Below are positions 1-64,000 of a stretch of 64,000 nucleotides of DNA, one piece after another. Each line of letters opens with the position of its first letter. Positions within the stretch are counted from its first letter, which is position 1. Both the position numbers and the translations under genes were made by a program. The notes beneath the pieces are model-generated. The model did not search any database. It saw only the letters and a list, made by a program, of their open reading frames with translations, and was not told the DNA's origin. This stretch comes from a virus, in the IMG/VR virus record IMGVR_UViG_3300042514_001858, positions 1-64,000 of that record; one strand, 5' to 3'.

Positions 1-120
1 GATTCTTGAAAGAATGTAGCAGCCAATTAAAGCTAATCCAAAAGAAAATAGTCCTGCATTCATAGCTATTCCAATTAGAAACAAAACAAGTCCCAATGCG
101 ATGTAAGGTAATTTAAACAT
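1..120 (-). CDS. small membrane protein (3' end outside window)
   Basis: ATG at 120 lies at the same fixed spacing from the AAAAACTAG motif as other genes; translates MFKLPYIALGLVLFLIGIAMNAGLFSFGLALIGCYILSRI, hydrophobic. Confidence 0.6.
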   Translation of the reverse strand, partial: MFKLPYIALGLVLFLIGIAMNAGLFSFGLALIGCYILSRI

Positions 121-134
121 GGTTCATGTGTGTT

Positions 135-341
135 CTAGTTTTTAATAATATCAATTTCTTCGGAACGTAGGGACTCACCGATGGACAGTTGATGACCTTC
201 GAAGATGTAGCGAGCGTATTCGCCATACTTTTCCATTACGTCTTCAATACTATTAGCTTCCACCCATGTTCTCTTAGTAAGACAATGATGATGCGAGCCT
301 GATTGCCAACGATCCTCCCAAATGACTGTGTATTTTTGCAT
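135..341 (-). CDS. hypothetical phage protein
   Basis: 68-aa ORF; motif promoter upstream; its TAG stop is part of the next motif copy. Confidence 0.7.
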   Translation of the reverse strand: MQKYTVIWEDRWQSGSHHHCLTKRTWVEANSIEDVMEKYGEYARYIFEGHQLSIGESLRSEEIDIIKN

Positions 342-347
342 GAAATA

Positions 348-364
348 ATTGTATTCTAGTTTTT
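348..364 (-). promoter_or_regulatory. AAAAACTAG-NN-TACAAT promoter motif
   Basis: AAAAACTAG AA TACAAT, 6 nt, ATG(341). Confidence 0.75.
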
Positions 365-638
365 AATTGCGTTCTTCTCTAAGTTCGTAGCGCAAATCTT
401 GTAATTTATCTTCAAGTTCAAAGACTTGTTGAGCAAGTGCGGTATTAGCATAACGAAGAACTTCAATGTCTTTTGGCAAGCATGGCAACCCTTCTGCGAG
501 CTTGTCTGCATATGCTGAGAGTTCATTGTAGTCTTCATAGCTTACCCATTCACCAGAGCTATCTGCCTCCATTTCGGCGGAGAAGCAATCAAATTTGCAT
601 TCGCGTAGAATTGGGGTGTATGTTTGGATTTTTTCCAT
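363..638 (-). CDS. hypothetical phage protein (C-terminal coiled coil)
   Basis: 91-aa ORF in co-oriented array. Confidence 0.65.
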   Translation of the reverse strand: MEKIQTYTPILRECKFDCFSAEMEADSSGEWVSYEDYNELSAYADKLAEGLPCLPKDIEVLRYANTALAQQVFELEDKLQDLRYELREERN

Positions 639-668
639 ATTTTATTTTTTAAAATCGATTAAAATTAA

Positions 669-851
669 TTCGCTTCGGAACGGTCTGCGCCAACCTTTTC
701 AGTATCCGAGTTTGAGGAGGATGGAATTTATGCCTGTCATTACTGACTTTTTCCGCGCACCCGAAGGCTCCATTTCTCGATCCCACCAGTCTCCGTGCTA
801 AGTTAATAGTAGAGGGAGGTTCTGGTCATGTATTGATACTGCCGAAGCGAA
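669..851 (-). ncRNA. candidate structured non-coding RNA (~183 nt, unknown family)
   Basis: Perfect 10-bp terminal helix (669-678/842-851), 7-bp helix (700-706/835-841), further short helices, C(UUCG)G and GUAA (GNRA) tetraloops on the minus strand; visibly GC-richer than flanks; no minus-strand ORF. Confidence 0.6.
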
Positions 852-857
852 AAATCG

Positions 858-1025
858 TTATTTGGAATGGTTACGTTGATTACCTTTGCGGCTTCTGTGT
901 TTGCTCTCAGGGGCATCCCATCGAGTGTCACAAGCTTTGCCCTCAAAAATACGAGTGCCATTGTTGTTTTGATCTTTCTTGCTTGCGAATCCCGCAGCTT
1001 TAGCTTGTCGTGTGTTTTTGTTCAT
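858..1025 (-). CDS. small basic protein (55 aa)
   Basis: Own translation MNKNTRQAKAAGFASKKDQNNNGTRIFEGKACDTRWDAPESKHRSRKGNQRNHSK; below the ORF-track cutoff; co-oriented with neighbours. Confidence 0.6.
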   Translation of the reverse strand: MNKNTRQAKAAGFASKKDQNNNGTRIFEGKACDTRWDAPESKHRSRKGNQRNHSK

Positions 1026-1075
1026 TTTGTTTTGTATTTTTATTTGTTTTGTGTTTTTATTTGCTAAATATTATT

Positions 1076-1822
1076 ATGATTAAAGTATATGATACGTTTG
1101 AGAAAAAATCAATAGTCATGAATGATCCTTATGAATTTTTGAAAGAATATGGTTATTATAATTATAAAAATAGAAAAACTATATTTTTCTTCGCCACTAG
1201 AACCAAATATTGTTTGCATAGATTTATCAAAGAAGATTTTATTCATAAAATGTTTATCATGTATTGTATTGATGATGGTAGAGAGTATCACGGTGTTTCG
1301 TCTAATGGTTTTTTAATCCAAATTGGTGAGGAATGTTCGAGGTCTAATATTCATGAAATTAATAGAATTAGGTGTGGTGTTAGAACTACAATATCATTTT
1401 CGCAAAAAACATATTGTCTCAAAAAGAATAAAGATTCGATAAACAATCTCATGATAAGTAAGTATAAAGATTCTCATTTATATAGAACAAAATCAAAAGA
1501 TGTAAAAATACAAAGAAAAATTTCAAACTTACTTCGAGATAGAATAAGGTGTGCAATGAAGAGGAGTATCGCCAAGAAATCGGAGAAAACAATGGATTTG
1601 ATCGGTTGTTCGATTTCATTTTTAATGAATTATCTGGAAGAAAAGTTTCAAGAAGGTATGACTTGGGATAATCAGGGTAAATGGCATATTGATCATATTG
1701 TTCCATGTGCCTCTTTTAATTTATCAAATCCAGAAGAACAGAAAGTATGTTTCCACTACACCAACTTACAGCCTTTATGGGCGTTGGATAATATGCGAAA
1801 GGGTTCTAAAATTTTGAAATGA
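1076..1822 (+). CDS. HNH homing endonuclease
   Basis: WHIDHIVP...HYTNLQPLWALDNMRKG HNH motif; antisense to neighbours; start moved to ATG 1076, 5 nt after TAAATA. Confidence 0.8.
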   Translation: MIKVYDTFEKKSIVMNDPYEFLKEYGYYNYKNRKTIFFFATRTKYCLHRFIKEDFIHKMFIMYCIDDGREYHGVSSNGFLIQIGEECSRSNIHEINRIRCGVRTTISFSQKTYCLKKNKDSINNLMISKYKDSHLYRTKSKDVKIQRKISNLLRDRIRCAMKRSIAKKSEKTMDLIGCSISFLMNYLEEKFQEGMTWDNQGKWHIDHIVPCASFNLSNPEEQKVCFHYTNLQPLWALDNMRKGSKILK

Positions 1823-1871
1823 TTTAGTATTGCGATTTGCCATATATATTATTTTGTTGTGTTGTTATTGT

Positions 1872-2069
1872 TCAAGCCATGTTATCACGAATTCTCATAA
1901 GTGTCAAGCGTTGATCGAGTTGTTCGTCAATCATTTTCATCCATTTATTTTTTTTATCCTCACTAGCATCTTGCCAAGATTCACGAAGAATAGAAAGCTT
2001 TTCATCAATTTTTCGAATGGAAGATTGATTTTCGTCTGCATCGTATTGTTCTTTTAATTTTGTTACCAT
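1872..2069 (-). CDS. hypothetical protein
   Basis: 65-aa helical ORF downstream of motif copy at 2100. Confidence 0.6.
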   Translation of the reverse strand: MVTKLKEQYDADENQSSIRKIDEKLSILRESWQDASEDKKNKWMKMIDEQLDQRLTLMRIRDNMA

Positions 2070-2099
2070 TTTAATTCGTTGTCAGGTGTTTAGTATGTT

Positions 2100-2684
2100 C
2101 TAGTTTTTAATATCTCGGATGATAAGTTCACAATTTTTAACGTTGGGAATTGTATCGAAGTCTTCCACACTCACGTTGTCAATGATCATCAGCATTGTCT
2201 TGATAAATTCACCATGAGACACGATAACAGCAGTGTCAGCAGTGTCAGCCGCTTGAGTCTTCAACCAATTCAGAAAGATGAATGCTCTCTGATGGCAATC
2301 AGCGAATGATTCCCCACCATCAGGACGACGATAGAAGTCAAACAGGTGTTTGCGTTCTTCTCTATTTTTACAGGCTTCATATTCATTTCGAAGATTACCC
2401 CACTCACGTTCGCGAATCAAGACATGCTCTTCTTTATAAAATGGAATATAGAGAGGAAAGTGTGTATTGATAATTTTCATTGTCTCTTTTGCTCGCACAT
2501 AAGGACTATGAATCAATAAAAATTCACTTGATGAGAGAAGCTCTGCACGAATCTCTTGCCCAACTTTATTTGCTTGCTCTTTACCCTTTTCTGTTAGAGG
2601 AACAGACCAATCAGGCATTTTGAAATACACTGACTTGTTGATATTACCCTCTGACTGACCATGGCGTGTGATTAATAATTTCAT
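2100..2684 (-). CDS. histidine phosphatase (phosphoglycerate mutase-like) family protein
   Basis: RHGQSEGN, SPYVRAKET, GES and VSHG motifs. Confidence 0.9.
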   Translation of the reverse strand: MKLLITRHGQSEGNINKSVYFKMPDWSVPLTEKGKEQANKVGQEIRAELLSSSEFLLIHSPYVRAKETMKIINTHFPLYIPFYKEEHVLIREREWGNLRNEYEACKNREERKHLFDFYRRPDGGESFADCHQRAFIFLNWLKTQAADTADTAVIVSHGEFIKTMLMIIDNVSVEDFDTIPNVKNCELIIRDIKN

Positions 2685-3691
2685 AATTGTGAGATTTTAT
2701 TTTGAAACCATCTGGCTATTTTTTTAGAACAAGCAGCACCAAATTCTTTTCGGGAAATATCCGAAGCTCTAATAGAATCGCCTTCCTCTTCCCAACAATC
2801 TTCAATTACCAAACGCACAAAATCTCCGATCTTTTGAGGAACTTTATCGGCTTCTGCCAGAACGATTTTATCGTAAATTTGTTGTAATCTATCTTCATGA
2901 CAATGAGTATCGACAGCTTCTTGGATAGAGTCTAATTTTTGAACGTCAACCGTAGGGAGCTTTTTAATTTTGGAAATGGTGTGTTTCTCATCTTTTGTTT
3001 TAAATGCTGACGAATACCCGAAAGTGTTTGAAATGCGCCACACCAATCCTTCTCCTACTCCAGATACCCCAAATTCTTTTGCAAATGGACACTCATTTCC
3101 AATTTCCGTTGTCCATTGCGTCATTTGTTCAATAGCCTTATCAGGACGATTCAAATCAATATCAATTTCATATTTATGATAATCATCGATATTATACACA
3201 TGGATAGAATGATCTCGAATACCAGAAGAATCTAGCCATTGTGTGGTGTCATCTTCGAGAACTACTTTAAGACCGAAAATAACAAATCTTTTGGTCAATT
3301 GATTCAGAGCAACCCCTTTTTGGATAGAACCGCCACACCATTCACCGAACAAAATCACATATTTCACATTGTCTTGGAAATATGTTTTGATTCGATCCCA
3401 AATACCTTTTCCATCTTTGTTCACCCAATGAGCGAATCCAGCATTATCTTGAATCTCGCTAATAATATTTTCTCTTGATTGACAATAGAAAGAACCTTCT
3501 CGACTAAAAACAATGGCAGCATTAGTACCATGTAGCTTAACTCGTCCTTCAAATTTAATAATATGCCAAGTATCAGGCTCTTTATAGATTGGTTCGTCGT
3601 TCTCGTCTTGCCCAACATAGGAAATTTGTAATTTAATATCACGGAGAACTTGATGATATTGTTTAATTTTTGGGAATGTATAGTGTTTCAT
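2681..3691 (-). CDS. RNA ligase, Rnl2-like family
   Basis: Motif I KLHGTNA, FGEWCG, GEGLVW, FKTK nucleotidyltransferase motifs. Confidence 0.8.
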   Translation of the reverse strand: MKHYTFPKIKQYHQVLRDIKLQISYVGQDENDEPIYKEPDTWHIIKFEGRVKLHGTNAAIVFSREGSFYCQSRENIISEIQDNAGFAHWVNKDGKGIWDRIKTYFQDNVKYVILFGEWCGGSIQKGVALNQLTKRFVIFGLKVVLEDDTTQWLDSSGIRDHSIHVYNIDDYHKYEIDIDLNRPDKAIEQMTQWTTEIGNECPFAKEFGVSGVGEGLVWRISNTFGYSSAFKTKDEKHTISKIKKLPTVDVQKLDSIQEAVDTHCHEDRLQQIYDKIVLAEADKVPQKIGDFVRLVIEDCWEEEGDSIRASDISRKEFGAACSKKIARWFQNKISQL

Positions 3692-3774
3692 TATTTATTT
3701 TTTAAGTAGTTTATAAAGGATATAAATTCCTGTTGCGTATAGTAACACAAGAGTAATGGTTGTCAATATTTTTT

Positions 3775-4731
3775 TCATTTCGTCAATTCTTTATGCAATT
3801 TCTGACACTCTTGAGCGATCTTCCACACAGCATTCACACCACGACCGAACTTCTGAAGCTTACCCTCTCCAACCATCTCACGCACGATGTTGCCAGCAGT
3901 TTGACCTGACACGTTCAGCTTATCACAGATACGATCTAATGTCAAGTGAGGGGGTTCATCCATAGCAAGAATTTCTTCTTTACGCTTGTCGTTAGCAGGT
4001 TCTTTAGATTTCTTTTCTTTGACTTCCTCAGTAGGAGCATTGTAAAGACCTTTGAAATCAAAACCATTGGCATTCATCATAGCCATGTGAGTCTTAGTCT
4101 CACCGAAGCGATTCTTGTATACATTGAAAATACGTAGGGCATTGTCTTCAGGATCAACAGTGATTTTCAGATTCACATCGACGGCATGAATAATATCAGT
4201 ACCACCTTTTGGAAGACCTTGAGTTGTAACATGGAGAACGAATACCAATACACAACCAGTTTCTTTAGCAGTGGAGAGAAGCAAGTCTTGAGCATATTGA
4301 TAGAACTCTCGCTTCTTCATGTTCTTGTTAGAGCGAAGAGCTTGAAAGCTATCAACGACCATCATGTCATAGGAATCCATGGCAGCAGCGATTTCTTCCA
4401 CATCCTTGATGTGAGCTACATCCACATCAGTAACACCTAAACGCTTACAAGCATATGCGATTTGAATGTGAGACTCTTCGCCAGATGCTACTGCCACACG
4501 CTTACCTTGATTTGTAAGCAATTGGGCAATCTGTAAAAGTGCGGTAGATTTCCCCGTACCTCCTGGAGCGCAGATGGTGATGGCACTACCTGCCATGAAT
4601 CCTTTGAATTGTTCAGTGCCAAACATAGTGTCGATCTCATCGTTACCAGTTGACATGCGATTGTAGAACGCATCTGGAATTTCAATGGATGAGCATTTGG
4701 CGAATTTTGTTTCTAAAGTGTTAAGTTGCAT
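3775..4731 (-). CDS. RadA/Sms-like RecA-fold ATPase with putative C-terminal winged-helix
   Basis: Walker A GGTGKST, SGEES, VVDSFQ Walker B, KNRFG RadA signature; lacks N-terminal Zn finger and Lon domain. Confidence 0.8.
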   Translation of the reverse strand: MQLNTLETKFAKCSSIEIPDAFYNRMSTGNDEIDTMFGTEQFKGFMAGSAITICAPGGTGKSTALLQIAQLLTNQGKRVAVASGEESHIQIAYACKRLGVTDVDVAHIKDVEEIAAAMDSYDMMVVDSFQALRSNKNMKKREFYQYAQDLLLSTAKETGCVLVFVLHVTTQGLPKGGTDIIHAVDVNLKITVDPEDNALRIFNVYKNRFGETKTHMAMMNANGFDFKGLYNAPTEEVKEKKSKEPANDKRKEEILAMDEPPHLTLDRICDKLNVSGQTAGNIVREMVGEGKLQKFGRGVNAVWKIAQECQKLHKELTK

Positions 4732-4737
4732 GTCGTG

Positions 4738-4754
4738 AGTGTATTCTAGTTTTT
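4738..4754 (-). promoter_or_regulatory. AAAAACTAG-NN-TACACT promoter motif
   Basis: 6 nt to ATG(4731). Confidence 0.75.
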
Positions 4755-5120
4755 AATAAGTTCGGAGTTTTCGTTAATATTGCCAATAATTTCAATGTTT
4801 TCGCCGCTCCACAACCCTCTGATATCGCAAGAATTGATATAAGTTAGATAATTACCATCATCGAAAATCACATGCGCTATGAAATTTTCATTCGAATATT
4901 CATCAGATGTAGCTTTTACAATATCTCCACAATAAATTTCTTCATTATTTTTGTCTTTCGTACCAGTCCATTGTTCGATTTTTTGATTTGGAATATCTCC
5001 CAACACTCCATAAGACTCCAAAGACCTCGCTTCAAAATCACCGTCATCAGTTGGAAATAGACAGAATGAATCTTGTGGTAGATATTTTTTACCGTTCCAA
5101 ACTCTAAATTTTAATTGCAT
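4746..5120 (-). CDS. YopX family protein
   Basis: LKFRVW...QWTGTKDKNNEEIYCGDIV...IIGNINENSEL; start trimmed to MQLKFRVW. Confidence 0.85.
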   Translation of the reverse strand: MQLKFRVWNGKKYLPQDSFCLFPTDDGDFEARSLESYGVLGDIPNQKIEQWTGTKDKNNEEIYCGDIVKATSDEYSNENFIAHVIFDDGNYLTYINSCDIRGLWSGENIEIIGNINENSELIKN

Positions 5121-5125
5121 AATAT

Positions 5126-5392
5126 TTAATATAAATTTTCTGAAAAAAGTGTTCCATCCACAGAGCATTTTCTTCTAATCTGTCCTGCAAGTTGTGCTAT
5201 AATCCAAGCATCTTGTCGATTAATGAATAAACCCGTTTGATCAACGAATCCTTGTTCTTTGACTCGCGTGTGGTATTTCTCACCATAAGCTTTTTCCAGC
5301 GTTTTTCGCATCTCAGGAGAATAATGACGAACACCGACGATGACATCCCCGTCATCCATGAGCATTGCAGCGGCAACAATAAGTCTTTCCAT
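5126..5392 (-). CDS. conserved hypothetical phage protein
   Basis: GVRH...QGFVDQTGLFINRQDAW...LFSENLY pattern typical of phage proteins; motif promoter upstream. Confidence 0.7.
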   Translation of the reverse strand: MERLIVAAAMLMDDGDVIVGVRHYSPEMRKTLEKAYGEKYHTRVKEQGFVDQTGLFINRQDAWIIAQLAGQIRRKCSVDGTLFSENLY

Positions 5393-5398
5393 GGCGTA

Positions 5399-5415
5399 AG
5401 TGTATTCTAGTTTTT
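5399..5415 (-). promoter_or_regulatory. AAAAACTAG-NN-TACACT promoter motif
   Basis: 6 nt to ATG(5392). Confidence 0.75.
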
Positions 5416-5683
5416 AATCTTCTTTTTCGAAACATAATCCACCCAACCATCCTGATCCAGATAAACAATACCTATGAGGATGATAATAGAAAGATGTAAA
5501 CCAGTCCCAATCAGAACTATTTGATTCAAAATCATCCATCCACTCCATCCCCTCAATTTCTTCAATACTACTGATTAATTCATAAAGAGGAAAATGAAAA
5601 TCCTTTTCCAACCAACCCTCACCACCTGTTTCCAAGGTGTGTAAGATCTTGGGGATTACCAATTCTTTAATTTTCTGTTTCAT
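5414..5683 (-). CDS. hypothetical protein
   Basis: 89-aa acidic ORF between two motif copies. Confidence 0.65.
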   Translation of the reverse strand: MKQKIKELVIPKILHTLETGGEGWLEKDFHFPLYELISSIEEIEGMEWMDDFESNSSDWDWFTSFYYHPHRYCLSGSGWLGGLCFEKED

Positions 5684-5693
5684 AGCCTAGTTT

Positions 5694-6128
5694 TTAAACG
5701 TAGTCCTCTTCTTTACCATAGGAAGAAAACGATGGTTCATTAAAGTCAATTCTACCATCATCGTAACCTTTCTCGTAACCAGAGCCAAAGGATTCATGTC
5801 CAATGGTTTCCAGCAAGTCAGTGATGTCATTTTGGTCTTCTTGGTTGATTTGATATTTACCAAGAATGTTTTCAATTTGTTTATGGATGTTCATAGGTTC
5901 TTGTTTTCTTGTTATGTCGATTTCTATTTTATCATCATGAAATTTGATAATACCATCTTTCACTAATTTGTCAGTGATTTCACCGCACTTCGGATTATCT
6001 CCCCATTGTTCTCTAGTTTTTAAAGAGAGATTTGGGGAGGCAAAGATCATACTTATTGTGGCGATTTCTTCAAGAGAGAATCTACCATCAAAAAGTTCCA
6101 GAGGTATTGTAATATTATTATTTTGCAT
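5694..6128 (-). CDS. hypothetical protein
   Basis: 144-aa ORF; contains an internal motif copy at 6013. Confidence 0.65.
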   Translation of the reverse strand: MQNNNITIPLELFDGRFSLEEIATISMIFASPNLSLKTREQWGDNPKCGEITDKLVKDGIIKFHDDKIEIDITRKQEPMNIHKQIENILGKYQINQEDQNDITDLLETIGHESFGSGYEKGYDDGRIDFNEPSFSSYGKEEDYV

Positions 6129-6360
6129 ATTTTTCGCTGATTATCTTAGTGGCATCCCACCAATCTGTCAAGTCATTATTTTCGCTAATTAGGTGCATGG
6201 AATATTTCTCTTTATCTGTATATGATCGAGAGCATAAAATAATATCCTCTCGACCACAAAGCATCAAGGTTTCTTCCATGAGGTATTGATATTCAGGATC
6301 ATAATCAAGAACAGCAGTCCCCCCCAATTCCATTGGTAACATATTAAGCTTGTAATCCAT
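6118..6360 (-). CDS. hypothetical protein
   Basis: 80-aa ORF overlapping neighbours. Confidence 0.6.
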   Translation of the reverse strand: MDYKLNMLPMELGGTAVLDYDPEYQYLMEETLMLCGREDIILCSRSYTDKEKYSMHLISENNDLTDWWDATKIISEKYAK

Positions 6361-6661
6361 CTAAGTATACTCCCAATGTTTCAATTTTAAAAATACCCAT
6401 CAAATTAGTTTGACTAGCAGACCGATAGAAATTACCGCTTTTAAATCCAGAATTACCCCCATATACGAATGCCACTGCATTTGATTTAACACGTTGATAA
6501 AATTCTGGTAATTCTTTTGATACTCCAACATCCACCAAAAATTGTGCTAATCTTTGAATGGCATCATCAGAGGATTTTGTAGCACCGATAAACACAAACC
6601 CAAGATTATCATTATGATAATACTTGAGTTCATGAATAGGCAATGTTTTTTCGGGAATCAT
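6344..6661 (-). CDS. hypothetical protein
   Basis: 105-aa ORF, ATGA overlap with upstream gene. Confidence 0.65.
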   Translation of the reverse strand: MIPEKTLPIHELKYYHNDNLGFVFIGATKSSDDAIQRLAQFLVDVGVSKELPEFYQRVKSNAVAFVYGGNSGFKSGNFYRSASQTNLMGIFKIETLGVYLDGLQA

Positions 6662-6864
6662 TTTTTAAAAAATAAAAATATAATACCAGTTACGATCAAA
6701 ATAGCGACCAGCAACAAAAAAGAAATCCAGATAGGGGAAAGAACCCACCACCATGACCACGCAATTACTCCCATTAATTTCAGAACTATGAATGCCACAG
6801 TCAAAAGACCCGCAAATCCAATTCCACCATTACTATTATTATTACTATTACTATTATTACTCAT
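6658..6864 (-). CDS. small two-TM phage membrane protein
   Basis: GGIGFAGLLTVAFIVLKLMGVIAWSWWWVLSPIW pattern; Asn/Ser-rich N-terminus. Confidence 0.8.
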   Translation of the reverse strand: MSNNSNSNNNSNGGIGFAGLLTVAFIVLKLMGVIAWSWWWVLSPIWISFLLLVAILIVTGIIFLFFKK

Positions 6865-6865
6865 A

Positions 6866-7126
6866 TTATTGTTTGAAGTATTTGTTAGCGCGGGTTTTCA
6901 TATGTTCAATTGCTTCACTCACCGATTTAAGGCGATTATCAACTTTAGGCAATTGAAATTCATTTGCATTTGCTCGCGCCACAGCAATTTTGATACCAAG
7001 CTCACGATCCCATTTGTCGATAGGATTGTGGAGAGAGTATCCATAATGAATTTTTTCATCTTGTTTAAATGCCACAACGACTCCGTGTGGTTTCCGATCT
7101 GCGTTTCTGATATAATTAATTAACAT
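6866..7126 (-). CDS. hypothetical phage protein
   Basis: 86-aa ORF downstream of motif copy at 7144. Confidence 0.7.
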   Translation of the reverse strand: MLINYIRNADRKPHGVVVAFKQDEKIHYGYSLHNPIDKWDRELGIKIAVARANANEFQLPKVDNRLKSVSEAIEHMKTRANKYFKQ

Positions 7127-7135
7127 TGTCTGTAT

Positions 7136-7152
7136 AGTGTATTCTAGTTTTT
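7136..7152 (-). promoter_or_regulatory. AAAAACTAG-NN-TACACT promoter motif
   Basis: 9 nt to ATG(7126). Confidence 0.7.
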
Positions 7153-7456
7153 AAAAGTCAAGTTTCATTTGATTGAGGTCTTCAGGTTTTGGTCTTACTG
7201 GAAAGTATTCTGTCGCATCATAAACCTCGTAGAACTTAGCGGTTTCTTGTGATGTTTTCCGAATAGAATTGGTATCCAAATCATCAGCCCATCCAAAATC
7301 GTCCCAATCACTTTCTTCAAGCGTTTCTTTGGCTACTTCGGAAATCAATCTACTATCTCTCGATGTAATCTCTTCGCCTTTTGGGACTTTGATATAGACC
7401 TCGGAGTAAGATTTTTTAATCACCTCCACAATATAGTAATCATGTTCTTCTTCCAT
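7151..7456 (-). CDS. hypothetical acidic protein
   Basis: 101-aa ORF. Confidence 0.65.
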   Translation of the reverse strand: MEEEHDYYIVEVIKKSYSEVYIKVPKGEEITSRDSRLISEVAKETLEESDWDDFGWADDLDTNSIRKTSQETAKFYEVYDATEYFPVRPKPEDLNQMKLDF

Positions 7457-7624
7457 ATTTTATTATTTTTTGGGTTTATGTTCGTCACTTGCAGCTTTAC
7501 ATATAGCAATCACCGCAAGCAAAAAAAGACAGTAAAAGATGAATAGTATAGTATACCACATATTTTTTTATTTTTGATTATCTACGTTTTTCGTTGTTTC
7601 GAATTTTGAGCGCAATGCTTCATA

Positions 7625-8065
7625 TTATTTGATTGTAATCATTTTCGGCCAATATAATACGTGTTTTGTTCCTGATTTACCAGACGACCCAATGGTGATA
7701 TGTAGTCCACGATAGCCATCGTTCTCCATGATATTAAGGTCTTTTTTCATATTGTCAATGGTTTCCGAATAAACTTTCAGATAAAACATAATAAATCCTT
7801 TGGTATATCCACCCCGAATCATATATGGATCATACTGAAAATCTACACGTTCTCCATCGTAATACACAGCACGTTGCCAATTGACATCTTTGTGAAATTT
7901 GGGATTGGTGATGGTGATGTGAGCATTATGTAAAGGACGTTGTAGGAGAATCCAATATTTTTTCGATAGATGCCAGTGGTAATAATCAATAATATCGGGA
8001 GAAGTCTCAACGACGATGCGTTGTTTATCTCTTTCTACTTTAATTACCCCACTGGCATTGATCAT
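7625..8065 (-). CDS. 2H phosphoesterase family protein
   Basis: Two HxT motifs (NAHITIT, GLHITIG) about 75 aa apart. Confidence 0.7.
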   Translation of the reverse strand: MINASGVIKVERDKQRIVVETSPDIIDYYHWHLSKKYWILLQRPLHNAHITITNPKFHKDVNWQRAVYYDGERVDFQYDPYMIRGGYTKGFIMFYLKVYSETIDNMKKDLNIMENDGYRGLHITIGSSGKSGTKHVLYWPKMITIK

Positions 8066-8071
8066 GCACCG

Positions 8072-8088
8072 ATTGTAATCTAGTTTTT
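8072..8088 (-). promoter_or_regulatory. AAAAACTAG-NN-TACAAT promoter motif
   Basis: 6 nt to ATG(8065). Confidence 0.75.
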
Positions 8089-8296
8089 AATTTAATTCTT
8101 CCCACCGATTTTTAGCTGCTTTCAAACACTTAATAATTCTCTTCAATGTTTCAATATCTTTAATTTCGCCATCATTCGGCAATCCAGAGATAAGCACAAA
8201 ACATTTATTTTCTTTGACAAGTGTGACCTCAAAATTGATGAGTTTATTATCGTTATATGTTTTAAATACAATTTCTTCGCTAATTTCTTCTTCCAT
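8087..8296 (-). CDS. hypothetical protein
   Basis: 69-aa ORF. Confidence 0.6.
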   Translation of the reverse strand: MEEEISEEIVFKTYNDNKLINFEVTLVKENKCFVLISGLPNDGEIKDIETLKRIIKCLKAAKNRWEELN

Positions 8297-8298
8297 AA

Positions 8299-8787
8299 TT
8301 AATTAATCCAATCGGGTTTATTACGCTTCCAAGCATGAATATGCTTCTTATCTAAAATAATATATTTTACGTATTTTTCAGTAGCTGACAGTGACTCGAA
8401 ATTTGGTATTTTCCGACACTCACAATCACCAGCAATGGCAATTGCAAAAGGTTTTAGATCGAAGTCATCAAATCCTAACAAGTGAGCATGATCTTCACAC
8501 CATTCCAATACTGCTTGAGACTTGTGAATCTTACCATAACGTGCTGTGTATTCATCGAAGATAGCATGAGCATGAGCAATCAACCATTGGAAGTTGTCCC
8601 AGCTTGCTCTTGTCCAAATAGATGAGGGATGCGAACGATGCGATGGTTTATAAGGAGCTTCGATACCTTGTTCATGATAAGCAGTACACAAAAGCTGAAC
8701 CGATTCTAAGCCTTGTTTAACACAATGTTTGTCCACTAACCATCTTGCAGATTGATCAGGGTCTAATGACGTGCTGAAGATATTCAT
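8299..8787 (-). CDS. pyrimidine-dimer DNA glycosylase (endonuclease V-like) family protein
   Basis: MNIF...DKHCVK..LESVQLLCTA...YKPSHRSHPSSIW...EYTARYGKIH pattern. Confidence 0.8.
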   Translation of the reverse strand: MNIFSTSLDPDQSARWLVDKHCVKQGLESVQLLCTAYHEQGIEAPYKPSHRSHPSSIWTRASWDNFQWLIAHAHAIFDEYTARYGKIHKSQAVLEWCEDHAHLLGFDDFDLKPFAIAIAGDCECRKIPNFESLSATEKYVKYIILDKKHIHAWKRNKPDWIN

Positions 8788-8793
8788 GGGTGA

Positions 8794-8810
8794 ATTGTAT
8801 TCTAGTTTTT
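8794..8810 (-). promoter_or_regulatory. AAAAACTAG-NN-TACAAT promoter motif
   Basis: 6 nt to ATG(8787). Confidence 0.75.
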
Positions 8811-8881
8811 AATGAGTGATACATCAGTCATAAATCGAGTTAATGTTGTATATACCACACATTATCCTTTCCATAGTGAAT

Positions 8882-8912
8882 AAAAAATGCCCCATATTTC
8901 AGGGGCATTTTT
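8882..8912. terminator. intrinsic terminator (probably bidirectional)
   Basis: AAAAAATGCCCC-loop-GGGGCATTTTT hairpin just downstream of the 8922..9185 gene. Confidence 0.8.
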
Positions 8913-8921
8913 AAGAGTGGA

Positions 8922-9185
8922 TTAGAACGAGCGGATACCGTTCATCCTAATCTCGGTTGCCAAGTCTCGAACATCAACACTTGCCCATTGTGTGGAGTGT
9001 TGGTTCTTAGAAATGGCAACATTAGCTCCTCCACCTAACAAATGGAACGAACCGTCTTTCAACTGCACCATCTGAACTGAAAAAATTTTCGGATGTTTGC
9101 GTTGATCTCGGCTACGAAGCCACTGTTTGTTTTTACGTTGGTTTCTAACTGTTGTTGTTTTTGTTGTTGTTTTATTGTTTTCCAT
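8922..9185 (-). CDS. small basic hypothetical protein, stand-alone transcription unit
   Basis: 87-aa ORF with sigma70-like promoter upstream and terminator downstream. Confidence 0.7.
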   Translation of the reverse strand: MENNKTTTKTTTVRNQRKNKQWLRSRDQRKHPKIFSVQMVQLKDGSFHLLGGGANVAISKNQHSTQWASVDVRDLATEIRMNGIRSF

Positions 9186-9194
9186 AACTTTTTT

Positions 9195-9222
9195 ATATTA
9201 CTATTGTTTTTTGTTTTGTCAA
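9195..9222 (-). promoter_or_regulatory. sigma70-like early promoter
   Basis: TTGACA (9222-9217), 16-nt spacer, TAATAT (9200-9195). Confidence 0.55.
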
Positions 9223-9292
9223 GAAAAATTACCCATGTTTCACTATTTCGCCCTAAAAACAAAAAAATATCACAAATTTGTTAAATACTGAT

Positions 9293-10207
9293 ATGGCTAT
9301 AAGATGGAGCGATGAAGATATTAATAATTTGATAAAATGGTATCCAGAATTTGGTGGTGAATATTGCGCGGAGAAATTAGAAAGAAAAATATCCACAATA
9401 AGATTAAAGGCTTCTAGATTGGGGTTGAGGGTGAAAAATTGTGATAGAACAAAGGTTTCTCAATTAAATACCGAAAGATTTTTAAAATTAAGACAAGATG
9501 TTTTCGATTCTCGAAAAGATTTCTTAAAAAAAGATAAAATAACTCCAGAACAAGCATATTCATTAGGGTTTTTATGGGGTGACGGTCATTTATCAACCCA
9601 AGGCGAAATGCTGTATATTACATTAGAAATAGCAACGGAAGATTTTACTGAAATATTTCCAATTTTGAAATCTTTAGAAATTGGAAAGAAGTGTTGGAAG
9701 ACATATAATAGAAAACGAGCAGAAACATGGAAAGAAACAACTCAGGCTGGTTTATATGACCCATATCTTGGAAAATTTTTAGAATTTTATGATTATAAGA
9801 ATAAGTCTGGTTGTGGTGCTGATAAAATAGTTTCATATATCCCAGAAAAATTACGACATTATTTTTTCAGAGGGTTATTTGATGCTGATGGAACTTTTCA
9901 TTTCAACGAAACGGCTAGTTCACACCGAGCTAGTATATCTTCGGTTTATGATCAAGACTGGAATTTTGTTTTAAATTTTTATAAATCAATTAGTGTTGAT
10001 CATGTGGCTACAATTAGTAGAAATATATCAGCAAATGGATATAAATACTCAAACATTTTTATACATAGGCAGAAATATTTAAATGTTCTTTATGAAAATA
10101 TTTTTGCATCATACACACAAGATAAAATAGGATTGGGTAGAAAACATGAAATTATAAAAGAAATATACGACAACCCGAAACATATAAAATTATTAAAAGA
10201 TCGTTAA
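9293..10207 (+). CDS. LAGLIDADG homing endonuclease (two-motif, free-standing)
   Basis: LGFLWGDGHL and FRGLFDADGTF motifs; antisense to neighbours; start at ATG 9293, 5 nt after TAAATA. Confidence 0.85.
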   Translation: MAIRWSDEDINNLIKWYPEFGGEYCAEKLERKISTIRLKASRLGLRVKNCDRTKVSQLNTERFLKLRQDVFDSRKDFLKKDKITPEQAYSLGFLWGDGHLSTQGEMLYITLEIATEDFTEIFPILKSLEIGKKCWKTYNRKRAETWKETTQAGLYDPYLGKFLEFYDYKNKSGCGADKIVSYIPEKLRHYFFRGLFDADGTFHFNETASSHRASISSVYDQDWNFVLNFYKSISVDHVATISRNISANGYKYSNIFIHRQKYLNVLYENIFASYTQDKIGLGRKHEIIKEIYDNPKHIKLLKDR

Positions 10208-10861
10208 TTATCTAACATGATCAGTCACATAAATCTCTTTGGTTGACATAATATCTCTAATTTCTTCAAAACTCCATATATCTTTTTTCCAATCCCAAGA
10301 GCAATCTAAATATTTTCCCATTTGGAAGTTTGGATTTCTCGTTTTATCATTATTATGGCTATGACCATGTAAATGCCACGAACCTCTGGAACATTGGTTA
10401 TGCGTTCTCAATGGGAAATGATTTAAAACAATTCTAATTTTTCCAACCTGAATTTCTTGATGGTTCCCCATAAAAGTTAAATTATTCAACCTGAGTGGAT
10501 ACACTTCAATGTCAGATTTACCATATTGATCCATTACGGCATTTTTATAGATACGATACATTTGTGATTCATGATTCCCAAAAAGAACCATAACATTCTG
10601 ACACATGATATTATTCCACCAATTTAACACTTGATTATCTGTTGCTGACAAAAAGCTATCGCCAATCACCCATAAAAAATCATCTTCTTTAACTCTCGCA
10701 TTGATTTTGCTCACCACATCATCCACAGATTCTTGAGGGGAATTATAACCTCTCATTTTCCAAATGGGAATGTCCCATTTCGGATCGTGGTAATTATGCC
10801 AATCGCTTGAAAAAAAGATTTTGTTTCTATCTTCCCATTTGTGTTTGATATTTTTATTCAC
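10208..10861 (-). CDS. calcineurin-like metallophosphoesterase
   Basis: SDWH, IGD, GNHE, NHFP, HGHSH motifs; likely GTG start at 10861. Confidence 0.85.
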   Translation of the reverse strand: MNKNIKHKWEDRNKIFFSSDWHNYHDPKWDIPIWKMRGYNSPQESVDDVVSKINARVKEDDFLWVIGDSFLSATDNQVLNWWNNIMCQNVMVLFGNHESQMYRIYKNAVMDQYGKSDIEVYPLRLNNLTFMGNHQEIQVGKIRIVLNHFPLRTHNQCSRGSWHLHGHSHNNDKTRNPNFQMGKYLDCSWDWKKDIWSFEEIRDIMSTKEIYVTDHVR

Positions 10862-11108
10862 TTTGTTTAATTTTTTCAATAATATCATCAATACCTTGAA
10901 TGATTTCAAAGGTATCACCATCTTCCACTACCAAACATGGAACATTACGAATACCATGTTTTTTGAACCATTCAATGTTTTGTGGATCATTGTAATTTTT
11001 AATTTCCACAGTTAATTCCAATTTCTCCAGTCTTGCTTTAAGCAAGTGACATGGACCGCAAGTTGCACTCGTAGCCAATATAAAATTTTTATTTATTTTT
11101 TCCAACAT
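10854..11108 (-). CDS. glutaredoxin/thioredoxin-like protein
   Basis: CGPC active site and RNVP cis-Pro motif. Confidence 0.85.
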   Translation of the reverse strand: MLEKINKNFILATSATCGPCHLLKARLEKLELTVEIKNYNDPQNIEWFKKHGIRNVPCLVVEDGDTFEIIQGIDDIIEKIKQSE

Positions 11109-11117
11109 ATTTTTTGG

Positions 11118-12212
11118 TTAATTTTTGTGTTCCAATTCTAAGATTTTCTCCATTGCTTTGCGCACGATTTTATCATCAATGTCACGCTTGTCAAGCAAAA
11201 TAAATGCAATCGGAGTCTTCCAATCGCGAAACTCTTCCTGAATCGCCATTGCTTGTTCTTTGCGAGTTTCATAATTCCGAATAAAAGGAATTCGCTCATT
11301 CATATTATCTACACACTTTACGAATTTAGTATAGGCATCGGTAATCAATTTAGCCTCGTCTTTGATTTTCTCTGCTACTTCGAAGTCGATGTGATTGACA
11401 GTATAGTTATAAAAATCTTGATAATCAATGAATCTTGGAGATTCTAAAAAGAATTCTAAAACATGAGAAGTGCTACGCAATCCAGTTGCCAATCGGTGAA
11501 CAGAACAATACCAACTGCCCTTTGCCTTGCGCATTTTTCCAGATTCAGAGTATAAAACAACACCCTCTTTACCTACCCACATTTCAACATCTTCAAGACA
11601 TTCTTGAATAGAGTCGTAGGAATATTTTGCAGGTCTGTCGATTTCAAGAGTGATAGCCAACTGATCTAAATATTCTTGTGTCGCCATCCATCCAGAATCT
11701 TTTTTAATTATTCCAATCAAAGACAATTTCGGTTCGGGAAAACCACCAATAACAATCACATTGCTATTAGTTTGCCACTCACATAAAAATGTAAATTCAG
11801 AATTACTCTCAACGTCTTTGATAAATTCAAAAAACTTTTTATATTTTTTGATTAAAAAATCAATCTCATGACCATTAGGCATTTGTCTCGCATCTGCTGT
11901 GCCTCTAGTTCTGTGCAATAGATTGCCCTTGTATTGATCACAAATAAGCAAGCTACCATCTAATTTCTCGTAAGCGACAAAAGGTTCATCCAGAGGAAAT
12001 TTATCCAAATCTGGCTGCTCCGTATAATTGAAAAACTTTGAGAACGAACGCGATACGATAAAATTATCAGAGACGCGAACGATCATCGAACGAAATTTCA
12101 TTGTATCTTCCGTCCACTTCACTCCGATTTCTTTCGGCGTAATGAGCCAACATTCGTCACCAGCGATGACGCAATCTTTGTAATTAAATTCTTCTTTGTC
12201 TGGTAGTTTCAT
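11118..12212 (-). CDS. RNA ligase, T4 Rnl1-like
   Basis: SRSFSKFFN, EKLDGSL (motif I), EGVV, KAK; start trimmed to MKLPDK. Confidence 0.85.
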   Translation of the reverse strand: MKLPDKEEFNYKDCVIAGDECWLITPKEIGVKWTEDTMKFRSMIVRVSDNFIVSRSFSKFFNYTEQPDLDKFPLDEPFVAYEKLDGSLLICDQYKGNLLHRTRGTADARQMPNGHEIDFLIKKYKKFFEFIKDVESNSEFTFLCEWQTNSNVIVIGGFPEPKLSLIGIIKKDSGWMATQEYLDQLAITLEIDRPAKYSYDSIQECLEDVEMWVGKEGVVLYSESGKMRKAKGSWYCSVHRLATGLRSTSHVLEFFLESPRFIDYQDFYNYTVNHIDFEVAEKIKDEAKLITDAYTKFVKCVDNMNERIPFIRNYETRKEQAMAIQEEFRDWKTPIAFILLDKRDIDDKIVRKAMEKILELEHKN

Positions 12213-12213
12213 A

Positions 12214-12606
12214 TTAATAGCTGACTTTTCCAAGTCGATCTTCAATTGATTTGCCGCGAGTTTTTCCGTTGATTAAAACGAACTTCTTTTTATTTTTACC
12301 ATACCAACGCTCCTCATCTTCTTTTGTTTGCAAACATTGATTCGGCAATTCCCACTGTCTATCTTTTAATCTTTCTTTTATAACCTCTTCGATTTGAATC
12401 TGCGCCTCTTCAGGGATTTCCCATTTTTGGTTACGCTCCTTCCAAGCCATCTCGATACTCCAACGAATAAAGTCCTCTGATTCTTTGACAAACTCTTGTT
12501 CGCAAAGTTGAATATTCATCCAATCATCAACATACCCATTCCACATTTTGATTTCGGGATTGCCTTTGATTTTTTGAAGCTGTTCAATTAATTGATTTTT
12601 TTTCAT
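12214..12606 (-). CDS. hypothetical protein
   Basis: 130-aa ORF. Confidence 0.7.
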   Translation of the reverse strand: MKKNQLIEQLQKIKGNPEIKMWNGYVDDWMNIQLCEQEFVKESEDFIRWSIEMAWKERNQKWEIPEEAQIQIEEVIKERLKDRQWELPNQCLQTKEDEERWYGKNKKKFVLINGKTRGKSIEDRLGKVSY

Positions 12607-12609
12607 AAT

Positions 12610-12948
12610 TTAAACATAGTCTTCTACTTTGTATAAGCTATTATCAGTTGTAACGTAAGTCACGCCATTCCGCTCTTCCACATTCCGAACAATCGAGCTA
12701 TGGAAAACGCCACGCATTTCAACCAATGCTCCTGTAACGTCAGATCGGAAAAATCGATCCATGAGAATCGGAGAATCACATTTAATTTCACCGATTAATT
12801 CACCGACCATTTCATAAGAAATTGGTGGTGATTTTCCCTCGTAAATAGAGAACCAACCGTTTTCCTGATCTTTACGATATTCTTCGATTGTTTGCGCTTG
12901 AAGCACAAGACTGTCGGGATTTATGTCTATTTTCGTTAATCTTTTCAT
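12610..12948 (-). CDS. hypothetical protein
   Basis: 112-aa ORF; motif promoter upstream. Confidence 0.7.
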   Translation of the reverse strand: MKRLTKIDINPDSLVLQAQTIEEYRKDQENGWFSIYEGKSPPISYEMVGELIGEIKCDSPILMDRFFRSDVTGALVEMRGVFHSSIVRNVEERNGVTYVTTDNSLYKVEDYV

Positions 12949-12954
12949 GCTATT

Positions 12955-12971
12955 ATTGTAATCTAGTTTTT
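12955..12971 (-). promoter_or_regulatory. AAAAACTAG-NN-TACAAT promoter motif
   Basis: 6 nt to ATG(12948). Confidence 0.75.
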
Positions 12972-12986
12972 ATCTTTCTTCAATAC

Positions 12987-13454
12987 TCATACTCCACGAC
13001 TTTTCAAAATGTATTCAATTACTTTCTTTGTCTCTGCTTGAATATGTTTAACATCTTTCAAAATATTCTGTAGATGATCGGTATCGCAATTCTTTAGGAG
13101 AACGTATTTCAGAGGTGATTTACCATCTTTACCATAAGTCCCCCAAATAAAATTATCCATTTTCTCTTCGATGCTATCACAATTTGGACGTTCTTCAGGT
13201 GGTAGGATTCTACCTTGTTTCACATCCCAAACACCATTGATTTCTTTTCGATTATATTTGTTATAAATTTCTGCGAAATCAGCATTAAATTCGAACCAGA
13301 CTGTCTCACCATCAAAAGAAAAGCGATTATAACCTCCATAAAAATTCGTATGAGGTTGACCACCATCGCACATCATGTCGCCATGAGTAACGTAATGATA
13401 ATGGTGAAGCGATGCGATGAATTTCTCACCATCTGTTTTTCCTAAAAGTTTCAT
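12987..13454 (-). CDS. conserved hypothetical phage protein
   Basis: 155-aa ORF with WGTYGKDGKSPL...DTDHLQNIL pattern; motif promoter upstream. Confidence 0.7.
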   Translation of the reverse strand: MKLLGKTDGEKFIASLHHYHYVTHGDMMCDGGQPHTNFYGGYNRFSFDGETVWFEFNADFAEIYNKYNRKEINGVWDVKQGRILPPEERPNCDSIEEKMDNFIWGTYGKDGKSPLKYVLLKNCDTDHLQNILKDVKHIQAETKKVIEYILKSRGV

Positions 13455-13460
13455 GATTAT

Positions 13461-13477
13461 AGTATACCTTAGTTTTT
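13461..13477 (-). promoter_or_regulatory. AAAAACTAA-NN-TATACT promoter motif (variant)
   Basis: 6 nt to ATG(13454). Confidence 0.7.
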
Positions 13478-13696
13478 ATTTTTTCACATTAAATTTAAGT
13501 TCATTATTAGTAGCTGGTCTTGTTCTTATAATAGGTATAATTACAAAATTTGGCACTTTTTTCAAAACATCAGGCATTTCTACAATCTCCACAGGAACTT
13601 TGTCGCAGCTAGGTATCACGCCTTTAGAAGAATATTCGACTGGTTTGACAGTATCGAATTTTTCTGAGAAAATACTCCACAGTAAGATTAATAATT

Positions 13697-14179
13697 TCAT
13701 CGTTTGCGGCGTAATAATAACAACATACCTAAGAATGAAAGACCAACAACAGAAGGTTCTGGAATTGTTACACAAGAAGGTACGTATTCCTTTGCAAATG
13801 TCTCTGTCCTTGCGTATTTAACAGCGACATCACCAATCTCTGGAGCATTGGGGCTATCAAAAGTAAACCATAATTGCTTATCGTTGTTATCGTCCTCAAT
13901 ACTATCGAATTTAAAAAATCTATCTCCCAATTCTTCAGTGAAGCGTATGTTCGATCTAGCGTTAAGAATTTTTGCATCCTCACAAAAGAAAATTTCAAAG
14001 TTAGAAATATCGTAAGTAGTAAATAGCTCAGGTGTGATATTGTAGCTATATGTGTATAGTCCAATCCCATTATAAACTACGCTTGATGATACGTATGTGT
14101 CATCGTAAGTAGTTGTGACTCTAGCATTTGCGGCATTTGTCGCGATTAATAAGCTTAGTAATAGTAATTTTAATTTCAT
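13697..14179 (-). CDS. PEP-CTERM sorting-domain protein
   Basis: N-terminal signal peptide (MKLKLLLLSLLIATNAANA) and C-terminal IPEPS + TM helix + RRKR. Confidence 0.9.
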   Translation of the reverse strand: MKLKLLLLSLLIATNAANARVTTTYDDTYVSSSVVYNGIGLYTYSYNITPELFTTYDISNFEIFFCEDAKILNARSNIRFTEELGDRFFKFDSIEDDNNDKQLWFTFDSPNAPEIGDVAVKYARTETFAKEYVPSCVTIPEPSVVGLSFLGMLLLLRRKR

Positions 14180-14219
14180 TTTAATATTTGTTCTTTTATT
14201 TATTTATTTGTTTCCTGCT

Positions 14220-14447
14220 TTAATAAGTTTCATTGTTTTGTTTGTTAAATTCATCTAATGCCATCCATCCTGCTTTGTTTATTTGATGTGGTAATTCATT
14301 TACCTTTTTCAAAAGCATTGTCATTGTAGTATCGTCATCATGCTCTCCTTCTGCTCTCTTGGCACACCAGTGTGACAAATTGTGCAGAGCTTCAATAAGA
14401 CGAGCGTGTCTTGCTGTGTAAAGTGTTTTGTCTTGCTCGAAGGACAT
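14220..14447 (-). CDS. hypothetical protein
   Basis: 75-aa ORF. Confidence 0.6.
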   Translation of the reverse strand: MSFEQDKTLYTARHARLIEALHNLSHWCAKRAEGEHDDDTTMTMLLKKVNELPHQINKAGWMALDEFNKQNNETY

Positions 14448-14540
14448 AATATTTAAAATTTAATTCCCGCTTCTCTCAAAGCGTAATGTATATTGTTGGT
14501 AATCAAAATGTCCTCCACTCATAATTATTTATATCGTCAG

Positions 14541-15254
14541 TTATGGCGAGTTATGGCGAGTATAACCATATTTGCACATTTGTGCTATTGAGAGAGTCCT
14601 TAACCATCCATTTTTAGAACATAAATATCCTCTCTCGCCAGTTTCTTCACAGATTTTATCTGACATCTTCTCTGCAAATGATACCATGCCTTCTATCCTT
14701 CCGTCCCCACCACTGTAGTAGAATCTGAGGGTTCCGAATTTCTCTTTGACTTGTTGGATAGTAACTGGTGGAATTGTTTTCTTTGTGAATCTTCTTGTTG
14801 GTCTTAGAAATGAATTAAGTTTCCACACACGGCGAACCAACTGTGTTAGAATTGGCGATGCCTTTCTCAATTCATCAGCTTTACTAGCTGGAAGAAATCC
14901 CGATGGAGGATATACTACGGGATCGATAGCTCTGGAGACATACGTCAGAATTTGATGGATAAACAAATACTTGTGAATCCAACTACATACTGCATGGTAT
15001 TTGACGTATTTGGGAATCCATGTTTTGTTATTCTCAACATGATGGTTAATAGATTCGCATAGAGTTTCCACCATAGGTTGCCATCCAACTGGACACCATG
15101 CTCCACAATCAGGTTGTTTTGGTTTCCCATCAGCATCCTTTGGAAAAAGTTGTGGATATGCTGCCATCAGACGTTCTGAAAACCTTTCTTGAATCATTTC
15201 TTCATTTGTAAAATAACTCATCATCTCTCCTACGCTTTTAAATGTTTCGCTCAT
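14541..15254 (-). CDS. conserved hypothetical phage protein
   Basis: GW...QVKEKFGTLRFYY...ICEETG pattern common in phages. Confidence 0.75.
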   Translation of the reverse strand: MSETFKSVGEMMSYFTNEEMIQERFSERLMAAYPQLFPKDADGKPKQPDCGAWCPVGWQPMVETLCESINHHVENNKTWIPKYVKYHAVCSWIHKYLFIHQILTYVSRAIDPVVYPPSGFLPASKADELRKASPILTQLVRRVWKLNSFLRPTRRFTKKTIPPVTIQQVKEKFGTLRFYYSGGDGRIEGMVSFAEKMSDKICEETGERGYLCSKNGWLRTLSIAQMCKYGYTRHNSP

Positions 15255-15255
15255 A

Positions 15256-15591
15256 TTATTCTTCTACTATTCCAAGTTCAATTACGCTCGCCATTGCCAA
15301 GTCGTAACACTTTGTTATTTTAGACCATTCTCCAGTTTTGTCAAGTCGAATTCGGTATTTATTATTTGTCCAAATATCTTCGGGCATTTCAATACGATCA
15401 TCATCAAAGCGGTTTTTGATTTTTCCAAGTATTTTAATGTTCATCTTATCAATACGATCCGCTCTTTCCAAAGCTTTTTGTGCCGCTCGTCTCAATTGTT
15501 CTGCTGTAGCAAACCCAGCAACCATGCCAATGTGATTTATAATAATGTCCCCCTCGTAAATGTCTTTTCCATTCTCTTGTTCTGTATTCAT
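15256..15591 (-). CDS. hypothetical, possibly chimeric protein with YopX fragment
   Basis: N-terminal ENGKDIYEGDII; 25-nt identity to YopX gene at 16810-16834. Confidence 0.55.
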   Translation of the reverse strand: MNTEQENGKDIYEGDIIINHIGMVAGFATAEQLRRAAQKALERADRIDKMNIKILGKIKNRFDDDRIEMPEDIWTNNKYRIRLDKTGEWSKITKCYDLAMASVIELGIVEE

Positions 15592-15594
15592 AGA

Positions 15595-16041
15595 TTATTT
15601 TTTTGTAATTTTTAATCCTAGCTTGGCGGCTTTTTCAGTTAATTCATCCATTTGTTTTTGAATTGTATATTTTTCGTAAGTAACTAAATCTTTTTTGTAT
15701 TGAATCATATCTGCTTCGTATTCTTTCATGTGTTGAGCATAGTCATCACGTTCAACTTTATACCAACGCAGATTGTTTTGATATTGTTTTTCATCTTGTT
15801 GGAGATTGCGTTCTGTTTTTTGAATTTTAATTCGTTTATATATACACGAATTGGCGCAGATCAATTCTTCGCCAGCGTTATCTTTTTGAATCTTTGCAAG
15901 TTTTTGAATAATATACTCAATTGGTTTGCTAGTTATTGTAGAAAACCCTATTAGAGGTATGTCTTTATAATAATAAGACTTGGGTTTATTTGGTCTGATC
16001 CAGTATTTTTCTGGTTTTATTGGTATGAAAGGATAATGCAT
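15595..16041 (-). CDS. hypothetical protein (coiled-coil C-terminus)
   Basis: 148-aa ORF. Confidence 0.65.
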   Translation of the reverse strand: MHYPFIPIKPEKYWIRPNKPKSYYYKDIPLIGFSTITSKPIEYIIQKLAKIQKDNAGEELICANSCIYKRIKIQKTERNLQQDEKQYQNNLRWYKVERDDYAQHMKEYEADMIQYKKDLVTYEKYTIQKQMDELTEKAAKLGLKITKK

Positions 16042-16063
16042 ATTAGCGTGTGTTTATATTATT

Positions 16064-16294
16064 TTAATATTTGTTCTCTTTTCCAAAAATTGTTTCCATT
16101 GTTTTCATTTGCTCTAGCGTTTCGCTAATTTCTTCTTCACTGATTTGTTCATCATCTTGATTACAAATGCGAAACCGATAGGGCAACTCCCTTACCAATT
16201 CCATGATGGGCATCAAATAGCGGCGATAGTCACCCATCGTCCAAGTTTGCCCCCCATCGTCGGAGTATTCGTAGTAATAGTATTTGTGTTTCAT
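16064..16294 (-). CDS. hypothetical protein
   Basis: 76-aa ORF, ATGA overlap. Confidence 0.6.
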   Translation of the reverse strand: MKHKYYYYEYSDDGGQTWTMGDYRRYLMPIMELVRELPYRFRICNQDDEQISEEEISETLEQMKTMETIFGKENKY

Positions 16295-16644
16295 TGTTTT
16301 AAAAGCTCAGGGTTCTCGTGAATGTTACCAATGACTTCGTAATCCTCCAAAATGTCTGGTGATAAACTGTATGCGTGGTCATAAAGTGGACCATCACCAT
16401 CTATCATGAATGAACCTGCTGCAAAAAACACATGCCCGATATTAGCCTCTCCATCACTACCATCATGTTCTTCAGCTAGAATATCACCCTCATACACCTC
16501 TTTACCAGAAGTCGTTTTCATTCCAGTGAATTGCAGAGGTATGAATTCCTTGTGACCAAATCGCATAACCATTTCCCATGAATACGCTCTATCACTCATT
16601 CTTTTAGTATCAGAGTGATACGTTTTAAATTTAATTTCTCTCAT
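16291..16644 (-). CDS. YopX family protein
   Basis: MREIKFK...QFTGMK..GKEVYEGDIL...EVIGNIHENPELL. Confidence 0.85.
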   Translation of the reverse strand: MREIKFKTYHSDTKRMSDRAYSWEMVMRFGHKEFIPLQFTGMKTTSGKEVYEGDILAEEHDGSDGEANIGHVFFAAGSFMIDGDGPLYDHAYSLSPDILEDYEVIGNIHENPELLKQ

Positions 16645-16982
16645 TTTTGTAATAGTTCTGGATTTTCGTGGATGTTACCAATGATTTCGTGTTCAATTGC
16701 CCAATCTTTTGAAGCAATATCTTCATCAATCATAAATGAACCGTCATCGAAGGATACTATACTAACACCATTACCAACTTTATGTATTCCTCCATATGAT
16801 AAGATATCTCCCTCGTAAATGTCTTTTCCATTCTTATCTTTAAGACCAATAAATTGTTGAAAATCATACTCTTCTACAGGGTTCATGTCATACATCTGCC
16901 ACTCCACGATATCAAAGTTGGCGAATGGTTTCCATTCCTTCTCAACCTTATCCCAAACTCTAAATTTTATTTCTCTTCGCAT
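16641..16982 (-). CDS. YopX family protein
   Basis: EIKFRVWD...QFIGLKDKNGKDIYEGDIL...IIGNIHENPELL. Confidence 0.9.
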   Translation of the reverse strand: MRREIKFRVWDKVEKEWKPFANFDIVEWQMYDMNPVEEYDFQQFIGLKDKNGKDIYEGDILSYGGIHKVGNGVSIVSFDDGSFMIDEDIASKDWAIEHEIIGNIHENPELLQK

Positions 16983-17152
16983 ATTGAAAATAAATCTTTA
17001 ACGGTGTCTTCGTTGAAGGTTTGATGGATTAAAATTGTTTTAAATGTTAGAATCCAATCATCGACATTTGAGTGTCGATTCATGGTGATTCGAAGCTCAT
17101 TATCAGATGATGGGTCGGAAACGGTAATTATTATTGTTTGTTGTTGATTCAT
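16967..17152 (-). CDS. hypothetical protein
   Basis: 61-aa ORF, ATGA overlap. Confidence 0.55.
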   Translation of the reverse strand: MNQQQTIIITVSDPSSDNELRITMNRHSNVDDWILTFKTILIHQTFNEDTVKDLFSICEEK

Positions 17153-17460
17153 TTTTTAATGTTTTTAGGTGCTTCTTTTATTGCTTCTTCTGGCAACGGA
17201 GGGCATTTTTGATACTGCCACCATTCACTCCCATGATATTCGCCGCGATCACTCCATGAGCCATCGTTATACCAAATTGTGCCGAAGAGTTCTTGACTCC
17301 CATAGCCGCTATTATAGTCAAAGTCGAGACGAGGAAGTACCTCTTCAAGAGTTCCCTCGATCTTTATGTTACTATCTCCCCAGTCGAGTTCGTGGTTGAT
17401 TTGAACATACTTTACTTCACGGTCTTTGATATGTTTTAATAATTCTTCTTTAGCATTCAT
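17149..17460 (-). CDS. conserved hypothetical phage protein
   Basis: YNSGYGSQELFGTIWYNDGSWSDRGEYHGSEWW pattern. Confidence 0.75.
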   Translation of the reverse strand: MNAKEELLKHIKDREVKYVQINHELDWGDSNIKIEGTLEEVLPRLDFDYNSGYGSQELFGTIWYNDGSWSDRGEYHGSEWWQYQKCPPLPEEAIKEAPKNIKK

Positions 17461-17483
17461 AGTGTTTTTATTAATTTGTTCGT

Positions 17484-17888
17484 TTATCGTAATTTCAAGC
17501 TATTTTTAATATTTTGTTCTTGATGCTCCAGAACATGTTCAGGCACATTATGAATGTTTTTACCTCCATGACGATTCTCAAGCACCAACGAGAAAACCAT
17601 AATACCACGTTTTTCTGCTTCGTCAAGATAAAATTTGTAATCGCTTTCTTTCGTGGAGGTATTTGCAACTACGATGGTATCGGTTGAAGAAGAATCGATC
17701 AATGATAGATACTTCTCTTGGCAAGCTTTATGAGCCTGTCCAAGCTTGGAAGCATCAAAATTATAATTACCCTGTCCATCTGTGAAATAATCATCAGCAC
17801 AGCAGATACAAGAATCAGGTGCAAAGGTTTTGGCAAAAGTGGATTTGCCAGCCCCACTGACTGCTCTAATTAGTATTAATTTACGCAT
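17484..17888 (-). CDS. P-loop kinase (polynucleotide-kinase/AAA_33-like)
   Basis: SGAGKST Walker A, ADDYF, ANTST, HNVP motifs. Confidence 0.8.
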   Translation of the reverse strand: MRKLILIRAVSGAGKSTFAKTFAPDSCICCADDYFTDGQGNYNFDASKLGQAHKACQEKYLSLIDSSSTDTIVVANTSTKESDYKFYLDEAEKRGIMVFSLVLENRHGGKNIHNVPEHVLEHQEQNIKNSLKLR

Positions 17889-17894
17889 AGCCCA

Positions 17895-17911
17895 ATTGTA
17901 GGCTAGTTTTT
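17895..17911 (-). promoter_or_regulatory. AAAAACTAG-NN-TACAAT promoter motif
   Basis: 6 nt to ATG(17888). Confidence 0.75.
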
Positions 17912-18095
17912 AATTCATTCGCACCCACCAATCTGCAATTTCCATGTGAAATTGTCGCTCATTCTTAATTTCACCTTCTTTGAGGTAGATGTAGGACTCT
18001 GGAAATTCCGCATCCGTGTCTGACCACACTTCAATTACATCATCACCTTCCTTCATAATGAAGGTGTAGCTATTAATATTACCTGTGTATTTCAT
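17910..18095 (-). CDS. hypothetical protein
   Basis: 61-aa ORF. Confidence 0.55.
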   Translation of the reverse strand: MKYTGNINSYTFIMKEGDDVIEVWSDTDAEFPESYIYLKEGEIKNERQFHMEIADWWVRMN

Positions 18096-18261
18096 GCTCT
18101 AAATTTTTTAATCAAAACATCATGATAACCTAAATCTTGTAATTTGTGATGCTCTTTCAAAGCATCTTCTAATGTATCGACCTTTTTTGTCAAAAAATGG
18201 AGTAATCCATCTTTTTCTTTTCTATAAGAAATAATATAATTTCCGTAATTAAATTTCTCTT

Positions 18262-19125
18262 TCATAATCTTGTAATAACTTTTTTTAATATTTGTTTGAA
18301 TTTATATGATATCATATTGTTTGGTAGGTTTTTCCAATTGGCAATCAATTCAGCAAACCACTCGTCGAAATTTGTGGCAGCATAATCAGATGGTAATCCC
18401 ATTTTCTGTGCTACTTGCGTTCTCAATTTTTCATTCCTTTTACCTTCCAAATTTTTACGTCTTGTTTTCCTCTCGAAAAAAGCATCCAACATTTTTTTGT
18501 ATTCGTTTCTCAAAAATGGTTCAACTTGTTTTGACATTCTATCAGATAAAAAGTGAGCATATTCATGTGTCAGAGTATCGATATCATCAACACTAAATTG
18601 ATCTAAATAAATAATTCGTTCGCTGTAAGCTCCTGCTGTCGATGTTTTACCACCAATAATACTTATATTTTTCAACTTTGGATTTATTTTTGTATTTGTA
18701 ATAAAAATCTTTGGTTTTCTATTAGGTAATAAATCACGATAATCTGTCACCAACATATAGATAATATTTTTCAAGGTTCTCATATTAAGAGAACCTTTTT
18801 TAAAGTCCTGATCAACATACTCGTCTTTGAATACCTTGATACCATAGTCAGTAAAAAGTAGTTCACCCTCTACTTTAGCTCTCAGATAATCATTTTTAAG
18901 AATCTTTTCGTATTCTGCCTTTTTAGCATTACGAAATTTATCAATCAATTCAGAAGGAACTTTTAGTTTCTCCATTTTCTTGATTTTATTTAATTCTTCG
19001 GGAGGTAGATTTTCTTTTTCTTGATCTACCCAATCTTTATTATTAGGTATATCATTGTCTCTCAACTCCTGTTTACGAAGTCGATTCCTCTCGCGTCTTT
19101 CAACGAATAATCCAAAAGATTCCAT
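18262..19125 (-). CDS. putative zinc metallopeptidase-like protein (HExxH)
   Basis: THEYAHFL plus downstream YAATNFDEWFAE third ligand; start at ATG 19125, 5 nt after TAAATA. Confidence 0.7.
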   Translation of the reverse strand: MESFGLFVERRERNRLRKQELRDNDIPNNKDWVDQEKENLPPEELNKIKKMEKLKVPSELIDKFRNAKKAEYEKILKNDYLRAKVEGELLFTDYGIKVFKDEYVDQDFKKGSLNMRTLKNIIYMLVTDYRDLLPNRKPKIFITNTKINPKLKNISIIGGKTSTAGAYSERIIYLDQFSVDDIDTLTHEYAHFLSDRMSKQVEPFLRNEYKKMLDAFFERKTRRKNLEGKRNEKLRTQVAQKMGLPSDYAATNFDEWFAELIANWKNLPNNMISYKFKQILKKVITRL

Positions 19126-19133
19126 CTGATTAT

Positions 19134-20222
19134 TTAACCACAAATGGTTTTACCCAATGTTGAGATATTGGCTACTCCACTGTTGATCATTACTTGTTCC
19201 ACTCCAAATGAGTCATCATTTAAAGCTATGATATTAAACCCTTGCTGCCAGTTACAAGTGGATGAGTAAACTGCATCCAAACTGCACAATGCGCCACCTT
19301 CGAATCCATAAATCTGTTTATCTGGTCTATTTCCAAATGCTGGTATTCTCTTACACGAACTCCCGATTCTGTGAGTGTGTCCATGTAAAATACTTGTATG
19401 CCACTTTTCAATCTCTCCTTTAGCTGAAGCACCGCCAGCGGCTCTTACAGTTGTTCCGTGAGTAACAATCAAACCATTTAAGTCTACGTAATCAACATGT
19501 TCAACTTTATTTTGGTAATCGCCCATGAATACATTCTGATAACTCAATCTATCTGTGATTTCAGGAAGACATCCAAGTTCACCCAAACGATCCGATAGAT
19601 AACGTCTCCACCTACCATCAATAGATTGACCACTGTGATTGGAAACGGTTTCATAGATTTTAGCACCATTGGAGATAGAAATCAAATCATCCAAAAATTG
19701 GTGATATGCCTTTCTCTCATCCAAGAGACTCCAATGTTTTTTAATATCTTTTGGATATTTGGAAATGGCAAGCATGTCCATGGTGTCACCGTTCAATACA
19801 ATCGTTCTTGGTTGCAATTCAGAAATTGTTTCAAGGAAGATATTGATAGCTGATTCGTCATGACAACCAAAATGGAAATCAGAACCAACAACAGCATATT
19901 CATTCAAAACATAAGATACCGAATTATTATTCAGACTATTGACTTTGATTGGTGCTAATTGTTCCAGAAATGCAAAGACTTCATCCTCTGTCTTTTTGAA
20001 TTTCTGAGGTTTGTCACGCTGCATGGTTTCCACCACATACCCTTGTTTATGAAATGCGGTTGGTTTCACATCTTCATATTCAGATGTGATTTCGTTATCT
20101 TCATAATAACGTTTGATCCAGCCTTGGGCTGTTGATTTAGGCACTCCGTATGTATCGTAGATCATTGAAAATGTCCAACCTTTATCAATACGCGCATCGA
20201 TTACTTCTTGTTTATTTATCAT
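19134..20222 (-). CDS. metallophosphoesterase with N-terminal HTH
   Basis: SDFH, NGD, SNH, THG, HGHTH motifs; N-terminal GVPKSTAQGW HTH-like segment. Confidence 0.85.
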   Translation of the reverse strand: MINKQEVIDARIDKGWTFSMIYDTYGVPKSTAQGWIKRYYEDNEITSEYEDVKPTAFHKQGYVVETMQRDKPQKFKKTEDEVFAFLEQLAPIKVNSLNNNSVSYVLNEYAVVGSDFHFGCHDESAINIFLETISELQPRTIVLNGDTMDMLAISKYPKDIKKHWSLLDERKAYHQFLDDLISISNGAKIYETVSNHSGQSIDGRWRRYLSDRLGELGCLPEITDRLSYQNVFMGDYQNKVEHVDYVDLNGLIVTHGTTVRAAGGASAKGEIEKWHTSILHGHTHRIGSSCKRIPAFGNRPDKQIYGFEGGALCSLDAVYSSTCNWQQGFNIIALNDDSFGVEQVMINSGVANISTLGKTICG

Positions 20223-20239
20223 CGCTTTTATTACTTATA

Positions 20240-20590
20240 TTACATTATGTGTTTTTTAGCCAATTCTTTACCATGTTGGTATCTTTGGATAAATCTATCA
20301 TCTCCTTCAATTATATAATTTATATCAGGGTTATCGATTTTATCCCATTCCTCATCATAACCCAAGTCATCCACTGTCATGGTATGGACATTGATCTTAT
20401 CGCCATCGTTTGCTGTAGCTTCTCGCATTCCAATGATTTTTCCTTCATCGTCTTTGATGAGAATAGAGTATTTTCCATCATAATACCATGGGAGTCGCAT
20501 GAGATAGATAATAGCACCTCCGAAATTGATTTCACAATTTCCTTCAGGATCGAGTTTGTTTAACTCTTCAATGAGTTCTTTAGTTTTCAT
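20240..20590 (-). CDS. hypothetical protein
   Basis: MKTKELIEELNKLDPE start pattern, overlapping rmlB stop. Confidence 0.65.
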   Translation of the reverse strand: MKTKELIEELNKLDPEGNCEINFGGAIIYLMRLPWYYDGKYSILIKDDEGKIIGMREATANDGDKINVHTMTVDDLGYDEEWDKIDNPDINYIIEGDDRFIQRYQHGKELAKKHIM

Positions 20591-22625
20591 ATTTGTTTCT
20601 ATAAAATTCAACAGTCTCTTTGAGAGCTTCATCGTGATTTCTCAATTCAAAAGGAAGATGAGATTCAATGGCATAACGGAAGTCATGCCCCTTTCTATCT
20701 TCGACAAATTTGATATTAGGTATCAATCCCAATATATTACCAATATCTTTGATCATGTTAAGGTTTGTTTTTTCGATTCCCGAACCAATGTTTGTAGAAC
20801 AGTGTGGATTAGATGCAATTTCAAGCAACCATTTGTTGTGATCTTCAACATGAATCCACTCACGGATGTTCTCTCCTGTTCCATAGACAGGAATTGGTTC
20901 GCCTCTTACGATAGAGCGAATCACTGTGGGAATAAATTTCTCATCTGCTTGGTGCTTACCGAAATTGTTACAGCAGTGTGTCGTGGTGATGTCTAATCCA
21001 TAAGTCGTGACGTAAGAATTAGTAATCAGATCAGCAGACGCTTTGGATGCAGCATAAGGACTTCTTGGATTAAATGGTGATTCTTCTGTGAATGCGGGGT
21101 CATTCACGTTCAAATGACCAAATACTTCGTCAGTATTTCCCGATAGATGAGTTATACCATTTCTAACAGTGATAAAATTTTTATTATCTCTCACCTTCAA
21201 ACACCAAACTTTACCATCATATGGTATTTTACTATATTTATGATTAATTCCGATTTTATTTTTTCTGAAATAGATACAATTTGAATCACCCTCAATTTTA
21301 CGCCCATCAATATAAGATATCGATGATCTTTTAGAACATCTTGAAGAAAATCCCAACATATTACCCAAGAATAGCGCATTTTCAGCTAATTTATTAGACG
21401 AAGTATTTAAAACCCAAGGATGATCTTCCCTATATGAGCCATCAGAATCTATCAATCCGTGAAACAATGCTTCAGCTTGTTCAAAATTTAATTCGCTAAT
21501 GATATCATCTGGTATAAATTTTTCTTTGGCTCGTTTACCAAAACATTGGACTGAATCATATAACCATTTATCTGAAGTATATATATAGTCATATGTTGCA
21601 TTTTTTTGAACAGATGTCCACTTTATCCCCAAAATGTTTAAAGCTTTTTCAGTATTTTCCCTTGCTTTGTCTCCAGTTGGAACATGAATAAATACCCGTC
21701 TACCTTTCTGAATCACATATTCTTGATAACCTTCATCACCAATCAATGCTTGATTTTTGGTAAAATGACCTTTAGAATCTCTCACCTTTTTTAAGTAAGA
21801 TTCTCGATTCAATCCCGACAATGATTTACTTTTCTTTATCTGCGTGTCGGAACAACCGTCACCTATGTAGATACCAAACAAATACCATTTCGCCCATTCT
21901 TTTTCATTAAAATTTCCAGATTTTTCTATTTTACCTCTAGGAAAGTATTTAACTGCTTTATGATTTACTAGACTTTCCGCATCTTCAAACAATAATTTTT
22001 GTTCATCGCTATCGGTGTAATACATTCTGTGGTTTGGAGTGACCATCAAATCATTTCTACTAGATTTAAAATGAATCATTTCACCGTTATAATCTTGTAT
22101 AAGAACTTTCTCAACTTCTTTCCATTCCAATACAAATTTATCATTCAACGATAACACTTTATCACCAATTTTTATGTCTTTATAACCCAAAATTCCACGA
22201 TTTGTTAAAGCCTTTGTTTCTTCGTCGTAACAACTGATATTAATAACTTTTGCTTGAGGTTGATAATTTCGCACCCATTCCAATAGAGACACCATACCCA
22301 TCACATTATTTTCAATAAATGGTGAGGGAGAATTGATACTACGATCAACATGAGATTCAGCAGCAAAATGGAAGATGTAATCGAATTTGAAATGTTCGTG
22401 GGTTGCTACTAAATAATTCATGTATCGAATATCACATTTTAAATATGTGTATTTATTTTTATCATTGTTTGGGATTTCTAAAAGCGTTCTGCTCCCGATA
22501 CCCATTTTATCCATATTGATTATCGTGACATTTTCATATTCTTTCGAAACCATTTCAAGGAAATTGCTACCAATAAATCCACATCCACCTGTTACAAGTA
22601 TCGTTCTATTTGTTAAATCAACCAT
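20580..22625 (-). CDS. rmlB: dTDP-glucose 4,6-dehydratase, intein-containing
   Basis: TGGCGFIG, FAAESHVDRSI, S|TDEVFG, PRSPYAASKAS, REWIHVEDH, DRKGHDFRY. Confidence 0.92.
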   Translation of the reverse strand: MVDLTNRTILVTGGCGFIGSNFLEMVSKEYENVTIINMDKMGIGSRTLLEIPNNDKNKYTYLKCDIRYMNYLVATHEHFKFDYIFHFAAESHVDRSINSPSPFIENNVMGMVSLLEWVRNYQPQAKVINISCYDEETKALTNRGILGYKDIKIGDKVLSLNDKFVLEWKEVEKVLIQDYNGEMIHFKSSRNDLMVTPNHRMYYTDSDEQKLLFEDAESLVNHKAVKYFPRGKIEKSGNFNEKEWAKWYLFGIYIGDGCSDTQIKKSKSLSGLNRESYLKKVRDSKGHFTKNQALIGDEGYQEYVIQKGRRVFIHVPTGDKARENTEKALNILGIKWTSVQKNATYDYIYTSDKWLYDSVQCFGKRAKEKFIPDDIISELNFEQAEALFHGLIDSDGSYREDHPWVLNTSSNKLAENALFLGNMLGFSSRCSKRSSISYIDGRKIEGDSNCIYFRKNKIGINHKYSKIPYDGKVWCLKVRDNKNFITVRNGITHLSGNTDEVFGHLNVNDPAFTEESPFNPRSPYAASKASADLITNSYVTTYGLDITTTHCCNNFGKHQADEKFIPTVIRSIVRGEPIPVYGTGENIREWIHVEDHNKWLLEIASNPHCSTNIGSGIEKTNLNMIKDIGNILGLIPNIKFVEDRKGHDFRYAIESHLPFELRNHDEALKETVEFYRNKYEN
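21135..22232 (-). mobile_element. intein with LAGLIDADG endonuclease in RmlB (366 aa)
   Basis: Starts CYDEET, block B VTPNHRM, LFGIYIGDG and FHGLIDSDG, ends HLSGN before Thr; removal restores IS-TDEV. Confidence 0.9.
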
Positions 22626-22676
22626 ATTTCCCTTACTTTAGCGTTGAATTAAACAATGTCAAGGGTAAATATCAAC

Positions 22677-23141
22677 ATGGATCACGATGAAGATGATGAT
22701 TTTTTAAATGCAGAGGTAGATGATATTATTTCACAAATCAAAAATCAATCCAAAATTGTTAATCAATTACCGAAAGAACGACCAAATCTCAAGAAAGAAG
22801 ATTTGGAAGAATTTATTATTACCAATGCTGGTAAAGTCGTAAATCATTCTTTAGAAATGGTGGAGAACCTTAAATTGGAAGTTCTTGCTGGTGCAGATTC
22901 CAAGTTAATCGAGTCTGTATCAGAGTTGGTAAAAGCTACCACATCTGCAATTGATGCTCTTTCCAAATTAAAAATATCGGAGGACAAAATCAATGCACAG
23001 AAAGAAATCACTCAAATGAATATTCAAGCAAAAATCATTCGAGATGAAGAGGAGAGCAATACTCCAAAATTAAGTTTCACTAGAAACGATATCCTCAAAT
23101 TGTTGAACCAAAAAGACGAATCATTGGTAGTGGATGTTTAA
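22677..23141 (+). CDS. hypothetical late protein
   Basis: Helical ORF; ATG 22677 is 5 nt after TAAATA. Confidence 0.7.
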   Translation: MDHDEDDDFLNAEVDDIISQIKNQSKIVNQLPKERPNLKKEDLEEFIITNAGKVVNHSLEMVENLKLEVLAGADSKLIESVSELVKATTSAIDALSKLKISEDKINAQKEITQMNIQAKIIRDEEESNTPKLSFTRNDILKLLNQKDESLVVDV

Positions 23142-24049
23142 TTACCCAATTGTCCATCGACAGTATTGAGTTTGTATTCTTCGTTCTTATCTGGTTTTTG
23201 AATTTTGAGAACGGTGTCTCTATTATCAAAAACATCACCGAAGATATCCTCTTCAAATATTTCAACATTACTCTTTTCTTTCATTTCTTTCTCAAATACG
23301 TAATTTGAAGATGTGGCATTGTTCTTCTCCGAATCGAAAGGATTAAAATCTTTTTTATCTCTAAAGATTCGGAAATGCTCTTCTCCAATAACTTCTTTAA
23401 CCTTATCAAAAATTTGACTTCTGATGTCTGTCATCTTCACACGATAGTAAGAGTCTTTGACATTGATTGTGCCATGAGATTTTTGTTGCCATTCTCCTGT
23501 TTTCTCCAATGAATATCTTTGTTGTGGTGCTTTATCAATAATAGGTAAAGTATTGTCATTCACCACACTAGCATTCAAAGAAGAACGAAACATTTTCTCT
23601 ACTTCTTTATTGGCAGATACTATCAGGTTCTGTATGAATTTTGGAGATTTATTATAAATATCCACTGGTATTTCCAATGGGTAATCACCGTCTTCGTATA
23701 AGGTGGTGTTGTGTCGTGTTATCTCATTGTTACCAACATTTCCAAGTATATCAGGAATTGCAGTAAAATATTTTTTATCTTTTGCCAATTCTTTAGCATA
23801 AGACGATAATGGACCATTCAATAATTGCTTAACATAATAGGCAATGTCCCATGGTTCCAAATCTTTTCCTTCTTCATCCAATTTATTAATAAATTTCTCC
23901 AATTGGTTGAGTCCCAATTCGTAAATCTTTTTAAATTCTACCATGAACTCAATTTCCACTTTGGAAAATTGGTCATCAATATTTTTATAATTCACCAAAT
24001 CTTCTTTAGTGAATAGAATGCTACGGAGTATTTCAATTTTATTTCTCAT
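23138..24049 (-). CDS. hypothetical protein (baseplate operon)
   Basis: 303-aa ORF coupled to upstream gene by ATGA. Confidence 0.7.
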   Translation of the reverse strand: MRNKIEILRSILFTKEDLVNYKNIDDQFSKVEIEFMVEFKKIYELGLNQLEKFINKLDEEGKDLEPWDIAYYVKQLLNGPLSSYAKELAKDKKYFTAIPDILGNVGNNEITRHNTTLYEDGDYPLEIPVDIYNKSPKFIQNLIVSANKEVEKMFRSSLNASVVNDNTLPIIDKAPQQRYSLEKTGEWQQKSHGTINVKDSYYRVKMTDIRSQIFDKVKEVIGEEHFRIFRDKKDFNPFDSEKNNATSSNYVFEKEMKEKSNVEIFEEDIFGDVFDNRDTVLKIQKPDKNEEYKLNTVDGQLGN

Positions 24050-25356
24050 TCCACGTCATTTTTTATTTTGCTTGAACCACCAACGTATGTCTTACAGCAT
24101 TTGAATTCATTGGTATAGGTATCATTTGAAAAAATATGGCGCACTTCTGTTACAAACCATCTACCATACATTTTCGTATCACCTTTTTGTTTCACTTCTC
24201 CAATTTTAACAATATCCAAAAATTTACCTGCTTCTCTACCAGTAAATCCCACGTTACTAAAAATACAATTCAAATTATAAAATGTTAATAAATTACACAT
24301 TTCAGCTTCCACCATTTTTACAGTATCTTCAACTTCATATGGTGTTCTATAATGTCTAAATTTTTGTTTCGTGGTTTTATTTTTTACAACAAACGGTTTA
24401 GCACTACCACCAATTGCTGAGAAAACATCAACAAATTTTGTCTTCCATTTTTTCTCAATATCTTCCAATTTTAAAATTTTCATTTTTTGAACACCTAAAA
24501 ATTTGTCATATCCATGAACAACTGAATTGATGAAGAAATCATTATTCCATTCATACAGAGGTGTATTATATGCGAAATTTTTCAAACCACTGGAAAATTC
24601 ACTAACTTTTGCATCAGGTGGTGGGTTATTTTCGTTTTCAGCAACACCTTTATCCGACAAATCAGCAGTAGTGAAAGCATCGGTTGTATTTTTTTTATTT
24701 TCCGAAAAAATCTTGGAGAGATACATCATTTGATATTTCCCATTTTTTTTATTTTTCATTATGAGTGCTTTGGTGTAAAGTTCTCCATCTTTACCATAAA
24801 AATATTTTAGTAGATGATACATTAAATCAATATATCTGAAAGACATGGGTGGTATATAAGAAAAATCAAAATCTCCGCTTTCCCAATTTTCCTTGTCGAT
24901 TTTATCTTCGCCCAATAATTCAATAAAAATGTCTTTCAAGATATCACCTATTTTACCACTGAACGATTTGTTATATGGGATGGTATCCATAAACGGTAAC
25001 ATGTCTTTATGGATTATTTTAAATTTTTTAATATTTTCCGAACGAACTTCCATATCTCCCGTATTATCTTCTTGTAATAGAATGAATTCTTCTTCTATTT
25101 TTTCTTTCTCATCTTTGGGTTTTAAGAAAATTTTAACTTCATCTCTTCCATCACCTCTTAAAAGATATTTCTCTTCAAATAAATCATAGGGGTTCGCCAC
25201 AGCAATCGTTCCTCTCAAAAAAGGATTAAAAACGCTATCAATCAAAGTTAAACCTTTGACAGCAGAACTAGCGTATTTATTTTCATCTCCGTCAGAATTT
25301 TTAAACGTGTATTCGTATTCAAATTCTACGTCATTTATTTTACATATCTGAACCAT
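24046..25356 (-). CDS. putative baseplate hub protein (gp27-like)
   Basis: DSVFNPFLRGTI N-terminus and GRWFVTEVRHIF C-terminus typical of hub proteins; synteny. Confidence 0.6.
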   Translation of the reverse strand: MVQICKINDVEFEYEYTFKNSDGDENKYASSAVKGLTLIDSVFNPFLRGTIAVANPYDLFEEKYLLRGDGRDEVKIFLKPKDEKEKIEEEFILLQEDNTGDMEVRSENIKKFKIIHKDMLPFMDTIPYNKSFSGKIGDILKDIFIELLGEDKIDKENWESGDFDFSYIPPMSFRYIDLMYHLLKYFYGKDGELYTKALIMKNKKNGKYQMMYLSKIFSENKKNTTDAFTTADLSDKGVAENENNPPPDAKVSEFSSGLKNFAYNTPLYEWNNDFFINSVVHGYDKFLGVQKMKILKLEDIEKKWKTKFVDVFSAIGGSAKPFVVKNKTTKQKFRHYRTPYEVEDTVKMVEAEMCNLLTFYNLNCIFSNVGFTGREAGKFLDIVKIGEVKQKGDTKMYGRWFVTEVRHIFSNDTYTNEFKCCKTYVGGSSKIKNDVE

Positions 25357-25757
25357 TAAAAATGCCTTCCATTAAATATAGTATTTTTTGTAATATCGTT
25401 ATACAGCAATACTCTGTATTCCAATTTAATATATTTTAACCTTATACCACCATCAACCCAAAATGGAGGGTTTTGAATTTGATCTTTATTCATTAGATAC
25501 AAAATCCACCATGATTTAATATCACCATAAATTTTATATGATAAAGTTGTCATGGGCAGTCTGGTTGTAACATCATAAAAATCCACGAATTCTGGATCTA
25601 AATCTACTAAATCAAGTTTATTTAAAATATTATAAAAGTAGAAATCTTTATCATCTACTTTTTCTGTGTATACTCTAAAAATACGTTCATAATCCCCAAC
25701 ATTTAATGTTGAAAGGGACTCTATATTATTTTGGTAATCTCCTCGTTTTTCTTCCAT
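25356..25757 (-). CDS. putative baseplate wedge protein (gp53-like)
   Basis: LSYKIYGDIKSWWILYLMN LysM-like motif. Confidence 0.7.
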   Translation of the reverse strand: MEEKRGDYQNNIESLSTLNVGDYERIFRVYTEKVDDKDFYFYNILNKLDLVDLDPEFVDFYDVTTRLPMTTLSYKIYGDIKSWWILYLMNKDQIQNPPFWVDGGIRLKYIKLEYRVLLYNDITKNTIFNGRHF

Positions 25758-25758
25758 A

Positions 25759-26610
25759 TCATTTAACTTTGTCCATAAAGTTGCTAACTTCCGTTGTCAA
25801 TGAAGTGAGTGACATTGTAATTTGATAACCATCAGGTGTGATAGCACCGTTTACGAGTCTTCTTGCTCCGATCATACTAACAGAAAAATTGTTACAATAA
25901 GCCCATCTCATGTATCTCAAACCTTTCAATTTTACTTGGTAAATATGGGGAGGTTCCATAGTAATAGATGTTAGCCTTTTTGGTCTATTGATTCTTGTTA
26001 ATTTATCAATCAAATCATAATTTTTTTGAACTGCATCACCATTTATCGTGTTGAATAATGGGAATGTTATTTCCAGTGGACCGTCATTCTGCGCATATTG
26101 ATATAATTTAGGTGTTTCGATATAAGAGCCAGGTGCGGAACTCATTCCTTTACCAACTTCACCAGCAGCTTTTTTAAATTCATCCATATTACCTATACTA
26201 GAAGCCATTGCTCCCATTTGTCCTCCCAATTTAGAAAAATTTTCTTTAGCTTTAAATTCTCCTAAAGGTGCTAATATCTCATTCGCTCCAGTTTGTAATA
26301 AACTATCAATATTCCCCATAACTCCATTTTGAAAAGTATCACTAAATTCATTGGAGAACGATCTAATACCATCGCCAAAGTATGGTATGAAAAAATCATC
26401 AACTTTTTCAACGTTTTGATATAATTTTTCATAAAATTCATCAGCACTTGAACCATTCACTAAACTTAAATAGCTAGTTATTCTGTTTAGAGCAGCACTC
26501 GATGTTATTTTATAGGATGTCAATTTTACGTAAGGCGCAACATTTCGATATGGACTATTTCTGGGAATAGAAGTCCAGTCGTATTGTGTATGTATATTTT
26601 CCGTAGCCAT
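25759..26610 (-). CDS. putative baseplate/tail-tube cap protein (gp48-like)
   Basis: Size, synteny, tube-fold-like C-terminal half. Confidence 0.45.
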   Translation of the reverse strand: MATENIHTQYDWTSIPRNSPYRNVAPYVKLTSYKITSSAALNRITSYLSLVNGSSADEFYEKLYQNVEKVDDFFIPYFGDGIRSFSNEFSDTFQNGVMGNIDSLLQTGANEILAPLGEFKAKENFSKLGGQMGAMASSIGNMDEFKKAAGEVGKGMSSAPGSYIETPKLYQYAQNDGPLEITFPLFNTINGDAVQKNYDLIDKLTRINRPKRLTSITMEPPHIYQVKLKGLRYMRWAYCNNFSVSMIGARRLVNGAITPDGYQITMSLTSLTTEVSNFMDKVK

Positions 26611-26623
26611 TGATATTATTTAA

Positions 26624-28579
26624 TTACGCGAATGCATATGGAGAACTAGCATAATCACCTCTACTTGTATTCAAAGATACTTGAGAGGATGGTTTGCTTT
26701 TAGAACCACCACCAGAATTGGAAATGATTATTGGACTCGCAGAGCCTCCACTACCATTGGAAAGCACTTTATATGTTTGCATACCAATGTTTCTGATATC
26801 AGTCAGAATAGCAATTTGTTCTCTTCCAATCAATACCAAATCATCTACGTGTTGTTTACGTTTCTCGTCAACAATTTCCACTTTCTTTTTATTGGGATTT
26901 TCCTTCCAACCAGATTTTTCATACTCTTCGACAGAATTCCAACCCATTTTTTTGGCGTTTTCTTCTGCTTCTTTATCACCACCTCCAAATAGCTTGCTGA
27001 AACCCGTAACCGCAACTAAAGCACCTTCTACGATAGATTTTATAGTGCCAAATATGGTATCAACAATACTCATAACTGAACTTGCAATATTTTTAATACT
27101 ATCAATAATACTAGTCATGAAATCACTACCTAAAAATTCTTTTACCTTTTTCCAAATATCAGAGAACCATTCAACTATTTTTTGTCCAGTATCAACTTTT
27201 CCCAATGATCCCATGTTTGGTTCCGATTCCGATGAATCATCTATGATTCCAAACCATTCCAGAGGTTTTCTCAAAAAAGAAGGCAATTTTTTCAATTTAT
27301 TCTTAACCCATTCTTTAATGCTACTAAGCCAAGAAGTTTTTGGTTTTTTTTCCGATGATCCCATGCTTGGTTCCGATTCCGATGAGTCGTCTAAAATTCC
27401 AAACCATTGTAGAGGTGTTTTCAAAAAAGCAGGTAATTTTTTCAATTTATTCTTAACCCATTCTTTAATGCTACCGAACCAAGAAGTGCTTGGTTTCAAA
27501 TCTTTTTTCTCTTCTTTATCACCGAAGAAGCCCATCAGAGTTTCAATACCCATAATGATCGGTCCCATACCTCCAAATGATAGTATACCTAGTCCAAATT
27601 GTTTTAGACCTTCCATGATGTTACCACCTTTGAAAGCATCGTAAGCCATGCCCCAACGCTTAAAACCACCAATTACTGGCAACCACAAAGCATTGTCCCA
27701 AATCCAATTTCCGATTGTTTTACCAATCTCTCCCAAAATATCCATTTCACTCTTACCTTTATTTGCAGGGTCACTCATCTTAGAATCCATCCAAACGTTT
27801 AATATATCCAACCCCAAAGACAAAGTAAACCCGACTCCAGGTGCTACTAAATCGATCAATCCAACTAATCCGCTTAAAACATCAATAACACCTCTGACGT
27901 TTTGACCTTTATTAAAGCGTGATATGGCAAACCCTATGGAAATGAAAGTGCCTATGAATGGGATTCTTTTAAATATTTTACCCAATGGTTTCAGAGCATT
28001 AAAGATTTTACCCATGAATCCTTTACCCAACAATTTACCAGCAAATTTAAAAGGTGCTGTCACGAATTTAGAGAATGTTCCCAACAATCCTTTAGCTGCT
28101 GACATAAGCATCTTGATACCACCTGATATACCAATTTTGGACAGTATTTTCAAAGCACCTTTAAACGGACCGTCAGTTAGAAGACCCATTATCAAAGCAC
28201 CGACACCACCTAATAACATCAAAAGACCTCCGAGCATCGATCCTTTTTTGGGTGTTTCCAAATCGCTTTTACGACCACCAGTTTCTATTTTCTTGGCATT
28301 TGGTGTGATTTTTTGAACAGATGTTTTAAGTGCTTTGTCACCCTGAAATTTTCGCTGCATTTCAAAAAATGTCTTTGCGAAAATAGATGCAACTTCCTTT
28401 GTCTTTTTCTGTTCTTCATTAGAAAGAGAGCTTTTGACTTTTTTGTTTGGATTGGAATTTCCTGTCTGAAGAATATTCTTATCAGATATATTCTCTCCTT
28501 CAGGTACACCCTTCGTCTCATTGATCGTTTGTAACAGACCAAGAACTTCTTCTAATAAGGGAACGATATTAACACTCAC
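26624..28579 (-). CDS. putative tape-measure / gp29-like protein
   Basis: Gly-rich amphipathic helices, KRIPFIG motif, internal 50-aa duplication; GTG start 5 nt after TAAATA. Confidence 0.6.
   Translation of the reverse strand: MSVNIVPLLEEVLGLLQTINETKGVPEGENISDKNILQTGNSNPNKKVKSSLSNEEQKKTKEVASIFAKTFFEMQRKFQGDKALKTSVQKITPNAKKIETGGRKSDLETPKKGSMLGGLLMLLGGVGALIMGLLTDGPFKGALKILSKIGISGGIKMLMSAAKGLLGTFSKFVTAPFKFAGKLLGKGFMGKIFNALKPLGKIFKRIPFIGTFISIGFAISRFNKGQNVRGVIDVLSGLVGLIDLVAPGVGFTLSLGLDILNVWMDSKMSDPANKGKSEMDILGEIGKTIGNWIWDNALWLPVIGGFKRWGMAYDAFKGGNIMEGLKQFGLGILSFGGMGPIIMGIETLMGFFGDKEEKKDLKPSTSWFGSIKEWVKNKLKKLPAFLKTPLQWFGILDDSSESEPSMGSSEKKPKTSWLSSIKEWVKNKLKKLPSFLRKPLEWFGIIDDSSESEPNMGSLGKVDTGQKIVEWFSDIWKKVKEFLGSDFMTSIIDSIKNIASSVMSIVDTIFGTIKSIVEGALVAVTGFSKLFGGGDKEAEENAKKMGWNSVEEYEKSGWKENPNKKKVEIVDEKRKQHVDDLVLIGREQIAILTDIRNIGMQTYKVLSNGSGGSASPIIISNSGGGSKSKPSSQVSLNTSRGDYASSPYAFA
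27207..27496 (-). repeat. 150-bp tandem duplication inside tape-measure-like gene
   Basis: gatcccatg(t/c)ttggttccgattccgatga at 27207 and 27357; SW..SIKEWVKNKLKKLP..L..PL.WFGI.DDSSESEP.MGS twice. Confidence 0.9.
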
Positions 28580-28599
28580 CTAATTATTTAACTATATGA

Positions 28600-30420
28600 T
28601 TACCAATCGCCGCAAGCCGCTGCTTTGGGGGAACCTGATTTTGCTGAAGAGCATTTGTGCCTTGCACGGAAAGACTTCCTGCGTTTTGGGTTGTCTTTAC
28701 CAACTCTTACACCAGCTTGCCCCCAATGAATTCTTTTATATGAACCATCTGGTTGTCTAGCACATTTAGTCCATTTTTTACCTTTTCTATCACTAGATGC
28801 TTTTTTTGTCGAACCAGTGCATTTACTTTCGAGTAATGAATGGACTTCTTGAAGATCGATCATGAAATCGTTCATATCCAAATTAAACGAAGATGCATAT
28901 CTCGATGCCAATTCATCAAAAGATTCACTTATTACTTCTTTTTTCATACTTTGAACAGTGGACAACAATTGTTTTGCGACACTAAATCCTTGGCTATTTC
29001 TAAACCAGAATGATTTTAATCTATTATTTATGATTTTTTTATCTAAAGTAGTGAATGGTAATTTTGCGATCAATGGTTTCAAAACAGTTTTAGCATTCTC
29101 CCAGTCTTCTTTATTCCCAATACTTTCCAATTTACTAATAAAAGTTTTCAAAACTACAAAAGCAGGATTACTATCCAGATTTTCCAAAGGTATTGTTTTT
29201 CTATCTAAAGAGTTTGACGCGATACTTGTGAAGTATTTTCCCAACTCTTTAGCTGGTAACTTATCAAACATTCTCATAGCTCCTACGTTTATATTAGAAT
29301 TCATCAGTCTGGAATCAAACTCTTTCATTCTATCATCAAATTGTTTTTCATGTTCATCGATAAATGAAAAAATTGGATTATCGTCGGTTGTTAATGTTTG
29401 TAGCAATTTTAATTTTGATACAATATCTTTTGGAACTTTTACAAAATCAACATTTTTAGAATCTATCTCATCATCAGAAACTTTATTAGCTATTTTAGTT
29501 TCGAGGTAAAGTTTTTCAGCAGTGCGCTTGATCAAATTTTTCACCAATAAAATAACATTATCATTATTTTTGATATTTTCTTCAGTTACAGTGCTTATTT
29601 TGTCCTGCAATTCTTCTAATTTTTGTCTAGCTTCTAAAAATTGTTTTTCATCTGATACAAGTTTTTTACCTAAAGTATCTATTTCTTTTTGATATGTTGT
29701 AAGACTACTTTGTTTAGCTGAACTTTGTCTAAGACTGATATCAAACTGTGCCTGTTTTATTTGTTCATCGATACTATCTCTCTTATCAATATCTTTGGTT
29801 TTAGATTTTTTATTTTTTAATTTTTTTATGTAATCATTGATTTCGGAAATTTTATTTACGGCATTTTCAGCTTCCGCTTTCAATTTCATCAAATCATCTA
29901 TATCATTTCTGATTGCAGTATTATTCGATGCTCTGCGATCAACCTCAACCACAAGTCGGTTAAATTCTTTCTCCTCTTCAAGTGAAATAGAATTTCTAAG
30001 ATTGTTGGTTTCTCCATCAGCTTTTTCTTTTCGACCCATGTAGTCGCTATATATTTTTTTAAATTCAGAATAAAAACTTTTAAGATTGAAAAGTAATGCA
30101 AAAGAATTTCGCATTCTCATATTATTTTCAGCTTCCATCTGATATACATCTTTTTGACTAGCCATTTTTTTGGTATCTAGTCCATACTTTCTCATTTGAT
30201 CGATTTTTTGTCTCTTTTCAAAATTATCAACCACGCCAACTGGACCTGATGCATACCCTCTGGACGTTTCAGGTGAAAACGCTTGACCATCATCAGAAAT
30301 ACCAGCTTCAGTGCCAGTCACTCCTCTAGGACCGATTTGTCTTTGAGTATTGAAATATCTTTCTCCTGGCTTAGTTCCCTTTGCTTCCAATGCCAATGTA
30401 TATAAATCGTCGAAATTCAT
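28600..30420 (-). CDS. large coiled-coil late protein with basic Cys-containing C-terminal domain (putative internal head protein)
   Basis: C-terminal KRIHWGQAG...NPKRRKSFRARHKC; ATG 30420 is 5 nt after TAAATA. Confidence 0.65.
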   Translation of the reverse strand: MNFDDLYTLALEAKGTKPGERYFNTQRQIGPRGVTGTEAGISDDGQAFSPETSRGYASGPVGVVDNFEKRQKIDQMRKYGLDTKKMASQKDVYQMEAENNMRMRNSFALLFNLKSFYSEFKKIYSDYMGRKEKADGETNNLRNSISLEEEKEFNRLVVEVDRRASNNTAIRNDIDDLMKLKAEAENAVNKISEINDYIKKLKNKKSKTKDIDKRDSIDEQIKQAQFDISLRQSSAKQSSLTTYQKEIDTLGKKLVSDEKQFLEARQKLEELQDKISTVTEENIKNNDNVILLVKNLIKRTAEKLYLETKIANKVSDDEIDSKNVDFVKVPKDIVSKLKLLQTLTTDDNPIFSFIDEHEKQFDDRMKEFDSRLMNSNINVGAMRMFDKLPAKELGKYFTSIASNSLDRKTIPLENLDSNPAFVVLKTFISKLESIGNKEDWENAKTVLKPLIAKLPFTTLDKKIINNRLKSFWFRNSQGFSVAKQLLSTVQSMKKEVISESFDELASRYASSFNLDMNDFMIDLQEVHSLLESKCTGSTKKASSDRKGKKWTKCARQPDGSYKRIHWGQAGVRVGKDNPKRRKSFRARHKCSSAKSGSPKAAACGDW

Positions 30421-30459
30421 ATTATTATTTATCAAATTGTGTTAAATAATGTAAGAGTT

Positions 30460-31452
30460 ATGATGGACAAAGAAAATATAGGGGCAATTTTACAAGAAAT
30501 GTCCGACGAAAGAAAGATCCCAACCGATTCGCAAAAAAAAGTTGCAGACTTTTTTGTCAATCTTGTCATGAAATTAGAAAAAGGAGATAAAGAAGCTGTT
30601 AAAATGCTGAATATGACTCCTCAAGAATTACAACAATTAGCATCTCAAAATACACTACAAACAGAGGCTTTTGAAAATTTAAGAAGTAAAGCATCGGGAT
30701 TATTCGGTGGAGATCCAGTAAAGAAAAGATACGATCTTTTAATACAATCCTTGAATAAGCACATCTGGGAGTTTATACAAGATGTGAAAAATACGAAAAC
30801 CGAAGATGCTACAGAATATAATAAGATGGTCAATGAACTTTTAAAAATTGAACCTGCTCTTCAATCTAAAGGTGGTTTTTTCCAAAAGATTGGATATGGT
30901 GTTGGGAGGGGAGTAGGAACAGTAGCTAAAATAGGTTCTGTTGGCGTTCTCGGCGCAGCATTAGGTAGTTTCGGATTACCAGCTTATGCAGTTGGTGGTA
31001 TTTTAGGTGGTGGTTTAAGTGTTTTGAAGAATTCGCAAAACACCAAGATGGACACCAAAACAAAATTAAAAAAAGCACTTATTGGTGCTGGATTAGGTGC
31101 TATGGTTGGTTACGCTTTTTCTAAATTACAAAGCGTGACGGGTGACGCTGGTACAGAATCATCAGTAGATACCAATACTGGAGACACAATCGGTGTCGAT
31201 GGGAATGGTTCTAATATAAGTGTATCATCATTCGATGGTAACGAAGCGATTATAAAAGTTGAAACAGATATCAATAATTCTCTTGGTGCGGCAAAAGGAC
31301 AACTTCAAGCTGATCGAGTAAGTGCGATAAGAGCTAAAGAGGAATTTTTAAAATTATTGGGAACTAACCAAGGTAACATGGGAACAGAAGTTATAGATGG
31401 TGTCACTCAAGGCGGTAAAAGAATTATAACATATAAAATAACAAGACGATGA
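30460..31452 (+). CDS. late protein with glycine-zipper/TM segments (putative internal/ejection protein)
   Basis: GxxxG-rich hydrophobic segments; TAAATA at 30443. Confidence 0.6.
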   Translation: MMDKENIGAILQEMSDERKIPTDSQKKVADFFVNLVMKLEKGDKEAVKMLNMTPQELQQLASQNTLQTEAFENLRSKASGLFGGDPVKKRYDLLIQSLNKHIWEFIQDVKNTKTEDATEYNKMVNELLKIEPALQSKGGFFQKIGYGVGRGVGTVAKIGSVGVLGAALGSFGLPAYAVGGILGGGLSVLKNSQNTKMDTKTKLKKALIGAGLGAMVGYAFSKLQSVTGDAGTESSVDTNTGDTIGVDGNGSNISVSSFDGNEAIIKVETDINNSLGAAKGQLQADRVSAIRAKEEFLKLLGTNQGNMGTEVIDGVTQGGKRIITYKITRR

Positions 31453-31757
31453 ATAATAAAGATATACATAATATAGGAAATTTATACGAAGAAGGATTAT
31501 GGGATCGTATGAAAGCAGGGGCATCATCTATTAAAGGTGGACTTACAAACATGAAAATGTTGGGAAGTTCGGGATATGCAAAGGGAGCGCAAGAAGCGAA
31601 AACTAAAAGCTTAATGAATTCGTTTATATCAAAAGTGATTAAAGATATAGAAAAATTCGATTCCGATGTGCTGAATTATAAGCAGTCTCGAAATTACGAT
31701 ACAATTTTGAAAAAGGCGAATGATATGAGAGATATAATTTATAAATACCAGAAATAA
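31449..31757 (+). CDS. putative internal head protein
   Basis: LYEEGLWDRMKA motif shared with 32864 protein. Confidence 0.6.
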   Translation: MNNKDIHNIGNLYEEGLWDRMKAGASSIKGGLTNMKMLGSSGYAKGAQEAKTKSLMNSFISKVIKDIEKFDSDVLNYKQSRNYDTILKKANDMRDIIYKYQK

Positions 31758-31771
31758 TACTAAATACTATT

Positions 31772-32590
31772 ATGGGAAAAAAATTTGACGCAATTTATGA
31801 AACTGTTATTTCCAGAAGTGAAATTGGAGGTTATCTTCCAGGCGACTGTGTGAAATTTCGCACTGGTTACAAGAACACGGAAACCTACAAGCATATGCCA
31901 TCTACTCTTCAGAGAGAAGTTGATGAATTGGATAAATGTGGATTGAATATTAAAGTTGTTCAAGTAGGGGATAAACAATCGGGATTTTCTGCTGGTAATC
32001 AATTCAAACCAGCAGGTTGTGTTGTGTTGACTATCGCTGCTGATCACGGTGGGGGAAGAACTTATGGTAGAGTTACTGTAACTACTGATATGGTTGATAT
32101 TAGCGATGGTGTTCTAGTTCCTGATAAATTCAAGAAAAAAGATGTAGTCATTATCAAACCCAAGAAATTGGAAGTTGATCCAAATCTTATTACCAATGTA
32201 ACTGATAAAGGTAATGGTAAGAATACCCCAACCGATTTGAAATTGGCGGGAGAATCCAAGTCTTGGGATTTCACCAAAGAATTGGGTAATATTTATGATG
32301 AAATATTACAAGAAAAATTCGATTTCAAAAAAGCCGATAGAAATAAAAATGGGAAATTAGAGGATTGGGAAGAAAATATAGGTAAAAAAGTCTTTGGCGA
32401 TGACGAAGATGAAGATGATAGCGAAGACAATGACGAAGATAATGAGGATTGCGGGGAACAAGATGAACAGGATGCTTGCTATAAAAAAGTAAAATCCCGA
32501 TATGATGTATTTCCTAGTGCATATGCTTCTGGAGCATTAGTTAAATGTAGGAAAGTAGGAGCAAAAAATTGGGGGAATAGTAAAAAGTAA
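31772..32590 (+). CDS. late protein with EF-hand-like loop, acidic tract and C-terminal PSAYASG domain
   Basis: DRNKNGKLEDWE; DACYKKVKSRYDVFPSAYASGALVKCRK; TAAATA-N5-ATG. Confidence 0.7.
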   Translation: MGKKFDAIYETVISRSEIGGYLPGDCVKFRTGYKNTETYKHMPSTLQREVDELDKCGLNIKVVQVGDKQSGFSAGNQFKPAGCVVLTIAADHGGGRTYGRVTVTTDMVDISDGVLVPDKFKKKDVVIIKPKKLEVDPNLITNVTDKGNGKNTPTDLKLAGESKSWDFTKELGNIYDEILQEKFDFKKADRNKNGKLEDWEENIGKKVFGDDEDEDDSEDNDEDNEDCGEQDEQDACYKKVKSRYDVFPSAYASGALVKCRKVGAKNWGNSKK

Positions 32591-32841
32591 TGGAACAAAT
32601 GTCCCAAAGACAATTACTAGAAAATTTACGTGATTGGTTTGCTCCTCATGTGGATAAGGAAGGTAAGAAATTTAAAGGATGGATTAACTGTAAAACAGGT
32701 GGACCCTGTGGTAGAAAAGATACATCAAAAGGTTCTTATCCTGCATGTAGAGCTACAAAGGCAGACTGTAAAAAAATAAAAGGTAAGATGTATAAAAAGA
32801 AAAGCTCTGAAAGAGTTAGCTGGAAAAATAATAAGAAATAA
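32590..32841 (+). CDS. small basic Cys-rich conserved phage protein
   Basis: LRDWF...CKTGGPCGRK...YPACR; TAATG coupling to upstream gene. Confidence 0.7.
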   Translation: MEQMSQRQLLENLRDWFAPHVDKEGKKFKGWINCKTGGPCGRKDTSKGSYPACRATKADCKKIKGKMYKKKSSERVSWKNNKK

Positions 32842-32863
32842 TTTAAATAAGATAAATAATAAT

Positions 32864-33625
32864 ATGGCTAGATATAATAATGAAGATCAACTTAATTTGG
32901 AAGAACTCTTAGAAGAAGGGTTCTTGGATCGCTTCAAAGCTCGTGGTGCGCAAGCACTTGGAGCAGTTAAAGGTGCGGGACAGCAATTAAAAGGTGGCGC
33001 ACAACAAATGGCTGGTAATGTTGTTCAAAAAGCTGGTAATTTAGCAGCTAAAGGAGTTCAAGCAATGGGTGGTCAAATCGATCCATCTCAAAACAAATTG
33101 ACTCAGGCTGGACAAGGAATGCAACAAGCAGGACAACAAAATGTTCAAGTAGGTGGAAACATGGGTAATAATGCCAAAATTGATTATTTGAAAAAAAATA
33201 TCACAAAAAGAATTGATAATTTTGTAGCTAATCTAAATAACGATGTCCAGAAATTAGGATTGAATATTGGAGAAATCAAATTTGCTTCGGAAATTCAAGA
33301 TGCTTTGGAAGGATTGAAACAAAACATTCAAACAACACAAGCTACCCCACCACCTTTACCACAACAATCTCAAGCAACACCACCTCCACTTCCTCAAGAT
33401 AATACAGTTGACGATCAAGTAGAACCAGAAGATGATGGTGTTAGTAGCTACGCAGCACAAAGACAACAACGTTCAGATAGATCGAAACAAGCTGCCGCTA
33501 ACAGAAAGCAACAACAATCTAAATTAGCTTCAAATCCGAAAAAAAGTAAATCTCGCAATATTCAAAAAACCTACGATAAGAATTTCGTAAGAGAGAATTA
33601 CGACAAGTTATTTTGGGGGGAATAA
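32864..33625 (+). CDS. putative internal head protein, Gln/Gly-rich
   Basis: LLEEGFLDRFKA motif, duplicated QATPPPLPQ; TAAATA-N5-ATG. Confidence 0.65.
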   Translation: MARYNNEDQLNLEELLEEGFLDRFKARGAQALGAVKGAGQQLKGGAQQMAGNVVQKAGNLAAKGVQAMGGQIDPSQNKLTQAGQGMQQAGQQNVQVGGNMGNNAKIDYLKKNITKRIDNFVANLNNDVQKLGLNIGEIKFASEIQDALEGLKQNIQTTQATPPPLPQQSQATPPPLPQDNTVDDQVEPEDDGVSSYAAQRQQRSDRSKQAAANRKQQQSKLASNPKKSKSRNIQKTYDKNFVRENYDKLFWGE

Positions 33626-34534
33626 TTCTTCCAACTGTAATAGACAAGCGATACAACATATCTCCCTGTCAGTAACAGACATCATTTTAAACAAGCTATC
33701 CGCAATTATTAGGATAGCTTGTTTTTTTATTGTGTCATCAATTTGTAGATCATAAAAATAATTTAACAAATCTTTCAAAAGAGCTTCATGATCAGAGTCG
33801 AATAATTCCTCGTTCTCAATAAGAAACTTTCTTGTATCCAGTGTCTTACCCGACTTGAGATTATTATAAATTAATTCTAATGTCTCGTTAGTATCCTTCT
33901 TTGATTCAATAGTGAGGATACCAGACTTAGAGAACTTCTCCAACTCATTGATGCATTTCCTGATATCGGGAAAATGACTTCTGATCAGATTTACCAGATT
34001 CTTCTTCTGATCGTCAGGGATCTCGATGTTTTCTCTTTTGAGAATTTCCACACATCGACGAATGACATCTTTTAAGGATGTGTGGAGAGTGAGATTTTGG
34101 CAACGAGACTGTAGAGCAGGGATAATACGGTGTTTGTAATTACCTGTGAGGATGAATCGTGTAGTGGATGAATAAGACTCCATTACGTTACGTAGAATCC
34201 CCTGTGCCTGTTTGGAGATACCATCTGCTTCATCCAGAATTACAATTTTCAATCCACCATCGAAACTCATTGTTTGGGCAAACCCAATAACTTTCTCTCG
34301 AATCGTGTCCACGCCGTTTTCATCAGAGGCATTAATATAAAGATAATCACAATTCAAAATATCTTTAGCGATGATTTTGGCAAGACTGGTCTTACCGCTT
34401 CCAGCAACACCAGTCAATAACAAATTCGGGATATCTCTACCAAAGTTTTGGATGATTGCTCTTGTCTTTTCGTCCACCATCAGATCATCTAGAGTCTGTG
34501 GTCTGAAGCGTTCCATCCATAAATCATTATTCAT
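33608..34534 (-). CDS. gp44: sliding-clamp loader AAA+ subunit (T4 gp44/RFC-small-like)
   Basis: LWMERFRPQTL, GVAGSGKT, NASDENG, LDEAD, ALQSRC, PDIRKCIN. Confidence 0.92.
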   Translation of the reverse strand: MNNDLWMERFRPQTLDDLMVDEKTRAIIQNFGRDIPNLLLTGVAGSGKTSLAKIIAKDILNCDYLYINASDENGVDTIREKVIGFAQTMSFDGGLKIVILDEADGISKQAQGILRNVMESYSSTTRFILTGNYKHRIIPALQSRCQNLTLHTSLKDVIRRCVEILKRENIEIPDDQKKNLVNLIRSHFPDIRKCINELEKFSKSGILTIESKKDTNETLELIYNNLKSGKTLDTRKFLIENEELFDSDHEALLKDLLNYFYDLQIDDTIKKQAILIIADSLFKMMSVTDREICCIACLLQLEELFPPK

Positions 34535-35271
34535 ATATCAATACCAATAGCATGGTTTGATCGTTTGTCAATGGTTCGGACAAGATTTGCACAGTCTAAT
34601 AGACTATCATGATCACCAATGTCGAACCAAAAACCATCAAGTTTCTCAACATTGACACCTTCTTTCTCATTCATCAAGCGAATGAGATCAACGATTTCCA
34701 GTTCTCCTCTTGCTGATGGTGTGACCTTTTTAGCCATTTCAACCACTTCATTGGAAAATACATAAAGACCAATCACAGCATCTTCTGAAATAAATTCTTT
34801 AGGTTTCTCCACAATTCGTTTGATCCAACCATTTTCATCAGTTTCCACCACACCATATGCTGATGGGTCTTTTACTTTGTAAGTGTAGATTGTATTTGAT
34901 TGGGGATGAATCGGTGAGTTGCCAATGATAATATTATCCCCAAGAATCAAACAGATTTCATCTGCATCTTTAATAAATTCTTCCCCAACAATAAAAGCAT
35001 CGACAAGACCACGAGGTTTATCCTGAATTGTATAGGATAGATTCAGACCGAATTTACTACCATCTCCCAACAAAATCTTAAATTGTTTTTGTTGTTCCTC
35101 ATCAGCATTGATAATAAGGATATCTTGATAACCCATCTCCTTCAGTGTTTGAAGGGGATAGGCGATCACTGGTTTTTTATAGATACCCAATAATTGTTTG
35201 GATGTCGTTTTTGTAATGGGGTATAAGCGAGTGGCTTTTCCTCCAGCTAAAATTAAAGCACGTTTATTCAT
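34531..35271 (-). CDS. rmlA: glucose-1-phosphate thymidylyltransferase
   Basis: LAGGKATRLYPIT...SKQLL, QDKPRGL, LGDNI, EKP, PSARGELEI, WFDIG. Confidence 0.92.
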   Translation of the reverse strand: MNKRALILAGGKATRLYPITKTTSKQLLGIYKKPVIAYPLQTLKEMGYQDILIINADEEQQKQFKILLGDGSKFGLNLSYTIQDKPRGLVDAFIVGEEFIKDADEICLILGDNIIIGNSPIHPQSNTIYTYKVKDPSAYGVVETDENGWIKRIVEKPKEFISEDAVIGLYVFSNEVVEMAKKVTPSARGELEIVDLIRLMNEKEGVNVEKLDGFWFDIGDHDSLLDCANLVRTIDKRSNHAIGIDI

Positions 35272-36184
35272 AATCTTCTCCATCATTTGCGATAGCAGTT
35301 ATTCTTGCTTTCTGGTTAGCTACGATTTGTTCACAACATTCAATGATTGCTTGCTTCTCAGTTCTGATTGGAAATATTTCTTGCAATTTACTGGTATCTA
35401 ATACACAATTGGAACGATTTGCATGTGCTTTCAATTGTGATCTATCTCCCAATTTCCAATTGGAATTGTGCATACCATATGATTTCAGAATCTCACAAAT
35501 CTCCTCAGTTTTCAATGGTTCAGGATTGGTGATATTGTAAATCTCTCTACGAACCCAATAAGTATCATTATCTAAGGTGCTAACAAGGCATTGCACAAAA
35601 TCACAAAGATCGGGAATGTATGTCTTAGAATTTACAAGATTTAATAAATCATTATAATTTTTAATTTTAGTGAGATAATTTCTATATGAATTATCTTGAC
35701 CAAATGGCATTCTAATTCTCAAAACAATACCTTTCAAATCTTTTGCGAGATTTTCGTAAGCATGTTTGGATTTGGAATAAAATGAGCTATAATTCTGAAA
35801 CAATCCAAAATTGGGAGTATCTTTTTCTGACCACTCTTTGTCGTATCCATCATAAAGACAACCAGTAGAAACGTGGATATAATAGATTCCCAATGAATCA
35901 CAGGCTCTATTAATTTCCAAAGGAACAGTGGTGTTTAATTTCCAACATTCTTCCTTTTCCAATTCTGCTTGATCCACATTAGGTTTACCAGTAAATCCTG
36001 AACAATTTATTACCGTTTTAATATCATTATTGAGAATGAATTTCTTCAATACTGACATGTCATGGTAATCTAGATCGTTTCTTGATTTAATTTGGATGTC
36101 AAATGATTTAGATTGTAAATGGTTAAAAAGGTAATTACCTATGTAACCTTTTCCTAAAATTAAAATATTATTGTTCTGGATCAT
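35264..36184 (-). CDS. NDP-4-keto-6-deoxyglucose 3,5-epimerase/4-reductase (RmlD-fold, NRS/ER-like)
   Basis: GKGYIG, GFTGKPNVD, STGCLY, SFYSKSK, LRIRMP, RSNCVLDTSKL; start trimmed to MIQNNN. Confidence 0.8.
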   Translation of the reverse strand: MIQNNNILILGKGYIGNYLFNHLQSKSFDIQIKSRNDLDYHDMSVLKKFILNNDIKTVINCSGFTGKPNVDQAELEKEECWKLNTTVPLEINRACDSLGIYYIHVSTGCLYDGYDKEWSEKDTPNFGLFQNYSSFYSKSKHAYENLAKDLKGIVLRIRMPFGQDNSYRNYLTKIKNYNDLLNLVNSKTYIPDLCDFVQCLVSTLDNDTYWVRREIYNITNPEPLKTEEICEILKSYGMHNSNWKLGDRSQLKAHANRSNCVLDTSKLQEIFPIRTEKQAIIECCEQIVANQKARITAIANDGEDYE

Positions 36185-36392
36185 ATTCGTTCTCGATAAA
36201 TTCTCTAATGTTGACCAGACTACAAGTATCATTCTCTTGGATGAAGTCAAGCGCACCTGCACAGAAATCTTCAGCCATTACTGAAATTTCCACATCTTCA
36301 ATCGAATCAAGAAAATCTTGAAAATCGTTAATCGATTTGATAATTTTCTCCTCGTGAGTTTCCAATTTTTTAAGTATTGTGTTTTTCTTCAT
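36168..36392 (-). CDS. hypothetical acidic protein
   Basis: 74-aa ORF. Confidence 0.6.
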   Translation of the reverse strand: MKKNTILKKLETHEEKIIKSINDFQDFLDSIEDVEISVMAEDFCAGALDFIQENDTCSLVNIREFIENEYDPEQ

Positions 36393-36394
36393 AA

Positions 36395-37126
36395 TTAATT
36401 ATCAAAAAATGTTATGTCAATATCAAATGATTTTTCTTCCCCATCGATAACCACTTTCGTTTGGGTTCTATCAATTTCTTTAATTTTATCAATAAATTTA
36501 GCAATATCTTGATTGATAGACAGAGGCAAGTTCTCAATTACTGAAATTCTATCTTTGACAGACAATTCAGAGAAGCCCAAAGATTTGTCACCGAATTTCA
36601 CACTCTTGACGAATTTGACAATTTCAAAGGTGAATAGATTAGTCAGATTCTTTCCAACATCTTTTTCTCCATCTTTTTTCAGAATATCAATTGCATAATT
36701 GATGACTTTATTTTCTTCAGATAATGTAGGGGTGTCCAATTCTACTGTCACTGCTCCTTCGACAATATGTTGGAGAGGAATATCAATTTTATCTAAAATT
36801 TTGATGTCTTTGATATCAATCTCTCCTTCTGATGTTTTAACGATGTCACCTAGACTTTCTTTTCTCAATTTTAAAATAACAGGGATTTTATCAACAACCA
36901 ACCAATCATTATTTCCAGTGTTTTCAATAATAATATCATTCAACATTTTTTGGAATTTCAAGACACCAACAGTTCCTTCTGTGAAAGTTGAAATAATATT
37001 TTTTTGTTGTTTGAATGACAAAGGAACACAATCAACTTTTTCACCAGTGGTGATACGATTTACTTTGAATTTTGTATTTTTTAAATCTTGGATACTTTCC
37101 AAGAAGTTCTTAACATTATTGTCCAT
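36395..37126 (-). CDS. putative baseplate hub assembly protein (gp26-like)
   Basis: PLSFKQQK...ILKLRKESLGD pattern; TAAATA-N5-ATG. Confidence 0.6.
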   Translation of the reverse strand: MDNNVKNFLESIQDLKNTKFKVNRITTGEKVDCVPLSFKQQKNIISTFTEGTVGVLKFQKMLNDIIIENTGNNDWLVVDKIPVILKLRKESLGDIVKTSEGEIDIKDIKILDKIDIPLQHIVEGAVTVELDTPTLSEENKVINYAIDILKKDGEKDVGKNLTNLFTFEIVKFVKSVKFGDKSLGFSELSVKDRISVIENLPLSINQDIAKFIDKIKEIDRTQTKVVIDGEEKSFDIDITFFDN

Positions 37127-37158
37127 GCCCGTATTTACTGCGACAAATCATTTGTCAA

Positions 37159-37860
37159 CTAAAAAAGTGGCATATTTTCCGTTGGAGCTTCACCTTTCAT
37201 TTTATCTATGTAATATTCAATATCCATGATGGTAGAATCCATTAAAATTTCACCATCAATTTTCTTTGAAAGATAATATATGATATCTCGGAAGTAATCC
37301 ATATCATAAGAATAAAACAATCCTTTAATCATTTCGTATGGTAAAGATGTTAAGAAGTTGATTTCCATGTTTTCCAGTGCAGCATTTTGTAAAATGATTT
37401 TTTTATCATTCGCGTTTACTAAAAATTGTATCATTTTATTATAGAAATCTGCTGGTAATTTTTCCAACATTTCATCTTTAACTTCATCTGATAATTCCGC
37501 AAAATTAATAATAAAATTGCCGTATTCTATTTTTTTAATAAAATTGGATACCGATAGAATATTCAATTCTTTTATAAATTTACTTGGGATATCGACTAAT
37601 ACTTTTATATTCGAATGTTCAAACCAAGTGGGTTCGGTAACAAATTCATTCAATTCCTTTATGAGATAATCTAATGATATTTTTATATTTTTCTCTTTTA
37701 TATTGAAATTGATGGTATATGAAACATACTTCTCCCAATTCTTTAAGATGTTTATGAACTTTTCATGTGTATTATTACCTTTGAATTTATTCAAATAATC
37801 CACGAAGAAATCCTCATCTTCCTCCAAACATTTTTTTATATCTTTGATTGTTATCCTCAT
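37159..37860 (-). CDS. hypothetical tail/baseplate assembly protein
   Basis: ORF within tail operon; start trimmed to MRITIK overlapping upstream stop. Confidence 0.55.
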   Translation of the reverse strand: MRITIKDIKKCLEEDEDFFVDYLNKFKGNNTHEKFINILKNWEKYVSYTINFNIKEKNIKISLDYLIKELNEFVTEPTWFEHSNIKVLVDIPSKFIKELNILSVSNFIKKIEYGNFIINFAELSDEVKDEMLEKLPADFYNKMIQFLVNANDKKIILQNAALENMEINFLTSLPYEMIKGLFYSYDMDYFRDIIYYLSKKIDGEILMDSTIMDIEYYIDKMKGEAPTENMPLF

Positions 37861-38468
37861 TACACAGCAATCTGTTCGTAATTCTGACAACCAAATGTCA
37901 CGGATTTCACAGGAAATTCTGTATTTTGATAGTCCATCGTAAATCCTTCAACACCAGTGGGAAATGCTTTTCTAAAGATATAACCTTTTCTCAATTCACC
38001 ACCGTTTGTGTATTGTTTCACTGTAATATCAGCTTTGAGGTTTGCACCTGCTTCGATTAATCCTTTTATAGATGTAGCAATAATCCAAGGTCTGAAGTAT
38101 TCATGTTCCAAATCTTTTCTAGTCTCTAAAAAGTTTATAGAAAAGCTACGAGACAAGAAATCTTGTCTACTGTTCAAAACATATCCTGGTAAAAATCCAC
38201 CACTATTTTCACCAATTGAACTGGAACCAAAATTAGCACCTTCGGTTGGAATTGTCACTGATTGTGCTGGTAAAATATTACCATTTTTTGTCATGGAATT
38301 AGGAGTGATCTTAGCTCTCCATTTTTCCTGTGCTAACTGTAAATACTGGTTTATGGAATCATTTGATACTCCATCAATGGATACTGACCACAATACTGGT
38401 ATAGAAAGACAGTATCTAGCGTCCCCTGAAAACGCTTGGAGGAAATCTTCAATCTGTGGGTGAGACAT
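37860..38468 (-). CDS. tail tube-like protein (gp54/gp19 fold)
   Basis: FSINFLET...YIFRKAFPTGV...VTFG tube-fold pattern. Confidence 0.65.
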   Translation of the reverse strand: MSHPQIEDFLQAFSGDARYCLSIPVLWSVSIDGVSNDSINQYLQLAQEKWRAKITPNSMTKNGNILPAQSVTIPTEGANFGSSSIGENSGGFLPGYVLNSRQDFLSRSFSINFLETRKDLEHEYFRPWIIATSIKGLIEAGANLKADITVKQYTNGGELRKGYIFRKAFPTGVEGFTMDYQNTEFPVKSVTFGCQNYEQIAV

Positions 38469-38484
38469 GTAATTACTTAATCAC

Positions 38485-39054
38485 TTAGACCAGTCCACGA
38501 TAGAAATGATACGCGAAAGTCGCAGTGAATGTTTTAATTTCACCAGTTCCATCAGCAATTTCATAAGAAACTTCGCTGATATTTCGAAGAGAAGCACCAA
38601 TCAATTGGATGGTTCTACCAACTTGCATTTCACTACCCGATGTCACATTGGAACCTCTTTGACAAGGGATTTGAAGAACATCCAAAGTAATTACGGATTC
38701 ATATCCTGGCATACAAATATTACCAGTGGTGGTTTCGTTGTCGAATAGGACTCTACTTGCTCTTTCGAGTTTCTCTCTGATATCCAAATTTTGATCAAGA
38801 TAAAATTCTACAGACCAACCTTCAGAACCTGGATAGCTAGATTTTCCAGGAATATTGAAAGTTTGACCAGAATAATTCACCTGTTTGTTTTCAATATCTC
38901 TTCCAGGAAAAGTAGCTGTTTTAGCGTAAACCAAATCAGTCTCACCATTCAAGGAGAGTCCTGTGATGTCGATCTGTTTAACACGGAAAAGGAAGTCGCG
39001 AGCAAATTGTTTTTGCATCGCCTGATTCATAAAATTTTCGATTGTGGTCGCCAT
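38485..39054 (-). CDS. gp19: tail tube protein
   Basis: FARDFLFRV, ATFPGR, WSVEFYLD, FTATFAYHF; directly after sheath. Confidence 0.8.
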   Translation of the reverse strand: MATTIENFMNQAMQKQFARDFLFRVKQIDITGLSLNGETDLVYAKTATFPGRDIENKQVNYSGQTFNIPGKSSYPGSEGWSVEFYLDQNLDIREKLERASRVLFDNETTTGNICMPGYESVITLDVLQIPCQRGSNVTSGSEMQVGRTIQLIGASLRNISEVSYEIADGTGEIKTFTATFAYHFYRGLV

Positions 39055-39059
39055 AATAG

Positions 39060-39065
39060 TATTTA
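39060..39065 (-). promoter_or_regulatory. T4-type late promoter (TAAATA) for tail tube
   Basis: 5 nt to ATG 39054, downstream of the sheath terminator. Confidence 0.7.
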
Positions 39066-39103
39066 ATCATCCGATATAACTTTTTCCAAATAAATCCTTT
39101 TAT

Positions 39104-39141
39104 AAAAAAAAAATCCTGACTGGTATTGCCAATCAGGATTT
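39104..39141 (-). terminator. intrinsic terminator after tail sheath
   Basis: AAATCCTGATTGG-loop-CCAGTCAGGATTT hairpin followed by a poly-U run on the minus strand. Confidence 0.85.
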
Positions 39142-39163
39142 CTTATATTATTTAGTATTAATA

Positions 39164-41599
39164 TTATACCAATTCGTCGAAGTTTGCATCGGATCTGGTC
39201 GCTGTGAAGGTGCAGAGGATGAACTCACCAGTTCTCGTTGGTTTGATTAGAATATCAACTTTCAGTTCATTACTATCAATGACTTGTGGCGTGTTATTTC
39301 TTTCATCGCAGACAATCAAGTAATCATAGCAACCACCGTTTTCCTTCGCAGTTTTGAAGATTGGGTTCAATGTATTGACCAATCTGGTGCGAGTAAATTC
39401 ATTGTTAGGTTCAAACACGAAGAATTGTGCTGTTTTCTTGGTAGGTCTTTCCAGAGCAAGGAACAATCTACGAACATTGATACGATCAAATGCACTTGGT
39501 TTGCGTGACATCGTTTTTTGACCGAACACCACGATTCCTTGAGATGCAGAGAACATAACAGGGTTAATGTTTACCTTGTAAAGTTCATCACGTTGTTTCT
39601 GGTTAGGATTGATAGCGATATCCAAAGCGTTAGTTACAAGACCACGAGTGAATCCAGCAGGAGCAGACCATGGGAATTCAGCAGCATCGCTACGAGCCAT
39701 GATAGCAGCTTGATAACCAGAGAATGGAATCCAAACTTTTTCACCAGTGAAATCGTCATAAGCTTGCACCCAGTTACCATAGGTAGCTGCATACGAGGTG
39801 TTCTCCAATTCAAATTGGTGTCTCATTGCCCAATAAACGTCTAATTGGAAGTTTCTGGTTTTGTCAGTAAGAATCTTACTGTTTCTTCCAGTCACAAGAA
39901 GATGACGGATTGGATCAGCAATAAAGATACAATCACCACGACCACCAGTATTGGATGGAAGGTTGCAGAAATTTTCAAATTGATTGAACACTGCACTGTA
40001 ACTTCCGCGAATATCAGTAGCAACTGCATCATTGAAAATATCTTGTGATGTTCTGAGAGAATCAACTTTCGTTTTCAATGCAGGAGTGTATAGAGTGTCA
40101 TCGTAATAAGTTGTTCCAGCGGCAGATGCCATTGTGAATACCGTTCCAAGACCACCTTCCACGACAACATCGATGTCATAGATTTCATCATTTTTAACAC
40201 TTTCCAAAGCACGATTGATTTTACTTGGAATGCTTCCAAGGGTTTTTTGAGTAATCACTGTTGGGCTGTATGCACCAAGAGGATATAGAGCATCAGCTTT
40301 TACTGCCAATTTGTTAGTAATTTCATCCAATTGTTGTTGAAATGCTCCGAACTTGTTGGTAGCAGATAAACTACCAACAGCAGATAATTTGCTAACTTCA
40401 TTGTAGAAATTATCAGTAAACACTCTGATCTTCTTCTGAGGATTACCTGAAACATCCAACGAAGATTCTCTAAATTTGTTGGAAATGTATGGGTTCACCA
40501 TGATTTCCACATTACGAGCATTGGTATCTTGACTTTCCAAGAAGAAAGGAACAGATGGACCGCCTGTAGGATTGAGTTGAGTGCGGAATGTATCAATCGA
40601 ACCAACAACTCTGTCATCCAACACGAAATCCAATTTGAAGGATTCTGTGGCATAGATACTCTTACGAAGTTTGAATACACCAACGTTCAGAAGGTCATCA
40701 TCTTCTCTACCATCAATGTTGTAATCTGTAAGATTCTCCATGATTTGAGAGATGCTATTCGAAGCTCCTGTTGCAGTAGAAGACAGATTGAATTGCAGAG
40801 TGCCATTTGGAATCTGAGTATATGTGGTATGGTAAGCAGCAGTCAAGCTAGTGGTATATGCACGAGTGACAGCATTGAATGGGGAAGCTGGATCGATGTT
40901 AGTATTATCGCAAATACCGACATAGTAACCTTCAAATTGGCTATTGATAGTCGTTTGTGCTTTATCGAGAACGATAACACCAGCACCACCTAGCGATGCC
41001 AAGGAGTTGAGTCCTGTTCTAGTCGCAGCAGTTGCATTCCAATCAAATAGAGTTCCTTCCATTGCTTGGGCATATTGAGCTTCCGTTAAAGTGAACTGGA
41101 TAGGGCTACCCAAGATGTAAGAAGCAGCAGAAAGATCCAGATTAGTTGTAACCGATGCTGACAAATTGGCGATACTGGATAAAGCTGCTAAAGTTGCAGC
41201 GGAAAGAGTTTCGCTACTCAAATTAGCGACATTCGTGGCAGTAATAGGAACTGTAACAGTGTCGGGTTTAACCGCAATTACTGGATAAACCAGTGCAGTG
41301 TGTTGTGTACCGAATCCGTCACCAGAACCACTACCATAAGGAATGCGGAAAGTGTAGATATTGGCAGGAGAATTCAAAAGTTCTCTTACAGTATAATAAA
41401 AATATCTTTCAGCACTATTCGTTGGTGTGCCGTAAATCGAGTCCAATTCGTCTCTAGTGGTGATTTTGATCACTTCATCCGATGGTCCTTGTGGGGTGAA
41501 ACCAGTCACGAAAACGTTAGTACCAACATTTGTTGGTGCGATGAGACTCAAATCTCTTTCGAAAATTTCTACTCCTGGGCTGTTAATTGTTCGTTGCAT
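39164..41599 (-). CDS. gp18: tail sheath protein
   Basis: SPGVEIFERDLS N-terminus, PWSAPAGFTRG, QRDELYKVNINPV, GQKT..SAFDRINVRRLFL; ATG 41599 is 5 nt after TAAATA. Confidence 0.95.
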   Translation of the reverse strand: MQRTINSPGVEIFERDLSLIAPTNVGTNVFVTGFTPQGPSDEVIKITTRDELDSIYGTPTNSAERYFYYTVRELLNSPANIYTFRIPYGSGSGDGFGTQHTALVYPVIAVKPDTVTVPITATNVANLSSETLSAATLAALSSIANLSASVTTNLDLSAASYILGSPIQFTLTEAQYAQAMEGTLFDWNATAATRTGLNSLASLGGAGVIVLDKAQTTINSQFEGYYVGICDNTNIDPASPFNAVTRAYTTSLTAAYHTTYTQIPNGTLQFNLSSTATGASNSISQIMENLTDYNIDGREDDDLLNVGVFKLRKSIYATESFKLDFVLDDRVVGSIDTFRTQLNPTGGPSVPFFLESQDTNARNVEIMVNPYISNKFRESSLDVSGNPQKKIRVFTDNFYNEVSKLSAVGSLSATNKFGAFQQQLDEITNKLAVKADALYPLGAYSPTVITQKTLGSIPSKINRALESVKNDEIYDIDVVVEGGLGTVFTMASAAGTTYYDDTLYTPALKTKVDSLRTSQDIFNDAVATDIRGSYSAVFNQFENFCNLPSNTGGRGDCIFIADPIRHLLVTGRNSKILTDKTRNFQLDVYWAMRHQFELENTSYAATYGNWVQAYDDFTGEKVWIPFSGYQAAIMARSDAAEFPWSAPAGFTRGLVTNALDIAINPNQKQRDELYKVNINPVMFSASQGIVVFGQKTMSRKPSAFDRINVRRLFLALERPTKKTAQFFVFEPNNEFTRTRLVNTLNPIFKTAKENGGCYDYLIVCDERNNTPQVIDSNELKVDILIKPTRTGEFILCTFTATRSDANFDELV

Positions 41600-41604
41600 A
41601 TAAT

Positions 41605-41610
41605 TATTTA
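41605..41610 (-). promoter_or_regulatory. T4-type late promoter (TAAATA) for tail sheath
   Basis: 5 nt to ATG 41599; resembles T4 gp55 consensus TATAAATA. Confidence 0.7.
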
Positions 41611-41636
41611 GCAAATACCGAACAAAAATTTCCTAT

Positions 41637-42242
41637 TTAAGAAAGAGTCTGATTATATCTATCACATCCTAGCAAATTGATGTGCATTTGTGAGAAAACA
41701 AATGTGAAACCACTTTCTATTTCCATTTCACCCGTCTCATTCTGAGAGAATGCTAATTCGTCGATTGATGTTACAAAGGCTTTCGTATATTTAAATTGGA
41801 TTACTTTATTATCATATTCATCTAAACCATACATCGTTATATCTGTTTGATAATCAGAGAAATTACCATCAACTACAATCCCCTTTGCATTAAATTGACC
41901 TGTTTCTTGATCATGTTGCAGATTCAACCATTGATAAATCGCCCAATAATTATTATAACCAGAATCCACCTTAAATTTAACATTTACAGGAGGATATGGA
42001 TCTTTGGAGTGAGATGACACATAAAGAGTATCACCAGCATATCTAGTCGCAATCGCTTTGATTGTCAGACCTGGAACCATTGTCCCATAGATGCTGAATT
42101 GCACACTATCAGGAATGATCGTGTCATTATTTCTCGTGTAATTTGATTGGATTTTCTTGAGAATTGGGGGCAAATCGAAAACGAGAAGAAATTTGTCTTT
42201 TCTTGATCGATTAAGCCATGATTGCTGGATTTGTCGGGGCAT
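41637..42242 (-). CDS. putative tail tube terminator/completion protein (gp3-like)
   Basis: Tube-like fold motifs (VNVKFKVD..YNNYWAIYQWL; FKYTKAFVTSI); position between terminase and sheath. Confidence 0.55.
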   Translation of the reverse strand: MPRQIQQSWLNRSRKDKFLLVFDLPPILKKIQSNYTRNNDTIIPDSVQFSIYGTMVPGLTIKAIATRYAGDTLYVSSHSKDPYPPVNVKFKVDSGYNNYWAIYQWLNLQHDQETGQFNAKGIVVDGNFSDYQTDITMYGLDEYDNKVIQFKYTKAFVTSIDELAFSQNETGEMEIESGFTFVFSQMHINLLGCDRYNQTLS

Positions 42243-42251
42243 CTATATTAT

Positions 42252-45092
42252 TTAGCCAAAATACTTATTCATAGCATCCCATTGCTCATAAGAAATATTC
42301 CTATCAGGATTTGAATTTATGGAACCTTCAGGTAAGAACCATCCCTGTGCTTCTAAATCTGCCATGTCACTAGCTGCCATGGAACCTTCCCCACCAAAAA
42401 GCATTGGTGCTAAGTTGGAATGTTCAATTTTAGCAACTTCTTCGTTAGTGTAAATAGATGTGGATGATTTGTATTTGAATAGTCCTTGATCAATGGGTTT
42501 GATCACCAATGGTTTGTCACAATCATCATATTCGTCAATTTCAAAATACAATTCTGTGATATCTTTATAAAGAGCCATCAATGCCCACACAAATGCCATA
42601 ACTCTATCATCGTGTTCCCCACTTTTTGCTTTCCAAGAGCCATTGGGGTATCGCACAAAATTTTTAAATTCTTTCAGGGTATCTATATTACGGAATGTTA
42701 CTGATTGTGCTTCATTGACGAAGTATCTCTGGTTCTCCACCGCTTTGTATTTGGTGTTGATATGGGAAATCATACCATTTTGTTTGTTCTTATGAGCTTC
42801 TTTTGCACCCCAAGATACCAGATTTTGATACATGTGAGTGTTTGCCAGAGTATCACAAACACCTGTTCCTTGGTTATTACGCTCAATTAATAATAGAGGA
42901 TTTCCCCAATTTCCACAAACATCTACCACTTCATTGGTAAATTCTGATGGTCCTTTTTTATTTGTCCAATATTCCGCAACTTGTATGATTTGCTTTGGAT
43001 TTGTCACATCCAAAACTTGCAATACAGATGCATCTATACCAACACCTTCAGAAACGTCTCCACCAATCACATAGATTTTTTCAGAATCGTATTCTTCCCA
43101 TATTTTATAAGCACCTTCTTTTAGAACATGGATCGGTTGTTTGCATTCATTCCTAAGTCTATCAAATAGGGATTCATCAATCGATTGTTGACTATTATCA
43201 AGGAAAACATTTCCAAATTCCTGCATGAAAGCTTCATATGATCCCAGAGCTTTAATTTGTTGTAATTTCCAAGCTTCATCTCTTCCAGGTATTTCATCCC
43301 ACTCAATTTTATGGGGAGTGAATCCATTTTCACCTTTTTCAGCTTCAGTATAAAGCTTGTGGAATAGGTTTCCCACTTGATTGGGTGTGGATGCCGCAAT
43401 AATCTTAGATGTTCGGGAACGAGAAATTGTGGGGTAAACAGACTTCCAAAATTCATCAACAACATGTTCCTCCAAGAATGCCAACTCGTCCAAAATGAGC
43501 AGATTCAAAGCAGTTCCACGGATCGCTGATCCCGTTGTAGTTGAGATGCTGATACGACTACCATTATCAAATGCACATCCTGTTTTACCATATTCCTCAA
43601 CTCCTGGCTTTAACCAATTTGGTAACTCCTCATAAGCCAAACGAATTCTTCGAAATATCTCAATCGCAGTGGATTCTTTGTTTGCTACAATAATGGTGTT
43701 TCTGTATGGTTTAAAACATGCTTCGTGGAGAGCAGCAATGGTCATCATTGTAGTATTATGGGTTGGGATAAATGACTTACCACACAGGAACAAATTATCA
43801 CTTGAATCCACAGTAATACATCTAACTGGAACCGATTCAATCGGTCTTATATCTTTAATATAGTGCCATTGATTTCTTTTATTTGATTCTGGTTCTTGAA
43901 TATTTTGTAATACAATTCTATTCTTTTTAAAATTCAATTTTACAACATATTCTCTAGGATAAAATTCAATACTGTGGGAATCCGCACATTGTTTCCCATT
44001 TAAAAATGTTTTTCTTACTTTATAGGTGGTTTTATACCCCAAACTCTCAACCAATTCTTTGAATTGATTTACTAAATTTTCATTTTTATTGGTAAATTTG
44101 GCATGACCACGAGTGTTGATACTCCCATCACTATCCATCAAACCTTTTAACAATTCCAATCTTTGCTCTCTGGATGATTCCAGATAATCTTTGGGTATAT
44201 ACTTATTTCCCAATAAATTTAAATTTCTTAAATCGTTGTTTAACGATGCTCGATAACCGATTTTATCCCATTTACCGTCTATTTTTCCCAGATTGACAGA
44301 ATAAATGTTTCTATTTTCTCTATATACTTCAGAATATTTATATCTTTCATATTGTGATAATATTTCTCTCAATTCATTAATATATTGATACCCAACTGTA
44401 ATTCGAGAAGAATCTGTCGATCCATCTCCCAACCACATTCCCAATACATAAGGTGGGATTGTCAAATCCTTTTCTTCCTTCTCTACTCCATTTATACAAG
44501 ACGGGATTCTGTAAAAAGGTTCTCCAGATTTTGTTTTAAAATTTTCAATTAATTCTTTAGTTGTTTTAATGCTTCCACTTGAAACAACTTTTAAATCCCT
44601 ATCTCTTTTTGATTGGACAAACCAATTATGATCTTCATCAGCTACAATAACTTCACCATTATCAAATTCAACTTCGTAACACGGTCTATCATATCTAATG
44701 TTATGCGCCATGGCAATATTGCAAGGTTTACCATCTCTCCCATAGACCACATCACCATCTTTGAGTTCTCCCATTGTTGTCCAACCATTTGGTGTAGGTA
44801 TTGGAGTATCAAGAGCCAATGCCTTAGAAGCTTGACGGGGGCTAAGAATTACGTTAAATCGATTATCAAAAACGCCTTTTAAAATTCTTTTTTGGAAATC
44901 ATAAAGTTGGATATTAACCTTACCAACATCACTATCAGGATCGATTATATAAAAATAATTAGCTGCAAAATGAATAATATCATTCCTACACTTTTCAATT
45001 TCAACCACCATCTCTGGTGTATATTCAAACGCTGAATTTGCGCTGGGTAAATTAGTATTACCCATATAATTTTGTTTCTTTTTAGCAGCCAT
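42252..45092 (-). CDS. gp17: terminase large subunit, intein-containing
   Basis: YMGNTNL, PRQASK|TT Walker A, LILDELAF Walker B, STPN, FMQEF, GGDVSEGVGID, HDDRVMA. Confidence 0.95.
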   Translation of the reverse strand: MAAKKKQNYMGNTNLPSANSAFEYTPEMVVEIEKCRNDIIHFAANYFYIIDPDSDVGKVNIQLYDFQKRILKGVFDNRFNVILSPRQASKALALDTPIPTPNGWTTMGELKDGDVVYGRDGKPCNIAMAHNIRYDRPCYEVEFDNGEVIVADEDHNWFVQSKRDRDLKVVSSGSIKTTKELIENFKTKSGEPFYRIPSCINGVEKEEKDLTIPPYVLGMWLGDGSTDSSRITVGYQYINELREILSQYERYKYSEVYRENRNIYSVNLGKIDGKWDKIGYRASLNNDLRNLNLLGNKYIPKDYLESSREQRLELLKGLMDSDGSINTRGHAKFTNKNENLVNQFKELVESLGYKTTYKVRKTFLNGKQCADSHSIEFYPREYVVKLNFKKNRIVLQNIQEPESNKRNQWHYIKDIRPIESVPVRCITVDSSDNLFLCGKSFIPTHNTTMMTIAALHEACFKPYRNTIIVANKESTAIEIFRRIRLAYEELPNWLKPGVEEYGKTGCAFDNGSRISISTTTGSAIRGTALNLLILDELAFLEEHVVDEFWKSVYPTISRSRTSKIIAASTPNQVGNLFHKLYTEAEKGENGFTPHKIEWDEIPGRDEAWKLQQIKALGSYEAFMQEFGNVFLDNSQQSIDESLFDRLRNECKQPIHVLKEGAYKIWEEYDSEKIYVIGGDVSEGVGIDASVLQVLDVTNPKQIIQVAEYWTNKKGPSEFTNEVVDVCGNWGNPLLLIERNNQGTGVCDTLANTHMYQNLVSWGAKEAHKNKQNGMISHINTKYKAVENQRYFVNEAQSVTFRNIDTLKEFKNFVRYPNGSWKAKSGEHDDRVMAFVWALMALYKDITELYFEIDEYDDCDKPLVIKPIDQGLFKYKSSTSIYTNEEVAKIEHSNLAPMLFGGEGSMAASDMADLEAQGWFLPEGSINSNPDRNISYEQWDAMNKYFG
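43755..44822 (-). mobile_element. class 3 (Ala1, WCT) intein with LAGLIDADG endonuclease in terminase (356 aa)
   Basis: Starts ALALDT; block B DEDHNW; LGMWLGDG and LKGLMDSDG; block F VRCITV; ends PTHN before Thr. Confidence 0.9.
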
Positions 45093-45101
45093 TGGTATTA
45101 C

Positions 45102-45893
45102 TTAAAAATAATTGCCATAAACACTCCCATCACTACCTCCTGTAGATGGTGGGAATATCTCATTTCTCACAATATCGTCTGAATTTTCCGTATAAATCTT
45201 ATTGGCACTCAAAGCACTAGACAATGCAGGGAACAATACTGAAGATATTTTACCAAAGTAAGAATTATCAGCAATTTGTTGATTGAATGCTTCTCTAGGT
45301 TCATTGGTAACGAAATTGTGTTCACTACGAACAGCTTTTAGTCTCCACACATAATGACCCATTGCTGGATTGAGTTCTGATTGATCCTCATCCATCGCCT
45401 CTGTCACTTCAAATATCTTAGCACTTCTACCATTTGGTCTATCGCAACCAAATGGATAAACGATAATCTTATCCTGTGATTTGGGTTCCAATGGATGATT
45501 CTGAAAATAACTCAAGGATGCAAATTTTGTTTCAAAATCATCAATGTGTAGATACAGTGTTAGTGTATCAGGAGAATCCATACCAGCCAAAGCATAAATC
45601 GGAGAACCGTTCTCCATCTGAATATATGCTTTGATTTCCATTGCACTCAACCAATACATCGTGGTGTGTTCACCGTAAATAGAGTTCATTTGGTCTGGTT
45701 CAAAAGTATTGACCATGTAACCAATCGTCACACCGTAATTATTGATAAGTTCTCCAAATTGAGAATTGAAAATTGCTCTTTCTGCTTGGAAATTGGATGG
45801 ATCAGCAAATCCACCACAATTAGGACGATATACACCAGCGAAAATGTTTTCAGGTGTTAAGCACGATAAAGGTATTGTAGGACATCCAGCCAT
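45102..45893 (-). CDS. putative neck/head-closure protein (gp14-like)
   Basis: ELINNYGV...IYGEH...EPKSQDKII...FEVT...YVWRLKA pattern; synteny. Confidence 0.65.
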   Translation of the reverse strand: MAGCPTIPLSCLTPENIFAGVYRPNCGGFADPSNFQAERAIFNSQFGELINNYGVTIGYMVNTFEPDQMNSIYGEHTTMYWLSAMEIKAYIQMENGSPIYALAGMDSPDTLTLYLHIDDFETKFASLSYFQNHPLEPKSQDKIIVYPFGCDRPNGRSAKIFEVTEAMDEDQSELNPAMGHYVWRLKAVRSEHNFVTNEPREAFNQQIADNSYFGKISSVLFPALSSALSANKIYTENSDDIVRNEIFPPSTGGSDGSVYGNYF

Positions 45894-46252
45894 TATTTTT
45901 TAATTTCTACGATTTTTCCACATTGTTGACCATGAAGATTGGTAAACATTTTTATCATTTGATCGGAATTCTTTCTTTTGATTTCCTTTCCATCTTCAAA
46001 TTCGATGCCACCCAAAGATCCCAACTCTTTTAATAATTCATCACCAATTAAAATTTGTCCATTACTTCTGATCTTTTGATATGGTCCTTTAGTTGAAATA
46101 TTTTTCCTATTAACCATGCGAGCAATATCACTACCACCTTTTTTGTTTCTAGGATTTACTAAACTCTGTTTGATATTTCCGAAAGCATCTTTGTGTCGGT
46201 ATTCCAGTATGACACCGTTGTGTTTTTCAAAAAATTCCAGAAAAGATTCCAT
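45893..46252 (-). CDS. hypothetical late protein
   Basis: 119-aa ORF; TAAATA-N5-ATG. Confidence 0.65.
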   Translation of the reverse strand: MESFLEFFEKHNGVILEYRHKDAFGNIKQSLVNPRNKKGGSDIARMVNRKNISTKGPYQKIRSNGQILIGDELLKELGSLGGIEFEDGKEIKRKNSDQMIKMFTNLHGQQCGKIVEIKK

Positions 46253-46265
46253 GTTATTATTTAAG

Positions 46266-46297
46266 AAAAAAAGGGAGAATCACCACGATTCTCCCTT
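46266..46297 (-). terminator. intrinsic terminator
   Basis: AAGGGAGAATC-loop-GATTCTCCCTT hairpin plus U-run on the minus strand. Confidence 0.85.
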
Positions 46298-46324
46298 CTT
46301 GAGTTTATTTTTTTCTAGAAATTA

Positions 46325-47356
46325 TTAGCGGAAGTAGTCTTCCGATGTTCTCAAATCAGACACTTTGTTTTGTTTACCCATGTTTGGTTGTTTTGCGCCG
46401 TGTAGAGCATGACCGTAATCACCATCGTTACCAACTTTATCAGTAACTCCCGTTACTTTGGTTCCTTGATTTTTAGGTTGTGGGCGACCACCAACTTTGT
46501 TATTCTTGGATTGGAATTTGTGAGAACCATCTTTGGAGTTTTTAGCACCAATTGTCCCATCGTTACCAACTTTATCGGTAGGGAAGGTTTCTTCATCTTC
46601 TTCGTATTCCTCTTCGTCGTCATACATATCACCTTCTTCGTCCATTTCTTCGCCTTCCATATCGAAGTCTAGATCATCACCTTCGTCACCAAGGTCTTCT
46701 TCACCTCCAAGAACGCCCATAAGCACATCATGAAGTTTTTGAGCAGTAGCACGATCAAGAGTAAAGGTAACTTCATCACCCATATCTTCATCACCCATGT
46801 CATCACCCATGTCATCACCGAATTCATCATCAGTAGGAGCATCGGAAAGACCCAATGCAGCGTTTTCAGCGTCTTCGGAGAAATCGCTACCCATAACAGA
46901 TTCAAACAATTTATCAAATGTAGATTTTTTCATCATAAAAGTATTTAGTCTTTCTCTTGCAATTTTTTTAGATTCTTTAACAATATTTTCTTCAGCTTCT
47001 TCTCTTTGCATATTTTTTTTCATATTTTTGAGAGTTTTCTCAAAAGAAGCTTTTTCTGTATCAGATAGATTAGGATTTTTTAATTTTTCTTCAATTTCAG
47101 AAATTCTACTATATTGTTCTTCATTGTCTTCTTCATCACAACCACAATCATCATCATTCAATGCTTTATGGAAACCACCTTTTTCTGTCGGTCCCCCTTT
47201 TTGAATGTCCATTTTATCATTAAATGCATTTTTTGACATTTTAGGAATTTTTTTCGATTTGTTGATGTTTTCCTGAGCATTCTCATTCACAACGGTTTTA
47301 ACACTTTTAAGCATTTCTCCGTAAACATCTCCTAGTGTTGTTTGTTTTTTTCTCAT
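46325..47356 (-). CDS. highly acidic late protein (putative prohead core/scaffold-like)
   Basis: Long D/E/M/G tracts; followed by a strong terminator; internal TAAATA-N5-ATG at 46936. Confidence 0.65.
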   Translation of the reverse strand: MRKKQTTLGDVYGEMLKSVKTVVNENAQENINKSKKIPKMSKNAFNDKMDIQKGGPTEKGGFHKALNDDDCGCDEEDNEEQYSRISEIEEKLKNPNLSDTEKASFEKTLKNMKKNMQREEAEENIVKESKKIARERLNTFMMKKSTFDKLFESVMGSDFSEDAENAALGLSDAPTDDEFGDDMGDDMGDEDMGDEVTFTLDRATAQKLHDVLMGVLGGEEDLGDEGDDLDFDMEGEEMDEEGDMYDDEEEYEEDEETFPTDKVGNDGTIGAKNSKDGSHKFQSKNNKVGGRPQPKNQGTKVTGVTDKVGNDGDYGHALHGAKQPNMGKQNKVSDLRTSEDYFR

Positions 47357-47359
47357 AAA

Positions 47360-47725
47360 TTATGGTTGATATGGTTTATTGGTTACAGTTACAGTTCCAG
47401 CATTAACATCCATATCGAATGAATTAGTTGGATATTTCAATTCAACAGTGGAACCATCAAATTGTGCCAATTCTGAAATTAATTGTGTCAATTTAGCGTG
47501 AAAATGGAAAACTTTGAATACATCAACTCCCAATTCATCGATAATTTCTTGAGGAGTCAAGTTTTCATGATTCCACATGATATCAATACCATCTCTCTGT
47601 GTCTTAACCAAATTATTAAAGCAATTTTTTGATAATTGTTTAATACGTCTGGTTGTATTTTCCAGTTTAATCTTCTTTGGCACTGGCACTCGTAATGGTA
47701 TTGTATTGTCTCCTAATAATGACAT
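47360..47725 (-). CDS. hypothetical late protein
   Basis: 121-aa ORF; TAAATA-N5-ATG. Confidence 0.65.
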   Translation of the reverse strand: MSLLGDNTIPLRVPVPKKIKLENTTRRIKQLSKNCFNNLVKTQRDGIDIMWNHENLTPQEIIDELGVDVFKVFHFHAKLTQLISELAQFDGSTVELKYPTNSFDMDVNAGTVTVTNKPYQP

Positions 47726-47729
47726 GCTA

Positions 47730-48530
47730 TTATTTAGCTAAATTTTTCCAAAATTCGTATCCATCTGTAATTTTACATAAATTTTCCCCTAAAATTTCAA
47801 TTGCTTTAGGTTTTGATGGAATAACTGAGCTTTTAATTTTATGTAAATCAACATAATTATAAACACCATCATCTTCTATTGTTTGATTTATAATATTTTT
47901 AAAATCGTGATTACATCTAGGTATTTCGAGAAAATCCCAAATTACGTTCATAGTTCGTTCTGGTTCATTCGTAAGATAATCGTAATCAACCAATAAAAAT
48001 CTATCACCCAATCCTCTTTGAAAGGCATCTTTTAAAATATTATATGCGACCCCAACTTCACCATTTAAACTAGCCCAATGCATCATTCGACCTTCAGTAT
48101 TTATACATTGCGGCATCGGTCCTTGGGGTGGAAATTTATAAGAACCTTTTCTATAGAGAACTTCAAAAGAAGCCAATACTTCTTTTATATCACGCACAGG
48201 TGCAATAATTTTAACTTTTCTATTGGTTATGGTTTCCAACATCTCAATACCGCCTCCCCAACCTCTACACTTATCTAAAACAAATTCTTTATCAGTATCG
48301 TGATAATTCTGTAAAGTGCTTTTTAAAATTCTTTTTAAATTATCATCTTTTCCAGCATTTTTATCTGCTCTGTGTTCAATGATGTTATTCCAAGAAACTT
48401 TAATATCGTGTAATAATTGAAATAATCCTGATGTGGGGGTGCAAAAAACTTTTGGATTTTGTGCCATGAGATTCATCAATAATGTGCTACCTGATCTAGG
48501 TAATCCCGAAACATAGTGTATGTTTTTCAT
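47730..48530 (-). CDS. PAPS-dependent sulfotransferase family protein
   Basis: 5'-PSB loop SGLPRSGSTLL, 3'-PB VRD...LAS, YDYLTNEP. Confidence 0.85.
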   Translation of the reverse strand: MKNIHYVSGLPRSGSTLLMNLMAQNPKVFCTPTSGLFQLLHDIKVSWNNIIEHRADKNAGKDDNLKRILKSTLQNYHDTDKEFVLDKCRGWGGGIEMLETITNRKVKIIAPVRDIKEVLASFEVLYRKGSYKFPPQGPMPQCINTEGRMMHWASLNGEVGVAYNILKDAFQRGLGDRFLLVDYDYLTNEPERTMNVIWDFLEIPRCNHDFKNIINQTIEDDGVYNYVDLHKIKSSVIPSKPKAIEILGENLCKITDGYEFWKNLAK

Positions 48531-49399
48531 GCTACAATTTTTTCAATATTGAAGATATCTTCAATATTATCATATGGACATTCATGAACCAATCCATTGA
48601 AACTGTAATCATATAAATATGAATTTATATTACCCATGGGAAAAGATTTTTCTGGAATTATGTTATTATGAATGTTATAACCAAATACTTCAGGTTGTGT
48701 TCCGACCCACATCACAGTTGATGGAAGATTCATTGCAGCGGCAGCATGTTGTAAAGATGAATCAATTAAAATTCTTTTCTGTGAAAATTCCATCATTGCA
48801 CATAAAATCTTTTTGTTTAAGAATTGATCAAGTCTAACCACATTCTGCAATGAGGGATGGTGGGGGTAACAGATATGTAAAATTGTGTATTTTTCTTTGA
48901 AATGATTGACTATATCTTGAGCTATTTTCGGATGAATATCTCTCATCCAAGAATATGGGATGTCTTGATTTTGTGGACCACCAAAAGGTTGAAATATCAA
49001 TAATGGTTTATCGGTATTCGGTAAAAATTTGTAAGCCATCTCTTTTTCACGGAAATTAAAATTGATGTTCGGTAACTGCTTATCAAATTCAACGTCAAGC
49101 ATACCACACCAAGATTCAATTACGTGTAATTTTTTGGTAATGTGGTTTGTTGTTTTATATGGATCATGTGCAAAAATATCAATATTTTTATTATAGATAT
49201 AATCTTCGTAAAAATATGGTGTGCTACCCATTAAAAAAGATCTTTTGATATTAAAATCATTTTTAAATAATTCGGGATAAGCAGTAGTGACAATTATATC
49301 AGTATCTGGGTTAGATTTTTTATAAGATCTGATTACTGCGGTTGCAGCTATATTTTTTCCCAAACCACCTTCAATATGGAACAGCGCGTTTTTCAACAT
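48527..49399 (-). CDS. glycosyltransferase (GT9/GT-B-like)
   Basis: GGLGKNIAAT N-terminal motif; IDSSLQHAAAAMNLPSTVMW C-terminal motif. Confidence 0.75.
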   Translation of the reverse strand: MLKNALFHIEGGLGKNIAATAVIRSYKKSNPDTDIIVTTAYPELFKNDFNIKRSFLMGSTPYFYEDYIYNKNIDIFAHDPYKTTNHITKKLHVIESWCGMLDVEFDKQLPNINFNFREKEMAYKFLPNTDKPLLIFQPFGGPQNQDIPYSWMRDIHPKIAQDIVNHFKEKYTILHICYPHHPSLQNVVRLDQFLNKKILCAMMEFSQKRILIDSSLQHAAAAMNLPSTVMWVGTQPEVFGYNIHNNIIPEKSFPMGNINSYLYDYSFNGLVHECPYDNIEDIFNIEKIVA

Positions 49400-49423
49400 G
49401 CGTAGATTTAATTAACTTTGTGA

Positions 49424-50815
49424 TTAAATCAATGCTATTTTTTTAATCACACCATTAATATTTACTACTAGGCATGTACCACCGTTTGTAGTTGATAGTG
49501 GGTATGTTGCCGACCCCAATGCTAATTGATTGTGGCTTGTTGGAATAGCACACGATCCAAGAGCGATGGATGCTGATAAAGATGCGCCAGATCTATATCC
49601 TATAAAAATTGAGTGACAAGCATTAATAGCACCACTACCAGCACCATTACCTAAGAAATTAGAATTACTTGCATTCGTAGCACCATTACCAGCACTATAA
49701 CCTAAGAAATTAGAACTACTTGCATTCGTAGCACCATTACCAGCACTCTGCCCTAAGAAATTGGAGTTATTTGCACACGTAGCACTACTACCAGCACCAT
49801 TACCTAAGAAATTGGAGTTACATGCACTATAAGCACCACAACCAGCATTGTTACCTAAGAAATTGGAAACACATGCATTTGTAGCACCATTACCAGCATT
49901 ATAACCTAAGAAATTAGAGTTACTTGCACAAAAAGCACCAAAACCAGCATTATTACCTAAGAAATTAGAATTACAAGCATACGTAGCACCAGAACCAGCC
50001 TGATACCCTAAGAAATTAGAACTGCAAGCATCTGTAGCACCAGAACCAGCATTATCACCTAAGAAATTAGAACTGGAAGCATTTGCAGCATTATTACCAG
50101 CTTTATAACCTAAGAAATTAGAATTATTTGCACCTGTAGCACTACTACCAGCACTCTGCCCTAAGAAATTAGACTTACTTGCACACGTAGCACCATTACC
50201 AGCACTCTGCCCTAAGAAATTAGAATTACTTGCACAACAAGCACCACTACCAGCACTATTACCTAAGAAATTAGAATAACTTGCACACGTAGCACCATTA
50301 CCAGCACTATAACCTAAGAAATTAGAACTACTTGCACAAAAAGCACCATTACCAGCACTATAACCTAAGAAATTAGAATTACTTGCACACGTAGCACTAC
50401 TACCAGCACAATTACCCAAGAAATTGGAACCACTTGCACCTGTAGCACTCTGACCAGCACTTTTGCCTACAAAAAAGCTACCTGCGCGTGTTGCGCTAAT
50501 AGGTAAACTACCTATGTTGATCGCACTTGTAGCAAAAGTTTGAGTCGTTGAGAAATTATTATCAACGTTCACTTTCGCGTAATTAGCAGAATTAGCACGG
50601 AAAGTAGTCGCAGTGCTTTGCCAGTTGGATGATAAGCTACGAACTGTGGTTGCAGAACTTTGCCAGTCAGAGGATAAGCTACGAACTGTGGTATCCGTAT
50701 AATTTTTGATAGAGCTTAAAGGAGTATTGTATGTTACCCCCTTTTGATTCAAAATAAAAGTCTCACCACCAGATAGGGGTGTTGTTGCTGGATCATATTG
50801 GGAAATCTTAGGCAT
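49424..50815 (-). CDS. fibre/adhesin-like repeat protein
   Basis: 16 copies of 17-aa SNFLGxxAGxxAxxAxx; N-terminal PKISQ..PLSGGE fibre-type motif; TAAATA-N5-ATG. Confidence 0.75.
   Translation of the reverse strand: MPKISQYDPATTPLSGGETFILNQKGVTYNTPLSSIKNYTDTTVRSLSSDWQSSATTVRSLSSNWQSTATTFRANSANYAKVNVDNNFSTTQTFATSAINIGSLPISATRAGSFFVGKSAGQSATGASGSNFLGNCAGSSATCASNSNFLGYSAGNGAFCASSSNFLGYSAGNGATCASYSNFLGNSAGSGACCASNSNFLGQSAGNGATCASKSNFLGQSAGSSATGANNSNFLGYKAGNNAANASSSNFLGDNAGSGATDACSSNFLGYQAGSGATYACNSNFLGNNAGFGAFCASNSNFLGYNAGNGATNACVSNFLGNNAGCGAYSACNSNFLGNGAGSSATCANNSNFLGQSAGNGATNASSSNFLGYSAGNGATNASNSNFLGNGAGSGAINACHSIFIGYRSGASLSASIALGSCAIPTSHNQLALGSATYPLSTTNGGTCLVVNINGVIKKIALI
49614..50428 (-). 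repeat. 51-bp tandem coding repeat (16 units)
   Basis: Recurrent cctaagaaatt...accagc at 51-nt period. Confidence 0.95.
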
Positions 50816-50820
50816 GTGAT

Positions 50821-50841
50821 TATTTAGTCATCAATTAAATA
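50821..50841. promoter_or_regulatory. back-to-back T4-type late promoters (TAAATA) for divergent fibre and gp25 operons
   Basis: Minus TAAATA 50826-50821, 5 nt to ATG 50815; plus TAAATA 50836-50841, 5 nt to GTG 50847. Confidence 0.75.
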
Positions 50842-50846
50842 ATAAT

Positions 50847-51332
50847 GTGAGTATTAAAATATCATCTCTTCAAAAGTCAAAAGCACAAAAAAATGCAAGT
50901 TCTTCTGGATATTTGTATAAAGATGTCAATTTTGACCTCAAACCAGCTTATTCTTACAATAATCAATTGAATAGAAAAGAAAATTTGAAGGATATTCAAG
51001 CTATATTCGACGTTGAAGCGATTAAAAATAGTATTGTTAATTGTTTCTTGACTGCACCTGGTCAAAAGATATTGAATCCTACCTTTGGTATCGATCTGAG
51101 AAGATTTCTGTTTGAACCTGTGGATGATTATACCTCGGAAATCATCGAAGATGACATCTCAAGAAGATTACCTCTTTTAGAACCAAGAATTACAGTGACA
51201 GATGTTTCAGTAATTGCTGATCCCGATGCACAGGAATATCGAATTTTTCTACAAATCAATATCCCATCTTTAGATGTGGAAGGTTTAAGTATTAAATCAA
51301 AATTAAACACCATCGGTTACACTATCCTCTAA
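50847..51332 (+). CDS. gp25: baseplate wedge subunit
   Basis: YKDVNFDL...AIKNSIVNCFLTAPGQKILNPTFG..LFEP...EPRI. Confidence 0.9.
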   Translation: MSIKISSLQKSKAQKNASSSGYLYKDVNFDLKPAYSYNNQLNRKENLKDIQAIFDVEAIKNSIVNCFLTAPGQKILNPTFGIDLRRFLFEPVDDYTSEIIEDDISRRLPLLEPRITVTDVSVIADPDAQEYRIFLQINIPSLDVEGLSIKSKLNTIGYTIL

Positions 51333-51342
51333 ATAATAAAAA

Positions 51343-53148
51343 ATGAAAGAATCTATTGAATATAATTTACCAAAAAATGCTTACATCAATTTTGATGCGC
51401 TTTCTCTCAAAGATTTCATCATTCAAAAATTGAATGAAAATTCTAATTTCACTGATCAGAATTATGAAGGGAGTAATTTAGCTTCTTTTATTGATATCAT
51501 TGCTTTTAGTTACCATGTTTTACTGTTTTATTTGAACCAGACAGCTTCGGAGAGTATGTTTTCTCAAGCTACGATTTATGAGAATATTAACAAAATTGTA
51601 AATTTGGTTGGGTATAAACCTACTGGTAAACAAACATCTCTAGTTCCTGTGTCATGTGTGGCGAGTAATTCTTTGGGTGTGGGTAATTACACATTAAGAA
51701 AATATGGATATTTCTTGATTGATAAAATCCAATACACAATATTGGAAGATTTTAATTTTGAAAAATCAGTTACTGGTTCACAGGATATTGATAGCATTAA
51801 AAATAATTTAATCCTTTATCAAGGTACAGTTGGGGAATACCCAATATACACTGCAAATGGCGATGAGTTTGAAACTCTTCCGATTGTAGTAGTTAATAGA
51901 GTTGATACCAATGATACAAGATTTATTTCCGATGGAACTGTCAGTGTGTATGTCAAAGAAAAGAGTGATGGTAAATGGTATGAATATCAAGAATTGGATA
52001 ATATTTTCCTCGCTAAAAACGATGATCGTTACTACAGTGTTCGTCTAAACGATTCAGGATTTTATGAAGTCAAATTCGGTAATGGTATTTTCGGTAAAAA
52101 AATTGAATCTGGTGATGAAGTCGCAATTTATTACATCCTGAGTGATAACCTCAATGGTATTATCAGTAAAGGTGCTATCAATGGTAACAAATTGTTCAAT
52201 TTTAACTCCACTAGATTTACTCAAATCTATAATGATACTACAAATTCCAACAGTGAAAATGTAATTGATTCTGTAAACAATTCGTTTCTGTTTTTCACCA
52301 ATACAGACAATTCCACTGCTATATCGGAAGCAGAAAGTGTCGAGCAAATCAAAAACAACGTTCCCAAATATTTAAATTCTCAAATAAAATTGGTAACTGA
52401 GGATGATTATGATACTTTCTTGAACAAAGAGATATCAAATATCATTTCTTCTGTCAAGACTGTCAATAACAAAATTTTTATTGATAGTTACATTGATTAT
52501 TTCTACAAAATCTGTGTTGATCCCAATAAATCAAACAGAGTGATCATAAATCAAGTAAATTTTGCAGATTCTTGCGACTTCAATAATGTAAACGTGTTTT
52601 GCGTTCCTAAATTTAGTCTAAAAGATGATGGCGCATATCCACCTTTTCTATCAAATAGTTTGAAAAATTTAATCATTGAAAAAACAAAAGATAGAAAAAT
52701 TTTAAGTCATGAAGTAGTTCCTCGTGATCCAATTTATGTCGCTTTCGATATTGGATATACCAATGGTGTTGCTAATAAAAGTGTCTTAAATACAAGCAAA
52801 TTGGAAATTGTTCGTAAAAACGACTCTAAAACAAATCCTGAAAATTTGAAAAAGAAAGTTGGCGATATTATCTTATCATTTTTCGATAGTTCAAGAAATG
52901 TTTTAGGTCAAAAGTTAGATATTTCATCGCTGACATCGGACATATTAAGTTTGGAAGGGGTTGCCAATATAAGAACAAGAAATGGTAATGAGATTTTCAA
53001 TGGTATTTCATTTGTATCATGGAATGCTATTTATGAAGACGTTGATGATCTTATTATCAATCAAACGACAACATTACCATTCTTCAAATTCCCTTATTTC
53101 TTCAATCCTCAATCAATATATCAAAAAATTTCAATAGTAAATGAGTAA
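51343..53148 (+). CDS. gp6: baseplate wedge subunit
   Basis: FTDQNYEGSNL..IDIIAF, VGYKP, YEVKFGNGIFGKK, ESVEQIKNNVP, LVTEDDY. Confidence 0.88.
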   Translation: MKESIEYNLPKNAYINFDALSLKDFIIQKLNENSNFTDQNYEGSNLASFIDIIAFSYHVLLFYLNQTASESMFSQATIYENINKIVNLVGYKPTGKQTSLVPVSCVASNSLGVGNYTLRKYGYFLIDKIQYTILEDFNFEKSVTGSQDIDSIKNNLILYQGTVGEYPIYTANGDEFETLPIVVVNRVDTNDTRFISDGTVSVYVKEKSDGKWYEYQELDNIFLAKNDDRYYSVRLNDSGFYEVKFGNGIFGKKIESGDEVAIYYILSDNLNGIISKGAINGNKLFNFNSTRFTQIYNDTTNSNSENVIDSVNNSFLFFTNTDNSTAISEAESVEQIKNNVPKYLNSQIKLVTEDDYDTFLNKEISNIISSVKTVNNKIFIDSYIDYFYKICVDPNKSNRVIINQVNFADSCDFNNVNVFCVPKFSLKDDGAYPPFLSNSLKNLIIEKTKDRKILSHEVVPRDPIYVAFDIGYTNGVANKSVLNTSKLEIVRKNDSKTNPENLKKKVGDIILSFFDSSRNVLGQKLDISSLTSDILSLEGVANIRTRNGNEIFNGISFVSWNAIYEDVDDLIINQTTTLPFFKFPYFFNPQSIYQKISIVNE

Positions 53149-55222
53149 TTACCAACAATTTGATTTTAAAATCATTGATTATAAAAATGAACAAGTTCTT
53201 AGTGCATATGCTCTAAAAGAAACACCATTAACATTTATACCGAATGTTGAGAATTTATTTTATATTAGAGTATTGTGGGATTTTGGTGATGGAACATATT
53301 CCACATCATTAACGGCTAACAAATATTATGACAAGGCTGGGAAATATGACACCAATCTAACAATTTTCGATTGCTATTCAAACGCTATCATATCAAATAC
53401 GATCAAAACAGTTAATATCAAAGACTATTTGGTAAACACCTTTAAAATAGACTTTGAAGATGCATCGTATTATGACAATATTATATGGAAAAATGGAAAG
53501 ATATCAGGTCCTTTAATTGCTTCGGCAACTTACCCAAGTAATGTCACTCCTTCCACCATATTCTACAGAATAAGCGGAAGTGGTAGTGAGTATTATTTCC
53601 AAGATACTCCAGATAAATTCAGACATTTAAGAAACACATATTCTTTTTTCGAAAAGATATACAATCAGACAAAAAAGCAATATGAATATATCGAGATTGA
53701 TAAAATTGAAATAGATACAGTTCCAGTATATGCTAAGGTATCAAATAATAACATTATACTAACTAATTCTACAGATGTATCAGCGTTTTATGTCGGTTTA
53801 TCAGGTAATAAGCAAGTTTATTTCAAAGACGATAGTGTCAACAAATTGCAAATCGATCTTTTCTTTGATAAAAGAAACAATAACATATGGGATAATAATT
53901 TGAAAGTGTCTCTATCTGCTAATATTATTCAAAACAATGAAGTAGATAATTTTAGTGTCACATCAAATGGTATGGATGGCGAATTTTATGCTGAAAATTC
54001 TTTCAATATAGATTCTCAAAAGTTTTCAAACGTCGATATTCCCTTTGTCATCAAAGTTAAAGATTCGGAACACTTTACAGTTAAGAATTTTAAACCTCTT
54101 TCTGCTTCAAACTTGGTATATACGGTGTTATCTTCAAACGAAGTTATTTCATCTCAATATTATACAATATCAGCTAAAGATTCTTTCAGTGGTGCAATAA
54201 GAAATACCATACGTTTCACTTCGCCAAACAAAATAAATGATGTTAAAATCACGGTATCTGGATCAGTATCATCTGTCCAAGGTAGCGCATACTCTTTGAA
54301 TGGTGAGACATCTGTATTTGATGTTTATCCACAGAATTTCTTAACAATTGAGAAAAAGAATGAGAGTTACGATGCCACTGAAATGTTTAAGGATTTACGA
54401 TTCCAAGAATTTCTTTTGGATGATAGTATGCTGTTTGATGAGTTTATTGGGTCTATATTTGGAACATTGACTTCATCTTATGATACTCTTGGTAAGAAGA
54501 TATACGAAAAAATAACAAATTTTGTTCAAAATATTCAAGATGTTGATAAGAATGAGATATTCCCATTAATTTCACAAATGAAAATGCTGAATACATCGAA
54601 TAATGTGTTTGAAGACAATTCTTTCACTTATCCAGAAAAAATTAAAAGAATTTTGGATCTTTTTTCCATCAGCAACAATAAATTGTTGGGTATTGATAAC
54701 AAATTTAAAGAAAATTTCGATTTGAGAGGATATTCATCTAAGAGTGTATACGGTATCAATCTTGGAGATCAGATAAACACGAATACTTATGTGGTATCTG
54801 CTGGAACTCCTATTGTAGCACTTGAAAAATTTAGTAATAAATACTCTCTATTGAATACTGAGCAGCCTGTTGAATATACTACAAATACCGTCTATACATT
54901 ATCATCCTACAATCAAAATTGGGGATGGCCGTTGGTATTACCTGATACTTTCCAATTTGAAGATGTGGAAAAATATTACTTATTTTTTGAATATGTCGAT
55001 ACTTTCGATAATACTCTGTATGATAACACTATAATCAAAGATAATACGTTATATGACATGTTATCGGGGGAAAACATCATTAGAGATAATGATAATGATC
55101 CGATTTTGGATGAAAACGGTAATTACATTTTCAGTGAATATGTCACACCGTCTTACAAAGACTTCACAATGGGAATTGTATTACGTGATACGCTTTATCA
55201 ATCATTATCTTTGGTTAAATAA
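53141..55222 (+). CDS. baseplate/virion protein with PKD-like domain
   Basis: LWDFGDGT...YDKAGKY PKD motif; follows gp6. Confidence 0.65.
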   Translation: MSNYQQFDFKIIDYKNEQVLSAYALKETPLTFIPNVENLFYIRVLWDFGDGTYSTSLTANKYYDKAGKYDTNLTIFDCYSNAIISNTIKTVNIKDYLVNTFKIDFEDASYYDNIIWKNGKISGPLIASATYPSNVTPSTIFYRISGSGSEYYFQDTPDKFRHLRNTYSFFEKIYNQTKKQYEYIEIDKIEIDTVPVYAKVSNNNIILTNSTDVSAFYVGLSGNKQVYFKDDSVNKLQIDLFFDKRNNNIWDNNLKVSLSANIIQNNEVDNFSVTSNGMDGEFYAENSFNIDSQKFSNVDIPFVIKVKDSEHFTVKNFKPLSASNLVYTVLSSNEVISSQYYTISAKDSFSGAIRNTIRFTSPNKINDVKITVSGSVSSVQGSAYSLNGETSVFDVYPQNFLTIEKKNESYDATEMFKDLRFQEFLLDDSMLFDEFIGSIFGTLTSSYDTLGKKIYEKITNFVQNIQDVDKNEIFPLISQMKMLNTSNNVFEDNSFTYPEKIKRILDLFSISNNKLLGIDNKFKENFDLRGYSSKSVYGINLGDQINTNTYVVSAGTPIVALEKFSNKYSLLNTEQPVEYTTNTVYTLSSYNQNWGWPLVLPDTFQFEDVEKYYLFFEYVDTFDNTLYDNTIIKDNTLYDMLSGENIIRDNDNDPILDENGNYIFSEYVTPSYKDFTMGIVLRDTLYQSLSLVK

Positions 55223-55227
55223 TAAAA

Positions 55228-57759
55228 ATGGAGAACGTATTAAACATCACACTTCCCAAGTCCATCACAAATCCAAATGTTGATATTATCAATGCTTTGG
55301 ATTCGTCACAACCATTTTCTTTCTTAGAATTTATAAAAATAATAGAAGATTCAGTTGATAACTTGCAAAATGTTTACATTCAATACCTGAAAAAATGGAA
55401 CAGAGTGAAAAGTGTAAAGGAATCGGAAGATTCTTTGACTATTATTGAGAGATATAGAGATTTTATAAAAGAAATAAATTTAAAATATTCCACAACAGAT
55501 GAGCAAAAATTTTTATCGCAATTAGATTTCAATGATCCGTTAGATTTAGAGGTAGCAATACCTTTTTACAGTCGAAAATTAATAGAGATTGCTAATTATT
55601 ACAATAAAAAGAGAGAAGAAGCAAAATATCAAGTCACAAAGAAAAAGTTACTTGGTACCAATAATCTGTTGTCACAAGAGATAAGAAATAATATCATAAA
55701 TTATTTGGAAAATGTTTCTGATGGTGAAATTTATTATGATATTCAACAAATCAAAGACGATATTGATATTGATATTGATGAATTGTATGATTCATACCCT
55801 TTGTATTTCAACCAAACTCCGAATGAGAAGATTTATGACAATAAAGATTTAGATTATGGATTTGATATATTCTTGAAAAATAATTCAGAAATTATTTCAG
55901 ACGTGTTTTCGAATATGTCTAGTTCGGAATTAGGTATCAAAGAAATAAATGACCTTTTAGACAATAAAAGAAGACTAACGGAAAAATACATCGGTAGTGA
56001 TTTTTATTATTTGTCCACTGGTTCAACTGTGAATAATTTTGTATCTGGTTTGGCTATCTTAGCTGATGATCCATCACAAAATTTTTTAAATGTCGATTAT
56101 CCAACTACCGCATCAACAGATAGAAAAATCTTAATTTCAAAAGAAGATATTGGATATTTTCGACCCCATAAAACCTCGATAATCAATATTGATGGGAAAA
56201 CACTTAGCTTTTCTTTCAATACTGAGAATCTAGAGCCAAATACCATTTATTATTTTCCCGATCCATCTATAAGAGGTGATAATGGTGATATTGTCACGTT
56301 TATTAATGATAATGACTATGTTCGTAGAAATTTCACTTCTGGTAAATCGCAAATATTACCATCAAGTAAAAGAAATGACAGCAAATATTACGGATACATA
56401 TCAAAAATCGAACCAAATTTTGATAAATACCTCGATAGATTGCCAAATATCGGTTATTTACAAGATTCTAAACGCGATATTTACAATAATTTATTCGGAT
56501 TGTTTAAAGATGATAATAGCTTCACAAAAACTATTTCTACTTATGAATCTGCCCCGATATATTATCAGATATTGAATGGTCATACTTTTTATGACTATCT
56601 CTATGGTGAAGGCTTCAATTTCAATTATTCAACAGTTGATAATACCACATATGACTATACAAGTAGATCAGGACTAAGCACATTCACCAGTGGTTTTTCT
56701 AGTATCGATCTGTATTATCAAATATTCGGTGGAACTTTCGACAATAATCAATTTTATTATGAAAATGAATATCTTCCAAATTTTCAAACATTGGAAGGTT
56801 TGTTCATAATGGATGGAGACACGCCTTATATCGATGCTGCTTCGTCTGATTTGAGTTCTTTTGAATTGAGTGGTAATTTCTATTACTCAAGACTGATTGA
56901 GGGTGGTATTAACTCTTCTTTACCATTGAGGAGAGCTTTGTTGGATGCTGGGTTTCCAACTATAACAGCAAACATGACTCGAAACGTGTTCCCCAACGAA
57001 TTAAGCACATTTATGATTGATGGTGCTTCGTTTGGTAGCGATTATCCAGATTTTTCTCCGACTCTATCTCAAATATATTACGATAATACTACTTTAAAAT
57101 CGAGCGAATACGTATTATCGTCAGCACCTGTTCAGAATCTTTATAATAGATTTAATTTGAATGGCAAATTGTATGTTAGGAACTCATATACAATGGAGAT
57201 TTTACCTATTGAATCTGAATTGAGTTATCTGACAAGTGTTCTTCCATTGTCAGTGTATACTGAATCGGTAAGTGCTGTCAAGAGATTTGATATTATTTCT
57301 GATATTCTGACAATTGAAACGGAAAACAACTTGATTATCATTAAATTGATTTTTGAAGATGGTGAATTTTCGACTCCAACCAAACAGGTATACACCGTCC
57401 AGCATAATGGGAATATTTCAAATAGATACAGCAAAGACGGCAATATTTATTTCACCACTATTGGAAGCTTGTCGAGTAATAATGTCGATTCCGTCTTTGT
57501 AAGACCTTCGATATTCAAATTCGACACTGAAAAGCATACTTTGTTGGAATATGATGATTATTCCTTATCTCCAATAAAGGTCAATTCACCTTCAATATCC
57601 ACATTTGAATCTCCAACATTGGCTTACAATCCAAAAAATGATAAATTCACCACATCATTCTTGATTAAGAATGCTCTAAATGAATTTGTTATGAGTGAAA
57701 TGGATTTCAAAATGAATCCTTTGGAAATAATAAATATTTCACAATACAATCAAAAATGA
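55228..57759 (+). CDS. large virion structural protein (baseplate region)
   Basis: 843-aa ORF; TAAATA upstream; synteny. Confidence 0.6.
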   Translation: MENVLNITLPKSITNPNVDIINALDSSQPFSFLEFIKIIEDSVDNLQNVYIQYLKKWNRVKSVKESEDSLTIIERYRDFIKEINLKYSTTDEQKFLSQLDFNDPLDLEVAIPFYSRKLIEIANYYNKKREEAKYQVTKKKLLGTNNLLSQEIRNNIINYLENVSDGEIYYDIQQIKDDIDIDIDELYDSYPLYFNQTPNEKIYDNKDLDYGFDIFLKNNSEIISDVFSNMSSSELGIKEINDLLDNKRRLTEKYIGSDFYYLSTGSTVNNFVSGLAILADDPSQNFLNVDYPTTASTDRKILISKEDIGYFRPHKTSIINIDGKTLSFSFNTENLEPNTIYYFPDPSIRGDNGDIVTFINDNDYVRRNFTSGKSQILPSSKRNDSKYYGYISKIEPNFDKYLDRLPNIGYLQDSKRDIYNNLFGLFKDDNSFTKTISTYESAPIYYQILNGHTFYDYLYGEGFNFNYSTVDNTTYDYTSRSGLSTFTSGFSSIDLYYQIFGGTFDNNQFYYENEYLPNFQTLEGLFIMDGDTPYIDAASSDLSSFELSGNFYYSRLIEGGINSSLPLRRALLDAGFPTITANMTRNVFPNELSTFMIDGASFGSDYPDFSPTLSQIYYDNTTLKSSEYVLSSAPVQNLYNRFNLNGKLYVRNSYTMEILPIESELSYLTSVLPLSVYTESVSAVKRFDIISDILTIETENNLIIIKLIFEDGEFSTPTKQVYTVQHNGNISNRYSKDGNIYFTTIGSLSSNNVDSVFVRPSIFKFDTEKHTLLEYDDYSLSPIKVNSPSISTFESPTLAYNPKNDKFTTSFLIKNALNEFVMSEMDFKMNPLEIINISQYNQK

Positions 57760-58244
57760 ATACCTCATATTTATCATTATCTTCGATTAACACATCCAAT
57801 ACAACAACATTACCTTTGGTGGTGTTGAATGACATAACAACACTGAATGTTGTTTTGACTGGTGTTTCAGAAAAATTTTTACCTTGTTTTTTAAGAATAA
57901 ATTGGGGTGATAATGTTGAAGATTTTTTTGAAAATGATGTCATGTTGAACATTTTTTCACCGATTAGTAGGTATTCGGAGGTATTGAACAATACTCATAG
58001 TCATGTGTATTACCCAAGTGTTTCTTCAACAAGTCAAAATCTATCGGCAAATTTTTACGTATCCTATTGTAATGGTGATATCTCCACTTTCACCGTTCCC
58101 ATCAGTGTTGTTAATTATAATTATTCACAAAGTATTGAAGATTTGACGTTGATAAACACCATTAGCAAATTCGATAAAAAAATACACCAATTTGTGACCA
58201 AAAATGGTGGGTATTTGATTGAGCTTGAAACACCGTTCAATTAA
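57756..58244 (+). CDS. virion protein, PKD/Ig-like
   Basis: INWGDN...HSHVY motif; ATGA coupling. Confidence 0.55.
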   Translation: MNTSYLSLSSINTSNTTTLPLVVLNDITTLNVVLTGVSEKFLPCFLRINWGDNVEDFFENDVMLNIFSPISRYSEVLNNTHSHVYYPSVSSTSQNLSANFYVSYCNGDISTFTVPISVVNYNYSQSIEDLTLINTISKFDKKIHQFVTKNGGYLIELETPFN

Positions 58245-58252
58245 ATACTAAT

Positions 58253-60457
58253 GTGGATACCTTTATAAGTAAAATATCATCCTGTAACGCTCGTGAATTT
58301 TCATACAATGATGAGAATTTCACGCTCGATAAATTTGAAAGATACTACGATGGGGGGTATAAATTTAATTTTTATAATGCATTTTCCAACATCAGAGATG
58401 TCAAATATAAAAATTACAGCATTTTCTATTTGACTGATGAGCGTAAGCTGTCTGACATAACTGTTAATGATAAAAATGTTATAAAATTGGAAAAGTCTCT
58501 GACATTTTTAAAATTTGGAGAAATTTATTTAGAATTCAAACCAAAAGATACGAATCAATTGGGATTATCTGGTATTTATACCAATTATGATTATTATGGA
58601 GATTATTCTTTTTTCAATATTACATCAGATTCGACCAATTTTATAATTGATCTGAAAGATTCAAATGTTTGCAACATTTACAAAATTTACAATTATAAAA
58701 AATATTATCTAACGCAAGATTCTAACAACACTGTTAATTTTTACACTAGAAAATTAGGATTGTCTGGTATAGATTTCAATTACATTTACTCTAGCTCTAA
58801 TAACTCGTTATGCCTATTCAGAAATGATGGATCTTGTAAGTTACTAACAAAACAAGGTAATACACTAACTTTGGTTCCGTTTACAAGTGCCAATAAAGTT
58901 TTGGCTCCTCTGAACAATATCAAAATTGATAAAAAAATCTATAATAATATTGACAACAATCAGAATTTTTCATTGGTTGGTTATGATGAGAGTAACACCA
59001 TTCCAGATAATCTGATAGAAAAAGATTTATCTAATAATTATCTATTACATTCTGAAAACGATGATGTTGAGATCGTCACTTTGAAAAACCAATTGACTCA
59101 GGAAGATATTTTCACATCTGGAAACACTTTGATATCTTCAAACAATTCTCCTTTCTATATGAAAGAGATGAGATCGTATACATCGATTTTCAATGATATT
59201 GATAGTGAGAGAGACGAAAGTTTGTCTTTAAATTATGTATTTTACAATAAACCTTATATCATTAAAAGTGGTATAAATACGATTAAAGCTCCAAACGATC
59301 TAAATCCTTTCATAAAAATCAACATAAATGATACAAAATTTGTGGAATCGGGAGCATTTTCGTATACCACACCTCTTTATGCTGATAAAGTTTACAAATT
59401 AGATAATAACAATGGATATACCGATGGACAAAATTACCTATGCACTTGGTTATCTGGTTCGCCTTTAAGTAACAATAAAGTATGGGTAGATAGATATTAC
59501 TATCCTGATCGGATTGAAAAGGCATCTGCATTAGCGACCAATTCAACCTTTAATATTACTTACACTGATTTGGTCGAACAATTGGTGTCTGGAAATGATC
59601 TCATCAAACAAAGTCTGTCAGCTTATCAAGTTTTCGATAAAAAAAGTGATTTCATCATTGAACCAAATGATGTATTTGTATATGAACGGTTGAATTCTTT
59701 ACCTGTTGTGAGTTCTCCAGATGAGATTCCAGTGTGTAAAATTGAAGATATTAATTTTTTCAACGAAATAAATTATTTCGAAAATATAAATACAGATGGT
59801 GTCTTTTCCATATTTTTCACCTTTAGCGGTGATAATACCAATTGGTCATTTTTTAGTAAACGCAATAATATTGATGGTGGGTTGAATATTGATAAAAATA
59901 GTGATAACATTTCCTTTTTGTTAAATTTGTATGATCCTAGTAATGAAAATACTACTAGTTTTGATGCTACTGCAAGCTTTAAAAAATTAAAAATTAACAC
60001 GTTGGTATTTGCCATCGATACTATTAATGGACGAGGATATTTTAATCTGAATGGCACAAGTATCAAAGAGTTCACTTTTGATATATCACAATTTTTTGGT
60101 AAGAAAATACTTTTTGGAGACTTTGTTGATAATAATCATATCCAAAATTTCAAAATATATACCAGATATATTGATTTCGACGAATCTTTAATATTGCCAT
60201 ATACCAATGGGTTGCAAAGTATAGATACTCTGGTTATCACTATTCCATCTGGACAGCGAAATAGCGAAGATGAAATCGAATTGTTACAAAGTGTCTGTAA
60301 TAATCAAACCTTCAAATCAAATCATGTTGATATTTTGATTAAAAATATTAGTCTCCCTGATAATATCAAAAATGAATTGAAAAGGATTGTAACGGAAACA
60401 TGCAAGTCCTTCTCACCTTTAACTTCGGAAGTAAATAACATAGAATTTATTGAATAA
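58253..60457 (+). CDS. virion structural protein (possible lectin/LamG-like C-terminal domain)
   Basis: 734-aa beta-rich ORF; GTG 5 nt after TAAATA. Confidence 0.55.
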   Translation: MDTFISKISSCNAREFSYNDENFTLDKFERYYDGGYKFNFYNAFSNIRDVKYKNYSIFYLTDERKLSDITVNDKNVIKLEKSLTFLKFGEIYLEFKPKDTNQLGLSGIYTNYDYYGDYSFFNITSDSTNFIIDLKDSNVCNIYKIYNYKKYYLTQDSNNTVNFYTRKLGLSGIDFNYIYSSSNNSLCLFRNDGSCKLLTKQGNTLTLVPFTSANKVLAPLNNIKIDKKIYNNIDNNQNFSLVGYDESNTIPDNLIEKDLSNNYLLHSENDDVEIVTLKNQLTQEDIFTSGNTLISSNNSPFYMKEMRSYTSIFNDIDSERDESLSLNYVFYNKPYIIKSGINTIKAPNDLNPFIKININDTKFVESGAFSYTTPLYADKVYKLDNNNGYTDGQNYLCTWLSGSPLSNNKVWVDRYYYPDRIEKASALATNSTFNITYTDLVEQLVSGNDLIKQSLSAYQVFDKKSDFIIEPNDVFVYERLNSLPVVSSPDEIPVCKIEDINFFNEINYFENINTDGVFSIFFTFSGDNTNWSFFSKRNNIDGGLNIDKNSDNISFLLNLYDPSNENTTSFDATASFKKLKINTLVFAIDTINGRGYFNLNGTSIKEFTFDISQFFGKKILFGDFVDNNHIQNFKIYTRYIDFDESLILPYTNGLQSIDTLVITIPSGQRNSEDEIELLQSVCNNQTFKSNHVDILIKNISLPDNIKNELKRIVTETCKSFSPLTSEVNNIEFIE

Positions 60458-62232
60458 TGATTACATATTTTAAATATACAAACGGTGAATCCTTTACCTC
60501 AAATGGTATTGATTATTCAGGATTTTTTAATGTTGATAATGGTATAGCTTATACAGGTAAAACCAAAGACCAATTCTCTGAAGAATTGACATCGAAAAAT
60601 AATTTTTCCTCAGAATTTTATCTTAGAAAATTAGAATTTGATAATCAATTTGATTCGATTCAAAACATAACACCATATTTCACTAATGCTTTTGATGTTT
60701 TAAATAAAAATGAATTAGATAAAATTTTCGATAAAATCAACACTAATAATTTGATTGTTTTTAAATCTTTAATTATTAGTAATCCCCAAATTGTGGATTT
60801 CGATGAAAACGATTGCCATTTTTATGGGCTATCATCAACAATTAGAGATGAAAGAAACGATGATTTGATGGTGGGTAAAGATGTAGTCACACATATTGAT
60901 AATTTTAACTATTCTAGTGAATGGGATTTTTTGGAAAAAGTAAAATATGGTGATTTTATCGTAAAATCGGATCAAACATTCAAATATCTCTGCTCCACTG
61001 GTAAAGAATTGATAACAATAAATGGATCATTTGATGATACTTCATTATTGACATATGATATCCAAGAGTTGGAATTTGGTAAGGAAGTTTATGGCATAAA
61101 TTATGATGAATTTGAAAATAAAATCAATATAATTATAAATGATGTCATCAACACTTATGAAGGATTGAATTATATCGAATGTGGAACTTTAATCTTAATT
61201 GATAGTATAAAAATCGGCAATGTTGACACCATTTCTTTAAAATGGAGTGCTAAAGAGAAATTTTCAAAAGCATTTGGTTATTTCAATGACAAATTTTTTA
61301 ACATAAATTCCAATAATGTGAAATTTATGAAATATGGTGACAATATAAGAACAGTAATTGATAAAAATATTCTTTATCTTTGGAATAAAAAATCTTCAAC
61401 ATTACTTGGAACGGTAAATCTACTCGAATATAACATAGAAAATGTTGTGGCAATTGATATCAGAAATGTCGATGATTTTGTTATTATTTTACACGAAAAA
61501 AACGGTATTTATTCGATTTTTACATTTGATCCTTATTCTATCTCCACTACTTTCATTAATTATGAAATAAATGATTTGGATACAGATAATTATGATGTCG
61601 CTTTTTCAACTTACGATTCTAATATCTTCTACATAAGAAGTGTGAAAAATATTGAAACAAGATTTATATCAAATCCCCGTAATACTGCCAATAATTTCAA
61701 GAAATTTAATTTAAAATATCCACCTGATTATCTTTTCAAAAACACTTATCATAAGTTTGGTAATACTCCAACTAAGTGGAATACCAATAGAATGAATGCT
61801 AATAACTTTTATAATTTGTTATTCAGTGAAATCACCAAAGGTAATAAGAATTATACAATATTACACAATTCTGGTAGAATATATGCTCTAAAACAACCTA
61901 TTGAAGATAATAGATATACTGCAATTGATAGTAATATTACGAAAAATTTCAAAAATGTAACATGTGGAGATTATTCGTTCGGTATATTTTTCAATCAAAA
62001 TCTTTTAAACATTCTGAAAGACGTATTGACACTCTTTACCAAAGCGTCAAATTCATTTAATTTTAGAAAAGATGAAGTATTATTAAATAATATTGAATTG
62101 ATCAATTACGACTTTGATAATTTACGAGTTAATGGTAATGAAAGCATCAACACAACGACTATGCAGAGAATTTTCACATTAATAGTCGAAATTCAGCAAA
62201 AATTAATTTCCAATTTAACAACTTCCGAATAA
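60457..62232 (+). CDS. virion structural protein
   Basis: 591-aa ORF; TAATG coupling. Confidence 0.55.
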   Translation: MITYFKYTNGESFTSNGIDYSGFFNVDNGIAYTGKTKDQFSEELTSKNNFSSEFYLRKLEFDNQFDSIQNITPYFTNAFDVLNKNELDKIFDKINTNNLIVFKSLIISNPQIVDFDENDCHFYGLSSTIRDERNDDLMVGKDVVTHIDNFNYSSEWDFLEKVKYGDFIVKSDQTFKYLCSTGKELITINGSFDDTSLLTYDIQELEFGKEVYGINYDEFENKINIIINDVINTYEGLNYIECGTLILIDSIKIGNVDTISLKWSAKEKFSKAFGYFNDKFFNINSNNVKFMKYGDNIRTVIDKNILYLWNKKSSTLLGTVNLLEYNIENVVAIDIRNVDDFVIILHEKNGIYSIFTFDPYSISTTFINYEINDLDTDNYDVAFSTYDSNIFYIRSVKNIETRFISNPRNTANNFKKFNLKYPPDYLFKNTYHKFGNTPTKWNTNRMNANNFYNLLFSEITKGNKNYTILHNSGRIYALKQPIEDNRYTAIDSNITKNFKNVTCGDYSFGIFFNQNLLNILKDVLTLFTKASNSFNFRKDEVLLNNIELINYDFDNLRVNGNESINTTTMQRIFTLIVEIQQKLISNLTTSE

Positions 62233-62240
62233 ATAATATT

Positions 62241-62915
62241 ATGCTACCTGATCTTACTGACCAATTCATCGCAGATTCTTATGCAGGAATATTACATACC
62301 TCAAATGTACCTGTTAGTGAAACCAACTTACCACAAATTTATGATGGTTTGGGTAATAAAACATCCATGAAAATTGGTTCTGAAGGTGGTGGTGCTTCTT
62401 TCACTGGAACATTATCAGCAGATGGTTTCGCGATAACAGGATACGCATCTTTGATCGATTACATTTATCCTGTAAATTCAATTTATCTCTCAATTGATAA
62501 TATCAATCCACAATTAAGATTTTTAAATACCACATGGCAAAATGTGGCAGAAGGTAAATTTTTGGCTGGTGTTGGTTTGGGTAATGATGGAGTAAATAAT
62601 AAAAACATTACAAGCGGTAATAATAGTGGTAAATATGAAACCACATTAACCGTAGATCAGTTACCAAGTCATACCCACACTGGTGTTACAGGTACTGTAG
62701 GAAGTGGTGGTGAAGCTATAACAGATGGTGAACCAACTCTACTAGATTCGCTACAATCGTTTAATCATCAAAATAGTGGACATACATCATCTACCGATTC
62801 AAATAAAATATTGAAATTAGATGGTCAAGTATTTTTAAATAATACTGGTAGTGGTAGTCCCATCGATAATACACCACCATCATTCGGTGTCTATGTCTGG
62901 AAAAGAATTTCATAA
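62241..62915 (+). CDS. baseplate/short-fibre protein with gp10-C-terminal/collar-like domain
   Basis: IYPVNSIYLS..NP...W..GKFLAG...LTVDQLPSHTH...NTPPSFGVYVWKR. Confidence 0.75.
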   Translation: MLPDLTDQFIADSYAGILHTSNVPVSETNLPQIYDGLGNKTSMKIGSEGGGASFTGTLSADGFAITGYASLIDYIYPVNSIYLSIDNINPQLRFLNTTWQNVAEGKFLAGVGLGNDGVNNKNITSGNNSGKYETTLTVDQLPSHTHTGVTGTVGSGGEAITDGEPTLLDSLQSFNHQNSGHTSSTDSNKILKLDGQVFLNNTGSGSPIDNTPPSFGVYVWKRIS

Positions 62916-62917
62916 TT

Positions 62918-64000
62918 ATGCCTGACTTTTACATATCAAAAATAAAAATTCGCAGAGGTACAAACGACCAAAGAAAATCGGTTCGTTTGGATCAAGGGGA
63001 ACCTGCTTTCACTACTGATACCAATCGTTTATACATCGGAAACGGTGTATTGAGCGGTGGAGTATCAGTAACGGCAAAAAATCATATACCTCTGACTAAT
63101 TTTTATAGTTTATCTAATACATATTCGGAAGTAGGTGATATAGCGTCAATTGATAATATTTGGTATCAATTGACGGCAAACCCTTATACTGATATCACAA
63201 AATGGGGTAAAATTGCTACTAAAGTATCACAAGAATTTGAGTATGACTCCTTTTCAACAATCAATTTGAAATTGAGTGGTCTATCGGCATCTAAAATAAA
63301 TCCAAATACAGTTGATGGTGGATTATTTATTAACAATAATAAATTACAAGTCAATTATAATCCAACATTTTTCGGACTTTCAGCTAATAAATTATCGATA
63401 AATGCTACATCGATCACTACTAGAGAGTTATTGTCAACATCATTTGGGAATGGTTTGAGCGGTGGGAATGGTAATACAATTGCTCTGAGAATTAATCCGA
63501 CGAATTTTTCTTTTGTCGGCGGTGTTTTGACTGCCAATTATACGTCATTATATAATTCAATTAGTTCCTCTTCTGGTAAATCACAATTTTTTCCACCAGT
63601 AAGCACATACAATTCTCTAACAACTCTAAGTGCTAATGGTAATGATGTATCAACTTTCGATGGTGTTCTATACCAAATGAACGGCTCATCTGCTACCGAA
63701 TTAAGTGCGTGGACGAACATTAGCGATACAAAAGCAGTTCAGAGATCTGTTTTCACGACACTGACAGGTAATTCCACATTAAATGCGACAAATAGCTTAT
63801 CATCTATTTTCAATGGGACACCTGCACACACCATCACAGGTGCTATATCAGGTCTTCGATTAACTAAATTTGAGGCAATATCATCAAATGGTATCAGCAC
63901 GGTAACAATAACACTAACATCTGCTGGTTTTTTAGCTTATGAAGGTGATTCCACCTCAAAAACAGGACAACCAATTGGTAGATTCGCAATTCCAATTTTC
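62918..64000 (+). CDS. tail fibre protein with Mtd-N-like N-terminus (partial, runs off window)
   Basis: Own translation MPDFYISKIKIRRGT...LDQGEPAFTTDTNRLYIGNG; appears open to window end. Confidence 0.7.
   Translation, partial: MPDFYISKIKIRRGTNDQRKSVRLDQGEPAFTTDTNRLYIGNGVLSGGVSVTAKNHIPLTNFYSLSNTYSEVGDIASIDNIWYQLTANPYTDITKWGKIATKVSQEFEYDSFSTINLKLSGLSASKINPNTVDGGLFINNNKLQVNYNPTFFGLSANKLSINATSITTRELLSTSFGNGLSGGNGNTIALRINPTNFSFVGGVLTANYTSLYNSISSSSGKSQFFPPVSTYNSLTTLSANGNDVSTFDGVLYQMNGSSATELSAWTNISDTKAVQRSVFTTLTGNSTLNATNSLSSIFNGTPAHTITGAISGLRLTKFEAISSNGISTVTITLTSAGFLAYEGDSTSKTGQPIGRFAIPIF

Follow-up and report, generated by a model that had tools for sequence, protein, structure and literature searches.

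A phage-restricted box and -10 hexamer adjoining start codons in freshwater T4-like phages, a candidate prereplicative promoter class

The late promoters of bacteriophage T4 (TATAAATA) are served by gp55, gp33 and gp45, and transcripts of the Thermus phages phiYS40 and P23-45 are reportedly often leaderless. T4 middle promoters combine a MotA box with a sigma70 -10 element and are used by sigma appropriation, involving MotA and AsiA (Hinton, 2010, PMC2988021). In the T4-type phages RB49 and phi1, promoter-early stem-loop (PeSL) cassettes have been described (Arbiol et al., 2010, PMC2839356), and the middle and late promoters of P23-45 are used once gp39 displaces sigma region 4 (Tagami et al., 2014, PMC3950348). 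In Deinococcus-Thermus, a -10 motif adjacent to open reading frames (ORFs) leads to leaderless mRNAs (Zhong et al., 2025, PMC12340547).

The window analysed here, 64,000 nt in length, is the beginning of a 154-kb T4-like contig of an uncultured, T4-related phage from a lake, and the contig break falls within its accessory block. It carries repeated units of the general form TT-AAAAACTAG-NN-nAnnnT-N5-Y-R. As in T4 middle promoters, the place of the -35 is taken by a phage-specific, asymmetric 9-bp box and the -10 remains of host type, dozens of copies precede prereplicative genes of a T4-type phage, and an early-type -35 can be accommodated in some promoters. However, the box AAAAACTAG is unrelated in sequence to the MotA box, (a/t)(a/t)(a/t)TGCTTtA, and stands rigidly 2 bp from the -10 (about -23 to -15), whereas the MotA box is centred at -30, 12 +/- 1 bp away. 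The -10 is loose here and stringent in T4, leaderless mRNAs are predicted where T4 has Shine-Dalgarno (SD) leaders, and neither a MotA nor an AsiA homologue turned up in six genomes. The distinction from the MotA box drawn in an earlier note on this DNA is thus supported.

PeSLs resemble the units in being some 50-100 stereotyped promoter cassettes in hyperplastic regions before ORFans, in enclosing the upstream gene's stop codon and in producing indels by inter-cassette recombination, but they have sigma70-consensus -35 and -10 elements, a G/C stem-loop terminator and an SD, whereas the present units have a private box, no -35 and no SD, and stem-loops or terminators are not enriched beside the boxes. 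Extended -10 (TGn) promoters and those of P23-45 are likewise independent of a -35 and compensated by an element just upstream of the -10, and P23-45 switches the host enzyme towards its own promoter class, as may happen here; the present element, in contrast, is 9-11 bp long, clade-specific and not TGn, since G occupies -15 and mostly A occupies -14. The Deinococcus-Thermus layout, with the -10 a few bases before the start codon and transcription starting at or near the AUG, is a host-wide habit without an upstream box, whereas the present phage uses it in three promoter classes, of which one adds the private box. T4 late promoters also lack a -35, and the present phage has a gp55 orthologue and late-type TAAATA-N5-ATG at 41 called starts, yet the core TAAATA differs from nAnnnT with an upstream box, and virion genes are served there rather than accessory prereplicative genes.

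Distribution of the unit and its box alleles

The earlier note had listed 13 minus-strand copies of the box, and all were recovered at exactly those coordinates: AAAAACTAR has 13 matches in the window, 13/13 on the minus strand, twelve spelled AAAAACTAG and one, at 13469, AAAAACTAA. Dinucleotide-preserving shuffles of the window held a mean of 4.1 matches (sd 1.8), with at least 13 in 0 of 100. Nine of the 13 copies have the layout box-N2-hexamer-N6-ATG, precisely where the note had placed it, with TACAAT (five), TACACT (two), TATACT (one) or CACACA (one) as hexamer and the A of the ATG at 120, 341, 4731, 5392, 8065, 8787, 12948, 13454 and 17888, and each of these ATGs opens a listed ORF, being its first start codon. 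Three further copies have a hexamer, with a leader of 3-16 nt (7144, 2100) or an unclear target gene (6013). Below, G000 denotes the present phage, and G001-G008, G010 and G011 the other genomes compared.

118-145, minus strand: Unit 1, box 135-143, degenerate hexamer CACACA 127-132, ATG 118-120; the ORF continues past the window start
339-366, minus strand: Unit 2, TT and box 356-364, TACAAT 348-353, N6, ATG 339-341; 68-aa ORF 135-341; unit kept at the G002 orthologue
2067-2110, minus strand: Unit 3, box 2100-2108, CATACT 2092-2097, predicted +1 at 2085, 16-nt leader, ATG 2067-2069; 65-aa ORF
4729-4756, minus strand: Unit 4, box 4746-4754, TACACT, N6, ATG 4729-4731; 318-aa KaiC/RecA-like ATPase; identical unit at the G002 orthologue (30517)
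5390-5417, minus strand: Unit 5, box 5407-5415, TACACT, N6, ATG 5390-5392; 88-aa ORF, phrog_839
5681-5697, minus strand: box 5687-5695 without a -10-like hexamer, ATG 5681-5683 lying 3 nt past the box; probably not an active promoter
5998-6023, minus strand: box 6013-6021, AACAAT 6005-6010, predicted +1 at 5998; inside ORF 5694-6128
7124-7154, minus strand: Unit 8, box 7144-7152, TACACT 7136-7141, predicted +1 at A 7129, 3-nt leader ACA, ATG 7124-7126; 86-aa ORF
8063-8090, minus strand: Unit 9, box 8080-8088, TACAAT, N6, ATG 8063-8065; 146-aa ORF, phrog_12204
8785-8812, minus strand: Unit 10, box 8802-8810, TACAAT, N6, ATG 8785-8787; 162-aa ORF, phrog_624, denV-like as judged from a weak Pfam Pyr_excise match
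12946-12973, minus strand: Unit 11, box 12963-12971, TACAAT, N6, ATG 12946-12948; 112-aa ORF
13452-13479, minus strand: Unit 12, box variant AAAAACTAA 13469-13477, TATACT, N6, ATG 13452-13454; 155-aa ORF
17886-17913, minus strand: Unit 13, box 17903-17911, TACAAT, N6, ATG 17886-17888; 134-aa ATPase/polynucleotide-kinase-like ORF

The box at 5687-5695 includes the TAA stop of ORF 5694-6128, and the G000/G001 homology stops there; a box copy is also present in the G001 stretch homologous to the 6013 site. Over the whole contig AAAAACTAG occurs 16 times on the minus strand and once on the plus strand, and extending the motif search beyond the window, as the note had proposed, added full units at 66892, 68140 and 77045, while the closest relatives hold 90-115 units each. 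Forward/reverse counts in five relatives are 92/2, 91/1, 27/1, 36/2 and 39/1. The units precede small accessory ORFs that share one orientation within a single long block, and the upstream gene's stop codon lies inside the box in 9/14 units (T plus AA just before the box, or TAG within it) and in 82/114 units of G002.

The unit is restricted to phages. Across 596 Gb of bacterial and archaeal sequence, from 185,579 species genomes, the full unit was found as 20 scattered singletons, which equals the chance expectation, and it was enriched in none of these genomes, whereas in IMG/VR it occurs on >108 stretches, many of them multi-copy. The same phages carry a separate conserved class, TTGACW-N16(TGn)-TAnnnT-N6-ATG, before glycosyltransferase, methylase, polymerase and other genes; with this distinct canonical class alongside and the unit at chance level in bacteria, the motif is not simply the host housekeeping consensus, an outcome that the earlier note had allowed for.

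The box occurs as three alleles, AAAAACTAG in G000-G005 and G011, AAACACTAR in G007, G008 and G010, and AAAAACCAC/TAC in G006, which are mutually exclusive per genome and replace each other at orthologous genes with diverged flanks and unchanged geometry. AAACACTA is also seen as a box variant on sister phages. The Unit 9 gene family has a box unit in five genomes, and among four aligned orthologues the box reads AAAAACTAG in G000 and G002 and AAACACTAG in G008 and G010; AAACACTAG is likewise the allele at the G008 and G010 orthologues of Unit 11. In G006 the allele (CCAC) has lost the TAG stop and kept the geometry. What had been presented as a novel promoter class is private to phages, but the sequence first noticed is one allele of a box family spread through a clade of freshwater T4-like phages.

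Consensus anatomy and predicted start site

A k-mer search anchored on nAnnnT-N6-ATG alone found the box de novo, and 465 unique sites in relatives give the consensus TT-AAAAACTAG-A(a)-T A c a a T-N5-C-ATG. Within the hexamer A-11 (0.98) and T-7 (0.97) are conserved and the rest is not fixed, in keeping with a sigma70-family -10, and the -35 position has zero information across these sites; the earlier note had seen no obvious -35, and TGn is absent as well. T-12 is often replaced and weak hexamers such as CATAAT, GATACT and TAAGAT occur, which, without a -35 or TGn, argues from sequence that the box contributes binding energy. Hybrid promoters of the form TTGACA-N5-box-NN-TAnnnT, with a spacer of 16, also exist.

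RNA polymerase with a sigma70-family factor starts about 7 nt after the -10 hexamer. A Y-R dinucleotide occupies hexamer positions +6/+7 in 108/114 units of G002 and 92/97 of G001, the nucleotide right after the hexamer is unconserved, and in N9 units (..C-ACC-ATG, ..T-GCC-ATG) Y-R stays at +7, uncoupled from the ATG 3 nt further on. As Y/R lies exactly at the expected start, leaderless mRNAs are the natural reading, and most unit-driven messages probably start at the AUG, although some units would have leaders of 3-16 nt, so that the leaderless claim of the note would hold for most units rather than all. Its remark that there is no room for an SD extends phage-wide, with SD-like words before 21 of 209 crudely called gene starts, where random positions within genes give 44.6 +/- 5.7. 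The leaderless layout is not a hallmark of the box class, since the late TAAATA-N5-ATG and sigma70-type classes of the phage share it.

The unit is also found before tRNA or non-coding RNA, not exclusively before ATG genes. It lies upstream of tRNA genes in five relatives, with a hexamer-to-tRNA gap of 6-14 nt, and upstream of a conserved 180-nt structured RNA in three, and is therefore a transcription rather than a translation signal. Three tRNAs of G002 abut the hexamer with a gap of 0 nt, and one tRNA of a different relative is 1 nt away; a start at +7 would truncate all four, so these copies cannot be their working promoters, a point against the explanation favoured below.

Candidate readers of the box and competing explanations

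The explanation we favour, to which we give an even chance, is a phage-private prereplicative promoter class with leaderless mRNAs and a putative phage-specified reader of the box. The host RNA polymerase with its primary sigma factor would melt the hexamer and start 7 nt downstream of it, at a purine after a pyrimidine, which in most units would be the A of the ATG, so that the mRNA would have no leader and would be translated without an SD. The box, 9-11 bp from -25/-23 to -15, would substitute for the absent -35 and TGn and be read by an activator or a sigma-like or sigma-remodelling protein, probably phage-made, that would be produced early or injected with the DNA and whose specificity would have changed between sister clades. 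The class would then be a functional counterpart of the T4 middle promoters, pairing a phage box with the host -10 in another geometry and without MotA and AsiA. The direct repeats of the unit, about 100 in number, also act as junctions at which accessory gene cassettes come and go. Between G000 and G001, 6/34 homology-block ends fall at boxes, where 0.7 are expected, and at the Unit 8 junction G001 has a 400-bp cassette with a promoter copy on either side, against one copy in G000.

The earlier note had suggested searching the rest of the genome for sigma or MotA-like genes, and this yielded no reader: MotA_activ, MotCF, AsiA and Sigma70_r4 had no match in G000 and five relatives (three complete by CheckV), a single sigma-like gene per genome, the gp55 orthologue, was found with no second sigma, and family searches with the small conserved non-late proteins were uninformative. 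A requirement for a new phage protein is awkward if the unit genes are the first needed after infection, and the hybrids with a normal -35 would also agree with a box that the host enzyme itself reads in cis.

These points favour early promoters served by the unmodified host holoenzyme only, which we consider unlikely, though a serious contender. The box would then work in cis, as a spacer or 'extended' element that helps a promoter lacking -35 and TGn to compete, like the extra consensus in T4 early promoters, either through contacts with sigma region 3 or the beta-prime zipper or through A-tract DNA shape. The small accessory targets in a long co-oriented block recall T4 early regions, transcription of immediate-early genes cannot wait for newly made phage proteins, and the rigid 2-bp spacing recalls the reading of TGn by sigma itself; the alleles would differ because the clades infect different hosts, and the allele switch could indeed stem from hosts rather than from a phage factor. 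However, the host-type promoters of the same phages have canonical -35/TGn/-10 elements without a box-like spacer, the unit is not enriched in any bacterial or archaeal genome of the set, and the three discrete, genome-exclusive alleles resemble a specificity switch of a dedicated reader. We know of no precedent for a primary sigma holoenzyme that reads 9 bp at -23 to -15 base-specifically, which also speaks against it.

Rather improbable is that the -10 alone suffices in the host and the box is the operator of a phage-encoded repressor, by which about 100 prereplicative genes would be shut off together at the switch to late transcription. The box overlaps the stretch of DNA that RNA polymerase covers, where an operator might well sit, and phages are known to have asymmetric operators in multiple copies, such as that of P1 C1. 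Promoters of -10 only that abut ORFs function in some phyla (Zhong et al., 2025, PMC12340547), and a host of this kind is suggested by all three phage promoter classes abutting start codons. Yet many of the hexamers are poor and would be weak unaided, a repressor has no need of the rigid spacing, and the host enzyme evidently uses -35 and TGn, since the sigma70-type class keeps both.

We give little credence to a phage RNA polymerase or undetected alternative sigma that would read box and hexamer as one element of 17-19 bp, with a start perhaps elsewhere, such as just past the hexamer, giving 6-nt leaders. Box, NN and hexamer together form a rigid 17 bp, the size of a T7-type promoter, and the three abutting G002 tRNAs begin where such a start would fall, but tRNAs of other lineages lie 6-14 nt past the hexamer, the invariance of A-11 and T-7 alone is a sigma70-family signature, and the unconserved post-hexamer position with Y-R at +7 places the start further on. 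No multisubunit beta-like gene was found in six genomes (control positive, 14/14), the gp55 type is the sole sigma detected, and a search for T7-type polymerases had no match, its control giving no signal either.

Least probable, and very unlikely, is a mainly recombinational (cassette-junction) or RNA-level signal (processing site, built-in stops) with secondary promoter likeness, which would suit the stop codons in boxes and the indel boundaries at boxes between close relatives. Short repeats recombine passively, however, which leaves nAnnnT, Y-R and the fixed ATG distance unexplained; the G006 allele keeps its geometry without the TAG, and stem-loops or terminators do not accompany the boxes.

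The box-hexamer unit and its predicted start site

The earlier note had counted 13 copies of the nine-base box AAAAACTAR in the window, and all 13 were recovered at the same positions and on the minus strand; shuffled window sequence holds 4.1 ± 1.8 copies, and 0/100 shuffles reached 13. Nine of them had been read, on the minus strand, as a fixed unit of box, 2 nt, −10-like hexamer, 6 nt and ATG, and this geometry is indeed present in 9/13, the ATG of all nine full units being the first start codon of an ORF. Further copies are as follows.

Box copies in other contexts (plus-strand coordinate, strand, description)
2100, minus strand, CATACT hexamer and a 16-nt leader
7144, minus strand, TACACT hexamer and a 3-nt leader
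6013, minus strand, AACAAT hexamer, the site lying inside an ORF
5687, minus strand, box without a hexamer

The consensus drawn from 465 unique sites in relatives reads TT-AAAAACTAG-A(a)-T A c a a T-N5-C-ATG. The sigma70-type −10 is kept, with only A−11 (0.98) and T−7 (0.97), the bases flipped out by region 2 of sigma70-family factors, fixed within a hexamer that is otherwise free (TACAAT, CATAAT, GATACT, TAAGAT). The logo of these sites carries zero information at the −35 position, in line with the earlier note, which saw no obvious −35 box, and since position −15 is G in 100% and position −14 is A in 81%, the TG expected at −15/−14 is absent and the unit lacks a TGn element. In G002, a complete related genome, the gap between box and hexamer is 2 bp in 113/118 plus-strand copies, and the hexamer-to-ATG spacing of 6 nt found in 9/13 window copies recurs in 78/114 units of G002 and in 59/97 of G001, the closest relative. 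A pyrimidine-purine step at hexamer +6/+7 is present in 108/114 units of G002 and 92/97 of G001, and is kept in a subclass with 9-nt spacing (..C-ACC-ATG, ..T-GCC-ATG), there apart from the ATG. This step is the expected −1/+1 of a start 7 nt past the −10, so that most of these mRNAs are predicted to be leaderless, with the A of the AUG as their first base, the step being the main argument for this start. Shine-Dalgarno-like words, for which the earlier note saw no room in the units, precede 21/209 crude gene starts, compared with 44.6 ± 5.7 at random in-gene positions, and are thus little used by the phage.

The unit also stands before tRNA genes, with a hexamer-to-tRNA gap of 6–14 nt in five relatives, and before a conserved 180-nt structured RNA in three relatives, where the RNA lies 6–7 nt downstream of the promoter; as tRNAs and the structured RNA are not translated, this argues that the unit is a transcription signal. 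Three tRNAs of G002 start directly after the hexamer (0-nt gap) and a fourth, belonging to another relative, is 1 nt away; these tRNAs must therefore depend on the sigma70-type promoters that are present upstream. Because the three G002 tRNAs abut the hexamer, a register was considered in which the −10 would be TAGnnT (box positions 6–11), with the start just past the second hexamer; it was rejected, as the would-be T−7 is not conserved (~45% of G002 units have C or G at box position 11; A12 and T16 are invariant). The G002 tRNAs form a cluster (L145) at 57695–59814 (Leu, Ile, Leu, Met, Arg), in which three begin 0 nt after a box-hexamer unit and each of the two tRNA-Leu genes is preceded by a sigma70-type promoter with a 10-nt leader. 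No tRNA genes were found in the window, where the structured RNA candidate follows a 55-aa ORF, not a box promoter.

Structured RNA candidate in the window
670–850, minus strand, structured RNA candidate of ~180 nt

It is 90–97% identical in many relatives, compared with 66–79% for the neighbouring coding DNA, and RNAalifold gives a consensus of 49 pairs, of which 15 show compensatory changes (alignment A1). The candidate had no match in Rfam at E ≤ 0.1, and neither did an Rfam search of window positions 1–20 kb return one.

Reach of the unit and its alleles

The contig to which the window belongs (G000; 154,167 bp, CheckV 75%, the window being its first 64 kb) is that of a T4-like myovirus, with genes for tail sheath, baseplate wedge, large terminase, gp32 and a gp55-type late sigma factor. 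Near-identical phage records were not found for window positions 1–20 kb or 30–50 kb, and the closest cultured relatives of its terminase are at best ~35% identical, so that no host can be inferred from culture. IMG/VR contigs contain >108 stretches with the exact unit AAAAACTAG-NN-TACAAT-N6-ATG, many of which have 2–9 copies, and the box is abundant and strongly strand-biased in related phage genomes.

Box 9-mers in related phage genomes (genome, forward/reverse copies)
G001, 184 kb, 92/2
G002, 207 kb, complete, 91/1
G003, 27/1
G004, 36/2
G005, 39/1

In G002, ~115 units spread across a block at 7.5–74 kb, preceding nearly every small gene. Position 1 of G000 aligns to ~29.1 kb of G001, in which the block extends to ~58 kb; the G000 contig therefore probably lacks ~29 kb holding roughly 70 further units, and judged from these genomes the 13 copies in the window are the visible edge of a putative regulon of ~100 copies. 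In bacterial and archaeal genomes (596 Gb, 185,579 species), the full unit gave 20 scattered single matches, about the chance expectation, and none of these species had a genome with two.

Alleles of the box were called by a k-mer search that had nAnnnT-N6-ATG as its sole anchor and recovers the box de novo.

Box alleles recovered by the anchored search
G000, G002: AAAAACTA, gap 3
G007, G008, G010: AAACACTA, geometry as in G000/G002, sheath ~60% identical
G006: AAAAACCAC / TAC, geometry as in G000/G002

The box-allele sequences (AAAAACTAG, AAACACTAG, AAAAACCAC) are mutually exclusive within any one genome. At orthologous genes the unit is kept, the allele is switched and the flanks have diverged. 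A changed specificity of a putative dedicated reader, that is, of a factor recognising the box, would look like this; a change of host could give an equal picture.

Proposed recognition of the box

Three promoter-like classes (box, TAAATA and TTGACW), each abutting start codons, are present in G000. TAAATA-N5-ATG marks 41 called starts, mostly of virion genes, and given this exact distance of 5 nt between TAAATA and the ATG, late mRNAs also look leaderless.

TAAATA examples in the window and the late sigma gene
36395–37126, TAAATA 5 nt before ATG
38485–39054, TAAATA 5 nt before ATG
39164–41614, TAAATA 5 nt before ATG
93900–94340 of G000, minus strand, gp55 orthologue

The third class, TTGACW-N16 (ending TGn)-TAnnnT-N6-ATG, is kept in six related genomes before glycosyltransferase, DNA methylase, polymerase and other genes. 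It was taken as a proxy for the host housekeeping consensus, and by this proxy the box class is plainly unlike that consensus.

Each genome yielded a single sigma-like gene, the gp55 orthologue. MotA_activ, AsiA and Sigma70_r4 had no match in G000 or in the five relatives G001, G002, G003, G008 and G010, the limits for MotA and AsiA (PF09114 and PF09010) being E ≤ 10 in G000 and E ≤ 1 in the relatives; MotCF (PF09158) had none at E ≤ 1 in these five relatives. A multisubunit RNA polymerase (PF00562) was not found in six genomes, in a search whose control was detected 14/14 times; T7-type polymerase (PF00940) likewise gave no match, in a search whose control also gave none. No sigma, anti-sigma or RNA-polymerase-binding family was recognised among 23 conserved non-late proteins (PHROGs, Pfam), conserved small non-late proteins had no informative family match, and ten box-driven gene products yielded nothing of these functions beyond one weak helix-turn-helix (HTH).

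Reader candidate
19134–20222, minus strand, HTH + metallophosphoesterase protein (phrog_221) of 362 aa, N-terminal HTH_23 match sub-threshold at E = 4.7e-4

This protein is kept in five genomes, always heading the box-promoter block, and has a sigma70-type promoter in 4/5 orthologues. Its recognition helix does not change in step with the box allele, and from its sequence it is a weak lead as the putative reader.

We tentatively propose that a phage protein reads a 9–11 bp box abutting the −10 at −25 to −15, replacing −35 and TGn recognition, and that box and reader would have diverged together to give at least three specificities (AAAAACTAG, AAACACTAR and AAAAACCAC), each clade having a private regulon of ~100 leaderless cassettes; this would be a distinct and so far undescribed way of redirecting the host RNA polymerase in freshwater T4-like phages without MotA/AsiA. 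We know of no activator that uses the position −25 to −15. An activating factor is favoured because the hexamers are weak, because −35 and TGn are missing although both are retained in the host-type promoters that these phages carry, because the 2-bp spacing is rigid and because the alleles are discrete. It is disfavoured because immediate-early genes should need no new proteins, and because a few hybrid promoters (TTGACA in 5/114 G002 units) carry TTGACA at a spacing of exactly 16 bp to the −10, with the box in between. That the host enzyme alone reads the box promoters is an account we consider unlikely. It is improbable that the box is a repressor operator on −10-only promoters, a promoter type for which there is precedent (PMC12340547).

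A ~100-copy, clade-specific box beside a host −10, together with its natural allele swaps, offers a defined DNA bait for finding the putative reader, and for synthetic biology an orthogonal pair of box and reader would be useful as a part. The timing of prereplicative genes in T4-type phages without MotA/AsiA becomes a testable question and, should the starts be confirmed, most genes of a large environmental phage group would be expressed from leaderless mRNAs, which constrains host identity.

In leaderless fusions of promoter and ATG a −10 hexamer lies 6–7 nt before the start codon, as it does here; such fusions are also known from Thermus phages. They have further been described in Deinococcus-Thermus (PMC12340547). 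For a phage class independent of the −35, the closest parallels are extended −10 promoters and the gp39 switch of Thermus phage P23-45 (PMC3950348). Closest in logic is the T4 middle promoter, which combines a phage box with a host −10, yet of its defining features only the −10 is found here, and in the looser form nAnnnT (PMC2988021). The MotA box, (a/t)(a/t)(a/t)TGCTTtA, lies 12 ± 1 bp upstream of the −10 and is centred at −30 (PMC2988021), whereas here AAAAACTAG takes its place with a gap of 2 bp, and the distinction drawn in the earlier note thus stands. The T4 late promoter core, of the TATAAATA type at −13 to −6 and read by gp55, is also different from the box hexamers (TACAAT, TACACT, CATAAT etc.). 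A literature search with the motif string returned primers and satellites alone, and within a limited literature reach no report of the box, or of a leaderless layout in the T4 family, was found.

Cassette junctions and accessory genes

Between G000 and G001, 6/34 ends of homology blocks fall at boxes, compared with 0.7 expected; 0/20,000 random placements reached 6 in one run, and the maximum was 7 in 5,000 in another. At box 7144, G001 carries an extra 400-bp cassette between two promoter copies, and in 82/114 G002 units the stop codon of the upstream gene lies inside the box. Judged from these comparisons, the behaviour of the repeats resembles that of the PeSL cassettes of RB49 and phi1, of which dozens of copies stand in hyperplastic regions before ORFans and recombine to give indels (PMC2839356). 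The likeness lies in the copies before ORFans and the indels at copies, but the box units differ in having no sigma70-consensus −35, stem-loop or Shine-Dalgarno; in 19 kb, 14 terminator-like sites were found, compared with 8.8 ± 3.3 in shuffles, none of them paired with boxes. The box repeats mark junctions at which accessory gene cassettes swap and, for annotation, box, TAAATA and TTGACW units point to the true start codons of tiny ORFs.

An inverted pair of boxes, 23 nt apart beside poly-G/poly-C tracts, lies at 154087–154147 of G000, outside the window, and recurs at 58173/58196 of G001 and 124582/124605 of G003. It sits at the distal end of the small-gene block, where the G000 contig breaks, and might act as a terminator of the block, as an origin or as a bidirectional element.

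Among the products of the accessory block is an RNA-repair-like set, made up of a T4 Rnl1-type RNA ligase, a polynucleotide-kinase-like ATPase and a metallophosphoesterase; a denV-like protein and a histidine phosphatase are encoded there as well. YopX-domain paralogues occur several per phage, with 18 members in six related genomes.

Accessory genes in the window
10208–12212, 17484–17888, 8299–8787 and 2100–2684, minus strand, genes of the RNA-repair-like set, denV-like protein and histidine phosphatase
16291–16982 and 4746–5168, minus strand, YopX-domain paralogues

Follow-up and report, generated by a model that had tools for sequence, protein, structure and literature searches.

What is encoded in the GC-rich stretch at one end of this lake phage genome, and what becomes of the RNA that is read from it? 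The DNA analysed here, referred to as the window, is a stretch of 64,000 nucleotides corresponding to the first 64 kb of a 154-kb IMG/VR record that is ~75% complete, and its source virus is a myovirus, with genes for a tail sheath, a baseplate wedge and a large terminase. An initial annotation, made from the letters of the sequence, had placed a multi-helix RNA at 669-851 of the minus strand, and the sequence reads exactly so, with all the helices listed (183 nt, from 851 to 669). The described difference in composition is also real, the GC content being 0.47-0.51 in the region of the element and ~0.35 around it. The gap between genes is smaller than had been noted, a small, conserved ORF of 55 aa filling most of it.

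A new structured RNA of freshwater myoviruses

Homologous loci were collected by searches with flanking proteins, which gave 6, 20 and 19 loci, and more were obtained with two DNA patterns. Related lake myoviruses hold 21 distinct full-length copies of the element, which make up the alignment used below (A3), and two natural deletion variants. The nucleotide identity of the element among homologues is 87-100%, against 72-92% for the 55-aa protein next to it and 45-65% for the Rnl1-like ligase, the last value being that of the most distant carriers. A covariance model (R1) built from 19 of the 21 copies detected exactly one copy per genome in the genome of the window and in five related genomes, three of these six being complete (148-207 kb, with terminal repeats) and three incomplete. 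The element is a single-copy core gene in a clade of ~150-207 kb freshwater myoviruses. A distant blastn search of INPHARED phages found no homologue, nor did the two patterns in 185,579 prokaryote genomes, where they gave two matches only, which we consider chance because the covariance model was negative on both. In the distant relative L125, a GC-rich stretch past the homologue of the 55-aa ORF showed no significant fold.

Covariation among homologues and a scan of Rfam had been proposed as checks of the initial annotation. No Rfam 15 family (riboswitches, ribozymes, introns, sRNAs, Y RNA/YrlA, GOLLD and ROOL included) matched at gathering score anywhere in the window or, even at E≤10, over window positions 500-1100 in linear genomic order, and the element is, as had been stated, no recognised riboswitch. 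That it is not a tRNA was borne out by ARAGORN, which found no tRNA or tmRNA in the window. We also considered a Y RNA or YrlA and discarded it, there being no TROVE (Ro/Rsr) protein in the 154-kb contig (~75% complete) and no Rfam match. The parts of the element are the following.

842..851, minus strand: 5′ strand of P1, the closing helix (UUCGCUUCGG), paired with 669-678 in 21 of 21 copies
835..841, minus strand: 5′ strand of P2 (CAGUAUC), stacked on P1 and paired with 700-706
785..826, minus strand: P3 arm (ACCAG/CUGGU, CUCC/GGAG and a 3-bp tip helix), with four covarying pairs
707..784, minus strand: inner domain, with GGGAUCGAGA and AAACUCG invariant, UGGA/UCCA, the UUCG segment and the GNRA hairpin
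700..706, minus strand: 3′ strand of P2 (GAUACUG), with covariation in A3
682..695, minus strand: P8 hairpin (GGUU-GGCGCA-GACC), whose loop is self-complementary
669..678, minus strand: 3′ strand of P1 (CCGAAGCGAA), followed by a U-rich tract

Across the 21 sequences of A3, the proposed pairs are formed in 99.5% of cells, compared with 28-46% when the partners are slid, and double (compensatory) changes occur at 11 pairs, a number reached by none of 500 shuffles. G-U pairs are found at four positions, including P2 in 13 of the 21 sequences, and correspond to mismatches on the opposite strand; they thus fix the minus strand as that of the RNA, which has the orientation of the neighbouring genes. 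Taken singly, the sequence has an unexceptional folding energy (z = -1.5 on the minus strand and -1.4 on the plus strand), and the case for the structure therefore rests on the comparison of homologues. Because these are close (at least 87% identity), covariation is limited, and more than one pairing model fits parts of the inner domain. With the absence of an Rfam match and the covariation, the proposal of a new phage non-coding RNA holds, and we are confident that it represents a real, new family of structured RNA.

P1, of 10 bp, shows a compensatory flip from U-A to A-U and grows to 12 bp in L223 and L212. P2 has two covarying pairs (C-G to A-U and U-A to C-G). In the P3 arm, ACCAG/CUGGU changes from A-U to G-C in 8 sequences, CUCC/GGAG has two covarying pairs and an additional 3-bp helix at the tip of the ACCAG arm also covaries, the apical loop being nearly invariant. 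Within the inner domain, the (A)UGGA/UCCA(U) helix changes from G-C to A-U in 4 sequences, and the GNRA hairpin GUCA-GUAA-UGAC at 736-747 changes from C-G to U-A and its loop from GUAA to GCAA, with the GNRA form kept. The P8 stem covaries too, from GGU/ACC to GUUG/CAAC in L212. All these helices except the tip of P3 had been proposed from the single sequence. Two others, CGAG/CUCG and CC(UUCG)GG, do not vary in any copy, and RNAalifold prefers GGGA/UCCY and GCCU/AGGC in their place, the data fitting both alternatives equally. The two deletion variants, L122 and L025, show a modular fold. In L122 (132 nt), the module from GGGAUCGAG to AAACUCG is missing, most of the inner domain is absent and the tip of P3 is swapped for a different sequence; L025 (53 nt) consists of P1, a capped P2 and P8 only, the whole inner domain being missing.

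RNA contigs join the two ends of the element

Six RNA runs hold part of an 801-nt query stretch, and the contigs of four of them (X18, X19, X20 and X21) were aligned. In X18 (river, 2018), a 222-nt contig runs from 749 to 671, continues with 8 letters and proceeds from 854 to 720. Its first 30 nt are identical to its last 30 nt, so that 222 nt correspond to a cycle of 192 nt plus 30 (k-1, with k = 31), and this cycle closes cleanly, without a branch. X20 (lake, 2025, a different study) adds one joint of 855 to 671 and another of 852 to 667, in two sequence variants. X19 holds a 170-nt contig with 7 unaligned end letters and no clear joint, and X21 has contigs in genomic order only. The contigs of X18, X19 and X20 cover ~667-855 of the stretch, and the missing cover of the flanks was not counted as evidence. 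In X20, many short RNA contigs are also piled on an A-rich part of the window (1025-1062), their loose ends being poly-T; they probably derive from other organisms and match through low complexity. Two short tails lie outside P1.

852..855, minus strand: short 5′ tail, part of the putative circular form (joints 854/671, 855/671 and 852/667)
657..668, minus strand: U-rich 3′ tail (UUAAUUUUAAUC), which is AAUUUUUAAUC or CCUUUUUAAU in relatives

In the sense of the RNA, the junction of variant 1 reads ...GCGGA-AUUAAUUUU-UUCGC... and that of variant 2 reads ...GCGAA-UUU|CU-UUCGC..., the latter composed of the variant's own 3′ tail (UUU, from AAUUUUUAAUC) and its own 5′ tail (CU, from AAAAG|CUUUCGC). 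The junction letters come from the U-rich tail, the 3′ end lies inside the first U run after P1 in both variants, and its position depends on the variant (3 nt versus 6-9 nt past P1). A pattern for any such junction gave no match in 2.9 million IMG/VR contigs, and no tandem copies of the element were seen at ~30 genomic loci. As a single-copy DNA gene cannot yield a head-to-tail RNA by transcription, the ends would be joined after transcription. The terminal helix that juxtaposes them is P1, with its invariable pairing, compensatory flip and extension. Three assembled contigs from two RNA runs, which cannot give the share of circular molecules, make it likely that the RNA is circular in vivo.

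The strongest competing explanation is that of a stable, linear, processed small RNA, derived from a 3′-UTR or from a transcript of its own and protected by its paired ends and terminator, the junction contigs being artefacts of cDNA or library preparation. P1 and the U run do look like a terminator, and clear joints were present in only two of the four RNA runs. False back-junctions are known to arise when reverse transcriptase switches template at the 5′ end of abundant small RNAs, and this process, or ligation during library preparation, could be the source of the joints. Against it, the junction was recovered in two studies seven years apart and in two sequence variants, each with its own junction letters, the cycle in X18 is clean and unbranched, and at depths of 12-90 an artefact junction, being rare, would usually not reach the threshold for assembly. 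We regard a linear RNA as rather unlikely.

RNA ligase genes lie upstream of the RNA

Which activity might join the ends? Three genes of the window encode candidate enzymes of RNA end joining or healing.

2681..3691, minus strand: RNA ligase (PF09414, Rnl2-like), candidate sealing enzyme
2100..2684, minus strand: histidine phosphatase (PF00300, E = 2e-25), possible end-healing enzyme, overlapping the stop of the ligase gene
11118..12245, minus strand: second RNA ligase (PF09511, T4 Rnl1-like), whose homologue is nearer the RNA in the second gene order

The RNA is found in two gene orders. The first one consists of an ATPase, the PF09414 ligase, the histidine phosphatase, a 65-aa ORF, tRNA genes or a homing endonuclease, the 55-aa ORF and the RNA. 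The histidine phosphatase gene is syntenic in relatives, and the PF09414 ligase, which exists in two forms (336-aa Rnl2-like, or 466-aa with a PHA02142 OB domain), is upstream of the RNA wherever the locus of relatives with this order reaches that far. In the second order, the RNA lies 0.8-1.8 kb downstream of the PF09511 ligase, on the same strand. Taking both together, 0.3-1.8 kb separate the RNA from a PF09414 or PF09511 ligase gene upstream of it, and since the two orders come from related phages they amount to at most two independent observations. This gene neighbourhood leads us to suggest, tentatively, that the RNA may be sealed by a phage ligase. ATP-dependent RNA ligases need 5′-phosphate and 3′-OH ends. 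Judging from the chemistry of the enzyme families, such ligase-ready ends, held in place by P1, would result from termination at the 3′ side and endonucleolytic cleavage at the 5′ side. PF09414 presumably also covers the Rnl3 enzymes MthRnl and Pab1020. MthRnl, an archaeal relative of the PF09414 ligases, makes RNA circles in vitro (PMC2577357), and archaea express circular isoforms of structured RNAs (PMC12558985).

A self-processing ribozyme, which would cut itself out and join its own ends with no ligase, either by a group I-like attack of a 3′-OH or in the manner of VS and hairpin satellite RNAs, would be the boldest reading of this RNA. Its size and complexity would fit, with two multi-helix junctions, a GNRA loop and a possible kissing loop, as would the long invariant unpaired stretches (GGGAUCGAGA, AAACUCG, UGAAAAGGU and CGUUCC), which are typical of catalytic cores, and the defined 5′ end downstream of an ORF, without an obvious enzyme site. 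We nevertheless judge it improbable, given that no Rfam ribozyme or intron matches even at E≤10, that the terminal G of group I circles is absent, that the 53-nt L025 keeps P1, capped P2 and P8 without the whole supposed core, and that the adjoining ligase genes offer a simpler route.

Several known kinds of circular or permuted RNA were considered and rejected. A permuted tRNA was discarded after ARAGORN found no tRNA or tmRNA on the doubled 192-nt circle. In the case of a group I intron, there is no Intron_gpI match, the junction ends in U and not in G, the element follows a stop codon and a joint that skips it was not seen in the RNA contigs. A viroid-like or retrozyme RNA lacks support from Rfam ribozymes (hammerhead, twister, hairpin, HDV, pistol and hatchet, none of which matches), and inspection of the junction revealed no hammerhead core motifs. 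A template for rolling-circle reverse transcription was rejected with no reverse transcriptase in the genome, and rolling-circle translation with stop codons in every frame of the circle. A 65-codon ORF that spans the RNA in L176 (3923-4120, plus strand) and L223, with its ATG within P1, is interrupted in the window and in L212 and is for this reason probably due to chance.

The ligase-RNA region also seems to be a hotspot for homing endonucleases. A low-GC ORF (0.21-0.29) at 1010-1822 of the window, on the plus strand and with its start likely near 1117, matches phrog_1035 'endonuclease VII' (HNH-type homing endonuclease); it stands among minus-strand genes, at a place where relatives have tRNA-Ser/tRNA-Cys or nothing, and has the appearance of an inserted, free-standing homing endonuclease gene. 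A copy with 73% identity occupies the same place in L111. In the second gene order, a GIY-YIG/NUMOD3 homing endonuclease is found just upstream of the Rnl1-like ligase (L176, 532-1350, plus strand).

The RNA is a gene in its own right at the end of a short transcription unit

The gene that most often precedes the RNA is the small ORF that fills the gap.

858..1025, minus strand: conserved basic ORF of 55 aa, no known family, ending 6 nt before the element

This ORF was found at 20 IMG/VR loci and 19 metagenome loci, and its product has 21 invariant residues (AGFASKKDQNNNG...CDT.W). The protein has no Pfam or PDB match even at E≤10, and Atlas gave nothing above chance; a resemblance to the ribosome-associated protein Sra/bS22 finds no support in these searches. 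The ORF is present in all six genomes examined, in two copies in one of them, and lies 13-18 kb away from the RNA in two, a distance that weakens the protein as an obligate partner of the RNA. Conversely, the element is absent beside several homologues of the ORF (L117-121, L123 and L026). Directly upstream of the element, most relatives have the 55-aa ORF, L212 has another small ORF, and in L223 a promoter-like motif, AAAAACTAGAATACAAT, ends 12 nt before P1 with no ORF between. This variable upstream side, the ORF homologues without the element and the ORF located 13-18 kb off together indicate that the RNA is a gene in its own right. The same motif recurs before genes at ~345-365 and ~127-150 of the window and at ~2955-2975 in L009-L016, ~6-8 nt before the ATG. 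In relatives, tRNA gene clusters lie directly upstream of the unit formed by the ORF and the RNA (L009/L010, 2788-2954; L022, 2087-2485; L021, 220-466; L025, 2845-2920); ARAGORN found no tRNA in the whole contig of the window (~75% complete).

The element always ends a short transcription unit. A U run follows P1 in all copies, starting 5 nt past the stem in the variant of the window, and the U-rich tail at 657..668 is the likely end of the transcript. In terms of a GC-rich stem followed by a U run, P1 (10-12 bp) and the U tract resemble a terminator, but the 'loop' is 160 nt of conserved structure. Could the element then be no more than an elaborate terminator, or a 3′ structure that stabilises the mRNA of the 55-aa ORF, with no function of its own? 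Its place in most relatives, between the ORF stop codon, which it follows directly, and a U run, and the short form in L025, would agree with such a role. Nonetheless, in other genomes the RNA is preceded just by a promoter motif or by small ORFs of a different kind, the ORF homologues just mentioned do without it and 160 nt of conserved, covarying interior far exceed what a terminator needs, which makes this explanation very improbable. As for a riboswitch or attenuator in the leader of 363..638, the cis-regulatory role contemplated in the initial annotation, that ORF does begin 30 nt past the element in the window, but its 91-aa homologue is 0.4-1.3 kb further off or absent in relatives, where other genes follow, often with their own promoter motif past the element, and a downstream gene that varies while the element stays fixed to its upstream side rules out this function for practical purposes.

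The P8 loop is self-complementary

The loop of P8 contains a palindrome of at least 4 nt in 10 of its 11 distinct versions, 6 of which have a 6-nt palindrome, and one loop has none. The palindromes include GCGC, UGCGCA, CGUACG and UACGUA, usually with purine flanks, and shuffled loops were as palindromic as those observed ~2 times in 10,000. Since switching from one palindrome to another needs several coordinated changes, these replacements indicate selection for self-pairing, that is, for a kissing dimer. Judged from the loop sequences, P8 probably lets two RNA molecules pair through a kissing interaction. An intramolecular pseudoknot between UGCGC, past the UUCG segment, and GCGCA of the P8 loop fits most copies and fails in L110 and L212; it was dropped in favour of self-pairing because the palindrome persists in variants that lack the partner segment. 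In this respect, P8 resembles the DIS of HIV-1, with a 9-nt loop, a 6-nt GC-rich palindrome and purine flanks (AG-UGCGCA-G and AG-CGUACG-A in P8), and a palindrome kept through coordinated changes. It differs from the DIS in its stem, which has just 3-4 bp and lies inside a three-way junction, and in its palindrome, which is no longer than 4 nt in some variants and missing from one.

How a phage might make a circular RNA

How would such a molecule be produced? In most relatives, minus-strand transcription would generate it as the 3′ end of a short mRNA of the 55-aa ORF, and in one lineage (L223) it would start at the RNA's own copy of the phage promoter motif. The transcript would stop in the U run past the closing stem, and the 5′ end would need a processing step. 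P1, with its 10-12 bp, would bring the 5′ and 3′ ends side by side, and their covalent joining, most likely by one of the phage's own ATP-dependent RNA ligases, would give a circle of ~190 nt in which P1 is capped by a loop of 5-9 nt made of the two short tails. The predicted circle is a three-way junction of the P1 hairpin, the P8 hairpin and P2, and P2 would bear two further arms, one of them tipped by the GNRA tetraloop. The explanation that we favour, with modest confidence, is a stable circular RNA whose ends are kept in contact by P1 and sealed by a phage ligase.

What might the RNA do? As a circle offers no ends to exonucleases, high stability is expected of the RNA. The genes around it, for RNA ligases, end-healing enzymes and tRNAs, suggest a role in a conflict of RNA cleavage and repair, and our best guess is a stable, protein-binding RNA that acts as a decoy or sponge in it. 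The full scenario, in which a dsDNA phage uses its own repair ligases or a new ribozyme to make a closed, self-associating circular RNA that serves as decoy or sponge against an RNA-targeting defence of the host, is put forward as a speculative possibility.

Eukaryotes, archaea and viroid-like replicons are well-known sources of circular RNAs. In a limited literature search, we came across no bacterial DNA virus described as making a circular RNA that is genome-encoded and non-intronic. If the proposal is true, phage RNA ligases would gain a biosynthetic substrate, and with it a second role beyond the repair of cleaved tRNA; the RNA would offer a compact, natural self-closing scaffold of ~190 nt, with natural minimal versions of 53 nt and 132 nt; and what a nuclease-proof structured RNA does during infection would become a testable question. 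Should circularity turn out to be an artefact, the element would still be a new, covariation-supported RNA family and a core gene of abundant lake phages.

The closest parallels are the archaeal non-coding RNAs circularised by Rnl3 (C/D-box sRNAs and omega-RNA isoforms; Pab1020, MthRnl), which, as proposed for the phage RNA, are structured non-coding RNAs with a terminal stem that brings together the ends to be joined into a circle, and whose enzyme, like the candidate here, presumably belongs to the ATP-dependent RNA ligase family PF09414. Unlike them, the phage RNA is encoded by a bacterial dsDNA virus, a role of the ligase is suggested by the gene neighbourhood, and neither C/D-box RNAs nor omega-RNAs resemble it in sequence or structure. 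With viroids, retrozymes, satellites and tricRNAs (PMC4536317) it would share a small structured circle (~190 nt), probably closed by a ligase of the repair or tRNA type. The differences from this group are that it is DNA-encoded, single-copy, neither a replicon nor an intron, and without a known self-cleaving ribozyme or a splicing-endonuclease motif.

Among phage RNAs, GOLLD, ROOL and the T4 stable RNAs C and D have self-association features. They resemble the present RNA in being phage-encoded, often beside tRNA clusters, and ornately folded, and self-association is suggested here as well. The RNA described here is much smaller than GOLLD and ROOL and has no Rfam match to either, and we know of no report of a circular form for these two or for T4 RNAs C and D. 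The pRNA of phi29 is likewise a phage RNA of ~170 nt with a three-way junction, paired 5′ and 3′ ends and loops for intermolecular pairing. Unlike it, the present RNA belongs to terminase-packaging myoviruses, pRNA being found in small podoviruses with protein-primed genomes, and there is no sequence or Rfam similarity between the two. As for the terminase of the window, the large-subunit ORF (42252-45092, minus strand) is 946 aa long, the part for the ATPase and that for the nuclease align with separate stretches of the PHROG profiles, and it may carry an insertion such as an intein.

Follow-up and report, generated by a model that had tools for sequence, protein, structure and literature searches.

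The fibre operon of a T4-like phage, together with a rhamnose-precursor pathway encoded in the same window, may allow the phage to decorate its own fibre. The window, which is the whole 64,000-nucleotide stretch of DNA that we analysed, contains a repeat fibre gene followed by a GT9-fold glycosyltransferase (GT) gene and a PAPS-type sulfotransferase (ST) gene; three further genes are predicted to make NDP-L-rhamnose. Our preferred reading, to which we give an even chance, is that the fibre is glycosylated in the cytoplasm late in infection and that sulfation follows. If true, it describes a self-decorated fibre, which is chemically unshown for any phage of this kind. The features are located as follows:

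20580–22625, minus strand: RmlB-type NDP-glucose 4,6-dehydratase with an intein, 681 residues (Pfam GDP_Man_Dehyd/Epimerase, TIGR01181)
21135–22232, minus strand: intein with LAGLIDADG homing endonuclease, 366 residues (Cys1 ... Asn, +1 Thr)
34531–35286, minus strand: RmlA-type glucose-1-phosphate nucleotidylyltransferase, 251 residues (NTP_transferase 188 bits, TIGR01207 249 bits)
35264–36184, minus strand: NRS/ER (UGER)-type NDP-4-keto-6-deoxyglucose 3,5-epimerase/4-reductase, 306 residues (RmlD_sub_bind 86 bits)
36168–36392, minus strand: small acidic ORF, 74 residues, between a baseplate gene and the NRS/ER gene
47730–48530, minus strand: PAPS-type sulfotransferase, 266 residues (PF13469, 50 bits; cut-off 27)
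48527–49399, minus strand: GT9-fold glycosyltransferase, 290 residues, 24 bp past the fibre gene (AF2 model and Foldseek)
49424–50815, minus strand: putative repeat fibre, 463 residues, with 17 tandem 17-residue repeats (SNFLGxxAGxGATxASx)
50813–50826, minus strand: late-promoter-like box (TAAATA-N5-ATG) that includes the fibre ATG

All genes named in the first-pass annotation (rmlB, rmlA, the SDR gene, fibre, GT and ST) are present at these positions. The DNA comes from an uncultured T4-related lake phage (IMG/VR record IMGVR_UViG_3300042514_001858); the whole record is 154 kb in size and 75% complete. The setting of the fibre operon is a T4-like structural module, with gp25 and gp6 divergent on one flank and the large terminase, tube and sheath genes on the other. 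The window has 15 copies of TAAATA-N5-ATG where 2.45 would be expected, and they overlie the start codons of virion genes, among them those for fibre, sheath and baseplate. A one-mismatch version (TAAATC-N5-ATG) is found at the GT start; ST has no late box, and its start overlaps the GT stop by the ATGA that had been noted earlier. Minus-strand terminator-like sites were searched across fibre, GT and ST, and none lies between them. A single element, the promoter-like box on the fibre ATG, suggests late timing for the three genes.

The putative fibre, the proposed acceptor of the modification, contains an anchor-like N-terminal region, the 17 repeats and a YadA-like C-terminal cap. It is rich in Ser (17%), Ala (15%), Gly (14%) and Asn (14%), with 3.7% Cys; acidic residues are limited to six Asp and one Glu among the 463 residues, and Tyr occupies the variable sixth position in 7 of the 17 repeats. 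Its closest Atlas clusters are all viral, some with YadA_head, which serves as a lead only, and tblastn gave a weak match to a 'virion structural protein'. Searches against Pfam and PHROG returned no match for the fibre, so that it is a putative virion component, a point against fibre tailoring.

The GT-B-type protein encoded downstream has no Pfam match of its own and falls below the GT9 threshold; one family member (P0238) clears PF01075. As the first-pass annotation proposed, it is GT9-like: all top Foldseek matches of the AF2 model (pLDDT 81.6) are GT9 structures, including 3tov (5.8e-11), WaaF 1psw, TibC 4rb4 and WaaC. The N-terminal motif HIEGGxGK, with its EGGxGK core, and DSSLQHAAAA, which is nucleotide-sugar-site-like, are invariant among 18 sequences of 52–69% identity; the latter, C-terminal motif resembles what we take to be the GT9 signature around DSxxxHxAAA. 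Like the phage GT, the autotransporter heptosyltransferases (BAHT; TibC with TibA and AAH with AIDA-I; PDB 4rb4 and 4rap) are GT9-type GT-B enzymes encoded beside a repeat adhesin, in their case a Ser/Thr-rich β-solenoid that is glycosylated in the cytoplasm before assembly, and the top fold matches include the protein-modifying TibC. Different from BAHT, the phage GT is 290 residues in length, compared to 383–390 in the matched TibC chains; its proposed acceptor is a fibre with 17-residue YadA-like repeats, and it has a coupled sulfotransferase. BAHT possesses an iron site and forms a dodecamer, and the likeness of the phage GT to it lies in predicted fold and gene position. The donor is probably not ADP-heptose as in BAHT, because the NDP-rhamnose pathway travels with the phage GT. 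WaaC, WaaF and other CAZy GT9 enzymes (2h1h, 6dfe, 1psw and 3tov) resemble the phage GT most closely in structure (E 5.8e-11 to 7e-7), and the Foldseek ranking cannot tell TibC from WaaC/WaaF, a point against fibre tailoring. Unlike these enzymes, the phage GT belongs to a family that appears restricted to phages in the samples searched, and it is encoded beside a fibre gene rather than among core-LPS genes.

Conservation of the gene order argues for a link between GT and fibre. Among 44 distinct IMG/VR loci with GT identities of 51–100%, the order fibre-then-GT, whose conservation the first-pass annotation proposed as a check, is kept in most, and nearly every locus with a readable same-strand upstream gene has a repeat protein 3–52 bp before GT. 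There was one clear exception; ten loci were left unscored, five of them owing to a reverse-strand ST between fibre and GT. The Ser/Gly/Ala/Asn/Thr fraction of the upstream protein is 0.43–0.72 (background: mean 0.31, 95th percentile 0.42), and the protein is usually Cys-rich as well, even where the fibre sequences are beyond BLAST match. NRS/ER lies within 10 kb of GT in 14 of the 17 loci whose upstream flank spans 7 kb or more, and back to back with the fibre operon in the closest relatives. The same order is found in HTVC112P, an unrelated cultured SAR11 podophage, where gp48 ('putative tail fiber', also with YadA-like repeats) precedes gp49 ('putative glycosyl transferase'). Since its 32-kb genome retains the fibre-GT pair, rhamnose may not be the universal donor. 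In S-SSM7, GT is accompanied by a carbamoyltransferase. No GT-family match came from the 301 Verrucomicrobiota genomes sampled or from five PVC genomes carrying the rhamnose genes (positive control, the phage's own genome, 2.7e-155), and neither GT nor ST was found near bacterial NRS/ER (0 of 80 loci). In the samples searched, GT and ST are therefore confined to phages as a pair, whereas the sugar-nucleotide genes are not.

ST is predicted to be a PAPS-type enzyme, in agreement with its earlier assignment, from PF13469, its fold, a 5′-PSB-like PRSGSTLL motif and a 3′-PB-like RDxxxxxxS motif. Tyrosylprotein sulfotransferases (TPSTs) are its closest relatives by single sequence, by profile against PDB (TPST1, 7.5e-8, with the CurM sulfotransferase also matched) and by fold, where they take Foldseek ranks 1–13 at ∼2e-9, followed by CurM and heparan 3-O-sulfotransferases. 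The closest solved structures, TPST1/2 (5wrj and 3ap1–3), share the 5′-PSB loop PRSG(T/S)TL with ST, at identities of 16–20% and TM-scores of 0.54–0.60. Different from them, ST has a Thr opposite the TPST catalytic Glu: in pairwise alignment, the TPST segment CGEET aligns with the invariant C-T-P-T-S of phage ST. CGEET presumably contains the catalytic Glu, so that at this position ST lacks the catalytic base of TPSTs.

The sugar-nucleotide genes agree with the NDP-L-rhamnose enzymology claimed in the first-pass annotation. RmlA, intein-spliced RmlB and NRS/ER are shown by homology to make up a predicted complete RmlC-less route that starts at glucose-1-phosphate and ends in NDP-L-rhamnose, with dTDP or UDP as the nucleotide. 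The Pfam and TIGR01181 matches of rmlB fall in two stretches split by the Intein_splicing/LAGLIDADG insert, which sits between Ser and Thr of the active-site motif S|TDE; the exteins join into ∼315 residues with S-TDEVFG and YAASK intact, and RmlB of relatives, without the insert, can be aligned across the site. RmlC was sought in the 154-kb record and not found, which is explained by the SDR gene (start codon ATG at 36184, as previously called), predicted to encode a bifunctional NRS/ER of the plant and giant-virus type. Its family profile matched Arabidopsis 3,5-epimerase/4-reductase 4qqr at 3.1e-38 and Mimivirus UDP-L-rhamnose synthase 7jid at 3.5e-30, with bacterial RmlD weaker, only ∼1e-11. 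Like NRS/ER (UER1) and Mimivirus L780, it would perform 3,5-epimerisation and 4-reduction in a single SDR domain, and its family has invariant Cys, Lys and YxxxK, including the catalytic Cys/Lys pair of L780 (PMC9614988). Unlike theirs, its partner RmlA is of bacterial type, which makes dTDP a possible nucleotide. The NRS/ER gene lies upstream of rmlA and overlaps its start by 23 nt, and rmlA in turn runs into the clamp-loader gene gp44 through a stop-start overlap (ATGA). This translational chaining weighs against fibre tailoring. Upstream of rmlB are a sigma-70-like, early-type box (TTGACA-N16-TAAAGT) and a Shine-Dalgarno-like AAGGG. It follows that the precursor genes do not belong to the late genes; the late operon proposed earlier (fibre, GT and ST) agrees with the late-type box at the fibre ATG.

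We propose that a late promoter would drive fibre, GT and ST together, as the promoter box and gene overlaps suggest. By synteny, and by analogy with TibC and AAH, which modify the repeat adhesins encoded beside them, GT would glycosylate Ser/Thr (possibly Cys or Asn) side chains on the 17-residue β-roll repeats in the cytoplasm, with rhamnose as the likely donor sugar. Using host PAPS, ST would then sulfate that sugar or, directly, a fibre side chain. The outcome would be an anionic glycan-coated fibre, tuning adsorption or shielding the virion. The fibre is favoured as acceptor because the fibre-GT order is conserved, including in the unrelated podophage. The earlier claim of decoration with a sulfated deoxy-sugar gains from this synteny as to its acceptor; since ST is nearer to protein-tyrosine than to carbohydrate sulfotransferases, a sulfated sugar is not the sole option.

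Glycosylation of mycobacteriophage capsids and tails was reportedly described by Freeman et al. 2023. A passage of PMC11256854 alludes to such glycosylation. Virus-encoded virion glycosylation is known for Mimivirus fibrils and chlorovirus capsids; Mimivirus L780 is a UGER-type rhamnose synthase, and some moumouvirus clusters include sulfate-metabolism genes (PMC9614988). Like these viruses, the phage appears, as read from its genes, to have its own sugar-nucleotide pathway and transferases for a surface structure. Different from Mimivirus and chloroviruses, it is a T4-like myophage with a bacterial host, a single dedicated fibre as proposed acceptor and a GT9-type transferase. We found no demonstration in the literature of a sulfated virion glycan in the Mimivirus, chlorovirus or mycobacteriophage systems.

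Remodelling of the host envelope is a serious rival, to which we assign a real but clearly minor probability. GT and ST would add sugar and sulfate to the host LPS core or another surface glycan, masking or destroying the receptor, so that progeny would be spared loss on debris or superinfection would be excluded; GT would lie beside the fibre gene since a receptor-binding protein and a receptor-masking enzyme co-evolve. Characterised GT9 enzymes mostly have the LPS inner core rather than proteins as substrate; WaaC and WaaF, the best known of them, are LPS heptosyltransferases and top fold matches of GT. GT homologues carry the JGI label 'ADP-heptose:LPS heptosyltransferase', GT25 'LPS' domains occur fused to some members of the family, and the rml genes, with the early-type box before rmlB, are co-oriented with replication genes. 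A large, separate LPS/CPS-like glycan island holds eight GT-family matches and a second sulfotransferase, all lacking a late box, and might act in a host-directed programme; however, no flippase, polymerase or initiating phosphoglycosyltransferase family was found among the 17 island genes scanned. The late box on the fibre operon also speaks against remodelling, as superinfection exclusion fits late expression poorly, and so do the absence of the GT family from the Verrucomicrobiota genomes and bacterial rhamnose loci sampled and its adjoining one kind of Ser/Thr/Asn/Cys-rich repeat fibre in very different phages.

Direct protein sulfation, in which ST would O-sulfate fibre Tyr, Ser or Thr and GT would add a separate sugar, seems improbable to us. 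The TPST matches and the sixth-position tyrosines favour it, but the catalytic base is not conserved, the acidic residues usual beside sulfated tyrosines are nearly missing from the fibre, the resemblance to TPSTs is low in both identity and TM-score, and PF13469 includes carbohydrate sulfotransferases too. It is still harder to credit that GT is a fibre assembly factor or chaperone that kept the fold and lost transferase function. Genes of tail-fibre assembly proteins classically lie directly downstream of the fibre gene, as GT does, and GT lacks a Pfam match; yet both of its motifs are invariant, and it travels with sugar-nucleotide genes and tailoring enzymes (sulfotransferase here, carbamoyltransferase in S-SSM7). 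Least probable of all, and very improbable, is transfer of the sugar to a modified base of phage DNA, as in T4 glucosyl-hydroxymethylcytosine. T4-like phages do glycosylate DNA with GT-B-fold enzymes, and the rml genes are chained to a replication gene. However, no thymidylate-synthase/hydroxymethylase family was found in the 154-kb, 75% complete record, GT is of GT9 type, fibre-linked and apparently late, and to our knowledge sulfotransferases have no role in DNA modification.

The bacterial relatives of NRS/ER from a motif-seeded scan (30–37% identity) are nearly all from Verrucomicrobiota or Planctomycetota, where they occur in the same RmlC-less set (NRS/ER-rmlB-rmlA). Different from UER1 and L780, the closest cellular relatives found are thus in these phyla, not in eukaryotes. 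The distribution of the trio lends indirect support to the Verrucomicrobia/Planctomycetes host that had been suggested. A coat that mimics food and lures the host, suggested along with it, is speculative. The 74-residue acidic ORF beside the NRS/ER gene is kept in relative L010.

The source record is 154,167 bp in length with a G+C content of 34%, its completeness was estimated as ∼75% by CheckV, and the window covers its first 64 kb. By its genes, the phage is a distant T4-like myophage; the T4-like genes identified encode the gp25 and gp6 baseplate wedge proteins, sheath, tube, one gp53-like baseplate protein, the gp44 clamp loader and a large terminase of T4 type, which is interrupted by an intein and shares only 30–35% identity with its best cultured relatives. 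The terminase intein (gene 42252–45092, minus strand) carries a LAGLIDADG endonuclease at roughly residues 126–446; in two related phage loci (L013 and L076), an inserted ORF divides the terminase instead. All the genes named in the first-pass annotation, which proposed that the phage decorates its fibres or tail with a sulfated deoxy-sugar, were recovered at the positions it gave, and the start codon it chose for the SDR gene was confirmed. The genes concerned are as follows.

20580–22625, minus strand: rmlB, 681 aa including an intein
34531–35286, minus strand: rmlA, adjoining the SDR gene
35264–36184, minus strand: SDR (NRS/ER) gene, start ATG at 36184
47730–48530, minus strand: sulfotransferase (ST) gene, its start overlapping the GT stop as ATGA
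48527–49399, minus strand: GT-like gene, between the fibre and ST genes, its stop sharing ATGA with the ST start
49424–50815, minus strand: fibre gene, the first of three consecutive minus-strand genes

The fibre protein contains 17 exactly periodic 17-residue repeats (SNFLGxxAGxGATxASx), most of them with one Cys, followed by one YadA-like C-terminal segment. In the Atlas, the clusters closest to it are viral without exception, and YadA_head occurs in some of them, which we take as a lead only. Neither the fibre nor any of the four genes between ST and the terminase matched Pfam or PHROGs. In tblastn searches against cultured phages, the window fibre matched only gp257 of Sphingomonas phage PAU and one 'virion structural protein', and the fibre of a marine relative matched nothing. 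Its position upstream of neck-like genes raises the idea of a neck or whisker fibre.

Gene order around the GT was compared using the best 80 of 400 IMG/VR loci. In the nearest relatives, whose ST is 78% identical, the NRS/ER gene, rmlA and gp44 are read in one direction and the fibre, GT, ST, four small genes, terminase and tube in the other, with the rhamnose pair back to back with the fibre operon. Compared to the closest relatives (L010 and L013), the structural block from the fibre to the baseplate gene (36395–50815) is inverted in the window, and the rhamnose pair therefore lies ∼12 kb from the fibre operon. Among 44 distinct loci (GT identity 51–100%), the readable same-strand gene upstream of the GT nearly always encodes a repeat protein; these proteins have a Ser/Gly/Ala/Asn/Thr fraction of 0.43–0.72 (background, 0.31), are usually rich in Cys as well and end 3–52 bp before the GT. 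The order is kept even where the fibres have no BLAST match to each other, and a single locus (L007) clearly departs from it; ten of the 44 loci were left unscored in this count, and a reverse-strand ST lies between fibre and GT in five. The ST is present in a subset of the 44 loci, and the NRS/ER gene is located within 10 kb of the GT in 14 of the 17 loci with enough flank.

The same fibre-then-GT order is found in the cultured SAR11 podophage HTVC112P, where the 'putative tail fiber' gp48, which also has YadA-like repeats, is directly followed by the 'putative glycosyl transferase' gp49 (29% identical to the GT). A pelagiphage preprint labels a gene of the HTVC111P type 'GTF' and says nothing more, and our literature search on phage fibre, GT, ST and rhamnose genes found no description of the module. 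N-X-S/T sequons were considered as the acceptor signal and set aside: they are frequent in the HTVC112P fibre (as NTT) and not in the window fibre. In the phage S-SSM7, the GT homologue precedes one gene annotated as carbamoyltransferase, with a Nol gene nearby; in two single-virus, uncultured marine genomes (L176 and L177), the gene after the GT starts like a carbamoyltransferase, as judged by eye. Carbamoyltransferase or Nol genes together with a sulfotransferase resemble the Nod-factor set of tailoring enzymes. In the first of these marine genomes (Marine virus AG-345-O18, L176 1024–4169), the ORFs upstream of the GT homologue contain ∼10% cysteine.

The window GT matches no Pfam family at E≤0.01, and sequence and profile searches against the PDB gave nothing useful; the fold search alone was informative. 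With the AlphaFold model (pLDDT 81.6, built from an 18-sequence alignment) as query, Foldseek ranks 1–21 are all GT9 structures (3tov, 1psw, 4rb4/4rap, 6dfe, 2h1h and 2gt1), except for rank 7, an NDH-PSI subunit; the GT9 matches have E values from 5.8e-11 to 7e-7 and TMq of 0.54–0.65, the best being Veillonella GT9, WaaF, the protein heptosyltransferase TibC and WaaC. One fused family member (P0238) passes Pfam PF01075 Glyco_transf_9 at 22.9 bits (cut-off 22), and in some others the fusion partner is an FkbM methyltransferase or GT25 domain. The family is large, with 2058 word-search matches, 718 representative clusters at 50% identity and 400 IMG/VR loci. Its invariant motifs, HIEGGxGK and DSSLQHAAAA, argue for a working nucleotide-sugar enzyme, and the co-occurring NDP-rhamnose pathway suggests that the donor may be other than ADP-heptose.

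The genes of the BAHT enzymes (TibC and AAH) adjoin a gene for a repeat β-solenoid adhesin, and that adhesin is the BAHT substrate; the phage GT gene likewise adjoins the gene for a repeat fibre, and we infer that this fibre is probably the substrate of the phage GT. The phage GT has only 290 aa, and the solved BAHT chains are ∼380–390 residues in length; the BAHT enzymes contain an iron-binding insertion and form a dodecameric ring. A complex prediction with fibre residues 215–463 and the GT alignment returned a score of 0.00, 'no answer', which counts neither way on binding.

The ST passes PF13469 at 50 bits (cut-off 27) and carries both PAPS motifs, the 5'-PSB loop PRSGSTLL at residues 11–18 and the 3'-PB segment VRDIKEVLAS at residues 112–121; P11, R12, G14, S15, T16, R113 and S121 are invariant in the family. 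By single sequence, family profile and predicted fold, its closest solved relatives are the protein-tyrosine sulfotransferases (TPSTs), which occupy fold ranks 1–13 at ∼2e-9 (model pLDDT 83.5), ahead of CurM ST and the heparan 3-O-sulfotransferases. Membership of the TPST family itself was rejected. The catalytic Glu after the 5'-PSB loop of TPSTs, which we take to be Glu99 of TPST2, aligns with an invariant Thr of the phage enzymes; the TPST1 segment CGEET aligns with phage CTPTS, and T31, T33, S34 and G35 are invariant in the phage family. No APS kinase (PF01583) was found in the record, which gave only sub-threshold P-loop matches; PAPS must therefore be supplied by the host.

The SDR matches the RmlD models weakly (TIGR01214, 76.7 bits; cut-off 224). 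A profile of nine phage homologues searched against the PDB scored best with the Arabidopsis 3,5-epimerase/4-reductase 4qqr (3.1e-38, 134.8 bits) and the Mimivirus UDP-L-rhamnose synthase L780 (7jid; 3.5e-30, 108.4 bits), with bacterial RmlD at ∼1e-11 (best 46.8 bits); by these scores the SDR is closer to the solved NRS/ER and L780 than to bacterial RmlD. One Cys (in SxGC), one Lys (in TKI) and YSKSK (the SDR YxxxK) are invariant in the nine phage SDRs, and all align with the corresponding residues of 7jid and 4qqr; Cys108 and Lys175 are the key catalytic residues of L780 (PMC9614988). The SDR is thus predicted to be an NRS/ER (UGER)-type bifunctional 3,5-epimerase/4-reductase. Separate RmlC and RmlD enzymes are normal in bacteria, and the bifunctional type is found in plants, fungi and giant viruses (PMC9741107). 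No RmlC (PF00908) member was detected in the 154-kb record, with control genomes positive; as the record is 75% complete, this absence is not absolute. With RmlA, RmlB, the NRS/ER-type enzyme and no RmlC, the record holds a complete three-gene route to NDP-L-rhamnose. RmlA and RmlB fall below the NCBIfam equivalog cut-offs (TIGR01207, 249 vs 360.65; TIGR01181, 294.8 vs 365.1, with the match split by the intein); these are still their best-scoring families, and the Pfam domains pass.

The RmlB intein is 366 residues in size (21135–22232, minus strand), contains a LAGLIDADG endonuclease and is inserted at S|TDEV in the dehydratase catalytic motif; its first residue is Cys and its last Asn, with an invariant Thr coming next. 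The exteins, when joined, give unbroken catalytic motifs, and the RmlB proteins of relatives (321–333 aa), which have no insert, align straight across the site. The penultimate intein residue is Gly; it is usually His. One acidic 74-aa ORF (36168–36392, minus strand), conserved in the relative L010, lies directly upstream of the NRS/ER gene and overlaps it. In two marine relatives (L092 2974–5316; L093 574–4836), a small protein whose N-terminal sequence resembles the cytidylyltransferase family takes the place of rmlA, with a GMP-reductase-like gene adjoining; the activated sugar may therefore differ there.

For the bacterial distribution of this trio, one genome per prokaryote species was scanned with two short motifs as seed, which favours close relatives, and the best 80 NRS/ER relatives were taken. 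They share 29–37% identity with the phage enzyme, and by record titles about 75 of the 80 belong to Verrucomicrobiota or Planctomycetota. Neighbouring rmlB and rmlA genes are present in 53 and 49 of the 80 loci, respectively; since the NRS/ER gene is usually accompanied by both, the RmlC-less trio is also a PVC trait. This distribution is an independent pointer to Verrucomicrobiota and Planctomycetota as source of the genes and as possible hosts; it is consistent with the host guess of the first-pass annotation, which named the same groups, and is no proof of host. No GT or ST gene lies near the bacterial NRS/ER gene in any of the 80 loci. Neither the 301 Verrucomicrobiota genomes sampled nor five trio-bearing PVC genomes yielded a match to the GT family; as control, the search recovered the phage's own gene at 2.7e-155.

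The box TAAATA-N5-ATG, a putative late promoter, occurs 15 times in the window (2.45 expected); it coincides with the start codons of virion genes, among them those for sheath and baseplate, and with that of the fibre gene. At the GT the box has one mismatch, at the ST it is missing, and the gene after the ST has a copy of its own; no terminator-like site was found on the minus strand within the fibre-GT-ST operon. By contrast, the NRS/ER gene, rmlA and the clamp-loader gene form a head-to-tail series with overlapping ends, and rmlB is preceded by TTGACA-N16-TAAAGT and one Shine-Dalgarno-like sequence. This pattern fits a scheme in which precursor synthesis would begin before late assembly; other uses of the sugar would fit it just as well. 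The accessory-block promoter motif AAAAACTA(G/A) occurs at none of the module's genes.

By analogy with TibC/TibA and AAH/AIDA-I, the GT9-fold enzyme would glycosylate the fibre in the cytoplasm, and sulfate would then be added to the sugar or to the fibre protein; we hold the chances of this to be evenly balanced. The reading draws on a GT9-fold enzyme that is specific to phages and accompanies a single type of repeat fibre in phages of unrelated types, on the predicted late co-transcription and on the sugar-nucleotide pathway that travels alongside. The main rival, remodelling of host LPS or another surface glycan, we regard as rather improbable. It gains from the LPS role of most GT9 enzymes and from a further glycan island without late boxes at genome 102–115 kb (L178; 102116–114949, outside the window). 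The 17 genes of this island give GT7C-like, GT2 (three), GT11 (two), GT17 and GT25 hits, two SDRs (one Polysacc_synt_2 dehydratase and one RmlD-like reductase), one AAA_28 NTPase, two methyltransferases, DUF3431, one DNA methylase and a second PF13469 sulfotransferase; none belongs to flippase, polymerase or initiating-transferase families. Glycosylation of the phage DNA is unlikely, because no hydroxymethylase-family gene was found in the 154-kb record.

Virion self-glycosylation by virus-encoded enzymes is established in giant viruses and a few mycobacteriophages; to our knowledge, it is not established in T4-like phages, and sulfation in no phage. We put forward, tentatively and with more doubt than confidence, a broader proposal: a widespread clade of aquatic T4-like phages and some SAR11 podophages may covalently decorate one dedicated YadA-like fibre through a phage-only, compact GT9-type transferase, freshwater members would add sulfate through the TPST-like ST, and the sugar would come from a rhamnose pathway of the plant, giant-virus and PVC type. 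If true, bacteriophage particles would thereby gain their first example of a sulfated glycoprotein or sulfated protein. If a GT dedicated to the fibre is kept next to rapidly evolving fibres in hundreds of contigs of aquatic phages, the host-recognition surfaces of abundant environmental phages would be chemically unlike those predicted from genes alone. Such decoration would matter for how phages adsorb, which hosts they infect, how readily they stick to polysaccharide particles and how defence or grazing systems recognise them. The compact enzymes, namely the 290-aa GT9-fold transferase, the TPST-like sulfotransferase and the RmlC-less rhamnose pathway, are of possible practical use.

At the end of the window lie genes (62918–64000) for two fibre proteins whose N-terminal domain is Mtd_N (major tropism determinant), in a region that continues to genome position 66038 (L179). 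They are followed by one putative, low-complexity, mucin-like ORF of 215 aa (genome 64540–65187), with Pro/Thr/Ser repeats almost throughout, and, 8 bp after it, by one GT2 gene (genome 65196–66038); the mucin-like ORF and the GT2 gene may form a second substrate-plus-transferase pair.
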